A stretch of 64,000 nucleotides of DNA from Candidatus Babelota bacterium (lineage in GTDB: Bacteria; Babelota; Babeliae; Babelales; Vermiphilaceae). A model generated the notes under the pieces. The model was not told the DNA's origin, made no database searches, and was given only the letters and a program-made list of their open reading frames with translations. The stretch is from contig JBMOLF010000011.1 in assembly GCA_049325595.1 (NCBI GenBank), forward strand, positions 12,319 through 76,318, given 5' to 3'. The position numbers and the translations under genes are program-made. Position 1 is the first letter of the stretch; each line of letters opens with the position of its first letter. This document shows positions 1 through 64,000 of this stretch, in pieces.

Positions 1-4
1 AAAA

Positions 5-29
5 AGCGGTGGCTTAAAAACTCACCGCT
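5..29 (-). terminator. Rho-independent terminator of the 46..1236 gene
   Basis: AGCGGTG (5-11) / CACCGCT (23-29) inverted repeat next to an A-run (U-tract on minus strand). Confidence 0.6.
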
Positions 30-45
30 CACTCAACAAAAATAA

Positions 46-1236
46 TTATTGCTTGTTTTCGATTATTATCCACTCATCGGAAGATTGCACCTGTGTATTT
101 TTTTGAGCAATTTGCAATAGTTCTTCACCCTTTTTTGCGAGCTCTGGGTTATGGGGCAGTTGGTATTTTGCCAAAAAAGCATTACTCACAAATTGTGCTG
201 CTTTGGAACGATTTAAAGTCGAATGAATTAATTTATTATCATGGATAACCAAACAATAAACATCTTCTCTGTTGCCCAATTCCTTGATCTTTTTTACTAA
301 AGAAAAAATATTACTATCAGGCACTACCTTATCATTTTTTAAATGAAGAATAAGAATAGGCATTTGTGTCGATTCAGGATTTAGTGTATCTATTAAATTA
401 TCTTCTTGCGGTTTATAATTGCGCATAGTAGCCTGAAAAATCACATTAACTAAATAACCACCAAAAGGTATAAATGGCACATAAGAAGACGCCATTTTTT
501 TAGCTGCTTCTTTAAAAGAAACTAAAGGAGATTCTAAAATTAAAGCACTAAATGGTTGCGTTAATTGTGTTCTTAGAAGAATATCAGCTCCTACACAAAG
601 TCCTATTCCCACTAATTTTTTTTCAGGAAGTTCTTTCGTTGCATGCTCAATGGCAGTCTTCATGCATTGTTGATCAAGTTTTTGTGCAAAATTAAAAGCA
701 TTAATTTGTGCAGGATAATCAAAAGTTATACAAGGGCCATTAATAAAGTTGTTCATTATATATTTGCATGCTTGCTTGAGAGCAAATTGAGGATTTTTAT
801 TAGATTTCTTTGGGTATAAAAATTTATTGCCACTCTGGCAGCTGCCGATAGCCAATCCTCTTGAATAAACAAAGTAAGTATCATGTGAACTATTTTTTAT
901 ATGGTCGTACCGATGTACATAATTCAATTTACCTTCTATGCAAAGCTGAATACGATCGTCGCCAGCAATGTCATGATTTGTTATTTTTTTACTATATTCC
1001 TCAAAAGTATAGCTACGTCCTTGCAAATTGATTTGCTCTGTTTCAGGAACTAAAGTGCAAATATTGAGATTTTCTGCCGTCGGGCTAAAGACAGCAGGCT
1101 TTGTTAATTGTTTGTAACCAATGTAGGTTGCACCTGCAATCAAAGCGGTTACAAAGCCTTTTGTGTAAGCGCGGTATTCTTCATTAGCCTTTATTGCGTT
1201 CGATAAAAAGACCAATATTAACACTATATAGATCAT
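46..1236 (-). CDS. Secreted alpha/beta-hydrolase-fold protein with Cys nucleophile elbow (paralog 1)
   Basis: Signal peptide; GIGLCVGA elbow, ILESP, LHLKNDKVV (Asp), late His; C-terminus near-identical to 1261..2481. Confidence 0.7.
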   Translation of the reverse strand: MIYIVLILVFLSNAIKANEEYRAYTKGFVTALIAGATYIGYKQLTKPAVFSPTAENLNICTLVPETEQINLQGRSYTFEEYSKKITNHDIAGDDRIQLCIEGKLNYVHRYDHIKNSSHDTYFVYSRGLAIGSCQSGNKFLYPKKSNKNPQFALKQACKYIMNNFINGPCITFDYPAQINAFNFAQKLDQQCMKTAIEHATKELPEKKLVGIGLCVGADILLRTQLTQPFSALILESPLVSFKEAAKKMASSYVPFIPFGGYLVNVIFQATMRNYKPQEDNLIDTLNPESTQMPILILHLKNDKVVPDSNIFSLVKKIKELGNREDVYCLVIHDNKLIHSTLNRSKAAQFVSNAFLAKYQLPHNPELAKKGEELLQIAQKNTQVQSSDEWIIIENKQ

Positions 1237-1260
1237 ACTATTTAATTCTTTTTTGATTTA

Positions 1261-2481
1261 TTACATATTGATGGTTATAGTCCACTCATCGGAAGATTGC
1301 ACTTGCGCATTTTGCCGAGCAACGTGTAATAGTTCTTCACCCTTTTTTGCTAATTGCTCGTCATGGGGCAATTGGTACTTAGCATAAAAAGCATTGGTCA
1401 CTTGTTGTGTAGATTTGGCCAAACTCATCAATGCATGGCGCAGATTATTTGTTTTATCTTGTAACACAAAACAATACGCATGTTCATTGCCTTTTTCTTT
1501 TACCGCTTTGAGCAACTGCATAACATGCTCATCGCTCACTACTTTATCATCGACTAAATGCAGCAATAATAAAGGTGCTTTTACCGTAATATCATTTTCA
1601 AAAATGTTATCTTTTTCTGGATTATAAGACGGAAATGCCAAACGTGCCATCGCATACATAAATGGACCTTTAAAGGGTATAACCCTAGGTACATCCGCTC
1701 TACCAATACTATGTATTGCATCTTTAAATGAAATAAGTGGCGATTCTAAAACTGTCACCGATGGTGTTTCTTTTTCTACCCGCACATTAGTTCCTGCACC
1801 ACGACACAAACCTACCTCAATAATCTTTTTCTGAGGCAATGTCTTTGCAACTTGGTCATATACAAAAGCGACACATTCTTGATCCGGTTCTTGGGTAAAG
1901 GAAATATTTTTCCAACGTTGATCAGGAAAATCGAAGGCAATACAAGGATCATGCATCATATTATCACGCATGTATTTATACACCTCAATAATCGCACCTC
2001 CAACCGGTGGTAGGGATTGTGGTTGTCTACCGGCCTGTATTGCTCGATCATTCACTTGATTTCTACCAAGTGCTACCCCACGGGAATAAATATTGATATT
2101 TTGATGTCCAGTTTCTTGAATCCCTTTTAGCACATTAAGATACAACTCTTTACCATCTTGATTATTCACCTTAATGCAATCGTTATCCGTCGCTTTATTT
2201 TGCGCAAAACGAGCAATATATTCTTGTAAAGAATAACTTGTTTGTGATGGTAATAATGCTTGTTGAGGTACCACCGTAACAACATTAAGATTTTCTAAAG
2301 ATGGTTTAATAATAGTTGGAGTTCTTAATTTTTTTATGCCATATATTGTTGCGCCAGTAACTAATGTGGTCACCAAAGCAGTTGTTGTTCTAAAATCAGT
2401 TTCTGCCCCCTTTAAAGGTTGTCTTATCAATGCGGCAATTAAAAAAAATAGTAAAATCATTGTAATACTTTTTATTATCAT
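1261..2481 (-). CDS. Secreted alpha/beta-hydrolase-fold protein with Cys nucleophile elbow (paralog 2)
   Basis: EVGLCRGAG, VLESP, LHLVDDKVV, LRHA; tandem paralog. Confidence 0.7.
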   Translation of the reverse strand: MIIKSITMILLFFLIAALIRQPLKGAETDFRTTTALVTTLVTGATIYGIKKLRTPTIIKPSLENLNVVTVVPQQALLPSQTSYSLQEYIARFAQNKATDNDCIKVNNQDGKELYLNVLKGIQETGHQNINIYSRGVALGRNQVNDRAIQAGRQPQSLPPVGGAIIEVYKYMRDNMMHDPCIAFDFPDQRWKNISFTQEPDQECVAFVYDQVAKTLPQKKIIEVGLCRGAGTNVRVEKETPSVTVLESPLISFKDAIHSIGRADVPRVIPFKGPFMYAMARLAFPSYNPEKDNIFENDITVKAPLLLLHLVDDKVVSDEHVMQLLKAVKEKGNEHAYCFVLQDKTNNLRHALMSLAKSTQQVTNAFYAKYQLPHDEQLAKKGEELLHVARQNAQVQSSDEWTITINM

Positions 2482-2624
2482 TTTTGAATAGATGTATCAA
2501 AACAAAGATATCAAATTTTGCAATTATTTCAAATAGAAAAAATAGGGGCTGTTGAGAAATTTTGTAAAAAAACAAAATAGCAGTAGTCTATAATGAATAA
2601 CCTTTAAACTTTTCCTGTTATTTT

Positions 2625-3545
2625 ATGAAAAAATTACTTACCATCTTCGTTATCTTAAATATTCTTGCTTGCGTATTTTTTCTAACGAATAAACAACACA
2701 TTTCTCATTCATCAGCAAAAAGAATAGTATGTACAACCACTATTCTTGCTGACACCGCCAAACAAATAGCCGGCGATGAATGGCATATTACAAGTCTTAT
2801 GGGACCAGGAGTAGATCCTCATACCTATCACGCAACCGAGCAAGATGTACATGCACTGGCTTCAGCTCATCTGATTTTGTATCATGGCCTACACCTAGAA
2901 GGGAAAATGGTGCATTTACTAGAACACATGAATCAATACACTAAATCAGTAGGTGTTTGCGATCTACTTCCGCAAGAACAACTAATTTCAAGCGAAATTG
3001 AGGGAATTTATGATCCTCATGTATGGCATGATGTCGCATTATGGAAAATAGTGGTTCAATACATTGCCAATGTATTAGTAGAAATTGATCCTACCAAAGC
3101 TGATCATTACCAAAAACGTGCCCAGGAATATCTGGCAAAGCTCACGCAACTAGAAGCGTATATACAAAACCAAATTAATCTAATTCCTTTAGAACAAAGA
3201 GTATTAATAACCGCGCATGACGCCTTTAGTTATTATGGATTACGTTATGGCATACGCGTGATGGGCCTTCAGGGGGTAAGCACCGATGCTGAAGCAGGCA
3301 CCAGAGATATTCAAGAATTGGTACAATTCATTGTAGCTAATAAAATAAAAGCTATTTTTGTAGAATCTTCCATTTCGCCTCGCAATATTCAAGCTGTTCA
3401 GCATGGCGTCCAGGCACAGAACTGGCGCGTGGCTATTGGTCCTGAATTATACTCTGATGCACTTGGCGATATAGAAAGTGATGCAAAAACATATTATGAC
3501 ATGGTACGCTTCAATACCAATGTAATCACTTCTTCTTTAAGCTAA
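2625..3545 (+). CDS. troA: Mn/Zn/Fe ABC transporter substrate-binding protein (TroA/MntA family)
   Basis: GPGVDPHTY, DPHVWHD, TAHDAFSY, LYSDALG metal-ligand motifs. Confidence 0.92.
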   Translation: MKKLLTIFVILNILACVFFLTNKQHISHSSAKRIVCTTTILADTAKQIAGDEWHITSLMGPGVDPHTYHATEQDVHALASAHLILYHGLHLEGKMVHLLEHMNQYTKSVGVCDLLPQEQLISSEIEGIYDPHVWHDVALWKIVVQYIANVLVEIDPTKADHYQKRAQEYLAKLTQLEAYIQNQINLIPLEQRVLITAHDAFSYYGLRYGIRVMGLQGVSTDAEAGTRDIQELVQFIVANKIKAIFVESSISPRNIQAVQHGVQAQNWRVAIGPELYSDALGDIESDAKTYYDMVRFNTNVITSSLS

Positions 3546-3554
3546 GGAGAAAAT

Positions 3555-3992
3555 ATGAAATATTTCATATTGTTTTTTGTTACTCTATATGCTGGACAAA
3601 CTTTGTGCATGCAAAAAAAATTAATTACGCTCAATGGCCATACCGCTTCATTAATTGATCATATCGACCGTTCTAAAAAATTAATGAATACTGATCCCAT
3701 AAGCGCAACGCTTATTTTGCGCTATATTGCTACCGAATGCTTGATAGAACGTGGCAATGTATTATGCATTACCCAAGAGGATCTTACCGATATTAAAAAT
3801 GATAATTATGTTTACGTTCCTAAATTTCGTTTTGACAATACCCACTTAAGCGGCAACAAAAAAATATGGGTTGACGCTATCATTGTTGGAACCACTGATG
3901 AAAACCATGTTCACGATCTATCACCCCGATCAATTGACAAAATATTGATTGATAAGCGCGAAGCAAAAAAGAAGAAATATCTAAAATCTTAA
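3555..3992 (+). CDS. Hypothetical secreted protein inside the tro operon
   Basis: AAGGAG RBS, signal peptide ending TLC-MQ. Confidence 0.7.
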   Translation: MKYFILFFVTLYAGQTLCMQKKLITLNGHTASLIDHIDRSKKLMNTDPISATLILRYIATECLIERGNVLCITQEDLTDIKNDNYVYVPKFRFDNTHLSGNKKIWVDAIIVGTTDENHVHDLSPRSIDKILIDKREAKKKKYLKS

Positions 3993-4075
3993 TATTTTAA
4001 AAAAGTACCGTTTTATAGTTTTTGCAGTAAAATAAAGAAATATAACATATCAATTAATTTTACCTTGGTTGTACC

Positions 4076-4819
4076 ATGAACACACCTGCACTGGAAATAA
4101 ATCATTTAACGGTTACGTATCAACATAACCCTGTTTTATGGAACGTATGTGCGTCTATTCCACATGGGGTATTGCTTGCTATTGTAGGACCTAATGGTGC
4201 GGGTAAAACAACAATTATTAAAACCATCCTTGGGCTTATAAAGCCTTTGGCAGGAACTATTTCAATATTTGGAAAACCATCACATACCCAACGACATGCT
4301 ATTGCGTATGTTCCGCAGCGAGCTACGATTGACTGGGATTTTCCCGTAACGGCACGTGACGTGGTATTAATGGGTTGCTATGGTCAACTTGGCTGGTTTA
4401 GAAAACCACAAGCCCAGCATATCCAAAAAGCAAGAGAAGCTCTTTCCCTTGTTGATATGATTGACTTTGAACATCGACCAATTAATAGTTTATCCGGCGG
4501 GCAACAACAACGCGTATTTTTGGCACGTGCACTTATGCAAGAAGCATCTATTTATATAATGGATGAGCCATTTGTGGGAGTTGATATGTTTAGCGAAAAA
4601 GCAATCATTCAAGTACTGCGCCAATTACGCAATCAAAAAAAAACTATTATTGCCGTACATCATGATCTTAATACGGTTAAAGAATATTTTGATTGGACTT
4701 TAATGATCAATAAAAGCTCGATTTCATGTGGCCCAATTGAGCAGGCATTTACTCCTGAACATATTCAAAATACGTATAAACATCATGTTTTTTTTGCTCA
4801 ATCTAATCAGTCATTATGA
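4076..4819 (+). CDS. troB: Metal ABC transporter ATPase (TroB/MntB)
   Basis: GPNGAGKT, LSGGQQQR, MDEPF, HHDL. Confidence 0.92.
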   Translation: MNTPALEINHLTVTYQHNPVLWNVCASIPHGVLLAIVGPNGAGKTTIIKTILGLIKPLAGTISIFGKPSHTQRHAIAYVPQRATIDWDFPVTARDVVLMGCYGQLGWFRKPQAQHIQKAREALSLVDMIDFEHRPINSLSGGQQQRVFLARALMQEASIYIMDEPFVGVDMFSEKAIIQVLRQLRNQKKTIIAVHHDLNTVKEYFDWTLMINKSSISCGPIEQAFTPEHIQNTYKHHVFFAQSNQSL

Positions 4820-5670
4820 TAATATTTGATTACACCTTATTACTGGTTATTCTCGGAACTACCTTGCTTGGCATAACAGCTGGTACATTAAGTACATTTG
4901 TGTTTTTAAGAAAACAAAGTTTACTTGGCGATGCAATTTCCCATGCTGCATTGCCGGGTATTATTTTAGCCTATCTAATCACCGGACAGAAAGACCCTCT
5001 TACGTTAATGGCTGGTGCTGCTTGTGCGGGCACTATTGGTACAGCATTTATCCGCATGGTATTGCGCTACACAACTATAAAAAGTGACACCATTCTTGGA
5101 TTAGTACTATCGGTATTTTTTGGCTGCGGACTGGTACTTATTAGTATTTTAAAAAAGTACCCGACACTACAAGCTCACTCGTTACAGAAATTCCTTTTTG
5201 GTAATGCTTCAAGCTTTACCTCACAAGAAATCTTTATTCTAGCAATAATTAGCATTATCATTTTATTAAGCATAAAATTGTGTTGGAAAGAATTTAAAAT
5301 TTTATCATTTGATCCTGATTATTCTTTTAATAGCGGATTGCCGGTCAAATATATTGATCTGTTTCTTACCTTTCTTTTAATCATCACCATTATTATTGGC
5401 CTGCAAACAGTAGGCGTCATTTTAATGAGTACCATGCTTATTGCTCCGGGAGCAGCAGCTCGACAATGGACTCATCGGCTTGAAACTATGGCCCTGATCA
5501 GTAGTTTTTTTGGCACAATTGCCTGCATCACTGGATCGTGCATTAGTAGCTTATACACCCATATACCCACGGGCCCGACAATAGTAATATTATTAAGTAT
5601 TATTGTTTTTTGTTCATTACTTATTGCTCCTGCGCGTAAAGGAGTAATATGGAGGCTTTTTGCGCAATGA
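4816..5670 (+). CDS. troC: Metal ABC transporter permease (TroC)
   Basis: GDAISHAALPG ABC-3 motif, multiple TM helices, ATGA overlap. Confidence 0.9.
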   Translation: MIIFDYTLLLVILGTTLLGITAGTLSTFVFLRKQSLLGDAISHAALPGIILAYLITGQKDPLTLMAGAACAGTIGTAFIRMVLRYTTIKSDTILGLVLSVFFGCGLVLISILKKYPTLQAHSLQKFLFGNASSFTSQEIFILAIISIIILLSIKLCWKEFKILSFDPDYSFNSGLPVKYIDLFLTFLLIITIIIGLQTVGVILMSTMLIAPGAAARQWTHRLETMALISSFFGTIACITGSCISSLYTHIPTGPTIVILLSIIVFCSLLIAPARKGVIWRLFAQ

Positions 5671-6752
5671 TTACCTTACTATCGCTTCACATCTTATTAG
5701 TTGCTTGTTTAGTGAGTGTTATGTGTGCCATACCGGGTGTATTTTTAGTATTGCGCTCAGTAGCTATGATGAGCGACGCAATTAGCCACGCAATATTACC
5801 TGGTATTGTATTAATGTTTTTTTGGGTGGGCAATTTAGAATCACCTTTACTCTTAGTCGGTGCTGCAATTGCCGGTATTGCAACCGTGTTAGCTACCGAA
5901 TTGCTCATGAGCACCAATCAATTAAAAAAAGATGCTGCGATTGGCTTAGTTTTTCCGTTCTTTTTTTCAATTGGTGTAATTCTTATTAGCATGTATGCGC
6001 GCACCGTGCATTTAGATGTTGATATGGTACTACTTGGCGAGCTTATATTTGCACCATTTAACAGAATGGTTATTGCAGGCTATGATGTTGGTTCATACGC
6101 ATTGTGGAGTACAAGCATACTAATTATTGGCAACCTTATCCTTACTAAATTATTTTTTAAAGAAATTACACTAAGCATATTTGACCCTCAGCTTGCACTA
6201 CTTGCTGGATTCTTTCCGCAACTTTTATATTACGGTCTTATGATTATTACCAGCATAACCGCCGTCACTGCTTTTAATATTGTTGGCTCCTTTGTAGTCG
6301 TCGCCTTAATGATTGCACCTGCAGCTACTGCTTCGTTATTTACTCATTCAGTAAAACAAATGCTTATTGCAAGCACTGGCATTTCATTACTTGCTGCCAT
6401 TAATGGTTATACCGCAGCATATGTGAGTGACGTATCTATTACCGGTTCTATAGCCGTATGCAATGGATTATTATTTGTTATAGCACTACTAATTGCTCCC
6501 CATAAAGGGCTTATGTCACGAATAACCAATCATTATAAAAATATTAAAGCTAAACAATATGCTGTTGTTTTGCATTATTTATCAAACCAACCGTGGATTT
6601 CATCTGCTATTGTTGCTCAACATTTGGGATGGTCTTTAAAGCACATAGAAAATACTCTTGTTTACTTACACAACCAAAAACTTATTGATACTAATCACCA
6701 TGTTACGCAAAACGGCCACCACTATCTGCAAAAAGAAATGGCCGGCAATTAA
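5667..6752 (+). CDS. troD: Metal ABC transporter permease (TroD) with C-terminal winged-HTH-like extension
   Basis: SDAISHAILPG; ATG at 5667 overlaps troC stop; soluble tail of about 75 aa. Confidence 0.88.
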   Translation: MITLLSLHILLVACLVSVMCAIPGVFLVLRSVAMMSDAISHAILPGIVLMFFWVGNLESPLLLVGAAIAGIATVLATELLMSTNQLKKDAAIGLVFPFFFSIGVILISMYARTVHLDVDMVLLGELIFAPFNRMVIAGYDVGSYALWSTSILIIGNLILTKLFFKEITLSIFDPQLALLAGFFPQLLYYGLMIITSITAVTAFNIVGSFVVVALMIAPAATASLFTHSVKQMLIASTGISLLAAINGYTAAYVSDVSITGSIAVCNGLLFVIALLIAPHKGLMSRITNHYKNIKAKQYAVVLHYLSNQPWISSAIVAQHLGWSLKHIENTLVYLHNQKLIDTNHHVTQNGHHYLQKEMAGN

Positions 6753-6815
6753 AGCTCGCTCTTAAAATAACTAATTGTTGCCAAACCCAATCACCACTTT
6801 TTATAGTTTTTAATT

Positions 6816-8321
6816 ATGAAGAGTTTGAAAAATCAAAATAAGAAACCAACACTGTTGGTTATTCTTGATGGATTTGGGTACGGTCAGCACAATGAATATA
6901 ATGCCATAGCGTGTGCTGACACCCCATTCTTGGATTTTGCCTTACAAACATATCCCCATATCTTACTAAATGCATCAGGAAAAGCAGTAGGATTGCCACC
7001 AGGATACATAGGCAATTCAGAAGTAGGCCATATGACTATTGGCACTGGAAAAATAATAAAACAGCCAATGACTATTATTAATGAACAGATAGAAGATGGT
7101 TCTTTTTATAGTAATACTCTTTTAATAAAACATTTTAACAATCTGGCTCAGTCCAAAAAAAAATTGCATCTTGCAGGCATTTTATCTGACGCCGGTGTGC
7201 ACGGACATATCAATCATCTATGTGCCTATATAGAACTTGCACTCAGATGCAAAGTAAATAAAATTATCGTTCATGCATTTTTAGATGGCAGAGATGTCGG
7301 CCCCCAAACAGCACACACGTACCTTACCCAACTGCAGGCTATTATTGAAGCTAATGCTCCTCATGTTGAACTTGGCACACTCCATGGCAGATTTTACGCA
7401 ATGGACCGTGATCACAATTGGGAGCGCACCCACAAAAGCTATGCGGTTATGACACAAGAACAAACCATTACTTTTGCATCGTGGCAAGAGGTAATCACAC
7501 ACTATTACGCGAAGCATATTTTTGATGAGTTTATACCACCAACACAATTACTACAGGCAGCAGTCATTGAAAATGGTGATGGTTTAATTTTCTATGACAC
7601 ACGACCCGAACGTGAGCGACAATTGGCAGAAGCATTTGCTAATAAACAGTTTGCGCACTTTCCCATAAAAAAAATTAATCTTTCTTTTTTTATTACACCG
7701 GTACCATACGGCAATAACATCAAAACAATTACCTTATTGCCGCAAGCTACTATAACTAATACACTCAAAGAACAATTAATAAAACACAATAAAACGATAT
7801 TTACCATTGCCGAAACAGAAAAATATGCGCATGTTACCTATTTTTTTGATGGTGGCAATGAAAACATCTATCCCTTAGAAAAACGAGTACTTATTCCATC
7901 GATAAAAACCAAAAGTTATGCTGATTATCCCTGCATGTCAGCGCAAGAAATTACTCACACTATTTTAAGTTCATTGCAACCAGATCCATTTGATTTTTAT
8001 GTAGTTAACTATGCCAATGCCGATATGGTTGGACATACGGGAAATTTTAATGCAACGGTAAAAGCCATTGAATGTTTAGACAAAGAATTAAAAAAATTAT
8101 ATGAACAAGTTGTTTTGCATATGAATGGCACACTTTACATTACTGCAGATCATGGTAAGGCAGAAGATATGTTTGATGCAACTATTGGCCAACCAAGAAC
8201 CGCTCATACCGCAAACCCAGTGCCATTTATTATGATTCAAAAGCAGCTTTCACCTACAACACCATTACCATTAACACAGCTTTCTGATATTTGTGATTGG
8301 ATAATTAGTCATTTAAATTAA
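6816..8321 (+). CDS. gpmI: 2,3-bisphosphoglycerate-independent phosphoglycerate mutase
   Basis: ILDGFG, GNSEVGH, GRFYAMDRD, AETEKYAHVTYFF, NADMVGHTG, TADHG. Confidence 0.97.
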   Translation: MKSLKNQNKKPTLLVILDGFGYGQHNEYNAIACADTPFLDFALQTYPHILLNASGKAVGLPPGYIGNSEVGHMTIGTGKIIKQPMTIINEQIEDGSFYSNTLLIKHFNNLAQSKKKLHLAGILSDAGVHGHINHLCAYIELALRCKVNKIIVHAFLDGRDVGPQTAHTYLTQLQAIIEANAPHVELGTLHGRFYAMDRDHNWERTHKSYAVMTQEQTITFASWQEVITHYYAKHIFDEFIPPTQLLQAAVIENGDGLIFYDTRPERERQLAEAFANKQFAHFPIKKINLSFFITPVPYGNNIKTITLLPQATITNTLKEQLIKHNKTIFTIAETEKYAHVTYFFDGGNENIYPLEKRVLIPSIKTKSYADYPCMSAQEITHTILSSLQPDPFDFYVVNYANADMVGHTGNFNATVKAIECLDKELKKLYEQVVLHMNGTLYITADHGKAEDMFDATIGQPRTAHTANPVPFIMIQKQLSPTTPLPLTQLSDICDWIISHLN

Positions 8322-8333
8322 AAAAGGAAGATT

Positions 8334-8825
8334 ATGCACGCAATAAAAAAAATAACATTAGCAGCGCTCGTAATCACGACTATGAGCCTAGCACAATTAA
8401 ATTGGGAACATTCAAAAAAGGCAAGTAAAGAATTTTTGAATGCCGGGGTACTTTTTGAACTTAAAAATAAAAGTAAAAATCCCATTGAAGTTATTTTTAA
8501 ACAAACAGTTGAAATAGAACCAGGTCAGCTCGCAACTAAACCAATTGCACTCGTGCTTCAACCAAATGGTGATGCAGTACGCATTAGTTCTGCATTCGAT
8601 TTTTCATTAAAACATCCTATTTATCTTACCATCAGCGAAAAAATTCCAAACGAAGCAAATCCTGCAATACGCCAATTTTTGTTCCCCACCAATGTGCAAC
8701 AAATTATAGTGAAATGGGAAGATGGTAAACTTCAAGCACAAAAGGGAAGCATATTTGGCTATACTGAATCAGGTATTCCACTTAGAGGAAATGTTCGCAC
8801 GCAGGATATTTTAAGATTACGATAA
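8334..8825 (+). CDS. Hypothetical secreted beta-rich protein
   Basis: Signal peptide, RBS AAGGAAG. Confidence 0.7.
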   Translation: MHAIKKITLAALVITTMSLAQLNWEHSKKASKEFLNAGVLFELKNKSKNPIEVIFKQTVEIEPGQLATKPIALVLQPNGDAVRISSAFDFSLKHPIYLTISEKIPNEANPAIRQFLFPTNVQQIIVKWEDGKLQAQKGSIFGYTESGIPLRGNVRTQDILRLR

Positions 8826-8999
8826 TTTTATAAATCCTGCTCCAGATCTAGTTTATCATTGCTTTTTTATCGAGATCATCATTATATTTTAATCTCCATG
8901 CACCAACAAAGACTGATACTGCAAATGCTGCAAAAAATGTTGAAGGTGGAATGGAAAAAAGATCAAATGTTTTTAATTCAGAATTACTGTTTTAAAAGA

Positions 9000-9039
9000 G
9001 CAGCTATACTCTCTATCAATCAATGGGAAGTATAGCTGC
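9000..9039. terminator. Probable bidirectional terminator
   Basis: 11-bp perfect inverted repeat GCAGCTATACT/AGTATAGCTGC between convergent genes. Confidence 0.75.
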
Positions 9040-9045
9040 CCTTTT

Positions 9046-9906
9046 TTATTTGACATTATATGCTTTTTTTATACGTTCGGTTAATGAACCTTTTTTATAG
9101 TAATTGGCAAAAAGATCATTTTCTAATTTGTCACGAACAGGTTGTTTTAGAGCTGAATAAAAGCTTGTAAACTTGTTAACTTTTTCAGCAATCTCAGCAG
9201 CTTGAATAATTTTTTCTTTTAATGGTAATGCATTAAAAGCCGTGTAGAGCTGAACTGCAACATCCTTAGTAACATTAACAACTTCAATCGCAGTATCTGG
9301 CGTAGCTTGAGCGGCTTGGTACAACGTTGTTGCTGCAGCCGTTGCAGCTTTACCCGTTTTTACAAGAATTATACTACCTGCTGCTTTTGCATTAGCTGTT
9401 ATGGCGGCTGCTTTTGCCGCAACAATAGTTCCCGGGAATACAACTGGTGCCGCTACAATTATCACTCCTGCAGCAGTAACGCCAATAACGCAACCAATAA
9501 CTATTTTTTTTGTGCTAATTCTTTTAGATTCTGCTGGTATAGTTTTTGCTACTTCTTTAAATTCCTGAATAATTCCATCAATTTTTTGTTCTCCACCAAA
9601 AGAAACAAAAGATTTGAAACATTCTTGGCATTCTGATGGTATTCCATCCGTATTAACAGGTTTTCTTGCATTCAGCGCTAAACAATCAAGAAAATTATCT
9701 TCTGCCAATAAAAGAACAAGCCGATACTCTTGCTCTTTTTCTTTTCTTCTTTTTTGGTAATCAGGTGAAATTTTTCCAAAAACATACCGGCCTGCTGCTA
9801 TGGTTGCATCACTTAATCGACCTACTGCAGCGGCTAATTCAAGTTTGCCTACAGACTAGGCTTGAAATGATATCAAGCCTACAAAAAGAAAAATAATTTT
9901 TTTCAT
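9046..9906 (-). pseudogene. Secreted/membrane protein interrupted by an in-frame TAG at codon 17
   Basis: ATG at 9906 overlaps the upstream TGA; MKKIIFLFVGLISFQA*SVGKLE... runs in frame into ORF 9046..9708. Confidence 0.7.
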
Positions 9907-10592
9907 TTTCCTTTTATTCTGTTAAAAGCGGATTGTTTTTTTGACAGATATTCTTCGCCGACTAAACTTATAAACTTTTTTATTTCTTCAACACATGGCT
10001 TAGGTAATTGATAATCTTCATCAATTTCTGCTTTGTTGTGTTTTAACATGCAATTTGACAATGCTAAATCAGCTTCAATTTGTCTTGATATCATCTTACC
10101 TTGACTGTCTCTAGCAGCCTTCTCTCCGTGTGGTCGGTAGTAATGATAGACATCAACAAATGCTCTGCCTATATTTACTCCTGAGCTTGCAATTTGCAAC
10201 ACCATACTAGCATCTCGTGCTTTATCACGCCAGGTAGATTTTTTTGACTCCTGAGGTTGATTTACATCTTTTGTTTCATTGTTTGATGATTCGTTTGTGG
10301 CCTCGGTAACTGTTCTTGATCCCTCAAATTCTTTTAGTTTTGCATTAAGGTCAGCGATTGTTTTCTTTTGTGCTTCAACAGTTCCAGCTACTTCATCATA
10401 TTTTAATGCTTTATTAATGAATGTATAACCTTCACATCCAAGTTCATATCCCTTTACAGTACAGTGCCAAAACATCGCTAATTTATCAAAAACGCCAGAC
10501 TGAGGAACAGCTGTGCTAGCGGGTGATGGATTATTTCCTAATAAATTGTTACCAAAAACAAATAATGATAATAAAACTATATTGATCTTCAT
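9903..10592 (-). CDS. Hypothetical secreted protein with C-terminal two-Cys domain
   Basis: Signal peptide, coiled coil, C..(L/I)P..C.E domain shared with neighbour. Confidence 0.75.
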   Translation of the reverse strand: MKINIVLLSLFVFGNNLLGNNPSPASTAVPQSGVFDKLAMFWHCTVKGYELGCEGYTFINKALKYDEVAGTVEAQKKTIADLNAKLKEFEGSRTVTEATNESSNNETKDVNQPQESKKSTWRDKARDASMVLQIASSGVNIGRAFVDVYHYYRPHGEKAARDSQGKMISRQIEADLALSNCMLKHNKAEIDEDYQLPKPCVEEIKKFISLVGEEYLSKKQSAFNRIKGK

Positions 10593-10612
10593 TTTTACTT
10601 ACCGTTTTTTTG

Positions 10613-11068
10613 TTACGAATTAGTTAATTGATTAATTTCTCTAGCGCAATCATCCCACTTAATTAAAAGTAGATATAGTAGGTTTATCGCATAAGCGGTT
10701 CTAATATAATGATATTTAAGAAGTGATGCTTGAAGTTTGCTTAAATTTAATGTCTCGTGATCAAAATTCATCGAATAAAAAGTTTCTGATACCTGCCCAC
10801 GAAACTTAAGCCATAAGTCTTCTAATGCTTTGTCTAATAAGTCTTTCAAATTATCAACATTGGACTTATTGGCATTTTGGGATACTATGTCATCCCTATA
10901 AGCTTCATATTCATTCCTAAGAGAAAAAATAATCTTTTGTTGCTGATTTATTTTTTCACCGAGCTCATAAAGCTCTTCTTGTTTTTTAATGATTTGATCA
11001 GATACTGAATTATCTGCATGCATCATTGACACAGTTATCAATGAGCAGAATAAGAAATATCTTTTCAT
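10613..11068 (-). CDS. Hypothetical secreted coiled-coil protein
   Basis: Signal peptide ending MHA-D; helical heptads. Confidence 0.7.
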   Translation of the reverse strand: MKRYFLFCSLITVSMMHADNSVSDQIIKKQEELYELGEKINQQQKIIFSLRNEYEAYRDDIVSQNANKSNVDNLKDLLDKALEDLWLKFRGQVSETFYSMNFDHETLNLSKLQASLLKYHYIRTAYAINLLYLLLIKWDDCAREINQLTNS

Positions 11069-11184
11069 AGAAAGATTCCCCTTGTTGTAAAAGATATATG
11101 ATTAATAATGTACTGCGTGATGCAGAATTATAAAAAAAAATTAAAATAATGTCTATTATGATGCATAAATATTTTAGGAAGCTT

Positions 11185-11522
11185 ATGAATCATAAAAAGA
11201 AGATTTCAGCTAGAACGAAAAACATTATGATTCCTGGGGCTCCAAAGGAATATAGCGCCTTGCAAGTGAAAGAAATAAGAGCTAGAAACAACTGTTCTCA
11301 AAAGTTTTTGCACAAATATTGAATGTTAATTTAAATACCTTACGATCATGGGAACTTGGTCGAAGAAAACCAACCAGTTCAGCAATGAGACTTTTAGAGC
11401 TAATTGATAATAACCTCTATCTATCTTTAAAACCACCAGTAAAGAATACGGTTCAAAAGCCATTCATTATTCTGGATAATCCTATTAATTATACAGATCG
11501 AGAAAATTCTTATTGTGCATAA
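11185..11522 (+). pseudogene. Frameshifted XRE-family HTH protein (HigA/MqsA-like antitoxin type)
   Basis: MNHKK...VKEIRARNNCSQK in one frame, then FAQILNVNLNTLRSWELGRRKP in the -1 frame; shift at CAAAAGTTTTTG (11299-11310). Confidence 0.75.
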
Positions 11523-11534
11523 TACCAGTAGTTT

Positions 11535-12053
11535 TTAGTTTGCATGATCGTTTTTTTCTTTTTCTAAAAATTGTTGCGCAAAATCAATCACCGTTTGATT
11601 AGGAAGTTCTATATTGCTGATTAATATCGGCGGATAGTTAAAAATTTTAGACCAGAAAATGCCCATTTTCCCAGCAATTGATGCTTGCTTTCGTACTAAC
11701 TCCATATCTTTTAAAGTAATCCCCAGTTGCACAAATGGCGACGAACTGCTCCATTGATAATTACTAATACGAGCGATATTGTCCCATGGGATATGGCCAT
11801 AATGCTTAACCCAAATACCAGATGCATCAATAATTGCAGCTGGCTCAGGGTTTTTTATAAGAAAGTACGTATAGGTCGCGGCAACAACAACTAGCAAATC
11901 AAAGAGGACAAAAAAACATTGAATAAACTTACCTAAAAAGTCCCATTGGTTAACAAACAAAATCCAAAAAAAAGACATGCCCCATATCACGGGAAGATAG
12001 TTAAATCGCTCTACTATGGTTTTATCAAAATTGACTATAAGTTTTGGATTCAT
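11535..12053 (-). CDS. Two-TM membrane protein with PH-like C-terminal domain (STM3941-like), paralog 1
   Basis: 2 TM helices then PAAIIDASGIW..YGHIPWDNI. Confidence 0.65.
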   Translation of the reverse strand: MNPKLIVNFDKTIVERFNYLPVIWGMSFFWILFVNQWDFLGKFIQCFFVLFDLLVVVAATYTYFLIKNPEPAAIIDASGIWVKHYGHIPWDNIARISNYQWSSSSPFVQLGITLKDMELVRKQASIAGKMGIFWSKIFNYPPILISNIELPNQTVIDFAQQFLEKEKNDHAN

Positions 12054-12060
12054 AGTTTGG

Positions 12061-12555
12061 TTATTTCTCTAAAAATTGTTGTGCAAAATCAACGATTGTT
12101 TGGCAGGGAAGATCAAGATAGCTCAATCTCACTGGCGCATATCTAAAAATTTTTGCCCATAGAAAATTAATTTTTTCATAAAATCCAGCTTGAGCAAATA
12201 CCGGTGTTTTGTCTTTTAACTCCACTACAATAGTTTCTGTAGGATAACCCATAACTAATGGCATATAAAATTCTGTTATGTTGCTCCATGGGATTGTTCC
12301 ATAACCTCGTGCCCATAATCCATTTTCACTTAAAACTGCGGCTGGCTCATCTGATTTGAAGAGCTTATACATATAAATTACTGATGGGATAGCAAGCGCT
12401 ATAGATAGACCTACTAAGTATTTTAAAATCAATTGCCAACCAGAAGATTTAAGAAAAAAGAAAAATAGTAGCCACATTAAAAATTGTAGAGGAATTAAAC
12501 GCAAGGCCCGTTCAAAAACTTTTTTATTAAATGGTACAACTAATTTTGGTGTCAT
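12061..12555 (-). CDS. STM3941-like membrane protein, paralog 2
   Basis: PAAVLSENGLW..YGTIPWSNI. Confidence 0.65.
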   Translation of the reverse strand: MTPKLVVPFNKKVFERALRLIPLQFLMWLLFFFFLKSSGWQLILKYLVGLSIALAIPSVIYMYKLFKSDEPAAVLSENGLWARGYGTIPWSNITEFYMPLVMGYPTETIVVELKDKTPVFAQAGFYEKINFLWAKIFRYAPVRLSYLDLPCQTIVDFAQQFLEK

Positions 12556-12566
12556 GATTCCACTTA

Positions 12567-13079
12567 TTATTGGTAATTTTTTAAAAGCTGCTGCGCTACA
12601 TTAACTATTACATCACAAGAAACATCTAAACTACTCAAAAAAATTGGTGGACAATCAAAGAGCTTAGAATAAAAAAAGCATGCTTTGCCGGTAAAATTAC
12701 TTTGCGCTGAAATAGACTTGTTATTCTTTAATCTAATGCCAATACTATCAACCGGAATATTAAAAACTTGAAATGTATAAATTTCTTTTATTTTACCCCA
12801 CTCAATAAACCCGTTGTTATGCGTCCAAATACCCTCATTGTACAAGGCCATGGCTGGGGCCTTTGAGTAGTATAATCGATAAACATATAAGGTCGATGGA
12901 AGGGCCAGAATACTATACCAAACAATAAAATGTCGAATATATATCCCTAGATTCCACCATGAGATGTAACAAGACAAAAGAAAAAAAATAAATAAATATC
13001 CAAAAATAATTTTTGGAGCATCTTTTAAATTTTTATTATAATTAACGACTAATTGAGGATTCATATTTGGCATGTTCAT
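12567..13079 (-). CDS. STM3941-like membrane protein, paralog 3
   Basis: PAMALYNEGIW..NGFIEWGKI. Confidence 0.65.
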   Translation of the reverse strand: MNMPNMNPQLVVNYNKNLKDAPKIIFGYLFIFFLLSCYISWWNLGIYIRHFIVWYSILALPSTLYVYRLYYSKAPAMALYNEGIWTHNNGFIEWGKIKEIYTFQVFNIPVDSIGIRLKNNKSISAQSNFTGKACFFYSKLFDCPPIFLSSLDVSCDVIVNVAQQLLKNYQ

Positions 13080-13232
13080 GTTGCCTCACTTTTTATTGAT
13101 TTTAAGAATCAATTTATGGTTATATTAGTCTTAAATCAGATTCTTCGATTCATATATTATTGTCAACTTTTATTGCGCTATGTAACCAAAAATATGCTAA
13201 ACTAAGAAAAACTTTTCCTAAAAGGTTATTGC

Positions 13233-14204
13233 ATGCCAATTCTTTCGGTACATAATTTATCTAAAATATTTATTTCGCGAAAACATTTTTTTACACACAA
13301 AAAACAGTTTCATGCCGTAAAAAAAATCTCTTTTGAGGTACAAGAAGGTGAAATTTTAGGATTACTCGGCACTAATGGTGCGGGAAAAACTACTACTATT
13401 CAAATGCTACTTGGCCTGCTTACTCCCACATCGGGAACCATAACCTATTTTGGCAAAGATTTTGCAGAACATCGCTCAGAAATTTTAGAAAAAGTTACCT
13501 TTGCAAGTACCTATGTAAAATTACCTGGACGATTATCTGTCTGGGAAAATTTAGATGTTTTTGCTCGATTGAATGGCGTGCCAAGCTCAATACGAAAAGA
13601 ACGAATCAATCAATTTTTAAAAACATTTGATATGTGGAATCTACGCGATAAAGAAACGGGCACTTTGTCAGCCGGACAAATGACGCGCGTTATGCTTGCA
13701 AAAGCATTTATTCCACAACCTTCAATAGTTCTTCTTGATGAACCTACGGCATCACTTGATCCAGATATCGCACAAGAAGTACGTCAGTTTGTGTTGCAAC
13801 AAAAACGCGAGCATGGTTTATCAGCATTATTTACTTCACACAACATGGATGAAGTTACTGAAGTATGTGACAGAGTACTTGTAATGAAAGATGGTGTTAT
13901 TGTTGCCAATAACACTCCAGCAGAGCTTGCTGCATCAGTGTCTAATGCCCACGTTCATTTAGTCATAACGGAAGGGCTTGAAGCAGCAGTAGCCTATGCT
14001 CAAAGCCATCAATTACCCCACAAAGTGCATGAGCGCAGTATTGAGTTAGAAATTGACGAGCAAGAAATTGCACAATTTTTAATGTCACTAGCGCAATCAG
14101 GTGTTACCTACTCACAAATTTTTATAGACAAACCAACGTTGGAAGATTTTTTTCTTTCAGTTGTTAAGAAAAAAAATGGCATTCACCATAAGGAATCACT
14201 ATGA
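13233..14204 (+). CDS. ABC-2 type exporter ATP-binding protein
   Basis: GTNGAGKT, LSAGQ, LLDEPT, SHNM, PTLEDFF. Confidence 0.92.
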   Translation: MPILSVHNLSKIFISRKHFFTHKKQFHAVKKISFEVQEGEILGLLGTNGAGKTTTIQMLLGLLTPTSGTITYFGKDFAEHRSEILEKVTFASTYVKLPGRLSVWENLDVFARLNGVPSSIRKERINQFLKTFDMWNLRDKETGTLSAGQMTRVMLAKAFIPQPSIVLLDEPTASLDPDIAQEVRQFVLQQKREHGLSALFTSHNMDEVTEVCDRVLVMKDGVIVANNTPAELAASVSNAHVHLVITEGLEAAVAYAQSHQLPHKVHERSIELEIDEQEIAQFLMSLAQSGVTYSQIFIDKPTLEDFFLSVVKKKNGIHHKESL

Positions 14205-14992
14205 AATGGGCACGCATCTGGGCAATGATTTTACGCCATGCTCTCTTATTATTTAAAGACGCTAATCGTATTATTTGGATTTTGTACTGGCCTTTAGTTG
14301 ATATTGCATTGTGGGGTTTTACCGCTAATTGGGTTAATACTAATCAAACCACTGCTTCAACAGCTGGATTAACATTAATTACGGCCGTTGTTTTTTGGCA
14401 ATTGGTTAATCGCGCTGGATTTGAAGTAAGCAGTAGTTTGCTTGAAGAATTTTGGTCTTTAAATATGGTAAATATTTTTGCTACACCAATCCGTATCGGC
14501 GAATGGATTATTGCAACTATTTTGCTTACTGTCGGCACGTCACTTTTCGTAACGTTCTACTGTATCGGCGCTGTCAAATTAATGTACAGTATTAATATTT
14601 TTAGCATTGGTATCGCTGTCTTACCATACCTTCTTTCACTATTTATTGCTGGGCTTTGGATTAGCTTTGTTTCATCAATTTTTTTAATCTACTTTGGCGC
14701 ACGCGTACAATCACTTGCTTTTATGCTCACCTGGCTGTTTGCACCATTTATAGCAGCCTTTTATCCGCTTGAAATACTGCCAGCTTATGGACGCATTATT
14801 GCTTATTTATTGCCTATGACCTATTCATTTGAGGGCATTCGCCATCTCATTCAAGAAGGTACATTTGTCCCTTCGTTATTCTGGTGGGGATTTGTAATGA
14901 GCCTTGTATATTGTGCTGGCGCTATTTGGGGCTTCAAAGCTGCTTTTGTGCGTAGTAAAGAAAAAGGCCTTGCGCGACTTACTGCTGATTAA
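14201..14992 (+). CDS. ABC-2 type exporter permease
   Basis: About 6 TM helices, FYPLEILP...LPMTY, coupled to the ATPase. Confidence 0.9.
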   Translation: MKWARIWAMILRHALLLFKDANRIIWILYWPLVDIALWGFTANWVNTNQTTASTAGLTLITAVVFWQLVNRAGFEVSSSLLEEFWSLNMVNIFATPIRIGEWIIATILLTVGTSLFVTFYCIGAVKLMYSINIFSIGIAVLPYLLSLFIAGLWISFVSSIFLIYFGARVQSLAFMLTWLFAPFIAAFYPLEILPAYGRIIAYLLPMTYSFEGIRHLIQEGTFVPSLFWWGFVMSLVYCAGAIWGFKAAFVRSKEKGLARLTAD

Positions 14993-15019
14993 CATTAAAA
15001 AACCTAGAAAAACCTAGTC

Positions 15020-15310
15020 ATGAATATAAAATATTTCTTATTTACTTTATGGTGCTTTTCTTTAATTAAGACTGAACAAATCCCAACAGAAAAGCCATTT
15101 ACTGTTCAAGATTTTGAAAAAATTAAAATATCTTGCGATAAGATGCTAGAAGACATCGGTAGATTGTATCGTGTTATATTAAAAACACGAGAAGAACTAA
15201 AAAATAATCCTCATCAACAATTAGGACTTAGAAGTGTAGCTATAAAAATCAATGAAATTGAATTTTTAACGTTATATAATTATTACAAACAAAATTGTTT
15301 GAAAAACTAA
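15020..15310 (+). CDS. Small secreted two-Cys helical protein
   Basis: Signal peptide; SCDKML...YYKQNC. Confidence 0.65.
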   Translation: MNIKYFLFTLWCFSLIKTEQIPTEKPFTVQDFEKIKISCDKMLEDIGRLYRVILKTREELKNNPHQQLGLRSVAIKINEIEFLTLYNYYKQNCLKN

Positions 15311-15433
15311 TCGCGACTGATTTTTATTTTCAATTAGAGAAGCGATCAGCGTTTATTATTTATGTATTTGATTTTTTACCAGCATGCAATAATCTTATTT
15401 TGTAATCACAATTTAAAGTAATAGGATATCTGT

Positions 15434-15721
15434 ATGCTCAAAAAAATAATTTTGGCTCTTGTGCCCTTTGTTAGCATGGCAAGTTATTTACATGCAGAAG
15501 AGCAAACACCAAAAGCACATTGCGTTCAATTATTAAAACTTATGAGCGCTCTTGCACAAGAAATTAAAGAACAATCAAAAGAACCTATTAATGACAATGA
15601 ATTGGCACAGGTCAAAGTGATAAAAGTTGTTGGATTAGAAACGAAAAAAATAGAGCTGCGAAAATTGGCTTTAGAATATATAAAATCTAATTGTTCTGAA
15701 TTACTTAAAACAAATCAATGA
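15434..15721 (+). CDS. Small secreted two-Cys helical protein
   Basis: Signal peptide LHA-EE; HCVQLL...YIKSNC. Confidence 0.7.
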   Translation: MLKKIILALVPFVSMASYLHAEEQTPKAHCVQLLKLMSALAQEIKEQSKEPINDNELAQVKVIKVVGLETKKIELRKLALEYIKSNCSELLKTNQ

Positions 15722-15975
15722 AACACATTTTCTACGTACTCATACTTATTTCTAGCGCACTGCACAGCAATGAAAAAATTATTTTAAATCATCAGGAATA
15801 TTGCTCAACGCTCAAAAATACGCTTAATGATTTTAAGCAACTTTGTATTACAAACAATTGTTTAACACACGATATTGATAAGAACTTTGCTCACCGTGCT
15901 TTATGCATGGGTTACAAACTGGGCACAAAAATAACATGGAAGTTATATCATACTAGCTGCAGCCAGACAGAATAG
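15718..15975 (+). CDS. Small secreted Cys-containing helical protein
   Basis: Signal peptide; YCSTLK...LYHTSC; ATGA overlap. Confidence 0.65.
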   Translation: MKHIFYVLILISSALHSNEKIILNHQEYCSTLKNTLNDFKQLCITNNCLTHDIDKNFAHRALCMGYKLGTKITWKLYHTSCSQTE

Positions 15976-15990
15976 TTATCGGATTTTACT

Positions 15991-16422
15991 ATGAAAAAAA
16001 CATTATTGTTACTATTTTTTACCTTCTCAATAAACGCACAACTCTCTTTCAAACATAATCGTTTAACCGATTGGATTATAAAAGGGATATTAACCAAAAA
16101 TGAAGAAATACAAAAAACCATAGCTGATGCCGTAACTATATGCGGTGAACCAAAAGTTCTTAAAATTATCGACATCGATTCATTGCGAAAAAAAATTGTG
16201 ATATTAGAACAATTGTGCGAACAATTAAAAATCAAAGCCAATCAATGTGATAGTAAAATAGAAGAAAAAGTTGTGTTAGCAAAAAACTATCAACTTAATA
16301 TTTCAAGTTGGGAATCAGCAGAAAAATCACATTGTTGGACAAACTACATTCAATTGGCGTATCACATCGAAACGCTAAAATCTCTGCAACACGCCATTGA
16401 AATCGAATCTTTCAAAAAATAA
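15991..16422 (+). CDS. Hypothetical secreted helical protein
   Basis: Signal peptide INA-Q. Confidence 0.65.
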   Translation: MKKTLLLLFFTFSINAQLSFKHNRLTDWIIKGILTKNEEIQKTIADAVTICGEPKVLKIIDIDSLRKKIVILEQLCEQLKIKANQCDSKIEEKVVLAKNYQLNISSWESAEKSHCWTNYIQLAYHIETLKSLQHAIEIESFKK

Positions 16423-16998
16423 TTACTTTATTAATTTCTCAAAGTGCACAAAGCCTTCATCATCACGATTTATTTCAGCAAATCCTGCACGCTTGTATAC
16501 TTTTTGCGCGCGTAGGTTACTTTGTCTAGTAAGCAAAACCACTTTTGTAGCTCCACGAGTTTTAAGATCTTCTACAGCACTTTCTAATAACTTTTCTGCA
16601 TACCCTTTACCGCGGAACATTTCTCGCACGGCTAGGAATAAAATTCTACCTTCGTACCAGTTTTCCATATAATACGCGACAAAACCAACCAGCTGGTTAT
16701 TTTCACGCAATACTTTGGTGTTAAGCAATCCCGCAAAACGGGGGTCAAGGCCAGCATTTTTACCTTTGAACATATAATTTACATAATCAGGTTCATAGGT
16801 AGGAAAAGAGGCTATAAGCCAATACCAATTTTCTTTAAAAATTTGGTGTATCTCTTTATTGTCACGCGCATCGTCGTAAAAACTGATTAATTGATCTTGC
16901 TTTTGTGTTAACGGCACATAGTTATACAGAACACCAAGCCCCAAAGCGATTATAACTGCGAGGGCGCCAATTTTAAACCATTTTGAATTTTGTTTCAC
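16423..16998 (-). CDS. Membrane-anchored GNAT acetyltransferase
   Basis: LAVREMFRGKGYA motif A, SNLRAQKVYKRAGF motif B, N-terminal TM helix. Confidence 0.88.
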   Translation of the reverse strand: MKQNSKWFKIGALAVIIALGLGVLYNYVPLTQKQDQLISFYDDARDNKEIHQIFKENWYWLIASFPTYEPDYVNYMFKGKNAGLDPRFAGLLNTKVLRENNQLVGFVAYYMENWYEGRILFLAVREMFRGKGYAEKLLESAVEDLKTRGATKVVLLTRQSNLRAQKVYKRAGFAEINRDDEGFVHFEKLIK

Positions 16999-17744
16999 TG
17001 ATGTTCCTTATCATAAAGAATTTTATAGAGCATTAATCCTTGTGCCGGTGCATTAGGCAATGTTTGCAAAGGGTTTTTTTCTGCTAATACCTCTTGTAAA
17101 TAGTGTACTGCAAGTTGCGGTGTAGCAGCAACTTCTAGAGCAGCACCAACAATTCTGCGAATCATATGATGTAAAAAACCAGGGCCCTTCACTACAATAC
17201 GATATGCCTTAAAGCGACGTAAATATTCAAGATGAATTGAATCTACACGCCGCACGGTGTCATCCTTTTCACCAGTACAAAATGAACGAAAATCATGCGT
17301 GCCAACAAACACCTGCAAAGCTTTTTCTAATTTCTCAAAATCAATCGGATACCGATAAAACCATCCATAGCGCGCAAAAAAAGGTAGCGGTTGTGCGATA
17401 AAAAAATGATAATAATAAATTTTTTGCCGCACATTGTGCCGCGGATTAAAACTATCAACCTCTTCAAGAGAGCGAATCATAATATCAGCTGGTAGCTTAC
17501 CGCGCAGTCCCTGCAACAATTTTGATGGTGTAATTATTAAGTCCGAACTAAATGTGGCAATTTGTCCAGCAGCATGAACACCTGCATCGGTACGCGATGC
17601 ACCCAAGAGTTTAATTTCTCGATCAAAAACTTGTTTAAAGGTATCTTGAATAGTTCCTGCAACGGTTACTTTGTCTGGTTGTACCTGCCAGCCATGATAA
17701 TTAGTACCGTCATAGGCAACAATGAGTTTATATTGTTTAATCAT
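16995..17744 (-). CDS. truA: tRNA pseudouridine(38-40) synthase
   Basis: YDGTNYHGWQ, SRTDAGVHA, GTHDFRSF, FLHHMIR, APAQGL. Confidence 0.97.
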   Translation of the reverse strand: MIKQYKLIVAYDGTNYHGWQVQPDKVTVAGTIQDTFKQVFDREIKLLGASRTDAGVHAAGQIATFSSDLIITPSKLLQGLRGKLPADIMIRSLEEVDSFNPRHNVRQKIYYYHFFIAQPLPFFARYGWFYRYPIDFEKLEKALQVFVGTHDFRSFCTGEKDDTVRRVDSIHLEYLRRFKAYRIVVKGPGFLHHMIRRIVGAALEVAATPQLAVHYLQEVLAEKNPLQTLPNAPAQGLMLYKILYDKEHQ

Positions 17745-18456
17745 GTTCTATTGTCAAAATGTCATGAATAACTTTTAAGTTTTCAATGTTTAATGGGGTA
17801 GGAACCACATTCTCCCCACCATGATTATAAAAAGCAACTAATGCATCTTTTACTTTCTTGAAGTCATTCCGTGTTAATTTTTTTGTAACATCAATTTGCT
17901 CAAAATTTTCTATGTTTTGAGTAACAGGGTCAACACACACAGCTGTATTTATACCTTTAAAATAAGCAAATAATTGAATACCCAAAGAATTTTTTGGCTG
18001 CGTATTTTCCCAATCTAAATCGGACTCTGTATAAGGAATATGAACAACTTGTTTATCTGTGTTTAGACATAAAAAATTATATAGATCTTTTAGTCTATCT
18101 AAGTTCAAGTAACAATATTTTTTGTAGTCTTCAATTGACGTATGTCTCATAGTAAAAGCACCATGAGGAGAAATTGCAATGCCTTCTTTTTCCCTAACTG
18201 TCGCTACATGTCTTGTAATACGGCTATAAAAAAATGCTCCAAGCAAATCAGCTCCTCTTTCGCGTTCTGCAAAAGATTTACATTGAGGTAGCAAAACTTT
18301 TATTTTTTTCTTTTTTACTGAAATTTTACCAGTATATAAATGATTTTCTTTTTCTTTCGCAGGAGCATTTAAAATTATATTAAAAAAATCTGACTCAATT
18401 TCAGAAGCGATTAACCAATTACTTATAAGTAAAATAACAAAAATTTTTTTTAACAC
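17737..18456 (-). CDS. Hypothetical secreted protein, family A member
   Basis: Signal peptide; shared N- and C-terminal motifs with 18468, 19282 and 20307 genes. Confidence 0.7.
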   Translation of the reverse strand: MLKKIFVILLISNWLIASEIESDFFNIILNAPAKEKENHLYTGKISVKKKKIKVLLPQCKSFAERERGADLLGAFFYSRITRHVATVREKEGIAISPHGAFTMRHTSIEDYKKYCYLNLDRLKDLYNFLCLNTDKQVVHIPYTESDLDWENTQPKNSLGIQLFAYFKGINTAVCVDPVTQNIENFEQIDVTKKLTRNDFKKVKDALVAFYNHGGENVVPTPLNIENLKVIHDILTIEHD

Positions 18457-18467
18457 TGTGTATCCCT

Positions 18468-19205
18468 TTATTGTACTATTTTTTGAATTAACTTTAGCAA
18501 TGATAAATCAAGTGGCCGTGGTTGTAAAAATTTTGATAAATCATAGGGATTAATACCATAATTATATAAATACACAAAGTGATTGTACAAACCTTCAAAT
18601 TGTTTTTTAGCTAATGGTTTTTGTATGTGTATGTTATCAATTACTTTAGTATCGCAGGCAAGGACTAAATCTTGGCCAGGAACATAAAAATAATAACTCA
18701 ATAAGGCGTTATTCCCTTCACGTAATTTATTTAAGCCTAGTTTAGTTACCACCATTTCTTTATTTGATGAACTTGCATTAGCTGCATGCGTATTGTATTT
18801 TTCTGAAAGCTTAATAAAAGCATTGAGCGCTGTTAAATTAAAGCAGGGAAGTTCTTCAACAGTTTGTTCTTTGCCTTCTTCATTGTACCATTGAACTGTA
18901 TTATCAGCATTTATCCGCAAACGCCCTTCTCCCCTTCCTTGAATATGCAGCTTGTAAATACGCTTGAATAATACATCTGAAAAAAATTTAACATACAGCG
19001 ATCTCTGCTTAGTATCATCGATTAATGGACAGGCTATCTTTCTGAACTTTCCATAAATTGGAATTTCTGCTGTATGTTTCTGAGCCAAATCTTCAGCATC
19101 ATAGGCAATCAAAGTAATGGTGCTACTTGGTATTGGCTCTTGCGCAATACTATTTTTTATAAATAAAGAGGTACTAACCAACAAAGCCCTAATAAATATA
19201 TTCAT
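18468..19205 (-). CDS. Hypothetical secreted protein, family A member
   Basis: Likely start MNIFIR at 19205; IPIYGKFRKIACP motif. Confidence 0.7.
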   Translation of the reverse strand: MNIFIRALLVSTSLFIKNSIAQEPIPSSTITLIAYDAEDLAQKHTAEIPIYGKFRKIACPLIDDTKQRSLYVKFFSDVLFKRIYKLHIQGRGEGRLRINADNTVQWYNEEGKEQTVEELPCFNLTALNAFIKLSEKYNTHAANASSSNKEMVVTKLGLNKLREGNNALLSYYFYVPGQDLVLACDTKVIDNIHIQKPLAKKQFEGLYNHFVYLYNYGINPYDLSKFLQPRPLDLSLLKLIQKIVQ

Positions 19206-19281
19206 AGCAACCTTTTTATAAAACATTATATTAATTGGTGCTTATCTTATCATAGCGCACTAAAATTCACCAAAAAACAAA

Positions 19282-19944
19282 CTATTGCAGTTGTGCAATA
19301 TCATGCATGGTATGAAGTGGCAAGGGCTCTATGTCATCATGAATGCCCATAGCATACAGCTCATTTAATCGCGCTTTTATAAAGCCAATATGCAATGCCT
19401 CAATTGGCGCTAATTCAAGATATCGGGTTGCTATTGGAAGCTCGACGTCAAATTCATGAATACAATCTTTTTCTCTATCAGGGGCGTAAAATGTAATAAG
19501 TGTATTTTTAGGTGCTGCAAAAAAATTACTAAACTTATCCAACAAGCTATTTTTTTCTTCTACTGCTCTACCCTTATATTTCACAGAACTTATAATAGAC
19601 TCTCGTGGGAAATAAGCTGCTAAGGTTTTTAACGCAATAATATCAAATGGACTCTTTCTACAACTATTACCTAACAAATCAAATCCTTCCTTTTCTTCCG
19701 ATTGTGGATTTAACAAGCGTCCAAATAATTCTTTTAGCGCATTTACATCACTTTGGTATATCCGAGGCAAAATAATTGCCCTACTTTTGTTAATTATGGG
19801 TATTTCAATTTGAGCTGAATTACGCAATGGATTTTCTTTGTACGGCACGAAAAAGTTTATAACGCAAGAACTCTCAAACGGTTTTTCTAAAGCTTGTGTT
19901 GTAGATAATTGGATAATACAAAATAATACTAATAAGCGCTTCAT
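19282..19944 (-). CDS. Hypothetical secreted protein, family A member
   Basis: IPIINKSRAIILP motif. Confidence 0.7.
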   Translation of the reverse strand: MKRLLVLFCIIQLSTTQALEKPFESSCVINFFVPYKENPLRNSAQIEIPIINKSRAIILPRIYQSDVNALKELFGRLLNPQSEEKEGFDLLGNSCRKSPFDIIALKTLAAYFPRESIISSVKYKGRAVEEKNSLLDKFSNFFAAPKNTLITFYAPDREKDCIHEFDVELPIATRYLELAPIEALHIGFIKARLNELYAMGIHDDIEPLPLHTMHDIAQLQ

Positions 19945-19959
19945 ACTACTCTCTTAAAT

Positions 19960-20280
19960 TTAGTTATTTTTTAAAATTAATGTTATCGCTATTGCAGCTA
20001 ATGCCGGTATTCCAAGTCCTAATGCAACGGTTCCCGGAGCAGGTGATAAAAAGCCATAATGAGTATGTTGCTCGCGGGGTTGTTTTGCATACATTAAAAC
20101 TTCTTTATGATTGGCTTTGTTTTCTGCCTGAATGTCTTTCAGTTGCTTGCTGAGCTTATCAATTTTCTGTTTTAATTGGTTAACTTCCTCTAACAAAAGC
20201 TTTGATTCGACTGACTCATGCGCCATAAGCGGCTGACTTAATATGCTTGTTGCTATTAATAAGCTGAAAATTATTTTCAT
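19960..20280 (-). CDS. Small secreted coiled-coil protein with C-terminal TM anchor
   Basis: Likely start MKIIFS; heptads; hydrophobic C-terminus. Confidence 0.65.
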   Translation of the reverse strand: MKIIFSLLIATSILSQPLMAHESVESKLLLEEVNQLKQKIDKLSKQLKDIQAENKANHKEVLMYAKQPREQHTHYGFLSPAPGTVALGLGIPALAAIAITLILKNN

Positions 20281-20306
20281 AAAATAGTCCTTTAACAAAT
20301 ACGGTA

Positions 20307-21026
20307 TTATTTCTTTTTATCTTTTATTTCTTTATAAACCTTTGCAGCGGATAAAAATGGTTCTAGTTGTTTTTCTTTTGAGGGCTCTAATTTTTCGGCT
20401 GTCGCTGCAATGTTATCCAAATCTATTGGTTCATAGACATCATTAATATATTTATTGAATATATTATGTATTCCGAAAGCAATCTCTTTAAACTCATATT
20501 GCGTTACTGGATAAGCAAAATTTAATTGACGAGAAGCAGTAAAAGGAACAGTAAAATCAAAAGAGCGATTTAAAGAAGTTACATATTGCCTAAATTTAAA
20601 GCAGATCGGTGAATTTAGATATAAAGTTTGTTCATCGTTTACTGAATTCTTTATGTTAGAGGTAAATTTTTTTTTAAAACAAGAAAGTAAATCAAGTCCA
20701 ACGCTAAAGCCTATGCCTTCGGTATAATAGTCCATAAAATTTTGCAAATCTTTTGGCTCGCCTTTTTTTATTTTACTACATTCTTTTTTATCAAATGAGT
20801 AGATTAAACTCTCACAGCAGGTTTTGGCTATTTCTCCGGCATCTTCACCATCAGGCAACTGTATGGTGCGATCACCAGGCAAAATAGGAATTCGGGCTCG
20901 TAAAATTTTGCCTGGCTTCATCAAATTAGGAGCGGTAATACAAACTTGTAAGGGTTCTTGATTTTGTTTTGAATCCATAGCTACAAGAGCGGTTGTACTT
21001 GCCAAAAGAAGTAATAATTTTTTCAT
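20307..21026 (-). CDS. Hypothetical secreted protein, family A member
   Basis: Signal peptide LVA-MD; IPILPGDRTIQLP motif. Confidence 0.7.
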   Translation of the reverse strand: MKKLLLLLASTTALVAMDSKQNQEPLQVCITAPNLMKPGKILRARIPILPGDRTIQLPDGEDAGEIAKTCCESLIYSFDKKECSKIKKGEPKDLQNFMDYYTEGIGFSVGLDLLSCFKKKFTSNIKNSVNDEQTLYLNSPICFKFRQYVTSLNRSFDFTVPFTASRQLNFAYPVTQYEFKEIAFGIHNIFNKYINDVYEPIDLDNIAATAEKLEPSKEKQLEPFLSAAKVYKEIKDKKK

Positions 21027-21074
21027 GCAGATCCTTAAAAAAATAAACCGTTGCTAAGTGCATATCTAAAATAC

Positions 21075-21112
21075 AAAAAAAACCGCTGAGATACAAAAGT
21101 ATTCAGCGGTTT
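21075..21112 (-). terminator. typA terminator
   Basis: AACCGCTGA/TCAGCGGTT stem with adjacent A-run. Confidence 0.75.
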
Positions 21113-21134
21113 AAATTAATAAGAAAAATTAATA

Positions 21135-22928
21135 TTACTTACGCAATGCAGCACGTAATATTTTTTTACGAAGACGAATATGAGTTGGAGTAACCTCAAT
21201 CAATTCATCGGGACGAATCCATTCCATGCAGGTTTCAAGTTCCATTACACGTGGTGGTTGCAACTTGATAGCTTCATCGGTACCCGATGCACGCATGTTG
21301 GTTAATTTCTTTTCTTTGCATGGGTTAACATCCATATCACCTTCACGGCTATTTTCACCGATGATCATACCTTCGTACACTTCATCGCCAGGACGCACAA
21401 ACAAAATACCACGTTCTTGCAAGTTGTCTAATGCAAAACCAGTAACTTCACCTTGCTCCATAGACACCATTGCACCCTTGATACGAGTTTGGATATCACC
21501 TTTATATGGTTGATAGCCTGCAAAGCTAAAGTTCATAATACCGTTACCACGCGTATCGGTTAAGAACTGGCTTCTAAACCCAAGCAATGCACGAGACGGC
21601 AATTCGTATTCTAAACGCATACGACCATCATCAAAGGTAACCATGTTAATCATTTGCGCTTTGCGACGCCCCATGTTTTCCATAACAACGCCTTGGCTTT
21701 CTTGTGGGATATCAAGCATTACGCGCTCGATTGGTTCACACTTAACACCATCGATTGTTTTGTAAATAACTTCAGGTGCTGAAAGTTGCAATTCAAAGCC
21801 TTCACGACGCATGTTTTCTACCAATACACCTAAGTGTAATTGACCACGGCCAGATACCTTGAATGATTCTGGTGAGTTGGTTGGCTCTACACGCAATGCA
21901 ACGTTTACACGTAATTCTTTATCAAGACGATCTTTTAAATGACGCGAAGTTAAGAATGTACCTTCTCTACCGCTAAATGGAGAATCGTTTACCGAGAAGT
22001 AAATAGACACAGTAGGCTCATCAACTTTCACATAGGTATATGGTAGTGGATGCCCAACTTCACAAAGCGTTGTACCTATTTCAATTGGCTTTTCAAATCC
22101 AGTAACGGCAATAATGTCACCGTAGTTAGCCTCTGTCGCTTCTACTTTGTTTAATCCCAAAAATTTAAAAATTTTGGTAATACGAGTTGGCGCGCTTACT
22201 TTATCGTCTTTGCAGCAAATTACTTGCTGACCAACTTTAAGTGATCCGCTAAACATACGACCAATTGCTATTGGCCCAAGGAAATCTGAGTGATCAAGGC
22301 TGGTTGTTAAAAATTGTAAATGGTCCGCTTTAGGTGTTGGTGCAGGAATATGTTTTAAAATTGCATCAAACAAAGGCTCCATATCACCTTCACGAACAGA
22401 AGAATCTCTAGAAACATAGCCACTTCGACCTGAACCATAAAGCAATGGGAACTCTAATTGACTTTCATCAGTAGCCAAATCTAAGAATAGGTCATTGATA
22501 AGACCTTCAGTTTTTTCTATATCTGCGTCTTTACGATCAATCTTATTAATCAATACAATAGGTCTTAAATTGAGCGCCAATGCTTTGCCTAATACAAAGC
22601 GGGTTCCTGGCAATACCCCTTCTGCTGCATCGACTAAGAGCAAGAAGCCTTCAACCATTTGAAGGGTACGCTCAACCTCACCACCAAAGTCACTGTGACC
22701 AGGGGTGTCGACGATATTGATGTTATAATCTTTATAATGAATACCGGTATTTTTTGCCAAAATAGTAATACCACGCTCACGCTCAAGAGCATTCGAGTCC
22801 ATAACGCGATCAGCAGACTCTTCTTTAATAGTCCCTGATTGTTTGAGCAATTGGTCAACCAAAGTTGTTTTACCATGGTCAACGTGGGCAATAATGGCTA
22901 TATTGCGGATTTTTGAGCTATCGTTCAT
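21135..22928 (-). CDS. typA: Ribosome-associated GTPase TypA/BipA
   Basis: AHVDHGKTT, ERGITI, DTPGH, NKID, KKLTNMRASGTDEA, EVTP..IRLRK. Confidence 0.98.
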   Translation of the reverse strand: MNDSSKIRNIAIIAHVDHGKTTLVDQLLKQSGTIKEESADRVMDSNALERERGITILAKNTGIHYKDYNINIVDTPGHSDFGGEVERTLQMVEGFLLLVDAAEGVLPGTRFVLGKALALNLRPIVLINKIDRKDADIEKTEGLINDLFLDLATDESQLEFPLLYGSGRSGYVSRDSSVREGDMEPLFDAILKHIPAPTPKADHLQFLTTSLDHSDFLGPIAIGRMFSGSLKVGQQVICCKDDKVSAPTRITKIFKFLGLNKVEATEANYGDIIAVTGFEKPIEIGTTLCEVGHPLPYTYVKVDEPTVSIYFSVNDSPFSGREGTFLTSRHLKDRLDKELRVNVALRVEPTNSPESFKVSGRGQLHLGVLVENMRREGFELQLSAPEVIYKTIDGVKCEPIERVMLDIPQESQGVVMENMGRRKAQMINMVTFDDGRMRLEYELPSRALLGFRSQFLTDTRGNGIMNFSFAGYQPYKGDIQTRIKGAMVSMEQGEVTGFALDNLQERGILFVRPGDEVYEGMIIGENSREGDMDVNPCKEKKLTNMRASGTDEAIKLQPPRVMELETCMEWIRPDELIEVTPTHIRLRKKILRAALRK

Positions 22929-23103
22929 TGTTACATTACCTTGTTAATGGAATTTTATTAAAATGGCATCCAAACGAGCCGTGAGTAGTATAGCAGAAAT
23001 GTCCGGATTGTTATTTTCTATTATAACAAAAAAAGCTATAAAATCCAGATGGAACCACCCATACTTATGGTGCATAATTATTCTTAATTTATTCTTAAAA
23101 TTT

Positions 23104-23475
23104 CTATTCTTCAGAGTGAATTATGGCCTTAAGAGCACATTTATTTTTTTGTAAGCTTGCAGGCAAATAACCTTGCTCATAGACATGCCATTGCCTTAAT
23201 AAATATTTTTTTTGCATTTCAGCTTGGTAAAAAATTAAAAAACGGCCACAAAATGGGCGTTTCGGTTTTCTAGCGTTTACATTATTTTGTTGCGGGGTGA
23301 CCAGCAACTGAGCACTATTGCACACATGCACAGATGCTCCCATCCAGGCATTAAACTTATCTTTATTTTTTTTGCAAGAGCAATCAAGCTTTTGCTGATG
23401 CACCACAGGCCTTTTTTCAGACATTCCATATAAAAAATTGCTGGTTAACAAACAAAGAATTACCGCTACAAACAT
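23104..23475 (-). CDS. Hypothetical secreted protein
   Basis: GAGG RBS; signal peptide LYG-MS. Confidence 0.55.
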   Translation of the reverse strand: MFVAVILCLLTSNFLYGMSEKRPVVHQQKLDCSCKKNKDKFNAWMGASVHVCNSAQLLVTPQQNNVNARKPKRPFCGRFLIFYQAEMQKKYLLRQWHVYEQGYLPASLQKNKCALKAIIHSEE

Positions 23476-23559
23476 AATAACCTCGTACCATGATGTTAAT
23501 TAATGATACTTTGAAGATACTTATTATTTGGCAATAATCCAATATTCCTCAAAAAACAG

Positions 23560-24687
23560 TTAAATTAAAGATTTTTCCCTGTTTTTGAATACATCTAAGA
23601 TTCGTTGCTTGAGATTCGTTTTTTGCTGATAACATCCAAAAGCAGTAAGCATATGGACAACTTTTTCATTTCTTTTTTTATAATCATCTACTCGAGATTG
23701 TGCTTTATTAAACATAGGCTTCAAAGGATCAATTACAATTGCGCTATCTTGAATAATATTTTCTTGGTGAGCAGTTAAACTATCTTTCTTTTGTAGAAAG
23801 GTAACGTGAGTGGTAAAAGTTTTAATCAATTGTAATGTTTTTTGTTCAGTTATTTTATAAAGATTGGTTCCATTAATAAGTAAAAGCTCAGGATTGTTAT
23901 GCGATTGAAGTATGGAATCAACTTTATATTTTAATTTAAAACAAACAGCATCATACCGTTCTTTATTTTTCTCAAGCAACCATAATTTATGATCACTATC
24001 AATTCCCCATAATGCTTCAGCCGCTAATTGTTGTTTATTGTATGCCAAGTATTTATACACTACCGGCACCGAGTAAGATTTCACATCAAATGTTTGTCTT
24101 GCTTGATCGTAACGGCTAACGGTTATCTTAGGTTCTTTTGTTTTTGCCGGCTCCATGCCAACAAAAATATTTTTAAAAGGGTGCATACATTTAAAAGCAT
24201 GCTCTTTGCTAAAATGTTCATTTACATTCACAGCAAATGATGAAACCGAACCATCTCCTGTCTCTTGTATATACGGCACATTAAAACTGGTAAAGTCAAA
24301 TAGATAATTATTAAGTAAAATCATACCATTTTTATTGGGGCCCAATCGCCATAAGGGTTTTTTAAGCTCATTATTATGAGATGAGTATAAAAAATATAAA
24401 AGTCGATTTTTTTTATAATACGTTTGCAAATTATTAATTCCCCGAGTAACAAAATGAACGTCTTGATTTAAAGCTTTTTTCAGAGAACTCGGAATTTTTT
24501 TAAGATAAACAAGCGCCAGCAATTGCGGACAATATTCCGGCATAATTTTATGCAAGCACTCTTCAGGCAAATTTTTAACATTAACTAATAGTTGTGCAGT
24601 TTCATAATCAGATAATTGAGCAGTATTTTGTTCTGAGCCAAGAATTATGCTGCTTATGCAGCAAATGAATATTATTATTTTTTTCAT
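23560..24687 (-). CDS. Secreted protein with F-box-like motif and beta-rich C-terminal domain (family B)
   Basis: Start MKKIII; NLPEECLHKI; GPNKNG motif. Confidence 0.7.
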   Translation of the reverse strand: MKKIIIFICCISSIILGSEQNTAQLSDYETAQLLVNVKNLPEECLHKIMPEYCPQLLALVYLKKIPSSLKKALNQDVHFVTRGINNLQTYYKKNRLLYFLYSSHNNELKKPLWRLGPNKNGMILLNNYLFDFTSFNVPYIQETGDGSVSSFAVNVNEHFSKEHAFKCMHPFKNIFVGMEPAKTKEPKITVSRYDQARQTFDVKSYSVPVVYKYLAYNKQQLAAEALWGIDSDHKLWLLEKNKERYDAVCFKLKYKVDSILQSHNNPELLLINGTNLYKITEQKTLQLIKTFTTHVTFLQKKDSLTAHQENIIQDSAIVIDPLKPMFNKAQSRVDDYKKRNEKVVHMLTAFGCYQQKTNLKQRILDVFKNREKSLI

Positions 24688-24835
24688 AATTACCTCCATT
24701 TAAGTTATTAACAGTAATTATAAAATATTAAATAAAAATCTCAATGAGAAAATTATTTAAAAAATAATAAAGCGATGATTGGCAGTAGCAATTTGCATGT
24801 TTTTCAATTAACTAGACAGCTTATTTGTTTTGAAT

Positions 24836-24860
24836 AAAAAAAGGGGCAAAAAATGCCCCT
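24836..24860 (-). terminator. Terminator of the MutS-related gene
   Basis: AGGGGCA/TGCCCCT stem plus A-run. Confidence 0.7.
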
Positions 24861-24868
24861 CCTGTAGA

Positions 24869-26641
24869 TTATGCAATTGCTAATCCCAGACCTAAAATAT
24901 CTTTATCGGGCATGAGTTCTAATATTGATTGCATGCAAGCTATGCCAGGTACTAGTTTAAACTGGCTTTGGGCATTTCTTTGCGCAACCTCAACTTTATA
25001 ATTCGAAAAAGAATGGGTGGCATCTGCCAATTCGGTTAATTTAGGAAAATGGGTTGCAGCCATTACCATGGTATTTGGCGAACTTCCAAGGTAACTTAAC
25101 ATCTGGCAAGACAAGTCTTGTCCTGTTTCAAACACAGTGCTATTAAACAATTCATCAAGCGCGATAAAGGCAAATTGATTTTGAGGCAATGTTTTCACCG
25201 AAGAAATTATTGCTTGCGCGCGGTTTACTGAAGCGCTGAATAGTGAATGCCCACCAACTAAATCATCGGTGATATTCATTGCTGTTTTAATAACAGCAAA
25301 AGGAGTCAACGTTAATTGTTGTGCTGGCGCAATGCCTATTGTTTGTCCAAGCACAATACAGTCGGCAATAGCTTTTATGGCGGTAGACTTGCCCCCTTTA
25401 TTAGGGCCTGTTACTACCATTGACCGTGGCTTGCAAGAACCACCAAGCTCAATACTATTTGGGGTTGCGCTATCTATAAATGGATTCCAAAAATTAGTTG
25501 CTGCAATTAGTGGTGTTGGATTTTCTGCATAATCAACAAAGGTATAAGGAGTCTGTGCATCTTTGTATTCTTGCATAAGATAGGCGGCTGAAAGATATGC
25601 ATCAAGCTCTCCTATTGGTTGCAGTAAATTATAAAGCTCATCTTTCACTTCGTACATTAAATGATACGCAGCTAAAATGTTACCACTGCGAGAAAAAAAT
25701 GATGGCTTGCCCGTAAAAGTACGGCTTGAAATAAGTCGCAAAAATTGAGCAAGCTCTGGAGAAATAGCTTTTTCTTTATGCTCAAACAAATATCTTAATT
25801 TATTATATGAAGGAATACCCTCAGCCAAAATAGCATTTTCTTCTATAGCTTTTAACAATCTTAAGCCGCTATCAAGACATGCACGCACCCCAATAAGCTC
25901 TTCTTGCATGTGCGATAAAATTCTATTTTTTTGGCGAATATGGTCGTACAATCCTTTTAAACCCATTACATGTATGCCCATATGAGCAGCATTATATATT
26001 TGATACCCAACTTTGGCAGCCGTTGAGGTGTGATGATTATGATCGCAATGATCGTGTTTGCCATGCCCATGGGGATGAGCAGCACATTTAAAACCGAGTT
26101 TATCCTGTAATTTTTCACTAATAAAAAAATGGAGTACAAAATGTTCAAACACCGGTAAGAATAAGTTACCAATATAAAGCACTTGCCCCACGTCAAGCCC
26201 TAAAGGACTTTTATTGTATTTTTTGAGTGAACCATTTTGGTAATAAAACTCTTTGAGCGCAATTGTTTTTAATTGGTCAGGTTGTTGCCAAAATTGATTA
26301 AGATACGGCTCATGATCTGCAAAATGACTAAGATCTTTTTCTATGCGCGATCTTAATGCTTCATTTTCTAGCAATTCCTTAATTACCTGTTGACGTTGTT
26401 TAAGCAATGATACATTTGTTGTTGGTCGTTTTAGCATTTTTTTAAGCCTACGCTTACCGCATTCGCTGTGGGTATAATCAAGATACGAAAATAAACCGGG
26501 CGAACCATTGTGCGTTGTGAATAATTCCAGATCGCGAATTTCGTGATCACCAAGTTTTTGTTGATGAACTTGGGCCATTACTTGACCATTTAACGACAAA
26601 ACCAGCATAAAACAACACGAAACACGGTATGAACACATCAT
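24869..26641 (-). CDS. MutS-related ATPase (domains III and V only) with N-terminal signal-like sequence
   Basis: DLELF...T...GKRRLKKML..P...RQ; TGPNKGGKST; DELF; ATHF; no mismatch-binding domain I. Confidence 0.85.
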   Translation of the reverse strand: MMCSYRVSCCFMLVLSLNGQVMAQVHQQKLGDHEIRDLELFTTHNGSPGLFSYLDYTHSECGKRRLKKMLKRPTTNVSLLKQRQQVIKELLENEALRSRIEKDLSHFADHEPYLNQFWQQPDQLKTIALKEFYYQNGSLKKYNKSPLGLDVGQVLYIGNLFLPVFEHFVLHFFISEKLQDKLGFKCAAHPHGHGKHDHCDHNHHTSTAAKVGYQIYNAAHMGIHVMGLKGLYDHIRQKNRILSHMQEELIGVRACLDSGLRLLKAIEENAILAEGIPSYNKLRYLFEHKEKAISPELAQFLRLISSRTFTGKPSFFSRSGNILAAYHLMYEVKDELYNLLQPIGELDAYLSAAYLMQEYKDAQTPYTFVDYAENPTPLIAATNFWNPFIDSATPNSIELGGSCKPRSMVVTGPNKGGKSTAIKAIADCIVLGQTIGIAPAQQLTLTPFAVIKTAMNITDDLVGGHSLFSASVNRAQAIISSVKTLPQNQFAFIALDELFNSTVFETGQDLSCQMLSYLGSSPNTMVMAATHFPKLTELADATHSFSNYKVEVAQRNAQSQFKLVPGIACMQSILELMPDKDILGLGLAIA

Positions 26642-26862
26642 CGTGAGTCTCCTAAAAAAAGAATAATAGTATGTTTATAAAAATGAAGAACAGGAAAATT
26701 ATAGACGGGTATTTTTTGCAAGCATCATACAAAGAAATACAAAACCACTCATTTTTTTTAGTTCTTGCACTAATTAAAGATAAAGACTTTTGTAAAACAG
26801 GCAAGTTTAGTTATGTAAGTTTTCGTAGTTGCGTAAAACTCAAAACTTTTTAAACAATAATC

Positions 26863-27831
26863 TCATTTTAAAGTAAGCTTATGATAGATTTCATTGTTTT
26901 TGTATTGCTCAAAATTTTCTTTTGCTTGTTGCAAGCATTCAGCAATAGTTTGCACTGATAGTAAAAAATTAGGCTTTAATTGATGATGCGGATTGTAAGA
27001 TGAACATTGAGGTTCATTTATAAATTTTACATATCCTCTGAAAATAGATAATAATTGAGTAGACTTTAAATCAAATAACAATGTTTTCCATCCCCAGGAG
27101 GTACAACAGCATAATTTCACAAAAGAAGGATAATTTTGGCAATAGGTCATATCTGTTACTAAATGTATTTGGCCAGACTTTGCATTTCTTTTCAAACTAT
27201 TTTCTATTACTGCATTTGCTATCAGCACGCGACTTGTAACGCTTTTATCTTTCTTAAGCAGATGCTCTTCAATGCCACTTTTTGAATAAGTAATTACCAT
27301 ATTTTTAGCCTTAAAAAGAGCGGCCGCAATATTTTCTTTAAGAACAATGATATGTTGCGGATTAATTGTTCCCTTATCACGATCGTATTCAAATATGCGC
27401 ATATCTTTTTCTCTGGCTTGGATCCATCTATTTTGTGCGAAATCAATTGCATATACAAAATATCCACAAGGTAAAGCGCTGTCATATTGGTTGGTTTTTA
27501 AGTTTTGAAAATCATACAAGCGGCTAGAAGATACTATAATGCCATTTTTATTAGGACCAACTATTAAATTTTCTTGTTTAACATTTTCTTTTTGAGAATC
27601 AGTTAACATCTCATCTTGCTGTGATAGATTGGTAATTTTTTTAATACAAAGTCTTACATCTGATCTATAATTATCATCAGCATAACACCAAATTTTTTCT
27701 TGCAATTCTTGGGGCAATTGAAAAAATTTTTCAAAAAAAGAAATTGCTTCACCTCTATTCCATTGTCCATTTTTATGCTCCATGCTCTGAAGCTTTATAC
27801 CTAATAATAATATTAATATTATCTTGCTCAT
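26863..27831 (-). CDS. Secreted F-box-like protein (family B)
   Basis: LQS-ME; FQLPQELQEKIWCY; GPNKNG. Confidence 0.72.
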   Translation of the reverse strand: MSKIILILLLGIKLQSMEHKNGQWNRGEAISFFEKFFQLPQELQEKIWCYADDNYRSDVRLCIKKITNLSQQDEMLTDSQKENVKQENLIVGPNKNGIIVSSSRLYDFQNLKTNQYDSALPCGYFVYAIDFAQNRWIQAREKDMRIFEYDRDKGTINPQHIIVLKENIAAALFKAKNMVITYSKSGIEEHLLKKDKSVTSRVLIANAVIENSLKRNAKSGQIHLVTDMTYCQNYPSFVKLCCCTSWGWKTLLFDLKSTQLLSIFRGYVKFINEPQCSSYNPHHQLKPNFLLSVQTIAECLQQAKENFEQYKNNEIYHKLTLK

Positions 27832-27923
27832 AAAAAATGCCTCTTTTTTTATAAATAAGATAGCATCTTATAAGTGCTGAGTGTTATCAATTCATTTTAC
27901 GCAATTGATTAAATGCAGAATTT

Positions 27924-29201
27924 TTAAGGCAATAATCTTTGGCTTGTAGCCCCTGCATCTATTTTTTGTTGATAATTATTTCGGATTTGTGCAACAAAGT
28001 TGTCCAGGGGAACAAAACGCAATAATTTTGGAGGCATGTTATCTAAATTTCTCTCATTATTAATTTGTCCTGAACAACGACGCGTAAGCAAAGAATCAAA
28101 TAATCCTATTTTCTCTAAAAAAAATGAAGTCGGAATTAGTTGATCTCCTGTATATTTACATAAAAGCGCCGCTTCTTTTTTGTTTTTTGCAACATCATTA
28201 GTATACGCAATATGCACTAACACACGCGTTGGATCTGATAGAGAAATTTCTATATCATTTATCATTGCATTGTTTACTGGGCATGATAAAAGTGTTAAAT
28301 AGCGAGTTACAAACTCATTGGTAAGCAAAGTTTTAATAATAATATTTTTAGGATTGCCCCTAATTACTGTTATTACATTATCAATCTCTTTAGAGGGATC
28401 AACAACTTCTTTAACTAGAACTACTGCTTTATTCTTTAATTCAATGCCAAGCCATTGGTCTGCACAAAGTATATCATAGTGCAGTTTTTTCAAATAAATA
28501 TCGGCAAGAACCGCTCCCGTAAGAACACTCCTACATATAAGAGAACGCTTAATTCCATCTTTTAAATCTCCTGCATTGAATGAAGTTACCATTTGACTAT
28601 CGGTAATTCTTGGAATTACAGACCATTGCGTGGAGTTTGGATACAAAATTTTTTCATCGTTTTGCCCAGGAGCCCCAGAGTTATGATTGACCTGATCAAC
28701 AAGCTCTTGAATTGCTATTTTTTTATTTTCATCATAATAAAATTGGTAAACTCCTGAACCATAAACAAAATAGCCTTGCTTATTAGGTCCACTCACTGAT
28801 TTTTCCAAAAAAACAAAAGGATTTTTGAATTGAATATATTTTTTTAGATCTGGTACTTCGACGTGTGATTTTAATGAATAATTTGAAGGTAAAGTATCTA
28901 AAAAATTTTTAAATCGCTTAGTTTGGAAAACGTTTCTGATACTAAACTCTTGCCAATATTCTTTTGCTTCTTGGGTTACTTGTTGTTCTGGTTGTGGTAC
29001 GGGTACTGGCATAACAACAGATCCAAAATAGGTTGCTTCAGGAAAAGCATGTGTAATAATTTCGGTCGTTAGTTCTGGCGGTAATTCAGCAAGCAATTTA
29101 TCCAATTTAAATTCATTATTTACTCGATGTTCATGGTCATTCTTTTCCATAGCAGGACAAGAAAAAATCATTAAAAGACTTAAAAAGACGTATTTATGCA
29201 T
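27924..29201 (-). CDS. Secreted F-box-like protein (family B)
   Basis: CPA-ME; LAELPPELTTEIITHA; GPNKQG. Confidence 0.75.
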   Translation of the reverse strand: MHKYVFLSLLMIFSCPAMEKNDHEHRVNNEFKLDKLLAELPPELTTEIITHAFPEATYFGSVVMPVPVPQPEQQVTQEAKEYWQEFSIRNVFQTKRFKNFLDTLPSNYSLKSHVEVPDLKKYIQFKNPFVFLEKSVSGPNKQGYFVYGSGVYQFYYDENKKIAIQELVDQVNHNSGAPGQNDEKILYPNSTQWSVIPRITDSQMVTSFNAGDLKDGIKRSLICRSVLTGAVLADIYLKKLHYDILCADQWLGIELKNKAVVLVKEVVDPSKEIDNVITVIRGNPKNIIIKTLLTNEFVTRYLTLLSCPVNNAMINDIEISLSDPTRVLVHIAYTNDVAKNKKEAALLCKYTGDQLIPTSFFLEKIGLFDSLLTRRCSGQINNERNLDNMPPKLLRFVPLDNFVAQIRNNYQQKIDAGATSQRLLP

Positions 29202-29315
29202 AATAATCCCTGTTAAATTGTTTGCGTTACATTATAAAGCGAATGCGATTATTTTGAACATAAAAACCCGTTTGTTACAGCGAGTTTTTACCTGAATTTT
29301 CTGGCAACTGTGTTA

Positions 29316-30506
29316 TTATTTTATTTTCCGCAATTGAGCAAGTGCAAAACTTTTTAGGCAATAATCTTGGTCTTTAATTGCTGCATTTATTTTTTGCTGA
29401 TAATTATTTTGTACTTGTGCAACACAATCATTTACCGGCACAAATCGAAGTAACTTTTTTGCAAGAGGATAGGATCTTTTTAACAAATATTTATCACAAC
29501 GATGCGTAAGAATAGAATCGAAAAAACCGACAATTTCATTGAATGTTAAAACAGGAATCAGTCTTTCTTCTTGAAAGGCACAAAGTACCGATATTTTTTT
29601 AGGTTTATTATTTTCTTTGCCAGTTGAAACACAAATAAGGATTCGTTGTGCATTTGTTAAAGAAATTTGAAAATCTAAAATCTCAAAATCTTTTTCGCTT
29701 ATTGCAGCAGAACTATGTAAAAGACAAAAATCTAAAAGTTCTTCTTGTGTTAATATAGTTTTTTCATCTATCGCTTTTTTATTTTTCTTAAAAAGAACTA
29801 TGTCTTTATTAGATCTAACCATCCAACTCTTTTTTTGATCGTTTCCATGCGATACATAATACTGAATTTGATAAATAGGACTTTCTGTACATGTGTAATT
29901 CGTGAATTTTTTGGTTTTTAAATTTGCTAGCTCATAGGTATCGGCTGGCGCGTCTTCATAATCTGGAAATCCAAAACATTCAGCATCAAGCGGGTGAATT
30001 GCTTTTACAACCATATGTTTTTCATCATCATCTGAAAGTTTAATTTTCTTATCTTGCTCATACGAAAATTTACACATTAAGCCATATCCAGCAACAAAAT
30101 ATCCTTCTCTATTGGGACCGGCTACTTTGTGTGGAACTTTATACTCTAGCAAAGGATCACTTTCAAAATATTTTCTAAAAGCGCTTTGTTCTGGCAATGT
30201 TTTATAAAATTCTTCAAACTTTTTTGTTTTAAAAATATTTGTTTCATTAAGCTCCTGCCAATATTCTTTTGCTTCTTGGGTTATTTGATCTTCTGGTTGT
30301 GGTACGGGTACTGGCATAACAACAGATCCAAAATAGGCAGCTTCGGGAAAAGCCTGAGTAATAATTTCAGTCGTTAGTTCTGGCGGTAATTCAGCAAACA
30401 ATTTATCTAATTTAAATTCATTATTTAGCCAATGTTCTTGCTCATTCTTTTCCATGCTATAACAAGAAAATATTATTATAAGACTTAAAAAGACGTATTT
30501 GTACAT
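29316..30506 (-). CDS. Secreted F-box-like protein (family B), recent duplicate of 27924..29201
   Basis: Start MYKYVF at 30506 by alignment with paralog; FAELPPELTTEIITQA; GPNREG. Confidence 0.75.
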   Translation of the reverse strand: MYKYVFLSLIIIFSCYSMEKNEQEHWLNNEFKLDKLFAELPPELTTEIITQAFPEAAYFGSVVMPVPVPQPEDQITQEAKEYWQELNETNIFKTKKFEEFYKTLPEQSAFRKYFESDPLLEYKVPHKVAGPNREGYFVAGYGLMCKFSYEQDKKIKLSDDDEKHMVVKAIHPLDAECFGFPDYEDAPADTYELANLKTKKFTNYTCTESPIYQIQYYVSHGNDQKKSWMVRSNKDIVLFKKNKKAIDEKTILTQEELLDFCLLHSSAAISEKDFEILDFQISLTNAQRILICVSTGKENNKPKKISVLCAFQEERLIPVLTFNEIVGFFDSILTHRCDKYLLKRSYPLAKKLLRFVPVNDCVAQVQNNYQQKINAAIKDQDYCLKSFALAQLRKIK

Positions 30507-30565
30507 AAGATCCCTAGTAGTTAAAGTTTTGCTCATTATAAAGAAAATACGATTATTTTGAACAT

Positions 30566-30597
30566 AAAAAAGCTCGCTTGGCACAGCGAGCTTTTTT
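30566..30597. terminator. Terminator (degenerate copy at 29262..29289)
   Basis: AAAAAAGCTCGCT/AGCGAGCTTTTTT perfect inverted repeat. Confidence 0.8.
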
Positions 30598-30618
30598 AAT
30601 AGAATCTATTTCTTTAAT

Positions 30619-31410
30619 TTAATTTTTAGAATCTGATGATTTCTTTGTACGCTCTTTAATCAAACTATCCATTTGTTTAAAAGTCTCAAGTATTCTGGAA
30701 GTATTGTTAATCATCATTTCTACCATACTTTCAAGAGACTCATTATTAGGATTTTGAGGGCCTACAAAATCAAGCGAAGCGCCCGCATCGAGTAATATTT
30801 TAAGCATTTCAATTGACTTTTCGTGATGCATACCAGCAAATGCAATAGTCAAAATCACTGGAGTTGTGCCTTGTTCATATTGTGCATTAACATCAGCACC
30901 CGCTTCAATCAATTCTTTCATTGTTGTGATATCAGCTAGTTGTATGGCTTCAAACAACTTTTGGTTAAGCTGCTCTTTTGGCATACGCTTTACCGAAACA
31001 GGACCTTGTGCAATTTCTTCAATCTTAGCTTTTAATGCTTCGGCATCTTTATAGCCAGCTGAGCGACCAAGTTCTTTGCCATCTTTAAATACAATAATAG
31101 TTGGCACACTCGTTACTTTATATTCTTTAACGCAGCTGTCTACTTCATCAAAATCAACTTTTACAAACTCATAGTTATCACCTAATTGAGCAGCAACTTC
31201 TTCAAAGATGGGGCCCATAAGCTTGCATGGTGAACACCAAGTTGCAAATACATCAACCACCACAATTTTTTTAGATTTTGCAATAGCCTGAATTAACGAA
31301 CTCTTATCTAACTTTTTAACAAGATGCGTATCTTTTTTTGCTGCTTCAATAGCAATGTTAGCAGAAAGCAAAATACCGCAGATAAGTGATATTTTTTTGA
31401 ATGTATTCAT
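30619..31410 (-). CDS. Secreted thioredoxin fused to ankyrin repeats
   Basis: Signal peptide; FATWCSPCK, SVPT; LIEAGADVNA..GTTPV..LLDAGA. Confidence 0.85.
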   Translation of the reverse strand: MNTFKKISLICGILLSANIAIEAAKKDTHLVKKLDKSSLIQAIAKSKKIVVVDVFATWCSPCKLMGPIFEEVAAQLGDNYEFVKVDFDEVDSCVKEYKVTSVPTIIVFKDGKELGRSAGYKDAEALKAKIEEIAQGPVSVKRMPKEQLNQKLFEAIQLADITTMKELIEAGADVNAQYEQGTTPVILTIAFAGMHHEKSIEMLKILLDAGASLDFVGPQNPNNESLESMVEMMINNTSRILETFKQMDSLIKERTKKSSDSKN

Positions 31411-31429
31411 GCAAATGCCTTTCAAGGTT

Positions 31430-31462
31430 AAAAAAAAGACCCGGCGTTTAAGCCAGGTCTTT
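31430..31462 (-). terminator. rpsF-rpsR terminator
   Basis: AAGACC-C-GGC/GCC-A-GGTCTT stem plus A-run. Confidence 0.75.
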
Positions 31463-31472
31463 ACTGATACTC

Positions 31473-31760
31473 TTAAAATTGAGCTGCTGAGTATGGAACA
31501 AGTGCCATAACACGCGCTTTTCTAATTTGTGCGGCTAACTCACGTTGGTGTTTGCTACAGTTACCAGAAATACGCGCCGCTAAAATTTTGCCACGCTCAG
31601 TTAGGAAATTTCTTAAGAAAGTAGCGTTTTTGTAATCAAGATACGCTGATTGGCCTTCTGCTCCGCAGAAACGGCAATGTTTTTCAGCACCAAAGCCTTG
31701 GCGGCGTTGTTTCTTTTTATACAAACGAGCACTGATTTTTAATTTAATTTTCTTAGTCAT
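31473..31760 (-). CDS. rpsR: 30S ribosomal protein S18 (Zn-binding C+ form)
   Basis: CRFC, DYKN..FL..F.TERGKI...R.SG.C.KHQR. Confidence 0.96.
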   Translation of the reverse strand: MTKKIKLKISARLYKKKQRRQGFGAEKHCRFCGAEGQSAYLDYKNATFLRNFLTERGKILAARISGNCSKHQRELAAQIRKARVMALVPYSAAQF

Positions 31761-31762
31761 GA

Positions 31763-32224
31763 TTACTCCTGAGTTTCGTCGTCGCTATCTTCTTCATCTT
31801 CGCTTGCCATAGAACCAGCCATGTCTGATGAGCCATAGTCACCACGCTCTCTTCTACCAAATGGAGAAGCTTCACGCGCAGGGGCTTCTTCAAGAGACTG
31901 AGGACGCTCATAAGCAAGTGAGCCTTTAGGATCAAGAACACTGATCATGCTACGCATAACAAGGTCGTGCAACTTAACATCAAGAAGATTTTTAACTTCG
32001 CTTACTAATGGATTAGCTTGTTCAGCTTCAAATCTTACTAAGAAGTAAACACCGTAATCGTTCTTTTTCACTGGATAAGAAAGCTTATACTTACCCCAAC
32101 GCTCAAAAGAAATTGTTTTAGCTTTATTGTCCGCCATTACACGATCAAAATGATTTTCGATAGTTTTGATCTCATCGGCGGTAATTTCTGGAACTGTAAG
32201 CAATAATGCTTCGTAACGAACCAT
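31763..32224 (-). CDS. rpsF: 30S ribosomal protein S6 with acidic tail
   Basis: YEALLL, WGKYKLSYPVKK..G.Y, upstream of rpsR. Confidence 0.95.
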   Translation of the reverse strand: MVRYEALLLTVPEITADEIKTIENHFDRVMADNKAKTISFERWGKYKLSYPVKKNDYGVYFLVRFEAEQANPLVSEVKNLLDVKLHDLVMRSMISVLDPKGSLAYERPQSLEEAPAREASPFGRRERGDYGSSDMAGSMASEDEEDSDDETQE

Positions 32225-32238
32225 GAATTACTCCTGTA

Positions 32239-32316
32239 CTAAGTGGAAGTGTTAGACACTATAAAGCCCCCCATGGGCTTTATTTAGTTGTGGGGGTTTT
32301 TGCACACCCTACTTAG
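32239..32316 (-). promoter_or_regulatory. Structured 5' leader of rpsF-rpsR (candidate autoregulatory RNA)
   Basis: Inner stem ATAAAGCCC/GGGCTTTAT (32261-32283) nested in outer stem CTAAGT/ACTTAG, ending just before the AGGAG RBS. Confidence 0.5.
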
Positions 32317-32426
32317 CTAAAAGTACCATAAATATAGGATTTTTCTAGTAGTAGACCGTTCTACTTTTTTAGCTTTATACATAAGAAAAGCATAACCTTA
32401 CAGACCTGTTTTCTTATTGAAATAAT

Positions 32427-32909
32427 TTATTGTGAAGCATATTCTTGAGCTTTTAGCTCAAGGGTAAGGTTTTTATAGGATAAAGGCATATACATTTCGC
32501 TAAAATGAGATAAAAAGAATTGCTCATAAAACAATGCAAACTGTTTCCAAGCAAATTTATTATTAACTGTCTTGCTTGCTATTGCCATAAACTCTTGATC
32601 AAACTGATCGTAATAGCTACTAAACATAGCTTTCTTATATTCATCAAGAGGAACATGGGCCTTTAAAGATAAATAATTCTGCAATTTTAAATCGCTAGAG
32701 CCATTAAAGATATTTTCAAAAACCTGAGAAGGAAGCAGCGATTGCTTAACATCAATTTTCAACTCAGATATAATCTTAAAACTTGCGTCAGCTGCTCGAT
32801 ACAATGTTTTTATATCTTGCAAACATCTATTTTTTGAATTGCGATAACGCTCAGATGCTTGCATGTCTATACAGCCAAAAAACAAAATGCCTAAATAAAT
32901 TTTTTTCAT
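32427..32909 (-). CDS. Hypothetical secreted protein
   Basis: Start MKKIYL; signal peptide MQA-SE. Confidence 0.65.
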   Translation of the reverse strand: MKKIYLGILFFGCIDMQASERYRNSKNRCLQDIKTLYRAADASFKIISELKIDVKQSLLPSQVFENIFNGSSDLKLQNYLSLKAHVPLDEYKKAMFSSYYDQFDQEFMAIASKTVNNKFAWKQFALFYEQFFLSHFSEMYMPLSYKNLTLELKAQEYASQ

Positions 32910-32959
32910 TGTTGCCTTAAAATCCATGTTTTAAATGAGCTTCTTACTATACCAGAAAG

Positions 32960-33553
32960 TTACTTCTTTACATCAAAAATAGTTTTTCGAGCCTGAAGCA
33001 AATATTTTATGTGCTTCAAGCCTTGCCAAACAAAATAGCCATCTGATTTTAAACCAGCTTCTGTCGCCATTGGAATTAGGTTAAGTAAATTAAGCATACT
33101 TATTATAAAAGACCCACTGGTCGCATTTGAGATAGAGCCATTGATAATCTTATTTAACAATAATCCACAAATAGTACCACTAAGAGGGCCCAACGCAGCC
33201 AATGCCATATTTTTTGTTGTCTTAATTATTTCTTCTTTTTTTGTAGCAGAAGGTTTTTGAGCAATCCCAGGAACGGCTGCAAAAATAGGTAATCCATGAA
33301 AATGAAATGGACCAACATTCAATAAAGCTTCATTTTCGTTGACACTAACATTTGGTACGTGATCAAAATGAATATTTATAGGCTCATTAAAAAACAATTT
33401 GCCGGCAATAGCATGCCCCATTTCATGGGTAACAAGTACGGTTAACCAAGATGTAGCAAAAACTCCAAATGACTTTGACCATTTCAAAGTTGAATCCATA
33501 GGATGGGCAAAAGAAGGTAAGGCTAGAAGCAAGAATAACGCTTTTAATTTCAT
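32960..33553 (-). CDS. Minimal M50 (site-2 protease-like) metalloprotease with signal peptide
   Basis: THEMGH, ALGPLSG, NLIP....SDG. Confidence 0.82.
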   Translation of the reverse strand: MKLKALFLLLALPSFAHPMDSTLKWSKSFGVFATSWLTVLVTHEMGHAIAGKLFFNEPINIHFDHVPNVSVNENEALLNVGPFHFHGLPIFAAVPGIAQKPSATKKEEIIKTTKNMALAALGPLSGTICGLLLNKIINGSISNATSGSFIISMLNLLNLIPMATEAGLKSDGYFVWQGLKHIKYLLQARKTIFDVKK

Positions 33554-33634
33554 AGTAAAACCTCCATTTTTCTATTCAATTATAAGCTTATCAGAATAAT
33601 TAAAAATTTCAATTAGAAAAATATAAAAATGAAT

Positions 33635-33663
33635 AAAAAAAGAGGCTTTTTTAAGGCCTCTTT
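33635..33663 (-). terminator. Terminator of the XRE regulator gene
   Basis: AAAGAGGC/GCCTCTTT stem with A-run. Confidence 0.75.
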
Positions 33664-33680
33664 AATTTTTTTCTTATAGC

Positions 33681-34358
33681 TTACGCTAAGCGTTGGTGAC
33701 GTTGAATAACGCGACCAATGATTCTGAAGTGGTCTTTGCCACGAACAAGCGCTATTGGCGGTTGTTTATGGTTTACTGATTCTAATACGATAAAGTCATC
33801 AGTATAGGTTACTTGCATAATCGCACGCACTGGGGTGTCATTACCATACTCAACTGCTGCGATATCACCTGAACGAGTCCACACTTCTGGAGAAATGATT
33901 AAATAATCACCTTTTACAAAAGTAGGCGCCATCAAGTTATGATCGATGCAAAGAGAGAACATTGAGGTATCGGTTGTGTTTAAAATAGGAATAAACACAT
34001 CTTTGTACCCGGTTGTTACTTGCATTAATTGGTTGTTGTATGGAGATGGATTTGCAGGAATGTCACCTAAAACTGGGACAATTTGCACTTTGAGTTGTAC
34101 GTCAGTTTGCTCAGGCAAGCTTACGTTACTATCAATGTTATCGGTACGTTTACGACGTTGTGCAAAAAGATCGATCGGGCTTACTTCAAACGCATTTGCA
34201 AGCTTGCGCAATGAATCTTCATTCCAGCGACGGGTACCGTTTTTAATGTGAGTTAAATAGCTTTCAGACATACCGGTTTTTTCTGCTAAAACCTTGGTGG
34301 TCCACCCTTTTTCTCTTAAGAGTTCTTTAACTCGGAGTTCAGTTGAACGAGAAATCAT
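33681..34358 (-). CDS. XRE-HTH plus degenerate S24 (LexA/CI-like) transcriptional regulator
   Basis: LAEKTGMSESYLTHIKNG HTH; VPVLGDIPA; MAPTFVKGDYLII; LESVN; IIGRV. Confidence 0.85.
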   Translation of the reverse strand: MISRSTELRVKELLREKGWTTKVLAEKTGMSESYLTHIKNGTRRWNEDSLRKLANAFEVSPIDLFAQRRKRTDNIDSNVSLPEQTDVQLKVQIVPVLGDIPANPSPYNNQLMQVTTGYKDVFIPILNTTDTSMFSLCIDHNLMAPTFVKGDYLIISPEVWTRSGDIAAVEYGNDTPVRAIMQVTYTDDFIVLESVNHKQPPIALVRGKDHFRIIGRVIQRHQRLA

Positions 34359-34421
34359 GATATACTCCTCCTATTACCATGAAAATAAGTAAATAAGATT
34401 ATAAAATACTGCTTATTTCAA

Positions 34422-34449
34422 ATTGTACACGAATTCTCACTCTTGTCAA
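34422..34449 (-). promoter_or_regulatory. Sigma70-type promoter of the XRE regulator
   Basis: TTGACA-N16-TACAAT with TG immediately before the -10. Confidence 0.7.
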
Positions 34450-34459
34450 ACTGAAAAGA

Positions 34460-35182
34460 TTGCCAATGACAATAATTATACAGGCATCACGCATAAAACA
34501 ACGTTTCAAAAAGAATTATTTTGAACAAGAAGCTTGGGCTCAAAATAGGGTAGTATGCGGCATTGATGAGGTAGGTAGAGGCCCACTAGCAGGCCCCGTT
34601 GTAACGGCGGCAGTAATTTTACCAAAAAATAAAATTAGCCCTTTAATTAAGGATTCTAAAATCCTCACACCCGAAGAGCGCCTTAAGGCTTATGCATGGA
34701 TTACCAAGCACTGTTGGTACTCAATTGGCATGGCCCACCATAGAATAATTGACCAACAGAATATATTTCACGCAACACTAATTGCAATGAAAAAGGCACT
34801 TGTTAACATATTGGCAATTTGTCCTGAACGTCCAAGCTCTATTTTAATAGATGCCATGCCACTTAAAATTCATGACACGGCTTATGCAGACATTCCCGTA
34901 AATTATTTTCCTTTTGGCGAGAGCAAATCAACCTCAATTGCAGCTGCTTCTATTGTTGCAAAAGTTCGCCGCGATATGTTGATGGAGCGTATGGATACTA
35001 TTTTTACCGGATACCATATGGGCCAACATAAAGGCTATCGCACCCCGCAACATAAAAAAGCGGTGGAAATGGGCCAAAAGCCCTTAATTATTCACCGTAT
35101 GAGTTTTGTTAACCGCTTAGCAGAATATGCAGCCGCAGGTGTTACCGAGGATGAGTCACATGACCAACAAACCTTGTGCTGA
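34460..35182 (+). CDS. rnhB: Ribonuclease HII
   Basis: GIDEVGRGPLAGPV, KDSK, IAAASIVAKVRRD, HKGY, HRMSF. Confidence 0.97.
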   Translation: MPMTIIIQASRIKQRFKKNYFEQEAWAQNRVVCGIDEVGRGPLAGPVVTAAVILPKNKISPLIKDSKILTPEERLKAYAWITKHCWYSIGMAHHRIIDQQNIFHATLIAMKKALVNILAICPERPSSILIDAMPLKIHDTAYADIPVNYFPFGESKSTSIAAASIVAKVRRDMLMERMDTIFTGYHMGQHKGYRTPQHKKAVEMGQKPLIIHRMSFVNRLAEYAAAGVTEDESHDQQTLC

Positions 35183-35753
35183 AATTATTGAAAGCTCTTT
35201 AACTGAATGGCTCGCTCAAAGCTGGCAATGGAATCAATTTCCTTCCTTTGGTTCTTTGATTACTATTCAAACAAAAAAAAGAACACTGTTTGGCATTGTT
35301 CATCATATTCAAACAGGATCCATGGACCCCGGCAGATACCCTTTCCCTTATCAAAAAACACATGAAGAACTTATGGTAGAGCAACCGCAGATATTTGAGT
35401 TTTTAAAGACTACTTTTTCGTCGCTGGTGCTTGGCTATCAAGAAAAAGGGAAAATTTATTACCAATGGCCACCTGAGCCACCATTGATTCACTCATTTGT
35501 CAGCAATGCATCGCCTGAACTTGAACGTGAATTTTTTAGTTCAGCTGCCTACCTTGCTTTATTATTTGGTCATGCCAATAAAATTACTAATTTAGACGAA
35601 TTATTGCTGGCTATTATCAAAAAACAAGCAGCAAACAATAATCTTAATGAAGAAAAATTAGCTCGCATTATTCAAGATTACTCCTTGCTAACCGGTAATG
35701 ATTATCGAAGACTTAAGCTTTTTGCACAGCGTGCGCAGCAAATCATCCAATAA
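35160..35753 (+). CDS. Stand-alone HAS-barrel domain protein
   Basis: AEIIESS..WLAQ..P.FGS...EEL..EQPQIF..LKT.F...LGY...P..PP.IH pattern of the HerA-associated HAS barrel. Confidence 0.75.
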   Translation: MTNKPCAEIIESSLTEWLAQSWQWNQFPSFGSLITIQTKKRTLFGIVHHIQTGSMDPGRYPFPYQKTHEELMVEQPQIFEFLKTTFSSLVLGYQEKGKIYYQWPPEPPLIHSFVSNASPELEREFFSSAAYLALLFGHANKITNLDELLLAIIKKQAANNNLNEEKLARIIQDYSLLTGNDYRRLKLFAQRAQQIIQ

Positions 35754-35782
35754 AATTCTATTAGAAGGTTATTAAAATTTTA

Positions 35783-35810
35783 TTGAAACTTAATTATTTT
35801 AATTTAAAAT
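35783..35810 (+). promoter_or_regulatory. Sigma70-type promoter
   Basis: TTGAAA-N16-TAAAAT upstream of the 35835 gene. Confidence 0.5.
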
Positions 35811-35834
35811 AATACATTATTTCTTATGATCTAA

Positions 35835-36401
35835 ATGGGGTTCTCAATGCGCATATCCGTTAAAATTCTTTCAGTTTTGTTTTTTATTGCATTTTTTGGG
35901 CAAGCTCAAGCTTCGGTGAGTGCTGTTATGGCAAAAATAACTTCACTCTATACCAATATATTGTGCCATGAATTAGGCCATGCAACAGTTAACAAAATAT
36001 TATTTAATGATCCTATAGATATGCAGGCAGGTATTTTTACCCCTGTTACATTAGTTAATAATTCTGCAGCAAAAATTAAACTAGGATTGCTTCCAATAAG
36101 TGGATTCGCTAAAGTTCATCCACAACCATTAAAAACAAAAGCAGAAAAGCTTAAAATGCTCGCCGTCATTTTAGCTGGACCATTAAGCGGATCATTGAGT
36201 TCATTAATTCTTAAGAATTTTATTGAAACATGTTTACCGATGACTAAATTCACTAAAGAATTGGTGTTAGAATTTAAACTTTTAACAATTGGAAGCTGGA
36301 TCGAATTTCTGCCCATCAAGCTGAGCTTTATTAAAACTGATGGATGGCAAGCAATTAAACTAATTTTTTCATTAATGGAGAATAAAGAAGTAACTCTGTA
36401 A
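35835..36401 (+). CDS. Minimal M50 metalloprotease with signal peptide
   Basis: CHELGH, LAGPLSG, EFLP....TDG. Confidence 0.8.
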   Translation: MGFSMRISVKILSVLFFIAFFGQAQASVSAVMAKITSLYTNILCHELGHATVNKILFNDPIDMQAGIFTPVTLVNNSAAKIKLGLLPISGFAKVHPQPLKTKAEKLKMLAVILAGPLSGSLSSLILKNFIETCLPMTKFTKELVLEFKLLTIGSWIEFLPIKLSFIKTDGWQAIKLIFSLMENKEVTL

Positions 36402-36456
36402 CTCTTTTTATTAGACATAATCGTTAATAATTTTTTCTGTAGATGGATTTTAATCG

Positions 36457-37458
36457 ATGAGATATATAAATTTTTTATCAGTTGTTGGTATAATTTTGTT
36501 TTTTAAAATTTCTGCTATGCCATCCCCACTAGAAACGTGGGAAGAGGCAAAACAATTTGAATCTTCAAAAATTGTGCAAGAGATTGGCTACAAGCTAGAA
36601 GATAATGAAATTCGCAATCATATTTATGATATTCATAAAAAAGCACCTAACATATATAGCTATTTTTGCAAAAAAATTGAAAAAAAACGTAATCAAACCC
36701 AAGCAAAACTAGGCATAGATCTACAAAAAATTATTGATGATTTTGGCGTAGATGAATTTAAAAATAACTTAGCAAACATAAAAAAAATGCCTGCATTTGA
36801 TAGCAAAAAAAGTATAGAACTTGTCGGAATTGAAGCATTTCCTCATTCAATTCAACAATCAGTTCGAGCATTTGTAGAAGACCATAAAAATAGCTTGCCT
36901 CCAAAAATTACTTTTGTACCATATAATCGATATACGGCTCAATATCAAAATAACGATGGAATTATAACTGCACCAACAACCGATGATGAATTGATAACTA
37001 AACTTTCTTTGAATCATGAATTGGGACATCTTTGCGATAAACAACTCCAGATTGTCGACGAGCTAGGTGCTTTATACAACACTATAGCACTGCAGTATGC
37101 AGATGAGCAATATAAAAATCAAAAGAAAAATAAGGCCGTATCTGCCTGGCTAGGTTCTTTAGATCAATTTCACAACAAATACAAATGCTCTGGATCCTTT
37201 GAAAAAATTCGTCATGCACGAGAGTTATTAGCCGATGCTTTAGCAACCCATAATAATGAAAAATTATGTAAAATAGGTTTTATTGACTACAACAAAACAA
37301 ATCATCCGGCCAGTAATTATTCTGATAGCTACTCTCATCCCAGCTTGGCTGTAAGAGCACATCAAATGGCTACTTTACATCGCTATTACAAAATTGAACA
37401 AAAAATGTGCAAAGAATATGGACTAATGGGCTACCAACACGGCAACTTGTTTAGTTAA
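36457..37458 (+). CDS. Secreted M48-like zinc metalloprotease
   Basis: NHELGH, RELLAD, SHPSLAVR. Confidence 0.75.
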   Translation: MRYINFLSVVGIILFFKISAMPSPLETWEEAKQFESSKIVQEIGYKLEDNEIRNHIYDIHKKAPNIYSYFCKKIEKKRNQTQAKLGIDLQKIIDDFGVDEFKNNLANIKKMPAFDSKKSIELVGIEAFPHSIQQSVRAFVEDHKNSLPPKITFVPYNRYTAQYQNNDGIITAPTTDDELITKLSLNHELGHLCDKQLQIVDELGALYNTIALQYADEQYKNQKKNKAVSAWLGSLDQFHNKYKCSGSFEKIRHARELLADALATHNNEKLCKIGFIDYNKTNHPASNYSDSYSHPSLAVRAHQMATLHRYYKIEQKMCKEYGLMGYQHGNLFS

Positions 37459-37634
37459 GATGCGACAACCCCATTGACGCAATACGATTTTTGCAATCGC
37501 TGGATCCAAAGAACAATCTGTTCTTGTAATTATGTTACACAATGGGATTATAAATAGATTAATCACAAAAAAACAGATAATATCCCCCCCCAAATTTTAG
37601 CCCCATAAGTTCCATCCCGCCCGTAGTATAGTAA

Positions 37635-37662
37635 TTGACAAATAGAATATTTAAACTACAAT
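37635..37662 (+). promoter_or_regulatory. Sigma70-type promoter
   Basis: TTGACA-N16-TACAAT upstream of AAGGAGG RBS and the 37694 gene. Confidence 0.7.
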
Positions 37663-37693
37663 TAGAAATAGAGGTTATTAAAAGGAGGAACCT

Positions 37694-38254
37694 ATGAAAT
37701 TTAAATTAATATTCAAAAAATTAATATTTTTATCGACACTGTTTATCGCATGTTCAACAAAGCCTATGCAAAACAAGCCAAGCTCACTTCTAAGAACAGC
37801 TGTGGACTTTTCCGCTTCATGTTTAGTAACCGGACTTTGTCACGAGCTGGGACACGCAATACCTGCTCAATTATTTTTTAATAATGTTGCTGGCATACGC
37901 ATTGGGCAAGGACCCAGTATTAAATTTAACATTGCCAAATTTTTCTTAGAAATAGGACTATACCCATTTTTGGACGGTCAAACGGTATTTACAACGCCAA
38001 ACTTTGCAACAAACACCAAAGCAGATTTATTTAAACTATTAATTACAGTTGCAGCAGGTCCTATATCAGGAGCAGCTTCATGCTACGGGCTATTTAAAGC
38101 TCTTAAAAATAATTACATACAAAGTAATCCCACTATGGGAAATTGTTTAAGGGCTACATTTTTGTTGCATCTCATAAACTTTCTACCTGGTGAAGGATTT
38201 GATGGAAGTAAAATTTTACAAACATTATTCCTACTAATCAGACATAAGAAATAA
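37694..38254 (+). CDS. Minimal M50 metalloprotease with signal peptide
   Basis: CHELGH, AAGPISG, NFLPGEGFDG. Confidence 0.82.
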   Translation: MKFKLIFKKLIFLSTLFIACSTKPMQNKPSSLLRTAVDFSASCLVTGLCHELGHAIPAQLFFNNVAGIRIGQGPSIKFNIAKFFLEIGLYPFLDGQTVFTTPNFATNTKADLFKLLITVAAGPISGAASCYGLFKALKNNYIQSNPTMGNCLRATFLLHLINFLPGEGFDGSKILQTLFLLIRHKK

Positions 38255-38305
38255 TTATATTTGGGCATCAACTAAACCTAAAGAATTTTTATGGAGGTTA
38301 AATTT

Positions 38306-38887
38306 ATGAAATTAAAAAATTTATTTTTTTTTGGGGTAATTATTTCTTTAATCACCCCCGCCATAGATGCTGGTGAAACAAAACCCCAGTCTAAATGGCT
38401 AAATATGAAGAACTTTTTTAAACACATTGTTGCTCCATCTATTCTTGGATCATACTTTTCAAGCATGTGTCACGAGCTTGGTCATGCAGCAATAGAGCAA
38501 TTATTTTTCAAAGATGTGAATCTAATCGCGATTGGTAATGGACCAGGCATATATTACAATAGTCCACGTTTTACCGCTGGAATTGGCTTAATACCTTGGG
38601 GTGGTTTAATGGGATATATTTCTTCTGAAATTCCGAACAAAAAATCAGATATATTAAAAAAAATAGCCATGGTTATTGCCGGACCAATTAGTGGCATGGT
38701 TGGATTACAGTTGTTTTTTAAGTATTTAAAAAAATACCATTTTTCTGATTCTGAATATCCCTGTGCTGATTTTATGAACATTTTTATGACATTACACGAA
38801 GCAATCAATCTGCTTCCAATCAAAGATCAAAAAACAGATGGAGCAATAATAGCCCAGCTACTTTCAGCTTTGGTTAATAAAAAATAA
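38306..38887 (+). CDS. Minimal M50 metalloprotease with signal peptide
   Basis: GGAGG RBS then MKLKN; CHELGH, IAGPISG, NLLP....TDG. Confidence 0.82.
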   Translation: MKLKNLFFFGVIISLITPAIDAGETKPQSKWLNMKNFFKHIVAPSILGSYFSSMCHELGHAAIEQLFFKDVNLIAIGNGPGIYYNSPRFTAGIGLIPWGGLMGYISSEIPNKKSDILKKIAMVIAGPISGMVGLQLFFKYLKKYHFSDSEYPCADFMNIFMTLHEAINLLPIKDQKTDGAIIAQLLSALVNKK

Positions 38888-38912
38888 TAATTTATTTGAA
38901 GATAATTAAATC

Positions 38913-38981
38913 ATGCAACAAGATTATTTGTGCAAAGAATATGGGCTGATGAGCTACCAACACGGCAATCTTTTTAATTAG
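38913..38981 (+). repeat. Diverged copy of the 3' end of the M48-like gene, forming a 22-codon mini-ORF
   Basis: MQQDYLCKEYGLMSYQHGNLFN* vs ...KMCKEYGLMGYQHGNLFS* (37405-37458). Confidence 0.75.
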
Positions 38982-39056
38982 CCATTGCGCGAAAAATGAC
39001 AAAAAAAACTATTATTATATATTTATTAAAAACAGGTCTTTAATATACGGTATTTC

Positions 39057-39941
39057 ATGTTTAGTTTTTTCAAAAATCAATTTCAAAAAATTTATCAACA
39101 ATTTACCAGCAAAATAGCTGCCTTATTTACAAAACCTCTTGATGAGCAAACACTTAAAGAGCTTGAAATTCTTTTAATGGGTGCAGATACGGGCGTTAAA
39201 ACTACTCGTACCATTATTGAACAGTTAAAAATTCAACAAGCACAAGGCAACCTCACCAAGGGATCTGACCTTCATAATGCGCTCAAACATGAATTGTTAG
39301 CGATTTTACAATCACTACCTGCACCAGAAGAAAGTTCTATTTATTTGTTGGTCGGCATTAATGGCAGTGGCAAAACAACAACCGCTGCTAAACTTGCAAG
39401 TCAATTAAAAAATCAGGGTAAAAAGGTTTTATTGGTAGCAGCTGATACTTTCAGAGCTGCAGCAACTGAGCAACTTGCCACCTGGGCACAAAGAATTGGT
39501 GTTGATATTGTAACCGGAAAAGAAAACCAAGACCCTGCATCGGTAGTATTTGCGGGTGTTGATAAATATAAGCGTGAACAGTATGATGCACTTATTATTG
39601 ATACCGCCGGCCGCTTGCAAACTAAAGTAAATTTAATGCGTGAATTAGAAAAAATTAAGCGCGTCGTCACCACACAACTTCCTAATCAAATAATAACTAC
39701 TCTCCTTACCATCGATGCTATGCTTGGCCAAAATTCGTACGAACAAGCAAAGCTTTTTAACGAATCAACCCAACTTACTGGTATTGTGCTTACTAAAATG
39801 GATGGTACTGGCAAAGGTGGCATTGTATTTGGCATAGGTAAAGAACTTAATGTTCCAGTTATGTATGTTTCATTTGGTGAACAAGTTGATCAATTAAAGA
39901 AATTTAATGCTCCAGAGTATGTTGAGCAGCTATTAGGATAA
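39057..39941 (+). CDS. ftsY: SRP receptor FtsY (NG domain only)
   Basis: GINGSGKTTT, DTFRAAA, DTAGR, TKMDGTGKGG. Confidence 0.97.
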   Translation: MFSFFKNQFQKIYQQFTSKIAALFTKPLDEQTLKELEILLMGADTGVKTTRTIIEQLKIQQAQGNLTKGSDLHNALKHELLAILQSLPAPEESSIYLLVGINGSGKTTTAAKLASQLKNQGKKVLLVAADTFRAAATEQLATWAQRIGVDIVTGKENQDPASVVFAGVDKYKREQYDALIIDTAGRLQTKVNLMRELEKIKRVVTTQLPNQIITTLLTIDAMLGQNSYEQAKLFNESTQLTGIVLTKMDGTGKGGIVFGIGKELNVPVMYVSFGEQVDQLKKFNAPEYVEQLLG

Positions 39942-40011
39942 CGAAAGAAGCAAAACGCTATCTTTTAGGGCTATCGCTTTGTATACTTTTGTATAAAAAA
40001 GCGAACAAACT

Positions 40012-40893
40012 ATGATTATTGCCCATCTTATTAATACAATAAAAAAAGAACTCTCATCTGTTTATCATGATGAATTGTTATGCGAGTCATACGCCTGGTG
40101 GATGCTCGAGGCAATTACCAATAAAACAAAAACTGAGCTTCTTGTTTTGCACAATATTGTCTTAACAACTGAACAAGAAAACAAACTTTCATCGTGGATT
40201 GAACAACAACAAAAAACCCATATTCCCTTAGCATATTTAATAGGTTCGGTACCTTTTAACGGGCTTATTATTGATGTAAAGCCACCAGTGCTTATTCCCC
40301 GGCCAGAAACTGAAGAATGGGTTTTAGCGCTTATTGAAAAATTAACAAAACTATCAAACCAAAAACTTAATATCTTAGACTTATGCACCGGATCTGGGTG
40401 TATTGGTCTTGCAATAGCAAAAGCATTACCAAAATCGCAGGTTGTTGCTACTGATATTTCTGAGCAAGCATTGCATCTTGCAAAACATAATGCGCAGAAA
40501 AATCATATTCCCAATATTACTTTTGTAAAATCAGATCTATTTGAGCAACTCTCATCGACCTTCAAATTCGATTTAATTGTAGCCAATCCACCTTACGTAG
40601 CAGAAGACGAGTGGAAAGATCTTGATGCATCTGTTAAAAACTGGGAAGATCCTAAAGCCTTACTTGCTCCTGACCATGGATTTAGCATAATACGACAAAT
40701 TATTCAGCAAAGTCCTGACTACCTTAAACCAAACCCAGAACTCTATTTTTTAGGCATACATCAATTGTATATTGAAATTGGTTACCAACAAGGACCAAGT
40801 GTTAAACAATTGTTTGAAAAATTTTCTTGGCGAACAAGCGTGATTTACAAAGACCTAGAGAAAAATGATCGTGTAGTAAGTGGGAGCCTATAA
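40012..40893 (+). CDS. prmC: Release factor glutamine methyltransferase
   Basis: LIPRPETE, LDLCTGSGCI, ANPPY, EIGY.QG. Confidence 0.96.
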   Translation: MIIAHLINTIKKELSSVYHDELLCESYAWWMLEAITNKTKTELLVLHNIVLTTEQENKLSSWIEQQQKTHIPLAYLIGSVPFNGLIIDVKPPVLIPRPETEEWVLALIEKLTKLSNQKLNILDLCTGSGCIGLAIAKALPKSQVVATDISEQALHLAKHNAQKNHIPNITFVKSDLFEQLSSTFKFDLIVANPPYVAEDEWKDLDASVKNWEDPKALLAPDHGFSIIRQIIQQSPDYLKPNPELYFLGIHQLYIEIGYQQGPSVKQLFEKFSWRTSVIYKDLEKNDRVVSGSL

Positions 40894-40898
40894 AAAGC

Positions 40899-41585
40899 AT
40901 GTTTTTCAAAAAAAAGGAACACACAGTTGTAATGAATCTTTCAGCACAAACACTTACTATTGGCTTATTAGAACCATCTACAATACCGTGCAAACCAATT
41001 CAACTTATTGGCTACCAACATTTTATCCTTAATCAAATAATTACCGATCAGAAAATTAACCAGCTTGAAGAACTGCTATCGTATATAAAAAAATTTATTC
41101 GCGAGCATGCGCTCAAAAAATATAGCTTTTGTATTGCCCTTCATCATTCTGTAATATCAGAAAAATTTCTTTCTCAGCCTAGTGAATTTGTATCATCTGA
41201 TTTATTTTGCGAATCGGGGAAACAATATAATTGCACTTACCTAGGTTCTCAATCTGAAAGTTTTATTTTTTATCAATGCGCTCTTGCAATGCCTTTGCTT
41301 TTTCAACTGAATTTAATAGGAATCAAATTAAAAAAAGATATTCCACTCATTACTACAACAAATTATTGTCTTCTTTGGCTTATTAAGCATATTAAAGGGC
41401 AAGCTTTTAGACATGCACAATTAACTTCCTATATTCAGCAAAATAATTTAACTATAGCTCAACACACTGTTAATGAGCTGGTTAATCGCTTTGTCCATAA
41501 CCCTAAACTTATTGATATTAACAATCAAATGGCGTTTCTTTTACCTCTTATTGGACTTTATTGCATGAAAGAGGGAGTAGCATGA
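40899..41585 (+). CDS. Degenerate PilM/GspL-like cytoplasmic protein
   Basis: N-terminal pattern (beta strands, ITDQKINQLEEL..IKK, FCIAL..SVI.EK) resembles the PilM actin-like N-lobe; coupled to a PilN-like gene. Confidence 0.45.
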   Translation: MFFKKKEHTVVMNLSAQTLTIGLLEPSTIPCKPIQLIGYQHFILNQIITDQKINQLEELLSYIKKFIREHALKKYSFCIALHHSVISEKFLSQPSEFVSSDLFCESGKQYNCTYLGSQSESFIFYQCALAMPLLFQLNLIGIKLKKDIPLITTTNYCLLWLIKHIKGQAFRHAQLTSYIQQNNLTIAQHTVNELVNRFVHNPKLIDINNQMAFLLPLIGLYCMKEGVA

Positions 41586-42037
41586 AAGAAATTAATTTTG
41601 CCTACCCAGCCTACACGCACAGCAAAAAAATACCTGCTTTGATAGCATTGTTAGCAATTGCAGCAATCATTATTTGCGGAACTCTACACTTTATTGCCAC
41701 ACGAAAGCTAACAAGTATCAATAAGGAAATTACCAACCTTGAACTGAAGCTTGATGCCTTATGTAATACAAAAACACACAAAGCACATAAACAAAATTAT
41801 GCCTATGCAAAAAAAATAGAAGAATTGTACTCAAAGTGCCTTAGCCACAAAATTCATATTGAAGATATTGAAATTAAAAAAAACAAACTTGTTTGTTCAA
41901 TTACCGCACCAGACACAAAAAATTTAAGAAATGCTTCAAAGTTATTTATGCAATTGAGGGGAATAAATAATTGCCAATTACATACGCTTCGAAAAATGAA
42001 CAGTTTGTATGTAGCGCAATATACCATAACATGGTAA
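41582..42037 (+). CDS. PilN-like bitopic membrane protein
   Basis: INF N-motif (cf. PilN INLLP), TM helix, coiled coil, ferredoxin-like C-terminal pattern; ATGA overlap. Confidence 0.5.
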   Translation: MKEINFAYPAYTHSKKIPALIALLAIAAIIICGTLHFIATRKLTSINKEITNLELKLDALCNTKTHKAHKQNYAYAKKIEELYSKCLSHKIHIEDIEIKKNKLVCSITAPDTKNLRNASKLFMQLRGINNCQLHTLRKMNSLYVAQYTITW

Positions 42038-42053
42038 GGGGGATGCCATTGAT

Positions 42054-42716
42054 ATGTATAGTTATTTTTTTTTAATCTTAATAAGCAGTTTTTACATTTA
42101 TGCAAATGACAAACCAACATTTCAAGAATTAACAGTGTATCAACGGACGGGCTTGCATTATAATTTTTCAAAATCTGAATTTTTTTTATCATTACTGGGC
42201 ACGAATTATTTGTCAGAAAAACACCGACCCACAAGCAAAATTCATATAACGCTGTCACAAAAACAAATAAAAGTTCATCAAAATTATATTCTTGATCAGG
42301 TAAAACAATTATTGAAAAAGACAGAACATGATCAGAACATAGCCGATTGTATGGCACTCGATAAAAAGAAAAATAGCGCAATGCATTTAGCTCTAGCAAA
42401 CAATATTCCTCCTAGTCGCGCCCTAATCAAAATACTTATACCGGCAACTAATTGGCTTGAAACTAATAATGATGGTTTTTACGCGTTTGATTATTTTGAT
42501 CCGCACTATAAGCATAAAGAATTTGTTGATCTGATTTTATATGATATTACTCGCACGCTGTGCTTTAAAAGAAAGATTAATTTTAAGCGATTTTATCAAT
42601 GTCGGTCATCCCATGATATCTATAAAACAGTTAAAGAATTTTTTGATACTAAAGGCCAAACCAAATTAACTAATAAAAATCATAAGGCTCCACAAAGAAA
42701 AACATTTAATTATTAA
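42054..42716 (+). CDS. Secreted protein with ankyrin-like repeat
   Basis: DKKKNSAMHLA...LIKILI....NNDGFYAFDY. Confidence 0.6.
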   Translation: MYSYFFLILISSFYIYANDKPTFQELTVYQRTGLHYNFSKSEFFLSLLGTNYLSEKHRPTSKIHITLSQKQIKVHQNYILDQVKQLLKKTEHDQNIADCMALDKKKNSAMHLALANNIPPSRALIKILIPATNWLETNNDGFYAFDYFDPHYKHKEFVDLILYDITRTLCFKRKINFKRFYQCRSSHDIYKTVKEFFDTKGQTKLTNKNHKAPQRKTFNY

Positions 42717-42826
42717 GATTATTACGTTATTACCCCCTTTATACCCTCTATACATTTTTTAAAAAAATAATATAATATTTGTAACTAATTTATGTATTTT
42801 TGTTTTTAAAATATTTCAGGTGAAAA

Positions 42827-43285
42827 ATGAATAAATTGTTATTATTTTTAACTTTTTTTGCAAATATGGCCTTTGCAATGGAGATTAATCTAAGCTCCAA
42901 TGGGAAAAAAGTAAAATTAGATGGCGAAACAAAAAAAGTTATAAAGCTCGTTAACAAATTAAGCAAAGCTACCATTTTAGATGTAGAAGTAAAAGATGAG
43001 AATGGCAAAGTGAAGGACTCAATCATGAAAAAAATTGATCCAAAAAGCAAAGATGCTATTTTTATCGCTCCAAATACTACCGCGCATATTCGCGGACAAA
43101 CAGAGCATGGTCCAATTTCAATGGATTTTACTTCTGGCGAATTTAAGATTTGTAAAGAAGATATTAAAGCTTTAGCTAACAAGGATAATAAGGAAAAAGA
43201 AAAGAAGGCCAAAAAAAGATCTTCTACCCTTCCTAATTCACATAAGAAATCCGTAGCTTTTGCTGATTTAGCTAAAAAAAAATAA
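42827..43285 (+). CDS. Hypothetical secreted Lys-rich protein
   Basis: Signal peptide AFA-ME; basic tail. Confidence 0.7.
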   Translation: MNKLLLFLTFFANMAFAMEINLSSNGKKVKLDGETKKVIKLVNKLSKATILDVEVKDENGKVKDSIMKKIDPKSKDAIFIAPNTTAHIRGQTEHGPISMDFTSGEFKICKEDIKALANKDNKEKEKKAKKRSSTLPNSHKKSVAFADLAKKK

Positions 43286-43338
43286 GCTCATTTAAATAAC
43301 TTTTATGCTATACTCATGCTACTTTTCAAGGAATTAGC

Positions 43339-44163
43339 ATGAGTATTTCTATTTTAAATATCAAGAAATTTCAACAAGAAATTTGGGCATTTTATCAGAA
43401 AAATGGACGACTTTTTGATTGGCGTCATACTGAAGATCCCTATAAAGTTGTGGTATCTGAAATTATGCTGCAACAAACACAAACTCATCGCGTTGCACAA
43501 AAATTCCCGGCATTTATTAATGCTTTTCCATCCTTTGAATCGTTGGCCAATGCCTCATTGCACGAAGTGCTTTTTTATTGGCAAGGTCTAGGCTACAATC
43601 GACGAGGCATGTATCTTCATCAAATAGCCAAAAAAGTTCTTTACGAATTTAATGGCATTTTGCCTAATGACCCGGATATATTAGTTACCTTCCCTGGTCT
43701 TGGCAAGGCTACGGCAGCATCCATATGCGCATTTGCTTTTAATACTCCCACTGTCTTTATAGAAACTAATATACGCGCTGTATTTATTTATTTTTTCTTT
43801 GCCGATACAAAAGATAAAGTTCATGACAAAGATATCGAACCCTTAGTATCTCAAACAGTTGATAAAGATCATGCACGCGATTGGTATTATGCATTAATGG
43901 ATTATGGTGTGCATTTAAAAAAAACCACCATTAACCCAAGCAGAAAAAGCAAACACCATTACACACAATCTAAATTTGAGGGCTCTAACCGTCAAATAAG
44001 GGGTTTGATATTAAAAAAACTTCTTGAATCTCCTTCCCCTATAAAGCAGCAAATACTCATTAAAGCGCTTGATAAAGAAGAAGAACGGGTCCAAAAAATC
44101 CTTGAAGAATTGTGCTTAGAAAAACTAATTATTAAACAGAACGATAGTTATTCTATAGCCTAG
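43339..44163 (+). CDS. mutY: A/G-specific adenine glycosylase (short, Fe-S-cluster-less MutY)
   Basis: VSEIMLQQT, WQGLGYNRR, HhH PGLGKATA, ETNIR, ALMDYG. Confidence 0.88.
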   Translation: MSISILNIKKFQQEIWAFYQKNGRLFDWRHTEDPYKVVVSEIMLQQTQTHRVAQKFPAFINAFPSFESLANASLHEVLFYWQGLGYNRRGMYLHQIAKKVLYEFNGILPNDPDILVTFPGLGKATAASICAFAFNTPTVFIETNIRAVFIYFFFADTKDKVHDKDIEPLVSQTVDKDHARDWYYALMDYGVHLKKTTINPSRKSKHHYTQSKFEGSNRQIRGLILKKLLESPSPIKQQILIKALDKEEERVQKILEELCLEKLIIKQNDSYSIA

Positions 44164-44166
44164 AAT

Positions 44167-44364
44167 TCATTTGCACACATGTTCTTTAAATATAGCTACG
44201 TGTTTTTCTAAATCTTTTTTTAGATCTTGCAGCATTTTTAAACAATGCTGTTCATTTTCATCATCAGCATCTTCAAGAGCATGGTTTTCAATAAACCAAT
44301 CAAGCGCGGTAAGTTTATAGAGGATTTTTAAGCAATTATATTCGCAATCAGTTAACTTTGGCAT
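44167..44364 (-). CDS. Small helical protein (ferritin-like half, tentative)
   Basis: AAGGAGG RBS; two amphipathic helices with E..H ligands. Confidence 0.6.
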   Translation of the reverse strand: MPKLTDCEYNCLKILYKLTALDWFIENHALEDADDENEQHCLKMLQDLKKDLEKHVAIFKEHVCK

Positions 44365-44505
44365 ACTGCCTCCTTTTTTTAACTTTGTTAAAGAATTTTA
44401 ATAAAAGGGTTTTGTTGAAAGCAATATTTATCTTGTTGAATTCAAATATTTCAATTTGAATTTACAAACTGCTAGACTGTTTTCAAATAATAATTAGGAA
44501 AGAGT

Positions 44506-45162
44506 ATGGCAAAAATAATTATAATAATACTAAGCACAGCCGTAATGGTGAGTAATACTACTCAAGCATATACCTATAGATGCTATCCTTATAGCGATTG
44601 CGTTTCTATGCCACGCTCTATTTGTGTCCAAGCCTATCAAGATTGTACAGGGGTACCCATTGCTCGTCAGGGTACAACCCTGTACATTACTCAAATTCAA
44701 AACCTTTCCAATCATAATTTGGTTATGAAATTGGAAGAATACCCACTTGCCGACCTTCCCATTGGAGCAGTAACTTATAACAACATTCGCATTCCATTTT
44801 TAGTAAAAACGCCATATGATTTTCATACCCGATTAACTTTTTGGGATCCAGACACTAACCATGTGGTAGCATATTTAGTTTTTAATAAAAAATTACAACG
44901 ATCTCCATTTGGCTATATCGGTGCTACTATAGCCTTAAATAACCATCTTAATCAAACACTTTATGAATGGACCCCTGACGATCGTGCAGCCAACGAGCGT
45001 GCCCGACACGATATTTATGAGGTCAAAATAATACTCAAAGGTCGTTTAGGATTACGCGGCTCAACACTTGAAGTTCGCTCCTTTAATGCCGGAGGATCAC
45101 CGGCTCCTGTGGCGCCATCAAATCGCCGAATCTTACTCAGCCAGCCCAATATTATGCGCTAA
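44506..45162 (+). CDS. Hypothetical secreted protein with Cys-rich N-terminus
   Basis: Signal peptide TQA-Y; four Cys in the first 30 mature residues. Confidence 0.7.
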   Translation: MAKIIIIILSTAVMVSNTTQAYTYRCYPYSDCVSMPRSICVQAYQDCTGVPIARQGTTLYITQIQNLSNHNLVMKLEEYPLADLPIGAVTYNNIRIPFLVKTPYDFHTRLTFWDPDTNHVVAYLVFNKKLQRSPFGYIGATIALNNHLNQTLYEWTPDDRAANERARHDIYEVKIILKGRLGLRGSTLEVRSFNAGGSPAPVAPSNRRILLSQPNIMR

Positions 45163-45250
45163 TTATTCTCTTTTATTTGTTTATTATTCAATTAGCTCCC
45201 CCCTATTAAACAAGCATTGAGAAAATTAGTTTCTATGTGAAATATATCAA

Positions 45251-45278
45251 TTGACATTTTTTTGCATTCCATCATAAT
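45251..45278 (+). promoter_or_regulatory. Sigma70-type promoter
   Basis: TTGACA-N16-CATAAT. Confidence 0.65.
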
Positions 45279-45349
45279 GAGAATAAACACATTGCTAAGC
45301 ACAGCTTAATCAATGGTATATAGATCAATAACGTGGAGGTTATAATTCT

Positions 45350-45868
45350 ATGAATTTTTCTCGTTTAACCCTGATTGCTGGGGTTTTTATATTGTTTGCT
45401 GGAAATATGCACGCAATGTATAAAAATACACAAAGCTTTGATAAAAAGTCGTTTTTATTGGGCAATCAAATAGTAAATTCATGTATTCCTAAATATTCGA
45501 CTGAATTTCCTGACGAACTCAAAACCAAAAAAATAAATCCACTTATTAAACCATCTTGGATAAAAAAACAAACTAAAGCTTTTAAAAGCCAAGCTATTAT
45601 CACCGCAGGATTTACTGCAGGTATTTACGTTGGCTATACCTATTTAAAAGGGTACATGCCCGCAACAGCAAAGCATGTTACTAGTACTGTAAATGCTGGT
45701 GTAGAAAATCTTAAAAACTTTATTACCAAAGAAGTAAGCGAGCGCCTAGATACACTATCTAAAAAATTTGAAGATTTTAGAAAAGAGAATAAAGAAGCTC
45801 ATAACAAAACTCATCAAGACCTTAATCAAATAAAAAAAGATCTTAATGAATTAAAACGAAAAATATAA
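45350..45868 (+). CDS. Secreted protein with TM helix and C-terminal coiled coil
   Basis: GGAGG RBS; MHA-MY; hydrophobic segment; heptads. Confidence 0.7.
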   Translation: MNFSRLTLIAGVFILFAGNMHAMYKNTQSFDKKSFLLGNQIVNSCIPKYSTEFPDELKTKKINPLIKPSWIKKQTKAFKSQAIITAGFTAGIYVGYTYLKGYMPATAKHVTSTVNAGVENLKNFITKEVSERLDTLSKKFEDFRKENKEAHNKTHQDLNQIKKDLNELKRKI

Positions 45869-45890
45869 GAGAATATTGGAGGTTATTATT

Positions 45891-46961
45891 ATGAAATTTT
45901 TAACAAAAATAGCTCCAGTTGCATTACTGAGCATATTGCTCTTCCCAACAGCATCACATAGTATGATGGGGCGCGCATTAGGTGGCTTAGCTGGCGGCGG
46001 CTTAGTAGTTGCCGGAGCCTACGGTGTAGAACGATATGGTGATCGCTTAGGATCTGTATTTGCTCGTGGCACGCAAACTGCTCAAGAGCAAATCGTCAAT
46101 CAAACATCTCGAAACATTGAAGAACTTACTAACAAAGTGGCTGATGCTACTGGTAAAAGCAGCAATTTAGCAGAGACATTATTACGCCAAGCAGATAGAA
46201 CACTAGCGGTCGCTGAACGTATTGTTGATTCTAAATTGTTCCCTTACGTAGTAGTAGGAGGAGCTGGATATTTTGTTTATCGCAAAATTCAGAAAATATT
46301 ATCTGGAAATAATGCTATTAAACAAGATACGGAAGTTATCGATAAAAAGGCTGATGCTATAAAACAAGACACTCAAGCTATCGATGAAAAAACTAATGTT
46401 ATTTTACAAAAATTAAATGAACTTAAAGCTTGGATCTTTGGCGACGGCACTAAAACAAGAGCACAAATAGCAAAATCAGAAGAAAAAATTGTTGGCGTGA
46501 TAACCAAACTCGAAGAAGAAATTTTATCAGGCATGGGAATTCTTGTTCAAGAAATAACTAAACTTGATATAGAAACACAAAAACAATTAAAACTTATTTT
46601 GCATAATCTTGATAGACTTAACCTCTCTCAAGAAGAATTTAAAGCCATGCTTTTAAGTAAAGATGAAGATTTGCGTAAAATTATCACCAATCTTGAAATA
46701 GCAAACAAGGAAATGTTTAAACAAATTCGTTCTGAAACAGCAGAACTCAATAAAAAAATGGACGCATTAAGCAAACAAAATAGCGCAATGGCTGGAGATA
46801 TTTCAGAAATCAAACAAAACTTATCAGAGTTTATGGTGTATATGTGCATGAAAACACCTACAATAGCGCAGAACACACAGCCAACTTTTGCTGATAATTT
46901 AAAATTGTATTGGCAATCTAAATCAAACCCCGTGAATTTAGCTGGTACTGATATTAAATAA
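45891..46961 (+). CDS. Secreted protein with Gly-rich hydrophobic segments and long coiled coil
   Basis: GGAGG RBS; GGLAGGGLVVAG; YVVVGGAGYFVY; 14-aa tandem repeat. Confidence 0.72.
   Translation: MKFLTKIAPVALLSILLFPTASHSMMGRALGGLAGGGLVVAGAYGVERYGDRLGSVFARGTQTAQEQIVNQTSRNIEELTNKVADATGKSSNLAETLLRQADRTLAVAERIVDSKLFPYVVVGGAGYFVYRKIQKILSGNNAIKQDTEVIDKKADAIKQDTQAIDEKTNVILQKLNELKAWIFGDGTKTRAQIAKSEEKIVGVITKLEEEILSGMGILVQEITKLDIETQKQLKLILHNLDRLNLSQEEFKAMLLSKDEDLRKIITNLEIANKEMFKQIRSETAELNKKMDALSKQNSAMAGDISEIKQNLSEFMVYMCMKTPTIAQNTQPTFADNLKLYWQSKSNPVNLAGTDIK
46312..46395 (+). repeat. Two 42-bp in-frame tandem repeats (AIKQDT..ID.K)
   Basis: ATGCTAT.AAACAAGA.AC..AAG.TATCGAT.AAAA at 46312 and 46354. Confidence 0.8.
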
Positions 46962-46971
46962 TCTTTTTCTC

Positions 46972-46998
46972 GAGGCCCTCTAATTGAGGGCCTTTTTT
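46972..46998 (+). terminator. Rho-independent terminator
   Basis: AGGCCCTC/GAGGGCCT plus T-tract. Confidence 0.85.
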
Positions 46999-47053
46999 AT
47001 TTCTCAATTTTTTTGTTATCATGAAAACGTATTGTTAAGTTAAACTAATAAGA

Positions 47054-47848
47054 ATGCTCATGAAAAAATTAATCTTTTCGTTATTAACCTCTTTATCTCT
47101 TTGCGCTATGGAACGAAATAATAGCTATTATGTACCTGCCGTTGCGCAAAAAGAACTCACTCACATCACAGAAGAACAATTGTCTGCCATACTTCCTGAT
47201 GATCAACTTTCATCACAAGGAGTTATAACTTCGCTCGTGGTACGCCCACAAGAACATTATCGTACATTGGTAAATGAGCTAGTGATTACTCCTGAAGGGA
47301 TTGAGGGAGACAAACATGTTAACTCAAAGCCTCATTATGCTCTTGATGTAGTAACTCTTATGCGTTCAGATGTTTCTGACGCTTTGGGTGGAGCTCATGT
47401 TCCTGGTGATAATATCCACGTAAAAGGTATGAAATTAAGTAAAAAGAACATAAAAGCAGGTGACTTAGTTATCGTCAAAAATCAATCTACAATAAAGGCT
47501 GTATTACTTAAAACTCACATTCCGCATTATGCATGTTGGAAACTTACAGCAAGATGCGGTAAAACAGCATTTGATTTTCTTAATGCTGAGGGAAATTTTC
47601 TAAATGGTTATGGATCTATCCACGGTCTTCGTGATAGGCTACGCGGTATACGTTTATCTGTTTTAAAATCTGATGAGCCAGTGCGCATTGGTGACTTGGT
47701 AGCAATAGCAACCAAAGAACAAAAAGATTTAATACTCGCAGATAGCCAAATACATGGTGAATATCAAAAATTACTTTCAATGAGTATTGAAGTTGGCAAC
47801 ACCCTGAAAAAACAAGAAAAAGCAAAGCGCGCTTTGCGTAATAAATAA
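47054..47848 (+). CDS. MOSC-domain protein with signal peptide
   Basis: ITPEGIEGD, PGDNI, PHYACWKL..RCG, RLRGI...V..GD. Confidence 0.75.
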   Translation: MLMKKLIFSLLTSLSLCAMERNNSYYVPAVAQKELTHITEEQLSAILPDDQLSSQGVITSLVVRPQEHYRTLVNELVITPEGIEGDKHVNSKPHYALDVVTLMRSDVSDALGGAHVPGDNIHVKGMKLSKKNIKAGDLVIVKNQSTIKAVLLKTHIPHYACWKLTARCGKTAFDFLNAEGNFLNGYGSIHGLRDRLRGIRLSVLKSDEPVRIGDLVAIATKEQKDLILADSQIHGEYQKLLSMSIEVGNTLKKQEKAKRALRNK

Positions 47849-47913
47849 CAACGCTTTCAGAATAGAACTACCACAATAAAACGATCTAACACTCAAATCT
47901 TTTACCTGATACT

Positions 47914-48162
47914 ATGAAAACATATTTCTTCTTTTTTTTCTTATTTTCATCAAGCATTGCGTTTGCAATGGATACACCAATAGAATTTTTAGCTGATATT
48001 TCACGCTTTAATCAAGAAACCACTGACATTGAAGATGTTGATGCTGAGTTGGTTTCCAAATTAATACGAGATATCAAGAAAAAATGGGGCTACGAGAGCT
48101 TGGTTAAATCACCTGAGATGCAGCCAAAAAATTATTTAAAAGACATTAGTTTAGAAAAATGA
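47914..48162 (+). CDS. Small secreted hypothetical protein
   Basis: Signal peptide AFA-MD. Confidence 0.6.
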   Translation: MKTYFFFFFLFSSSIAFAMDTPIEFLADISRFNQETTDIEDVDAELVSKLIRDIKKKWGYESLVKSPEMQPKNYLKDISLEK

Positions 48163-48587
48163 CTATGAATATTTTTTTTACTTTACTGGCATTTTTACTT
48201 TTTCCATTTCCTTACGTAATAAGTATGGAAAAAAACAACACCTTACAAGATGAATTAATACCTGATGTATACTTAAAGGGCTACATTGCCACCCTTAAGC
48301 ACCTGGTAACAAAAGAAGAAAACAAGCAACAATTTGCAGAATTAGAAAAACAAATCGAAGAGAAAAAATTAGCTATAAAGTCTCTCAAAAAAGGTTTTGA
48401 TGAGTCTAAGGCAAGCGTTTTTGATAAGCTAACTTACTTAACAACCATAAACACCATTGGCCGCGAACTTGAATTATTGCAACGGCAATATATTAGCTGG
48501 CGAACTGAAATTTCGCTCTTTAAACAAATTATGCTAACTACGCTAAAAAAACAAAACCAGCAAATCAGGCACAAAAAGCACCAGTAA
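48159..48587 (+). CDS. Secreted coiled-coil protein
   Basis: VIS-ME; heptads; ATGA overlap. Confidence 0.65.
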   Translation: MTMNIFFTLLAFLLFPFPYVISMEKNNTLQDELIPDVYLKGYIATLKHLVTKEENKQQFAELEKQIEEKKLAIKSLKKGFDESKASVFDKLTYLTTINTIGRELELLQRQYISWRTEISLFKQIMLTTLKKQNQQIRHKKHQ

Positions 48588-50039
48588 TTATAGATTTTTT
48601 AAAAAATTATCAGCTGTTTTCACCAGCGATTTAAGGCGCTCTGGCTTCAAGCGCTTAAGATAAGAGTTCATGATTTTTAGGCGTGGCGTATTATTAATCA
48701 ATTGTTGGTGCTTGTAAATAAAACGCCAAAAAAGTGCATCCCAAATTTCTGCCCAGGGACCATTTTTATAACTACTCATATTCTTTATGTAATTTGAACT
48801 AGAAAAGTATGGTTTTGTGGTCATAAGACCACCATCTGCGTACTGACTCATGCCATAAACATTGGGAATCATCACCCAATCATACGCATCAACAAACAAT
48901 TCCATGAACCATGCATAAACTTCGTTAGGATCTATCTCGCAGAGAAACATAAAATTTCCCAGCACCATTAAGCGTTCAATATGATGAACATACCCATAAG
49001 CAAGCACTTTCTTTATTGAATCGTCTAATGGTTCTATGCCAGTAGTACCTGTATAAAATGATTGAGGCATCTTGCGCGTGAATTTAAAAAAATTAGCATT
49101 TCGTTGCTGATTACCTTTTAGTTGATATACTCCTCGCACAAACTCACGCCAACCAGCTATTTGACGTATAAATCCTTCAAGATTATTTAAGCCTATTGAG
49201 TGTGAACGCGTGTAATCAACTGCTTCTTTTATAACAAAATCGGGCGTAAGTAACCCGGTATTAACCAAAGGTGAAATAAGCGAATGAAAAGTAAAAACCT
49301 CTTCTTTTTCAAAAGCATCCTGGTAATCACCAAAATGCTTGAGTCTGTTTTGTAAAAAATCAGCAAACCAGCTTTTTGCTTGCGAAAAAGTGACAGGGTA
49401 CACAAAATTTTTTGTAGTTCCCGGATTACCAAAAAAATTCTGTTCAACATATTTTTTTGCTTCTTCAACATAGGTGTTAGATCGCGGAATCCAAATTTCA
49501 GGTATAGTTCTGTGCATGGGCAATTTTTTTCTGTTTTGCACATCAAAGCTCCACGCCCCACCAACCGGTTTGTTGTCGGCAACTAATATATTAAAATCTT
49601 TGCGCTGAGCAATGTAAAATCCGCTCATACGAAAATATTTTTGTTTTCCTAGTAAATTTTCAATGCGTTCTTGATCGCATAAAAATGAAGGTGATTGAAA
49701 TACCTCAATTGAAACTTTGTGTTTTTTTGCATCGTTGGTTAGTTGCTTTTCAAGAACAGAATCAAACAGTTCAAGAGTTTTAATAACCTGAATGTTTTTT
49801 TCATGTAAAAAAGAAAAGACTGGCTTGCTATATTCAAAATACTTACAAGAAACACCCTTTTTTTTAAGTTCCTCTTTATAAAAACGCATTGAGGCCCGAT
49901 GCAGCACTAATTTATTTTTATGATAGATAAAATCGGTAAAAAAGCGCGGATGTTCCCACATAATCACCATCTTTTGACTATCAATAAGCGGATGATGTTC
50001 AAACAGCTGATGAGGAAAAACGAGTACAACCTCTTTCAT
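48588..50039 (-). CDS. Bacterial cryptochrome/(6-4) photolyase family protein (BCP type, lacking Fe-S cysteines)
   Basis: FPHQLF, KLVLHRASMR, GGAWSFD..NRK, FGDYQDA, EGFIRQIAGWREF, HHIERLM, DAYDWVM.PNV. Confidence 0.92.
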   Translation of the reverse strand: MKEVVLVFPHQLFEHHPLIDSQKMVIMWEHPRFFTDFIYHKNKLVLHRASMRFYKEELKKKGVSCKYFEYSKPVFSFLHEKNIQVIKTLELFDSVLEKQLTNDAKKHKVSIEVFQSPSFLCDQERIENLLGKQKYFRMSGFYIAQRKDFNILVADNKPVGGAWSFDVQNRKKLPMHRTIPEIWIPRSNTYVEEAKKYVEQNFFGNPGTTKNFVYPVTFSQAKSWFADFLQNRLKHFGDYQDAFEKEEVFTFHSLISPLVNTGLLTPDFVIKEAVDYTRSHSIGLNNLEGFIRQIAGWREFVRGVYQLKGNQQRNANFFKFTRKMPQSFYTGTTGIEPLDDSIKKVLAYGYVHHIERLMVLGNFMFLCEIDPNEVYAWFMELFVDAYDWVMIPNVYGMSQYADGGLMTTKPYFSSSNYIKNMSSYKNGPWAEIWDALFWRFIYKHQQLINNTPRLKIMNSYLKRLKPERLKSLVKTADNFLKNL

Positions 50040-51457
50040 TAACTTCCTCTTGCTGCACGCTGATACATGGCTTTTGTCTTTTGTATCACTTTTGAATGAT
50101 CAATTATAGGTTTTGGATATCCTTTTACAGTAGGGCTATTGGGCTTGTACCAGTTATGAAGCACTCGCGGGTCAACATTTTTGAGTTCCGGCAGCCATTT
50201 TTTAATATAAAGACAATCTTTATCAAATTTTTCTTGCTGAAGCCATGGATTAAAAATTCTAAAGTATGGTGATGCATCGCATCCTGTTGAAGCAACCCAT
50301 TGCCAATTACCATTGTTTACTGCGGGGTCGTAGTCAACCAAATGACGGGCAAAATACTGCTCACCCCATCGCCAATCAATATGCAAATCTTTCACTAAAA
50401 AAGATCCAACAATCATACGTGTACGGTTGTGCATATAACCAGTTTCATTCAGTTGACGCATAGCAGCATCAACAATGGGAAAACCTGTCTGCCCATTACA
50501 CCAACTCTTGAAGAACTTTTCATCATTCTCCCACATTATATGCTCGTATTTTTCATGAAACGCATGGCCAAACACAAAAGGCGAATGGTAGGCTACATGG
50601 GTAAAAAAATCTCGCCAGTAAAGCTGCCTAATTAAAGCATGGTTTGCGCCCAACTCTTTAGCGATCATGTAATAAACTTCTCGTATAGAGACGGTGCCAA
50701 ATTTATTGTGGGCAGACAAATTAGTAGTCGGAATTATCGGATAATCTCGAATTTTAGCATAGTCATGAAATGATTGTAGATTATTAAGAATTGCAATTGC
50801 ATTTTGTCGACCGCCATGAACATGTAAATGCGGATTTTCTTGTTCAAAAATATGATGTTTTATCGATTCTAGAGTTTTACTGTGTGGAATATGGGTTATA
50901 ACCCACCGCGCAGCTGAATCTAATGCTTCTGGCTTTCGTATAGGTATATGTAGCGAAGCTTTAAAAAATGCCGTAAATACGCTAAACGGCGTATTACTTT
51001 GGGTATGGATCACTTCTGGCGCGTTTAACACCGCATCATCGTATTGTTCAAACGCAACGTTGTGGTGATCGCATATTTTTTTTAGCGCTTGATCGCGCTT
51101 GAGTGAAAAGGAAGTGTAATCTTTATTGGTAAATACTGCTTCAATCTTTTCGCTTTCAAGCAGTTTTTCTAGTACTTGAGCTGAATGGCCCATGAAAAAA
51201 TATAAATTTCCGTCCCTTTTTTTAAAGTGAATAGCTAAATCCTCTAGCGATTCAATCATAAATTGAATAGCATTTGCTGAGCGATATTTATTTTTTTCAG
51301 ACACTTGAATAGGATCAAAAATAAAGCAAGGAATCACCTCTTGCGATTTTTTTACGGCAAAGTTAAGTGCTGTGTTATCTTGTAATCGCAAATCTCGCCG
51401 AAAAATCATAAGAGATTTTTTGTATTTGCTTATCATTGTGCACCTCGGTTGAATCAT
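50039..51457 (-). CDS. phrB: CPD DNA photolyase
   Basis: FRRDLRLQDNTAL, WRDFF, GQTGFPIVDAAMRQL, MHNR.RM, NNGNWQW, RIFNP; start may be 51436. Confidence 0.93.
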   Translation of the reverse strand: MIQPRCTMISKYKKSLMIFRRDLRLQDNTALNFAVKKSQEVIPCFIFDPIQVSEKNKYRSANAIQFMIESLEDLAIHFKKRDGNLYFFMGHSAQVLEKLLESEKIEAVFTNKDYTSFSLKRDQALKKICDHHNVAFEQYDDAVLNAPEVIHTQSNTPFSVFTAFFKASLHIPIRKPEALDSAARWVITHIPHSKTLESIKHHIFEQENPHLHVHGGRQNAIAILNNLQSFHDYAKIRDYPIIPTTNLSAHNKFGTVSIREVYYMIAKELGANHALIRQLYWRDFFTHVAYHSPFVFGHAFHEKYEHIMWENDEKFFKSWCNGQTGFPIVDAAMRQLNETGYMHNRTRMIVGSFLVKDLHIDWRWGEQYFARHLVDYDPAVNNGNWQWVASTGCDASPYFRIFNPWLQQEKFDKDCLYIKKWLPELKNVDPRVLHNWYKPNSPTVKGYPKPIIDHSKVIQKTKAMYQRAARGS

Positions 51458-51547
51458 ATTAGAAGAATTATTTTAGCAAAGTAAATAACTCATTGTTTAT
51501 AAAGCCCTGAACATGATAAAAAAAAATAAATTAGGTAAAGGATTACT

Positions 51548-52168
51548 ATGAAAAAAATATTCTTTGTGCTGCTCTTCTGTTGCATGCAGTTAAATTATTC
51601 TATGGAAAATGATCCTAAATTTATAGAAACAAAATACCAACATTGGGATCCCCTTCACCCAGTTGAAGAACCAGCCCAAGAGCCCCATAAAACAGTTACT
51701 TTATTTTTGCAAGCTTTAATGAGTAAACAATTAACTTTTGATAATCAAAAAAAAGCTTTTATTATCAAACATGCACCAGATTCACCACCATCAGCAAGAA
51801 GCTTTGTACAAAAACATGAACAAACGGCTATCTCTTTATATGAAGCAAGTATTATCGTTCGAGGAATTAAAAATAGTTTTTTAGAGCGCAGACCTATAAA
51901 ATTTGATTTAGAAAAAAAACCAATAAATTATAGTCGATCCATTGAAGAGTTTGATGATTTTTACCAAGGATATGATTTATCAAATGTTAAAAATAAATCA
52001 GAAATTTTAGACATAAGAAAACAATTGGTTGAATCAATATCTCAAAAAATTCCCTTATTAATTAGCAAGTTGTTAGAAGCTAATTATACGCTAATGCCCG
52101 CATCAAATCAGAAAATAGAAAAAAAATCACCAAAAAAACATCGCAAATCAAATTGTCACTCACAATAG
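51548..52168 (+). CDS. Hypothetical secreted protein
   Basis: Signal peptide NYS-ME; basic tail. Confidence 0.7.
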   Translation: MKKIFFVLLFCCMQLNYSMENDPKFIETKYQHWDPLHPVEEPAQEPHKTVTLFLQALMSKQLTFDNQKKAFIIKHAPDSPPSARSFVQKHEQTAISLYEASIIVRGIKNSFLERRPIKFDLEKKPINYSRSIEEFDDFYQGYDLSNVKNKSEILDIRKQLVESISQKIPLLISKLLEANYTLMPASNQKIEKKSPKKHRKSNCHSQ

Positions 52169-52349
52169 TCATAACACCTTTTAACAAACCAAAAGAACTT
52201 GATGATTTTAGTAATAATTTCAAAGAAATCCTCACTCGTTAAACTCCTCGGTTATCTATATTAATTAGAATATGCCTTAGGAAAAAAATCTTAAATTATT
52301 TGATGAGCAAAAACATTTAATAGCCAGATTCTCAAGAAAGGAAGTAATT

Positions 52350-53006
52350 ATGTTGCACGATGATTTAGCTATCACATTGGCCGAGAGGAAGTCCTGGGTT
52401 TTAAGGCGACAGTTGGGCATTCCTACTAATAGACGTCTTTTTGTTTTAGCTTGTATGGATGAAAGACTTCCAGTGAATCAAGCATTGGGCATCAATGACG
52501 GAGATGCACATATATTTCGCAATGCTGGGGGACTTGTTACTGATGACGCAATCAGATCAGCAATGCTAACTACCCAATTTTTTGGCACAGAAGAAATTAT
52601 CATCTTGAATCACACTGAATGTGGCATGATGACTGCCACAGGCAAATATTTGGCTGAAAATCTTGAAAAAAGAAATATTAATATTGATTCTGTAATTTTA
52701 AACCCAGCTCTACCTGAACTTAGACTCGAAAATCAAAAAACAAATTTTTCAAAATGGATTCAAATGTTTGAAGATGTTGATGCAACATGTGTGCAACAGG
52801 TTGCCCATTTCAAAAACTCTCAATTAATTCCAAAAAATGTAGTAATTCATGGTTACATTTGGGAGGTTGAAAGTAATAATCTTAGGCGACCTTATGAACA
52901 ATTAAGTCAAAAAGTCAACACTTCAGATCAAATGAAAGGATGCAAAGTATGTCATCGATGCGGATGCCTACACCAACCTGAAGCGGAATGCCGCTGCAAG
53001 GTATAA
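52350..53006 (+). CDS. Beta-class carbonic anhydrase (clade D-like) with Cys-rich tail
   Basis: ACMDERL, RNAGG, HTECGM, GYIWEV. Confidence 0.88.
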   Translation: MLHDDLAITLAERKSWVLRRQLGIPTNRRLFVLACMDERLPVNQALGINDGDAHIFRNAGGLVTDDAIRSAMLTTQFFGTEEIIILNHTECGMMTATGKYLAENLEKRNINIDSVILNPALPELRLENQKTNFSKWIQMFEDVDATCVQQVAHFKNSQLIPKNVVIHGYIWEVESNNLRRPYEQLSQKVNTSDQMKGCKVCHRCGCLHQPEAECRCKV

Positions 53007-53176
53007 GAAAAATGAAAGCTCCTATAGCGTAAGTGAATGATGATTGTTTACTATTATATGCCAGGTTTACAGCTATTTTATTAGAACATTCCATTAATTG
53101 CATATCAATGCCAAATATTGTTATATCTTACTTATGCTGATTTGCTTTTGATAACCAAATCTAACATCTTTTTCTG

Positions 53177-53232
53177 TAGGCCAGATGATAAAAAACCTCT
53201 TTATATAGAGATCTTTTTTTGCATCTAGCCTA
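53177..53232. repeat. Long imperfect inverted repeat between convergent genes (terminator or MITE relic)
   Basis: TAGGC-AGATG-AAAAAA-CTCT ... AGAG-TTTTTT-CATCT-GCCTA. Confidence 0.55.
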
Positions 53233-53307
53233 CTTTTTCAATCTTATTGTTACGCTAGTTAAACTTGAGAGGGCTCATGAATCGAACTGTCATTCCCAAT
53301 AAAATTA

Positions 53308-54279
53308 TTATTCCTTTACTGGATGAACATCAAAATGCCAAATAAATCTAAATGCCCCTGTAACCCCTTGGGTAGTATTTCGCGCGAGCATTTCCCCATA
53401 TAAATAGCCGAGCAATTGAAAAGTATCGGTTACATTGTATAAAAATCCAGGACCTAAGCCTAATACTTGTTCTCTAGAATGAGGAATATTGCTACCACAT
53501 TGTCGATCATCTTTTATTTGTTTTACCAAATAACCACAAAAAGCAATCCACCAATCTTTTTTAAACTCCCATTCCAAGCTAAAATTAAGATTAATTGCAT
53601 CACCTGTTTTAATGTTAGTGCGATGACTTTCTGCCGACCAAATGTAATACAACCGCCACGACAAAGCGAAGCGTCGATGAAAATATAAAGTAGCTGTCCA
53701 ATAGGGCGTTAAATAAAAAAAACCAGCTGCCACATTAAAATATTTTTTCGGCTCTTTATTTCGACCGGTGGGAATATTTACATCAAACTCAAAACGATGC
53801 GCAAATAAAGGGTCTCCATTTTTACGATACATCATAGGCCATTGAATATAGGGACCAAAAGTAGTATCGCCAATGCCTACACCTGAAGAACTAAACTGAC
53901 TATCTCCATTTTTTGTTTTAAAATAAGGCGCAAAAAACATATAAAAAGTAAAACCAGGTTCACCGCCCAAAATTTTTTGAGACCCTTGATAAACCAATGA
54001 AGGAATCACATAAAAAGCTTTAAAATCAGGAGAATTAGGAACTTGTTTTCCAAAAGAATCCATGAGTTTATTAGATTGATAATATTGAAAATAGTGAAAC
54101 CAATAGATACCTGGAGATGGCCGCAATGATCCACCACCTTGAATATTTGATAATCCAAGGTCTTGAGGCGGCAAGCTTGCCATGCCCAACCAAGGCAGGA
54201 AAATTAAAAATAAAATATAAACATTTTTTACAACTCTCATAATGCTTGCCATATTGCCATAATATAAAATTGTTAACAA
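53308..54279 (-). CDS. SphA/COG4313 (phenol MetA-pathway-like) outer-membrane channel
   Basis: PGIYW..YFQYY, GIGD..FGPYIQW, IPTG, GY..KQI.DD, LGPG, terminal beta strand. Confidence 0.8.
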   Translation of the reverse strand: MLTILYYGNMASIMRVVKNVYILFLIFLPWLGMASLPPQDLGLSNIQGGGSLRPSPGIYWFHYFQYYQSNKLMDSFGKQVPNSPDFKAFYVIPSLVYQGSQKILGGEPGFTFYMFFAPYFKTKNGDSQFSSSGVGIGDTTFGPYIQWPMMYRKNGDPLFAHRFEFDVNIPTGRNKEPKKYFNVAAGFFYLTPYWTATLYFHRRFALSWRLYYIWSAESHRTNIKTGDAINLNFSLEWEFKKDWWIAFCGYLVKQIKDDRQCGSNIPHSREQVLGLGPGFLYNVTDTFQLLGYLYGEMLARNTTQGVTGAFRFIWHFDVHPVKE

Positions 54280-54301
54280 GCATTATTATGTTACTTTTAA
54301 A

Positions 54302-55651
54302 TCAATGCATAGGGTTTAAAGATCTACCATATGCACGTTCCAATCGCTCATGCGCCACATGAAGATCATAATATTTCTCAATCAATTTCTTCTCAGCGTA
54401 AAATAAATTTAATTGAGCTTGAAATGCAGTAATCATATTAAGTTGCAAGGTATGAGCATAGGTATATGCATAATCGATCCCTTTTTCATAAGAAGGAATA
54501 ATTACATTATTATATGATTCAATTTCTTTTTTTATCTTATCAATTGATACATATGAATTACGTAATTGCTCTTGTATATCAATTTTAGTAGCCCTAAAAT
54601 CTTTTCTTGCTTTTTCAAACTCAAATTCTGCTTTTGCTATTTGGGCATAATTAGTATCAAAAATAGGTATGGTAAAATTAGCTGCAAAACCAAATCCTCT
54701 AAACGGTCTATCAAAATCTTGTTTATAGGCAGGGCCTATAGTAACATCTTTCCAAATACGTGATTTCTCATATCGTACGGTATGCTCGTATCGTTTCATT
54801 CTATAATTGATTATTTGGATCTCGGGTCGGTACTCAAGCGCATAAGATTCAAGTTCATTTAAAGATGGAACACTGAAATCAGCAAGTATTGTATCAGTAA
54901 GAAGGATCAACTTTGATGATGGAGTAATTCCAAGTACTTTTTTTAAATGTATATAAGCTCTTTTTTGTTGCTCTTCAAGCATAGCAATATTTACTTTAAC
55001 TGATGACAGTTGAGCATCTATATTATACTTGTCAAGATCATCTGAATAACCAAATAATTGTCTATAGTATATTTCATTTTTCAGTTCATTAGTATAAAAT
55101 AAGATTATTTTTTCATTTTCTAGTTGAAGATTTGCATTAACGCAGGCATCATAAGCACATTTGACATTTTCTACGGTATCTAAAATAGTTGTTAAAATGC
55201 GTAACGTAGTAATTTCAAGCTCATCTTCAAAAATTTTTTTTCTAAAAGGAATTTGCCAAAGATCAGATACTGTTCCTGTTAATGCATTTTCAATATTAGT
55301 TTGGGAAGGTACACCTGAAGTAGAAAAACGAAACACATTATTTGTTTGAGGATTTGTATACAAACCAGCTTGTATTAAATCGGCTTTAGCAATACCTAAA
55401 TTTTCAAAATCTGATTGCAATACTGGATTATTCATTAAGGCAATTTCTACCGCTTTTTGCCTGCTTAATCCTTTTGAAAAGCTATCTTTAATAGTTGCTT
55501 CAATATTTTGATCATATCGACTATCATAAATAATTTCTGAGCCAGTAATATTTTTTGTAGTTTTTTTTAATTGATGAAATTCTGGTTCAATATGTACTTT
55601 TTTACATGAAGGAATAATGAAAAACAAAATTATTAATAATGCTTTTTTCAT
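54302..55651 (-). CDS. TolC-family outer-membrane lipoprotein
   Basis: Lipobox-like IPSC; AVEIALMNNP.LQ, A.ADLIQAGLYTNP, IPIFD.N. Confidence 0.88.
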   Translation of the reverse strand: MKKALLIILFFIIPSCKKVHIEPEFHQLKKTTKNITGSEIIYDSRYDQNIEATIKDSFSKGLSRQKAVEIALMNNPVLQSDFENLGIAKADLIQAGLYTNPQTNNVFRFSTSGVPSQTNIENALTGTVSDLWQIPFRKKIFEDELEITTLRILTTILDTVENVKCAYDACVNANLQLENEKIILFYTNELKNEIYYRQLFGYSDDLDKYNIDAQLSSVKVNIAMLEEQQKRAYIHLKKVLGITPSSKLILLTDTILADFSVPSLNELESYALEYRPEIQIINYRMKRYEHTVRYEKSRIWKDVTIGPAYKQDFDRPFRGFGFAANFTIPIFDTNYAQIAKAEFEFEKARKDFRATKIDIQEQLRNSYVSIDKIKKEIESYNNVIIPSYEKGIDYAYTYAHTLQLNMITAFQAQLNLFYAEKKLIEKYYDLHVAHERLERAYGRSLNPMH

Positions 55652-56940
55652 GCATTTACCTTCATGCCATAATCACGGCCTGAAACATCCTGCCCCTGTT
55701 CTAATGGATGTTCCCATTTAGCGTTTGGATCTTTTGGAATTACATGAAAAATGGTAAACATACCACCATGGGGCATAACACCTAAAGGCACATCTGCATG
55801 AGCATTCATGACATGATGTACCCTATGACAATGAAAAAACCACAACCCAGGATTCCAGGCAACAAATTCTACATCACGAGCAGCTCCTGGTGGGACATCC
55901 ACGGTATTACCGGGCCATTGAGCAGATTTAGGAATAGGACCCGCCTCAGTACCAACCGTCCACCAGGTATGGCCATGAATATGAATAGGATGATTATCCA
56001 TACTCATATTAATAAGACGGATTCGAACCCGCTCTCCTTGATTTACGGTAAGAGTAGGAATTGAAGGGGAAGATTTTCCATTAAAGGTAAACCAATTAAA
56101 ATCCATGCTTACCAAATCTGGATCAACATTACCAGGTAAAATACGCCATTCTTGTAACGTAATAACAAATTGTTTATCAATATGATGATCATATTTTTTA
56201 GGATGAATAATAAGGGCTCCCGTTACTCCATACCCTGCTAATTTCATCAAATTAAATTCACCATGATAAAACGCAGTTCCTGATTGATATAGCGTGTACT
56301 CGTAGATCCTCGTTTGACCTGGCATAATTATAGGCTCAGCAAAACCACCAGCACCATCTTGATCATTTGGCAATTCTATGCCGTGTGAATGTACCGAAAG
56401 TGGTTCGGGTAATTCATTAGTAATAACTAAACGAATACGATCGCCTTCATACGCTTCAATAGTTGGTCCTGGACTTGTCCCATTAAAACCCCACGCTCGA
56501 ACTTTTTGCACAATATCCTGATGGTGCAATAAATGGGGAGGAATTTTATTTTTTTCAGGTATTAGTCGATCATAATCAGCGGGTTTGCCATCAGTGATAT
56601 ATTGTTCAATAGGTTGTGCATAAAGACGAAATACCTTAACATTACCATCCATCTCATAGCCAAGCGGTTCAATACCTGGCGTTATGCATACTCCCATTTG
56701 TTTACCGGTTAATGGCGGTTGAGGTGAAGGTTTTATTTTTTGATTAGCCCATGAATAAGAAAATCTTTGCACTGGTTTTTTACTATTTTTTTCTTTTAAC
56801 TGTCGCGGTGTTAATGGTTTTCTATGTTGCAATGGACTTGTGGCAACTGAAACCTTTTTATGATTAAATACAGCATGCGCTTCATGCTGTGCAAAATTTT
56901 TACAAAAATAAAACATAAAAATCACTAAATACTTCTGCAT
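55648..56940 (-). CDS. Two-domain multicopper oxidase
   Basis: GFNGTSPGPTIE, SVHSHG, HPIHIHGH, WFFHCHRVHH.M; start likely MQKYL. Confidence 0.88.
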   Translation of the reverse strand: MQKYLVIFMFYFCKNFAQHEAHAVFNHKKVSVATSPLQHRKPLTPRQLKEKNSKKPVQRFSYSWANQKIKPSPQPPLTGKQMGVCITPGIEPLGYEMDGNVKVFRLYAQPIEQYITDGKPADYDRLIPEKNKIPPHLLHHQDIVQKVRAWGFNGTSPGPTIEAYEGDRIRLVITNELPEPLSVHSHGIELPNDQDGAGGFAEPIIMPGQTRIYEYTLYQSGTAFYHGEFNLMKLAGYGVTGALIIHPKKYDHHIDKQFVITLQEWRILPGNVDPDLVSMDFNWFTFNGKSSPSIPTLTVNQGERVRIRLINMSMDNHPIHIHGHTWWTVGTEAGPIPKSAQWPGNTVDVPPGAARDVEFVAWNPGLWFFHCHRVHHVMNAHADVPLGVMPHGGMFTIFHVIPKDPNAKWEHPLEQGQDVSGRDYGMKVNA

Positions 56941-57135
56941 CCAACTACTCAAGAGAATTGGGTATTTCTATTTTTGCCCTATGCTATCATTACTAAAGAA
57001 CATTTAACAAGATAAGATGCTTTAGATTAGATAAAAGCCTTATCTACCATTAGATAGCTTATTTTTTTCCACATACTTAAAAGCCGATAAGGCAACATGA
57101 TACTTTGTAAGAAAATATCTTGCTAAGAGGATTTC

Positions 57136-59313
57136 ATGAAAAATAACTGCATATGCAGAAAAAAATGTATCTGTTGTATTGCTGAAAAACTAACAATTAA
57201 TTGTGGCTGCGATTTTGAAGCAAAGCAATATGAATATAATATTAATACCAAGCTACTCCATAAAAAACATAAAAAAAACAACCATGAATTCCAACAAATT
57301 AGTCATGAAAATCATGAAGCTTCAATGGCGGATCCAAAGCTTGCAAAAAAAATGGAAAGAGATATAAAGCTTAAATTTTTTATTTCATTATTTTTAACTA
57401 TTCCCATTATTTTATATTCCGAATTAGGGCAAAAAATTTTTGGTTTGGTGTTATGGGCACCTATCCCTATAAACTGGTTGCTTTTCATTTTAACAACACC
57501 CATAGTTTTTTGGACCGGATCACTATTTATTGTCGGAGCTTATTACTCACTTAAAGCAAAAAAGCTAAATATGTCAGTACTTATTACCACTGGCGTATTA
57601 GCGGCTTATTTGTATAGTGTCTTTGCGCTGTTTGCTGCCCAAAAAGAAGTTTTTTTTGATGCAGCAGCCATGTTAGTAACTTTTGTACTATTTGGCCATT
57701 GGATGGAAATGAAGTCACGTCGAGGCACTTCAGAGGCTTTACGGGCTCTTTTTAATTTAGTTCCTCCAATGGCTTCAATTATTAAGGACGGAAAAGAAAT
57801 AAGAATTCCTACTGCAGAGTTAATAATCAATGACATTGTTATTTTAAAACCCGGCGATAAAGTTCCTGTTGATGGTCAGATTATTCAGGGGCAAACCACC
57901 ATTGATGAATCCTTAATAACAGGTGAATCATTGCCAGTAACTAAAAAAATAAATGATTTTGTAATTGGAGGCTCAATTAACAAAACAAGCTCTGTGCAAT
58001 TTAAAGTAACAAAAATAGGAAGCGATACTGTTTTAGCAAATATAATAAAACTTGTTGAACATGCGCAAACCTCAAAAGCTCCTAGCCAAAAATTAGCAGA
58101 CAAAGCTGCTGCGTATCTGGTAATTTTGGCAATTGGTTCAGGGTTAATAACATTTTTTATCTGGCTATTTTTCGGTGCTTTACCAATAACTGCATTAACA
58201 TTTGCAATCTCCGCTGTTGTTATTGCCTGTCCTGATGCCCTTGGACTTGCTACACCAACGGCTGTAGCTGTAGGTACTGGAATTGGGGCAAAAAATAATA
58301 TATTAATCAAAGATGCTACTACTTTAGAACAAGCCTCCAAAATACAAGAAATTGTTCTTGATAAAACAGGAACATTAACCGAAGGTAAACCTGTCGTAAA
58401 TGATATTATTACCATTAAAGAATTTTCTCTAAAAGATGTATTATATTTTACTAGCTCAATTCAAAAATTATCTAGTCATCCCTTTAGTGATGCAATAATG
58501 AAAGAAGCAGAAAAACAAGGTATAAAAGCTTCAAATAATGTGCGTGAATTTAAAATTGCAGAAGGTCATGGGATTGAAGGTTATGTTGACAATAAATATA
58601 TCGTAGCAGGAACTGGCCGGTATCTTAATTCAAAAAATGTTAATTTAGCATCGCTAGAAAAACAAGCCGAGAGATTTATGGCTCAAGGAAAAAGTATTAG
58701 TTTTATTGCTATTGATGGCAAGGGAATAGGATTTATTACTATCTCTGATAAAATACGTGATTCTGCAAAAAAAACTATTCATGAGTTAAAAAAATTAGGA
58801 ATTGGAACAGCAATGATAACTGGGGATCATCTTACTATTGCGCAATCTATTGCAAAAGAATTAGGCATCGAAAAAGTATTTGCCCAAGTCCTTCCTGAAG
58901 ATAAAGCTAATTATGTAAAGAAATTGCAAGATGAAGGCTTTTTTGTTGCTATGGTTGGGGATGGAATAAATGATGCTCCTGCTTTAGCTCAAGCAGATAT
59001 TGGTATTGCAATTGGTGCAGGTACTGATGTTGCTATAGAAGCTGCTGATATCGTTCTTATGAAATCAGATCCCTCTGATATTCTCAAGGCAATTATTCTA
59101 TCTAAAGCAACGGTAAGAAAAATGAAGGAAAATTTATTTTGGGCAGCAATTTACAATATTTTAGCAATTCCTGTAGCAGCAGGGGTTTTTTATAAATCTT
59201 TTGGCTGGTATTTAGCGCCAGAAATTTCAGCACTGCTTATGTCGCTATCATCAATAATCGTTGCAATAAATGCACTTTTGTTAAAAAGAATAGAATCAAA
59301 ATTAAAACACTAA
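57136..59313 (+). CDS. copA: Copper-translocating P1B-type ATPase
   Basis: TGES, IACPDALGLATP, DKTGTLT, HP, GDGINDAP, YN and MSLSS Cu signatures; Cys/His-rich N-terminus. Confidence 0.88.
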   Translation: MKNNCICRKKCICCIAEKLTINCGCDFEAKQYEYNINTKLLHKKHKKNNHEFQQISHENHEASMADPKLAKKMERDIKLKFFISLFLTIPIILYSELGQKIFGLVLWAPIPINWLLFILTTPIVFWTGSLFIVGAYYSLKAKKLNMSVLITTGVLAAYLYSVFALFAAQKEVFFDAAAMLVTFVLFGHWMEMKSRRGTSEALRALFNLVPPMASIIKDGKEIRIPTAELIINDIVILKPGDKVPVDGQIIQGQTTIDESLITGESLPVTKKINDFVIGGSINKTSSVQFKVTKIGSDTVLANIIKLVEHAQTSKAPSQKLADKAAAYLVILAIGSGLITFFIWLFFGALPITALTFAISAVVIACPDALGLATPTAVAVGTGIGAKNNILIKDATTLEQASKIQEIVLDKTGTLTEGKPVVNDIITIKEFSLKDVLYFTSSIQKLSSHPFSDAIMKEAEKQGIKASNNVREFKIAEGHGIEGYVDNKYIVAGTGRYLNSKNVNLASLEKQAERFMAQGKSISFIAIDGKGIGFITISDKIRDSAKKTIHELKKLGIGTAMITGDHLTIAQSIAKELGIEKVFAQVLPEDKANYVKKLQDEGFFVAMVGDGINDAPALAQADIGIAIGAGTDVAIEAADIVLMKSDPSDILKAIILSKATVRKMKENLFWAAIYNILAIPVAAGVFYKSFGWYLAPEISALLMSLSSIIVAINALLLKRIESKLKH

Positions 59314-59336
59314 TGCCTGTATATTGTATTTATAAT

Positions 59337-60188
59337 TTAAAGATCAATAGGAGTTTTCTTTATATCGCATATTAATTCACACTCTTTAATAATCTGATTC
59401 AGATTATCACCTTTAATGCCTGCAGATTTTAATAAAGTAATATTTTTTTTGACATCTTTGCACAAAACAAAACCATGTTCTATAAGAAATTTTTTTTGTT
59501 TCAAAGTCAAAGAGATTAATGTGGTAATCGGATATAAACCATAATTATCTATCAAACGCGCAAGGCTCTTTTCTTTTGGATAATTCCAGCTAACCAATTT
59601 CATTTGCTTACAACTGCCATATTTAAGTGATTCATAAGTAAACTTAGTATTGGTGATAATCCAAGGATGCGTTAACTTTACTTCCTCATTTTCTGACTTC
59701 CATTTTTTTTCAATATCATGAAAACGAGCATCGGTATAGAGCGCTACTTGAACATGAACTCTATAGCGCTGTTCATTGTGAAATTTACATTCCACTAATG
59801 AAAATTCATCGTTCTTTTTTAAAATAATATCCACTTCATGCTCAACACACCAACCGGCAACTATCCTATTAAGTTGAATTTCATACTTTACTTCCTTAAA
59901 TATTTCGGCTACAAACTTTTCAAATGGAAATCCTGTAGGACCAAACTGTAAAAGCGCTTTTTTTAAATTATATCGTGCTGCAAGAACGGAGCTTTCTTTT
60001 TGCAAATGATCTAAGATATATTGAAATATATCTTCAGTGGTAGTAAAGTTTGCTAAATTAATTTCAATATCTTCAACAATTTTGTTGGCAAGTTCATCCG
60101 ATGCACCAGAAGCAATTAACGATCTTTTAAGCTTCTCACGATCGAAATTTTCAAATTCACCCGTACTTTTTTTCACATAAACCATCAT
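59337..60188 (-). CDS. ATP-cone plus Mrr-like PD-(D/E)xK endonuclease domain protein
   Basis: VKKSTGE.E.FDREKL..SL ATP cone; FEKFVAEIF, HEVDI, VECKFH. Confidence 0.82.
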   Translation of the reverse strand: MMVYVKKSTGEFENFDREKLKRSLIASGASDELANKIVEDIEINLANFTTTEDIFQYILDHLQKESSVLAARYNLKKALLQFGPTGFPFEKFVAEIFKEVKYEIQLNRIVAGWCVEHEVDIILKKNDEFSLVECKFHNEQRYRVHVQVALYTDARFHDIEKKWKSENEEVKLTHPWIITNTKFTYESLKYGSCKQMKLVSWNYPKEKSLARLIDNYGLYPITTLISLTLKQKKFLIEHGFVLCKDVKKNITLLKSAGIKGDNLNQIIKECELICDIKKTPIDL

Positions 60189-60197
60189 TATTCTTTT

Positions 60198-60926
60198 CTA
60201 TTTTTCAATAGTTTTACAAGAACATAAAATATTAAGTGCTTCATTAAGATTATCGGTTAATGTTATTAGTGCTAATTCCTGCTCTTCTATTAGCTTTCTT
60301 TTTAATGCTGAATTTGTAAGCCAGTCCATCAATGGCTGCCAATAGTCTCTTCCATATAAAACTACTGGTACCTTTTTAAAGTGACCTGTTTCAATAAGAT
60401 TTAATATCTCAGCCAATTCCTCTAATGTTCCATAACCCCCAGGAAAAACTAAAAAAGCTGAGGAATACTGCATTAACAACCATTTACGCGCAAAAAAACT
60501 TCTAAAGATAATTCTATCTTGCGCACAGAAATTAATTATATTTTCTCTAGAAAGCTTTCGAATACCAATTGCCAAACTTCGAATTTCATTTTTTTTATGT
60601 GCAGCATCAGCTGCCCCACAATTTGCAGCCTCCATTATCCCTGGCCCACCACCAGTGATAATAGAAATCTTTTTTTCTACCAATTGATAAGCAAGATTAT
60701 ATGCTATTTCATAATATGGATCACTTTTTAATAATCGTGAGCCACCAAAAAAAGTAACACGAGGATACGGTAATCTAATTGTCTTCCAAATTCCAATTAA
60801 AATATTTAATAAAACTATGCACCAAGTTAATAAGAATCTTGGATATTCAATAAGATACTGCCTTAATCTATTACTCATAATTAATGCATAAATCCATACT
60901 TTTTTATTATTTTGTTTATCAAACAT
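60198..60926 (-). CDS. LOG family (TIGR00730) nucleotide phosphoribohydrolase
   Basis: FFGGSR, TGGGPGIMEAAN, FFARK, FPGGYGTLEEL. Confidence 0.9.
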   Translation of the reverse strand: MFDKQNNKKVWIYALIMSNRLRQYLIEYPRFLLTWCIVLLNILIGIWKTIRLPYPRVTFFGGSRLLKSDPYYEIAYNLAYQLVEKKISIITGGGPGIMEAANCGAADAAHKKNEIRSLAIGIRKLSRENIINFCAQDRIIFRSFFARKWLLMQYSSAFLVFPGGYGTLEELAEILNLIETGHFKKVPVVLYGRDYWQPLMDWLTNSALKRKLIEEQELALITLTDNLNEALNILCSCKTIEK

Positions 60927-61045
60927 TTTTTAGCATGACATAAATTAAACCAGATAACATATGAATTTAATAAATGGCATAGTTTAGGCCGTTATGAATT
61001 GACAAGCAAAAATATTAATAATATGTGCTTTTAATATTTTTATAG

Positions 61046-61090
61046 AAAAAAAGCGGGTCCTTATGTCACACATGGCGATCATAAGGACCC
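61046..61090 (-). terminator. deaD terminator
   Basis: GGGTCCTTATG/CATAAGGACCC 11-bp stem with A-run. Confidence 0.8.
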
Positions 61091-61111
61091 TTTGGGTTAT
61101 TTTGTATATAT

Positions 61112-62803
61112 TTATTTTCTACGACGTGGATAAGATGAGCGCTTGTTTCCAGAAAATGAATCTTTCTTAAAGCCGCCGCGTTTACCTTTCCCATTTCCAG
61201 AATCAGATGACTGATTTAATTGCATTGCAGAAATAACTTTTACCTTATGGCCAAGAAGTTTTTTACCTTGCAATGCATTCATTAATGGTTCACAAAGAGC
61301 TTGGTCTACACGTATAAAAGTACGTCTTTTAATTATTTTTACTTTTTCTAGCTCACTCTCTTGAATCATCCCAAATTCTTGCACGAATTTTATAATGTCT
61401 GGCTTAGTAATTCCATCATCAGAGCCCACAAAGAGAACTAATTCATTTGCATCTTCATGCGCATCAAGATCAACTTTACTTGCTGGCGTAAAAGCTTGGT
61501 CAGTGAAATTGGTCTTTTTAAAGAATTTTTGACCAACCAATTGATAAAGCATATTGGTTAAAGCAGTATGATCATATAAAGCAATCATCTCTCTTAACGA
61601 ATGAGGATAATCGCTATTGATCGACTCTTGTGCAAGCTCTGCAAGATATTCTGCCGCTTTTCTTTGATGTGCTTCTTTAATCATTGCTACGGATGGCACA
61701 TCTAAAGGACTAATTTTCACATTAAATTTAGATTCAAATATTCTTACTTTACGCGCTTCGTGGCTACTTACAAAGGAAATTGCAATACCTTCTTTACCTG
61801 CACGGCCAGTTCTGCCCACACGGTGCACATAGCTTTCATGATCCACAGGAAGTGAATAGTTTACTACGTGAGTAAGATCAGCAATGTCAATTCCACGAGC
61901 AGCAACGTCTGTTGCGATTAAAATGGTAAACTCTTTATCTCTAAATTGCTTAATAACACGGTTACGTTGTTGCTGGGTCATGTCACCATGCAATGGCTGT
62001 GCTGGATATCCGGCATGAGATAATTTTTCTGCAACTTCAGCTGTTTGAACTTTGGTTTGACAGAATACAAAGCCATAAAAGGAATCTGCACAATCAATAA
62101 AGCGGCATAATGCTGCAAAGCGATCTTTTTGTGAAACAACAGTATAATATTGTTTTGTTTTTGCACTACCAATTTGCTTAGGACTTGTGCGCACACTTAC
62201 TGGGTTATTCATATGCTCTTGCATAATATCATGAACACCAGCTTTAATGGTTGCTGAGAATAACCAAATCTCGCGATTTTTTGGCGCAAAGGTTAATATT
62301 TCATCAACTTCTTCTTTAAAGCCCATATCAAGCATAATATCTGCTTCATCAAGAACTAAGGTGCTAATGGTACCCAAATTAATAGTACCACGGCGTAAAT
62401 GATCGTTAATTCTACCAGGGGTGCACACTACAATATGAGTGCCGCGTTTTAACGCTTTTATTTGTTCAGTCATAGAAACGCCACCATAAATAGGGGTAAC
62501 TATGATTCCCATAGGTTGAGCAACGGCCGAAATGCTATTGGTAATTTGCACTACTAACTCACGAGTAGGCGCAACAATTAATGCTTGCAAGGTTTTATTG
62601 CCAGCATCAATACGTTGTACTAATGGTATACCAAAAGCAAGAGTTTTGCCGGTTCCAGTTTGCGCCTGACCTAAAAAATCAATCTTCTTAGATTGTGTTA
62701 ATAAAGGAATTGCTTTTGATTGGATTTCGGTTGGCTCCACAAATCCTAAAGCATCAAGCGTTTTGAGAATAAGGGGGTTTAATGAAAGATCTTTAAATAA
62801 CAT
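61112..62803 (-). CDS. deaD: DEAD-box RNA helicase (DeaD/CsdA type with DbpA RNA-binding domain)
   Basis: Q motif, AQTGTGKT, PTREL, DEAD, SAT, HRVGRTGRAG; start MLFKDL at 62803. Confidence 0.9.
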   Translation of the reverse strand: MLFKDLSLNPLILKTLDALGFVEPTEIQSKAIPLLTQSKKIDFLGQAQTGTGKTLAFGIPLVQRIDAGNKTLQALIVAPTRELVVQITNSISAVAQPMGIIVTPIYGGVSMTEQIKALKRGTHIVVCTPGRINDHLRRGTINLGTISTLVLDEADIMLDMGFKEEVDEILTFAPKNREIWLFSATIKAGVHDIMQEHMNNPVSVRTSPKQIGSAKTKQYYTVVSQKDRFAALCRFIDCADSFYGFVFCQTKVQTAEVAEKLSHAGYPAQPLHGDMTQQQRNRVIKQFRDKEFTILIATDVAARGIDIADLTHVVNYSLPVDHESYVHRVGRTGRAGKEGIAISFVSSHEARKVRIFESKFNVKISPLDVPSVAMIKEAHQRKAAEYLAELAQESINSDYPHSLREMIALYDHTALTNMLYQLVGQKFFKKTNFTDQAFTPASKVDLDAHEDANELVLFVGSDDGITKPDIIKFVQEFGMIQESELEKVKIIKRRTFIRVDQALCEPLMNALQGKKLLGHKVKVISAMQLNQSSDSGNGKGKRGGFKKDSFSGNKRSSYPRRRK

Positions 62804-62927
62804 AGATAACTCACTTATGTAAGGGTTTTTTATAAAAATTACGCTATGGATAGCTGAGGGTTTTTGATGCTGTGTTAGGGCACCACTATCCAAAAGCACC
62901 CTATCATAAGCTCTAAATTCAATAATA

Positions 62928-62955
62928 ATTGTAATACAACTAGAAAATTTGTCAA
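62928..62955 (-). promoter_or_regulatory. Sigma70-type promoter of deaD
   Basis: TTGACA-N16-TACAAT about 125 nt upstream of the start. Confidence 0.7.
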
Positions 62956-63008
62956 ACGGATTGAAACGAATATAAATACAAGAAAACTATATAAAATACA
63001 GCAATTTG

Positions 63009-63794
63009 TTAAGTTTTTTTAATTGTTCTTTGTTCAATTATTGGAACCTCTTCTCCGTTAAAGGTCAATGTTAGTTTATGCATATCGGGTATTTGAGTAG
63101 GGCTCCACCCAAGCCAATAAACACCCGTTTTTGTAGTCATTACAACAGGAGAGGCATCAGGAGGTAAATGCTGATATTTTTCCAATATTTGTTCTCTTAT
63201 TGTTTGTTTAGGCCACTTTTGTTCATCAGGTGAAACGCCAATATCTGGAATTTTTAAAATAGCATCAATTTCTTCTTGCGTTAGAGGCTTGTCTTTATCA
63301 GAATCTCCATAGAGCGAACGCAAAAGGTCAACCTGTAATTCTTCTTCGATCACAGTTGGCAATTGCTGTTTAATATGTTCACAATTTCGTGAATTTCTAC
63401 GAGATACAGGCCGAGATTGAAAGGGACTTGTAGGTGGCGTAGGAAGCAAAACTGAATAAGAAGGTTTTCTTTTATGCAAACTAGGAGCCGCAGAAGTTTT
63501 ACTTCGAGCTGCACTAACTTTAGTGATTTCAATAACAGGCTGCTGCGGAGATTTTACTGTTCTTTTTATTTTACGATTAATTTTTGCTACTGTTTTTTTA
63601 AAAAAAACAGAAAACGAAGTAACTCCAGCAGTTAGGGCTGCGCAAGCTATCACATAATTAGCACGTACATCATTTTTGAGCATTGTTTTAATAAAATTAG
63701 AACAATGCTCAATGGTATTTTTAATATAAAAATTTATATCTAGAGGCATACTAGCTTGATGCCAAAATAACATAATCAATAATATATATCTCAT
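63009..63794 (-). CDS. Secreted/membrane protein with Pro/Ser/Arg-rich disordered region
   Basis: Start MRYILL; QAS-MP; TM helix; PTPPTSPFQSRPVSRRNSR. Confidence 0.7.
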   Translation of the reverse strand: MRYILLIMLFWHQASMPLDINFYIKNTIEHCSNFIKTMLKNDVRANYVIACAALTAGVTSFSVFFKKTVAKINRKIKRTVKSPQQPVIEITKVSAARSKTSAAPSLHKRKPSYSVLLPTPPTSPFQSRPVSRRNSRNCEHIKQQLPTVIEEELQVDLLRSLYGDSDKDKPLTQEEIDAILKIPDIGVSPDEQKWPKQTIREQILEKYQHLPPDASPVVMTTKTGVYWLGWSPTQIPDMHKLTLTFNGEEVPIIEQRTIKKT

Positions 63795-63874
63795 GCTCAC
63801 CCTTATAATATATGGGTTACAACATATTATTGATGACAAAAATTCCAAATATCAAGCAATAGTTATTAATATAA

Positions 63875-64000
63875 AGTCGAATTGTGAAATTCAAAAGAAG
63901 TTAAAAGAGAGATAGGATAGCTCCTAGAAGCAAAAAGAGAGGAGCTACCCATGAAAAATATAGTAGAACTATACTGGATTGTTGATGAAGTGGTCAAGCA
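63875..64000 (+). mobile_element. Probable left end of an IS982-family insertion sequence (transposase start at 63951, truncated by window edge)
   Basis: MKNIVELYWIVDEVVK resembles IS982 transposase N-termini; upstream AGTCGAATTG resembles IS982-type terminal repeats; RBS in a hairpin. Confidence 0.45.

Follow-up and report, generated by a model that had tools for sequence, protein, structure and literature searches.

About 28% of the cleavable-looking signal peptides encoded in this Dependentiae genome end in a small residue that is directly followed by Met, an arrangement that we call Met-type. The reading that we hold, with slightly more confidence than doubt, is that these Sec signals are cut before the Met and that selection keeps the Met as an N-terminal tag acting after cleavage. 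All ORFs and signals were called with our own heuristic ORF caller and our own, crude, signal-peptide rules, and one classifier was applied both to this genome (1.29 Mb scanned) and to control loci of other bacteria (1.31 Mb). By these heuristic calls, 117 of 419 cleavable-signal-like ORFs were Met-type compared with 2 of 89 in the controls (p = 4e-9), a frequency above that of other bacteria, on which the sequence-only reading of this DNA had depended. That reading described 17 such proteins in the window, by which we mean the whole stretch of 64,000 nucleotides; the genome-wide set is much larger.

When the motif [AGSTC]-X-[DE] was scored after signal-like N-termini, X was Met in 70 of 209 cases here and in none of 45 in the controls (Fisher p = 1.5e-7). 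Ser accounted for 31 and Gln for 28 of the 209, and Ile, Leu, Phe and Val together for 28. The pattern could be an artefact of an AT-rich genome, with chance hydrophobic extensions lying upstream of genes that truly start at the Met, as T-rich DNA encodes hydrophobic residues. We consider this extremely unlikely. [AGSTC]-M-[DE] occurred in 0 of 26 cases in the 31 control loci with a GC content below 0.40 (570 kb), Shine-Dalgarno (SD) sites stand before the first ATG, the n-regions contain Lys or Arg, the -3/-1 register is kept, and the frames are open in all cases.

The Met-first rule was found in most of the Dependentiae families searched, all as partial genome samples; its strength differs among families, and some of these partial samples do not show it. 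The rule is lineage-specific and laid on ordinary secretion signals. We found no publication that describes a Met-first rule after signal peptides.

N-termini in the window

ORFs are named here by the position of their start. All 17 starts listed in the sequence-only reading have the N-termini and dipeptides that it quoted, namely an initial Met, mostly basic residues, a hydrophobic stretch and a second Met at residues 14-25. The claim that this Met marks the end of the signal stood for most of them: the classifier called 12 of the 17 Met-type, two more (47054 and 45891) are in register by eye and lie outside its Met-type calls, and the register of the other three is doubtful.

On the plus strand, a signal peptide followed by Met was seen in the orphan ORFs 3555..3992 (Met19, LC-MQ; Met-type, SD score 5 before the first ATG, no Pfam family), 36457..37458 (Met21, SA-MP), 42827..43285 (Met18, FA-ME), 45350..45868 (Met23, HA-MY) and 51548..52168 (Met19, YS-ME), and in the small orphan ORF 47914..48162 (Met19, FA-MD), whose stop is overlapped by the orphan 48159..48587 (Met23, IS-ME). 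On the minus strand, the same arrangement was present in the orphans 20307..21026 (Met17, VA-MD; Met-type), 23104..23475 (Met18, YG-MS), 27924..29201 (Met18, PA-ME), its paralog 29316..30506 (Met18, YS-ME), and 26863..27831 (Met17, QS-ME), a distant relative of this pair. Met1 is invariant in alignment A1 of 27831.

These last three had been labelled F-box-like. No F-box family was found among 10 proteins at E<=1, a model of the first 143 residues (AF2) was unusable (pLDDT 39.9), and the only shared element is an L-P-x-E-type motif. Among the other fold labels proposed from sequence, M50 for 37694 was supported by Pfam, which gave no support for M48 or MOSC.

The orphan ORF 45891 (45891..46961, plus strand; signal peptide, then Met25, HS-MM) has a Gly-rich mature start and is unclassed because the filter for a polar mature part removed it. 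The start of ORF 47054 (47054..47848, plus strand; Met19, CA-ME) is less certain, as its first ATG has no SD-like match and the start chooser took the later GTG at 47237 (SD score 5). This case and the SD scores of 0 before the first ATG of 47914 and 48159 are what the window offers in favour of chance extensions.

The three doubtful cases differ from one another. In the small HExxH protein 32960..33553 (minus strand; Met19, HP-MD), Pro occupies -1 and a better site lies two residues upstream; P-M-D is kept in the congener ortholog (52% identity). The small Peptidase_M50-like protein 37694..38254 (plus strand; KP-MQ) also has Pro at -1, and a lipobox-like Cys lies four residues upstream of Met25, which from its sequence is probably not a +1 Met; the congener relative has C-M-D at the junction. 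ORF 63009..63794 (minus strand; Met16, AS-MP) is the weakest case, with a short hydrophobic core and Gln at -3, and is unclassed.

Altogether the 17 proteins fall into 15 BLAST clusters (E<=1e-3), two of which are the paralog pairs 29201/30506 and 33553/37694. Inspection of the N-termini also bore out the reported absence of a junction Met from three comparators: the TroA/AztC-like metal-binding protein (2625..3545, plus strand) and the multicopper oxidase (55648..56952, minus strand) have signal-like N-termini without it, and the TolC-family protein (54302..55651, minus strand) has a lipobox-like Cys after the signal and no Met.

Start codons and cleavage register

Among 127 strict cases, 77% have an SD match of at least 4 bases before the first ATG and 1% before the inner ATG; such matches were seen before 5% of random internal Mets and before 59-77% of real starts. 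Neither -10-like hexamers (TANNNT; 30/117 Met-type vs 105/302 non-Met) nor GGA/GAG/AGG words (22/117 vs 61/302) were in excess before the inner ATG, and no gene call starts there. These figures argue against dual initiation, one of the options of the sequence-only reading, in which translation would also begin at the inner ATG and give a cytosolic isoform in addition to the exported protein. In its favour, an in-frame ATG in a constant position is what this option would require, and conservation of the ATG and conservation of the Met look the same at the level of sequence. The exact -3/-1 register would be superfluous for an internal start, and we regard dual initiation as very unlikely. Gene finders may place the starts of Met-type genes at the wrong ATG.

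The register itself is that of signal peptidase I. The residue at -1 was Ala, Ser, Gly, Thr or Cys in 127 of 157 Met cases, compared with 35 of 157 at -2, and the residue at -3 was Leu, Ile, Ser, Ala, Thr, Val, Cys or Gly in 131. An atypical -1 residue for this enzyme was present in 30 of the 157 (Pro in 9, Thr in 21). By our heuristic, the N-termini have the basic n-region, the hydrophobic h-region of about 8-15 residues and the polar c-region of Sec/signal peptidase I substrates, and residue 2 is Lys in 298 of 620 signal-like ORFs. The genome encodes SecA and a single LepB ORF above the TIGR02227 cut-off, and FtsY is encoded within the window. Since small residues occupy -1 and SD sites mark the first ATG, predicted cleavage directly before the Met is the best reading. 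The Met is not needed for cleavage, because most signals lack it. At +2, Asp, Glu, Asn or Gln follows the Met in 82 of 117 Met-type ORFs, compared with 37% at the +2 position of non-Met signals.

Two other kinds of leader were considered and rejected. In a lipoprotein (signal peptidase II) signal the small residue would be followed by Cys, not Met, and a lipobox-like Cys was seen in 37694 only. In type IV prepilins the hydrophobic stretch lies after the processing site, whereas here it lies before the Met; the Met-type set includes one true pilin (N_methyl, PF07963) as a false positive.

Protein classes and history of the Met

A Pfam family was found for 16 of 83 Met-type and 44 of 96 non-Met proteins. 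The Met-type matches comprise ankyrin (six), LRR (two), WD40, PLD, GH1, GNAT, a chagasin inhibitor, BamA and two false positives; among the non-Met proteins are Prc, BamD, Skp, MlaD, M23, SpoIID, thioredoxin, SOD and 11 collagen-repeat proteins. The Met-type set thus consists mostly of orphans or ankyrin, LRR and WD40 proteins, and nearly every envelope housekeeping protein is non-Met. No Pfam family was found for 67 of 83 Met-type proteins, and the classes are consistent with the suggested bias towards orphan and eukaryote-like proteins over housekeeping ones. Host-directed domains are not the only carriers of the mark, nor do they all have it: of the ankyrin proteins in the sets scanned, six are Met-type and six are not, and BamA carries the Met both here and in genome G001. 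The core idea of the sequence-only reading, a mature N-terminus of Met followed by Glu, Asp, Asn or Gln on unrelated effector-like proteins, is consistent with the register, the SD placement, the acidic +2, the class bias and the absence from controls, but not as an exclusive effector mark.

Gene history could also explain the Met: an ORF that once had no leader would have acquired an upstream signal, and its former initiator would persist as a functionless mark of young accessory genes. The class bias fits this explanation, and so does conservation, as homologs in sampled relatives were found for 15 of 117 Met-type and 91 of 302 non-Met proteins. Orphans of the window likewise lack relatives: 20307..21026 had no match in 60 same-family genomes, congener included, and 27924..29201 matched only itself and its paralog in a set of 5.8 billion proteins. 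Against it stands the persistence of the Met in diverged proteins. Both members had the Met in 31 of 115 paralog pairs, where about 8% would be expected, at a median identity of 32% and with flanking positions 6-52% identical. The Met was kept in all three detectable congeneric orthologs (25-52% identity), among them that of 29316..30506, which at 25% identity likewise has a small residue and then Met at the junction. The residue after the Met is acidic in 73 of 157 cases, unlike residue 2 of native starts, which is acidic in 53 of 759 (7%) and most commonly Lys. Moreover, the 127 strict cases form 106 BLAST clusters, each of which would have needed the same precise fusion separately. Finally, in a protein present in 118 of 121 genomes, Met stands at the junction here, whereas 24 of 30 orthologs have another residue there, mostly Ile; the orthologs all have signal peptides, and judged from these sequences the Met also arises by substitution on an existing signal. 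We therefore think it unlikely that gene history accounts for the rule.

Neutral drift would require that LepB of the Dependentiae tolerates or mildly prefers Met at P1', or that mutational bias supplies it, with no downstream role. One LepB serves both classes of signal, the rule is uneven among families, and in relatives Leu, Ile or His can take the place of Met. An example is the ORF 19282..19944 (minus strand), where Leu (TTA) follows the signal as QA-LE and the congener ortholog has QA-ME at the same place. Because Met is lost or gained in this way between congeners, with Leu or His in its position, its constraint is not absolute. A general enzyme preference, however, predicts neither a rule that is class-specific within one genome, nor its inheritance in families, nor its coupling to an acidic +2, and other hydrophobic residues are rare at the junction (28 for Ile, Leu, Phe and Val vs 70 for Met). 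Drift of this kind is in our judgement quite unlikely.

Possible role and related systems

Dependentiae are widespread, almost uncultured protist parasites, and a sequence mark that splits the accessory, host-directed secretome from the housekeeping one would be a handle on how proteins leave the cell. It would predict candidate effectors from sequence and offer one-residue mutants. In the published genome reports, signal peptides are given for nearly half of the proteins, 44% in Chromulinavorax (PMC6561590), and for most Babela ankyrin proteins (PMC4378268), and no known injection system is reported (PMC6561590, PMC4378268).

In the reading that we favour, the single signal peptidase I would cut Sec-type signals directly before the Met, giving about 28% of cleavable-looking signals a mature N-terminus of the form Met-Glu/Asp(-Lys/Asn/Gln), mostly on orphan or repeat-domain proteins that are presumably host-directed. 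The motif, its register, its spread through the genome and the phylum, its class bias and its conservation are seen in the sequences; the cleavage, and whatever part the Met plays in sorting or inside the host, are inferred. Selection would retain the Met as first mature residue, and the Met-acidic end would most likely act after cleavage, as a tag for post-Sec sorting or for compatibility with the host. By analogy with the lipoprotein +2 rule, the Bacteroides lipoprotein export signal and the mature N-termini of Plasmodium, the tag may single out proteins for transport past the periplasm, by secretin-type or vesicle export; the genome encodes two secretins and two T2SSE-type ATPases, which could serve such a second export step. 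Alternatively, it may provide a eukaryote-like, MetAP-resistant and non-destabilising end in the host cytosol. Stability in the host alone does not account for the preference for Met, because Ala or Ser at +1 would be likewise stabilising in the eukaryotic cytosol. More tentatively, and again by analogy, Met-Glu/Asp may be a Dependentiae export code, in which Sec transport is followed by a secretin-type or vesicle step, or by host uptake, that reads the first residues; the host might then acetylate the end as a NatB substrate. We rate this code as possible, yet doubtful.

Eukaryotic NatB substrates begin with Met-Asp, Met-Glu, Met-Asn or Met-Gln, and the same dipeptides stand, at sequence level, at the predicted mature ends of the 82 Met-type proteins mentioned above. 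The likeness is incomplete, as Glu greatly outnumbers Asn and Gln among Met-type ends and NatB acts mainly during translation, on chains still being made by the host ribosome. In the lipoprotein +2 rule and the Bacteroides lipoprotein export signal, too, post-cut residues, often acidic, serve as an address (inner or outer membrane, surface, vesicles). Those rules apply to a lipidated Cys at +1 and signal peptidase II, whereas Met-type proteins have no lipobox, with 37694 as a possible exception.

The Bacteroidetes Q-rule gives signal peptidase I substrates a Gln at P1', which is cyclised to pyroglutamate (PMC5837995, PMC10653852). Like the Met rule, it is confined to one phylum, governs the first residue after an ordinary Sec signal and came to light through sequence statistics, and each of the two may bear on what becomes of the mature N-terminus. 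The Q-rule differs in that it covers most signals; the Met rule combines Met with an acidic +2, extends to about one signal in four and leaves out housekeeping envelope proteins. Membership in the Q-rule was rejected for this genome, given the counts for Gln (28/209) and Met (70). After the Q-rule, Met-first would be just the second case of a phylum-wide rule on which residue follows the cut by signal peptidase.

In Plasmodium, according to the PEXEL studies, proteolysis exposes a short N-terminus with Glu, Gln or Asp in second place, and this end, rather than the signal, decides export to the host cell (PMC10653839, 10.1101/2023.07.12.548774). On that account the two systems share a hydrophobic entry signal, a proteolytic cut (predicted here), an exposed end with Glu, Gln or Asp second, and fast-evolving families. 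Plasmodium is a eukaryotic parasite in which plasmepsin V cuts an RxL motif in the ER; here RxL is absent and LepB presumably makes the cut. Should the export code be true, Dependentiae would offer a bacterial parallel to Plasmodium, where the mature N-terminus directs delivery to the host.

Excess and register of the junction methionine

When translated, all 17 window ORFs listed by the sequence-only reading had the N-terminus claimed for them, namely Met, usually Lys or Arg, a hydrophobic stretch, a small residue, and a second Met at residue 14-25. A Shine-Dalgarno-like word mostly preceded the first ATG by 5-10 bases, and none preceded the second. Within the window, the register is doubtful for the ORFs starting at 33553, 37694, and 63794, and 37694 has a lipobox-like Cys four residues upstream. 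The 17 proteins fell into 15 BLAST clusters, most of them without a Pfam family. The same reading had spoken of F-box-like, M50, M48, and MOSC folds; only M50 was borne out, by the one protein that matches Peptidase_M50 (37694). The other labels are unsupported; for the F-box, no Pfam match was obtained in the 10 proteins searched, and the AF2 model made for this check had a pLDDT of 39.9. An HExGH motif is shared by three small proteins encoded close together (32960-33553, 35835-36401, and 37694-38254); the proteins labeled 33553 and 37694 are paralogs with 31% identity. On the minus strand, 11535-13079 holds a tandem of three paralogous ORFs, each 164-172 residues long, that share similar N-termini as well as hydrophobic segments.

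The window is GC-poor (about 0.34) and belongs to contig C11 of a genome of 1.29 Mb (24 contigs, 95% complete), whose traits agree with those of published genomes of Dependentiae (TM6), a group of protist parasites. A crude ORF caller gave 1379 ORFs for the whole genome. Signals were called by heuristic rules, so that the denominators include some membrane and cytoplasmic proteins. For comparison, we used 80 control loci (1.31 Mb) of unrelated bacteria, obtained from a TypA search that returned only bacteria outside the Dependentiae; 31 of them had a GC content below 0.40. Signal-like N-termini were found in 620 of the 1379 ORFs (45%) and in 185/1406 in the controls, the former in agreement with the 44% of proteins with signal peptides given for Chromulinavorax in the accessible text of PMC6561590.

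Among ORFs with a hydrophobic N-terminus, Met stood directly before the first charged residue in 96/715, at a background Met frequency of 1.76%. When a signal-like N-terminus was followed by a small residue, any residue X, and Asp or Glu, X was Met in 70/209 cases in this genome and in 0/45 in the controls (p=1.5e-7); the low-GC controls gave 0/26. A uniform, heuristic classifier assigned 117 of 419 cleavable-looking signals (28%) to the Met-type, that is, a small residue and then Met at the junction, compared with 2/89 in the controls (p=4e-9). The supposed excess of Met at the predicted +1 therefore holds against these control bacteria, and it is a property of the genome and no peculiarity of the window. 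It is barely conceivable that the motif is a pure artefact of chance hydrophobic upstream extensions in an AT-rich genome, as both the AT-rich controls and the placement of Shine-Dalgarno sequences exclude this.

That placement was quantified in 127 strict cases. A match of at least 4 bases was present upstream of the first ATG in 77% of them and upstream of the inner Met in 1%; the reference shares were 59% for real starts of non-signal genes and 5% for random internal Mets. The start chooser never preferred an inner ATG to a signal-like extension in any gene, and the comparison is thus free of chooser bias. Hexamers resembling a -10 element were not enriched before the inner ATG either (30/117, versus 105/302 before non-Met cut sites). 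With no initiation signal of either kind, the suggestion that the second Met is an alternative start is unsupported and very unlikely to be right. The residues before the Met were A, S, G, T, or C at -1 in 127/157 and aliphatic or small at -3 in 131/157, whereas -2 was mostly bulky and small in just 35/157; Pro (9/157) and Thr (21/157) were atypical residues at -1. This composition is the pattern expected of signal peptidase I sites, in exact register with the Met. Shine-Dalgarno placement, the behavior of the chooser, the lack of a promoter signal, and the register all favor a real upstream part and a predicted cut before the Met.

Proteins behind the methionine

The residue after the Met was Asp, Glu, Asn, or Gln in 82 of the 117 Met-type proteins (Glu 50, Asp 19), whereas these four residues made up 37% of the +2 positions in non-Met signals and 21% of the proteome. 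The third residue was basic in 34%. These statistics define the unit Met-[Glu/Asp]-[Lys/Asn/Gln]. Its first two residues do not look like a normal gene start of this genome: at the native N-termini of non-signal proteins, the second residue was most often Lys, and Asp or Glu in only 53/759.

The 127 strict cases formed 106 BLAST clusters, 95 of them singletons. A Pfam scan drew on about 66% of the genome and took in 83 Met-type proteins out of 117; of the 302 non-Met proteins, 192 were referenced, and the first 96 of these were scanned. A family was found in 16/83 and 44/96, respectively (p=2e-4). The Met-type families were ankyrin (six), LRR (two), WD40, PLD, GH1, GNAT, a chagasin-type protease inhibitor, and BamA, next to two false positives (pilin and epimerase). 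The non-Met families included a Prc-type S41 peptidase, BamD, Skp, MlaD, M23, SpoIID, NamZ, thioredoxin, and SOD, as well as 11 collagen-repeat proteins, six ankyrin proteins, and a DOT1-like methyltransferase, besides several false positives of cytoplasmic origin, SecA among them. Homologs in the sampled relatives were detected for 15/117 Met-type and 91/302 non-Met proteins. At the window position 21026, the Met-type protein had matches in 0/60 genomes of the same family, and a search of 5.8 billion proteins with 29201 brought up nothing beyond the protein itself and its paralog. Given the few homologs, the orphans, and the Pfam bias, the Met class thus appears to be the young, accessory, and largely host-directed part of the secretome. 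The Met is no exclusive mark of such proteins, since the ankyrin proteins are split evenly (6 Met-type, 6 non-Met). BamA, which was matched in 46/46 genomes, is Met-type both here and in another Dependentiae genome, G001.

Several individual genes deserve mention. The signal-bearing chagasin-family (I42) protein, an inhibitor of papain-like proteases (L179:5740-6099), is plausibly aimed at host cysteine proteases. The domain resembling DOT1 histone methyltransferases (L164:15445-16122, contig C10) follows a signal-like, non-Met N-terminus and makes this protein a eukaryote-like candidate effector. The 11 signal-bearing proteins with collagen triple-helix repeats, all non-Met, are clustered at about 0.1-54.6 kb of contig C1 (L189-L191); two of them have a BclA C-terminal domain, and glycosyltransferases of the GT2 and animal-like GT6 types lie among their genes. 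GNAT acetyltransferases with signal-like N-termini occur at L176:9936-10562 and L200:5429-6034, one Met-type and one not. They were considered as a possible N-terminal modifier and rejected, as their matches among solved structures were generic GNATs or none.

Conservation, gain, and spread of the methionine

Because window orphans such as 21026 and 29201 lack orthologs, conservation could be read only from paralogs, one 20-kb stretch of a congener (G073), and one conserved envelope protein. Of 115 paralog pairs aligned through the mature N-terminus, 31 were Met-Met, where about 8% would be expected, 52 were non-Met, and 32 were mixed, the last including some misclassified Met-type members. 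The Met-Met pairs had a median identity of 32%, and their flanking positions were only 6-52% identical. In the congener stretch, syntenic with 18.4-42.7 kb of the window, the junction Met was kept in 3/3 detectable Met-type orthologs at 25-52% identity; in two other pairs, the congener has Met where the window has Leu (TTA) or His. The envelope protein occurs in 118/121 Dependentiae genomes. A signal peptide was present in 26/30 retrieved orthologs, and 24/30 have a non-Met residue, mostly Ile, before a conserved D-N-P-H-F-Y, where the present genome has Met. As judged from these orthologs, this Met is a substitution behind a signal that already existed.

A rather doubtful explanation is that the Met is the former initiator of a once leaderless ORF. 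It agrees with the youth of the Met class, but is at odds with the retention of the Met, with its gain by substitution, and with the acidic second residue. We prefer to read the Met as a residue that is probably under selection.

In the congener (locus L251), the order of this region is kept but inverted, with orphans replaced in place: 21026 is absent, and another Met-type orphan lies at the place of 23475. TypA is 94% identical, compared with 25-64% for the neighboring secreted proteins. Elsewhere in the window, a copper cluster (53308-59313) encodes a TolC-family protein, a multicopper oxidase, and a CopA-type P-type ATPase; since a search of the congener at E<=1e-50 did not yield CopA, the cluster may be an accessory island.

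The same classifier was applied to 40-200 kb from each of 16 further Dependentiae genomes of 10 families (f1-f10), small samples of related genomes whose counts of Met-type among cleavable-looking signals indicate rather than measure. The Met rule was present in f1 (14/53, 5/30, 11/45, and 2/14), f2 (13/45, 3/18, and 6/10), f3 (4/13), and f10 (11/26), and weak in f4 (2/24), f7 (3/24), and f9 (1/6). No convincing case was found in f5 (8/67, none with Asp or Glu next), and the rule was not seen in the samples of f6 (0/12 and 0/5) and f8 (0/17).

The genome has a single LepB gene. Its ORF (342 aa; contig C1, 92606-93430) aligns to the signal peptidase I model as two separate segments, split by an insertion. 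LepB matches in Dependentiae are either full-length or split and weaker, the split kind being common to many genomes, and several genomes have two copies. The kind of match did not track the strength of the Met rule among the sampled genomes, and the LepB type was rejected as its determinant, since G002 has the full-length kind yet a strong rule (6/10).

Possible role and comparison with known systems

An ordinary Sec signal, a predicted cut site aligned with the Met, an acidic residue coupled to it, apparent selection on the Met, and the accessory bias together suggest that signal peptidase I would expose Met-Glu/Asp at the mature N-terminus, and that this end would act after cleavage. It might address proteins to a step that lies beyond the periplasm. 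Two secretins and two T2SSE-type ATPases are encoded in the genome, and vesicle release is described for Chromulinavorax in the accessible text of PMC6561590. Alternatively, the Met-acidic end might be a host-compatible N-terminus. Methionine aminopeptidase is not known to remove a Met that stands before an acidic residue; such an end does not count as destabilizing in the classical N-degron scheme and belongs to the NatB substrate class.

Analogies to the Met rule are offered by the +2 rule of lipoproteins and, in Bacteroides, by the lipoprotein export signal. We found no description of the Met rule itself in the openly accessible articles searched; in their accessible text, the Babela and Chromulinavorax (PMC6561590) papers have 0 occurrences of 'methionine', and the TM6 comparative paper (PMC4776705) has 0 of 'signal peptide'. 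Closest in kind is the Q-rule of Bacteroidetes. According to the accessible parts of PMC5837995 and PMC10653852, its residue is Gln, most substrates follow it, periplasmic ones among them, and a cyclase is known for it, whereas the Met rule concerns Met and 28% of cleavable-looking signals. The nearest precedent in logic appears to be Plasmodium, in which, as far as the accessible text of PMC10653839 goes, the export of effectors is determined by the N-termini that the mature proteins have after PEXEL cleavage.
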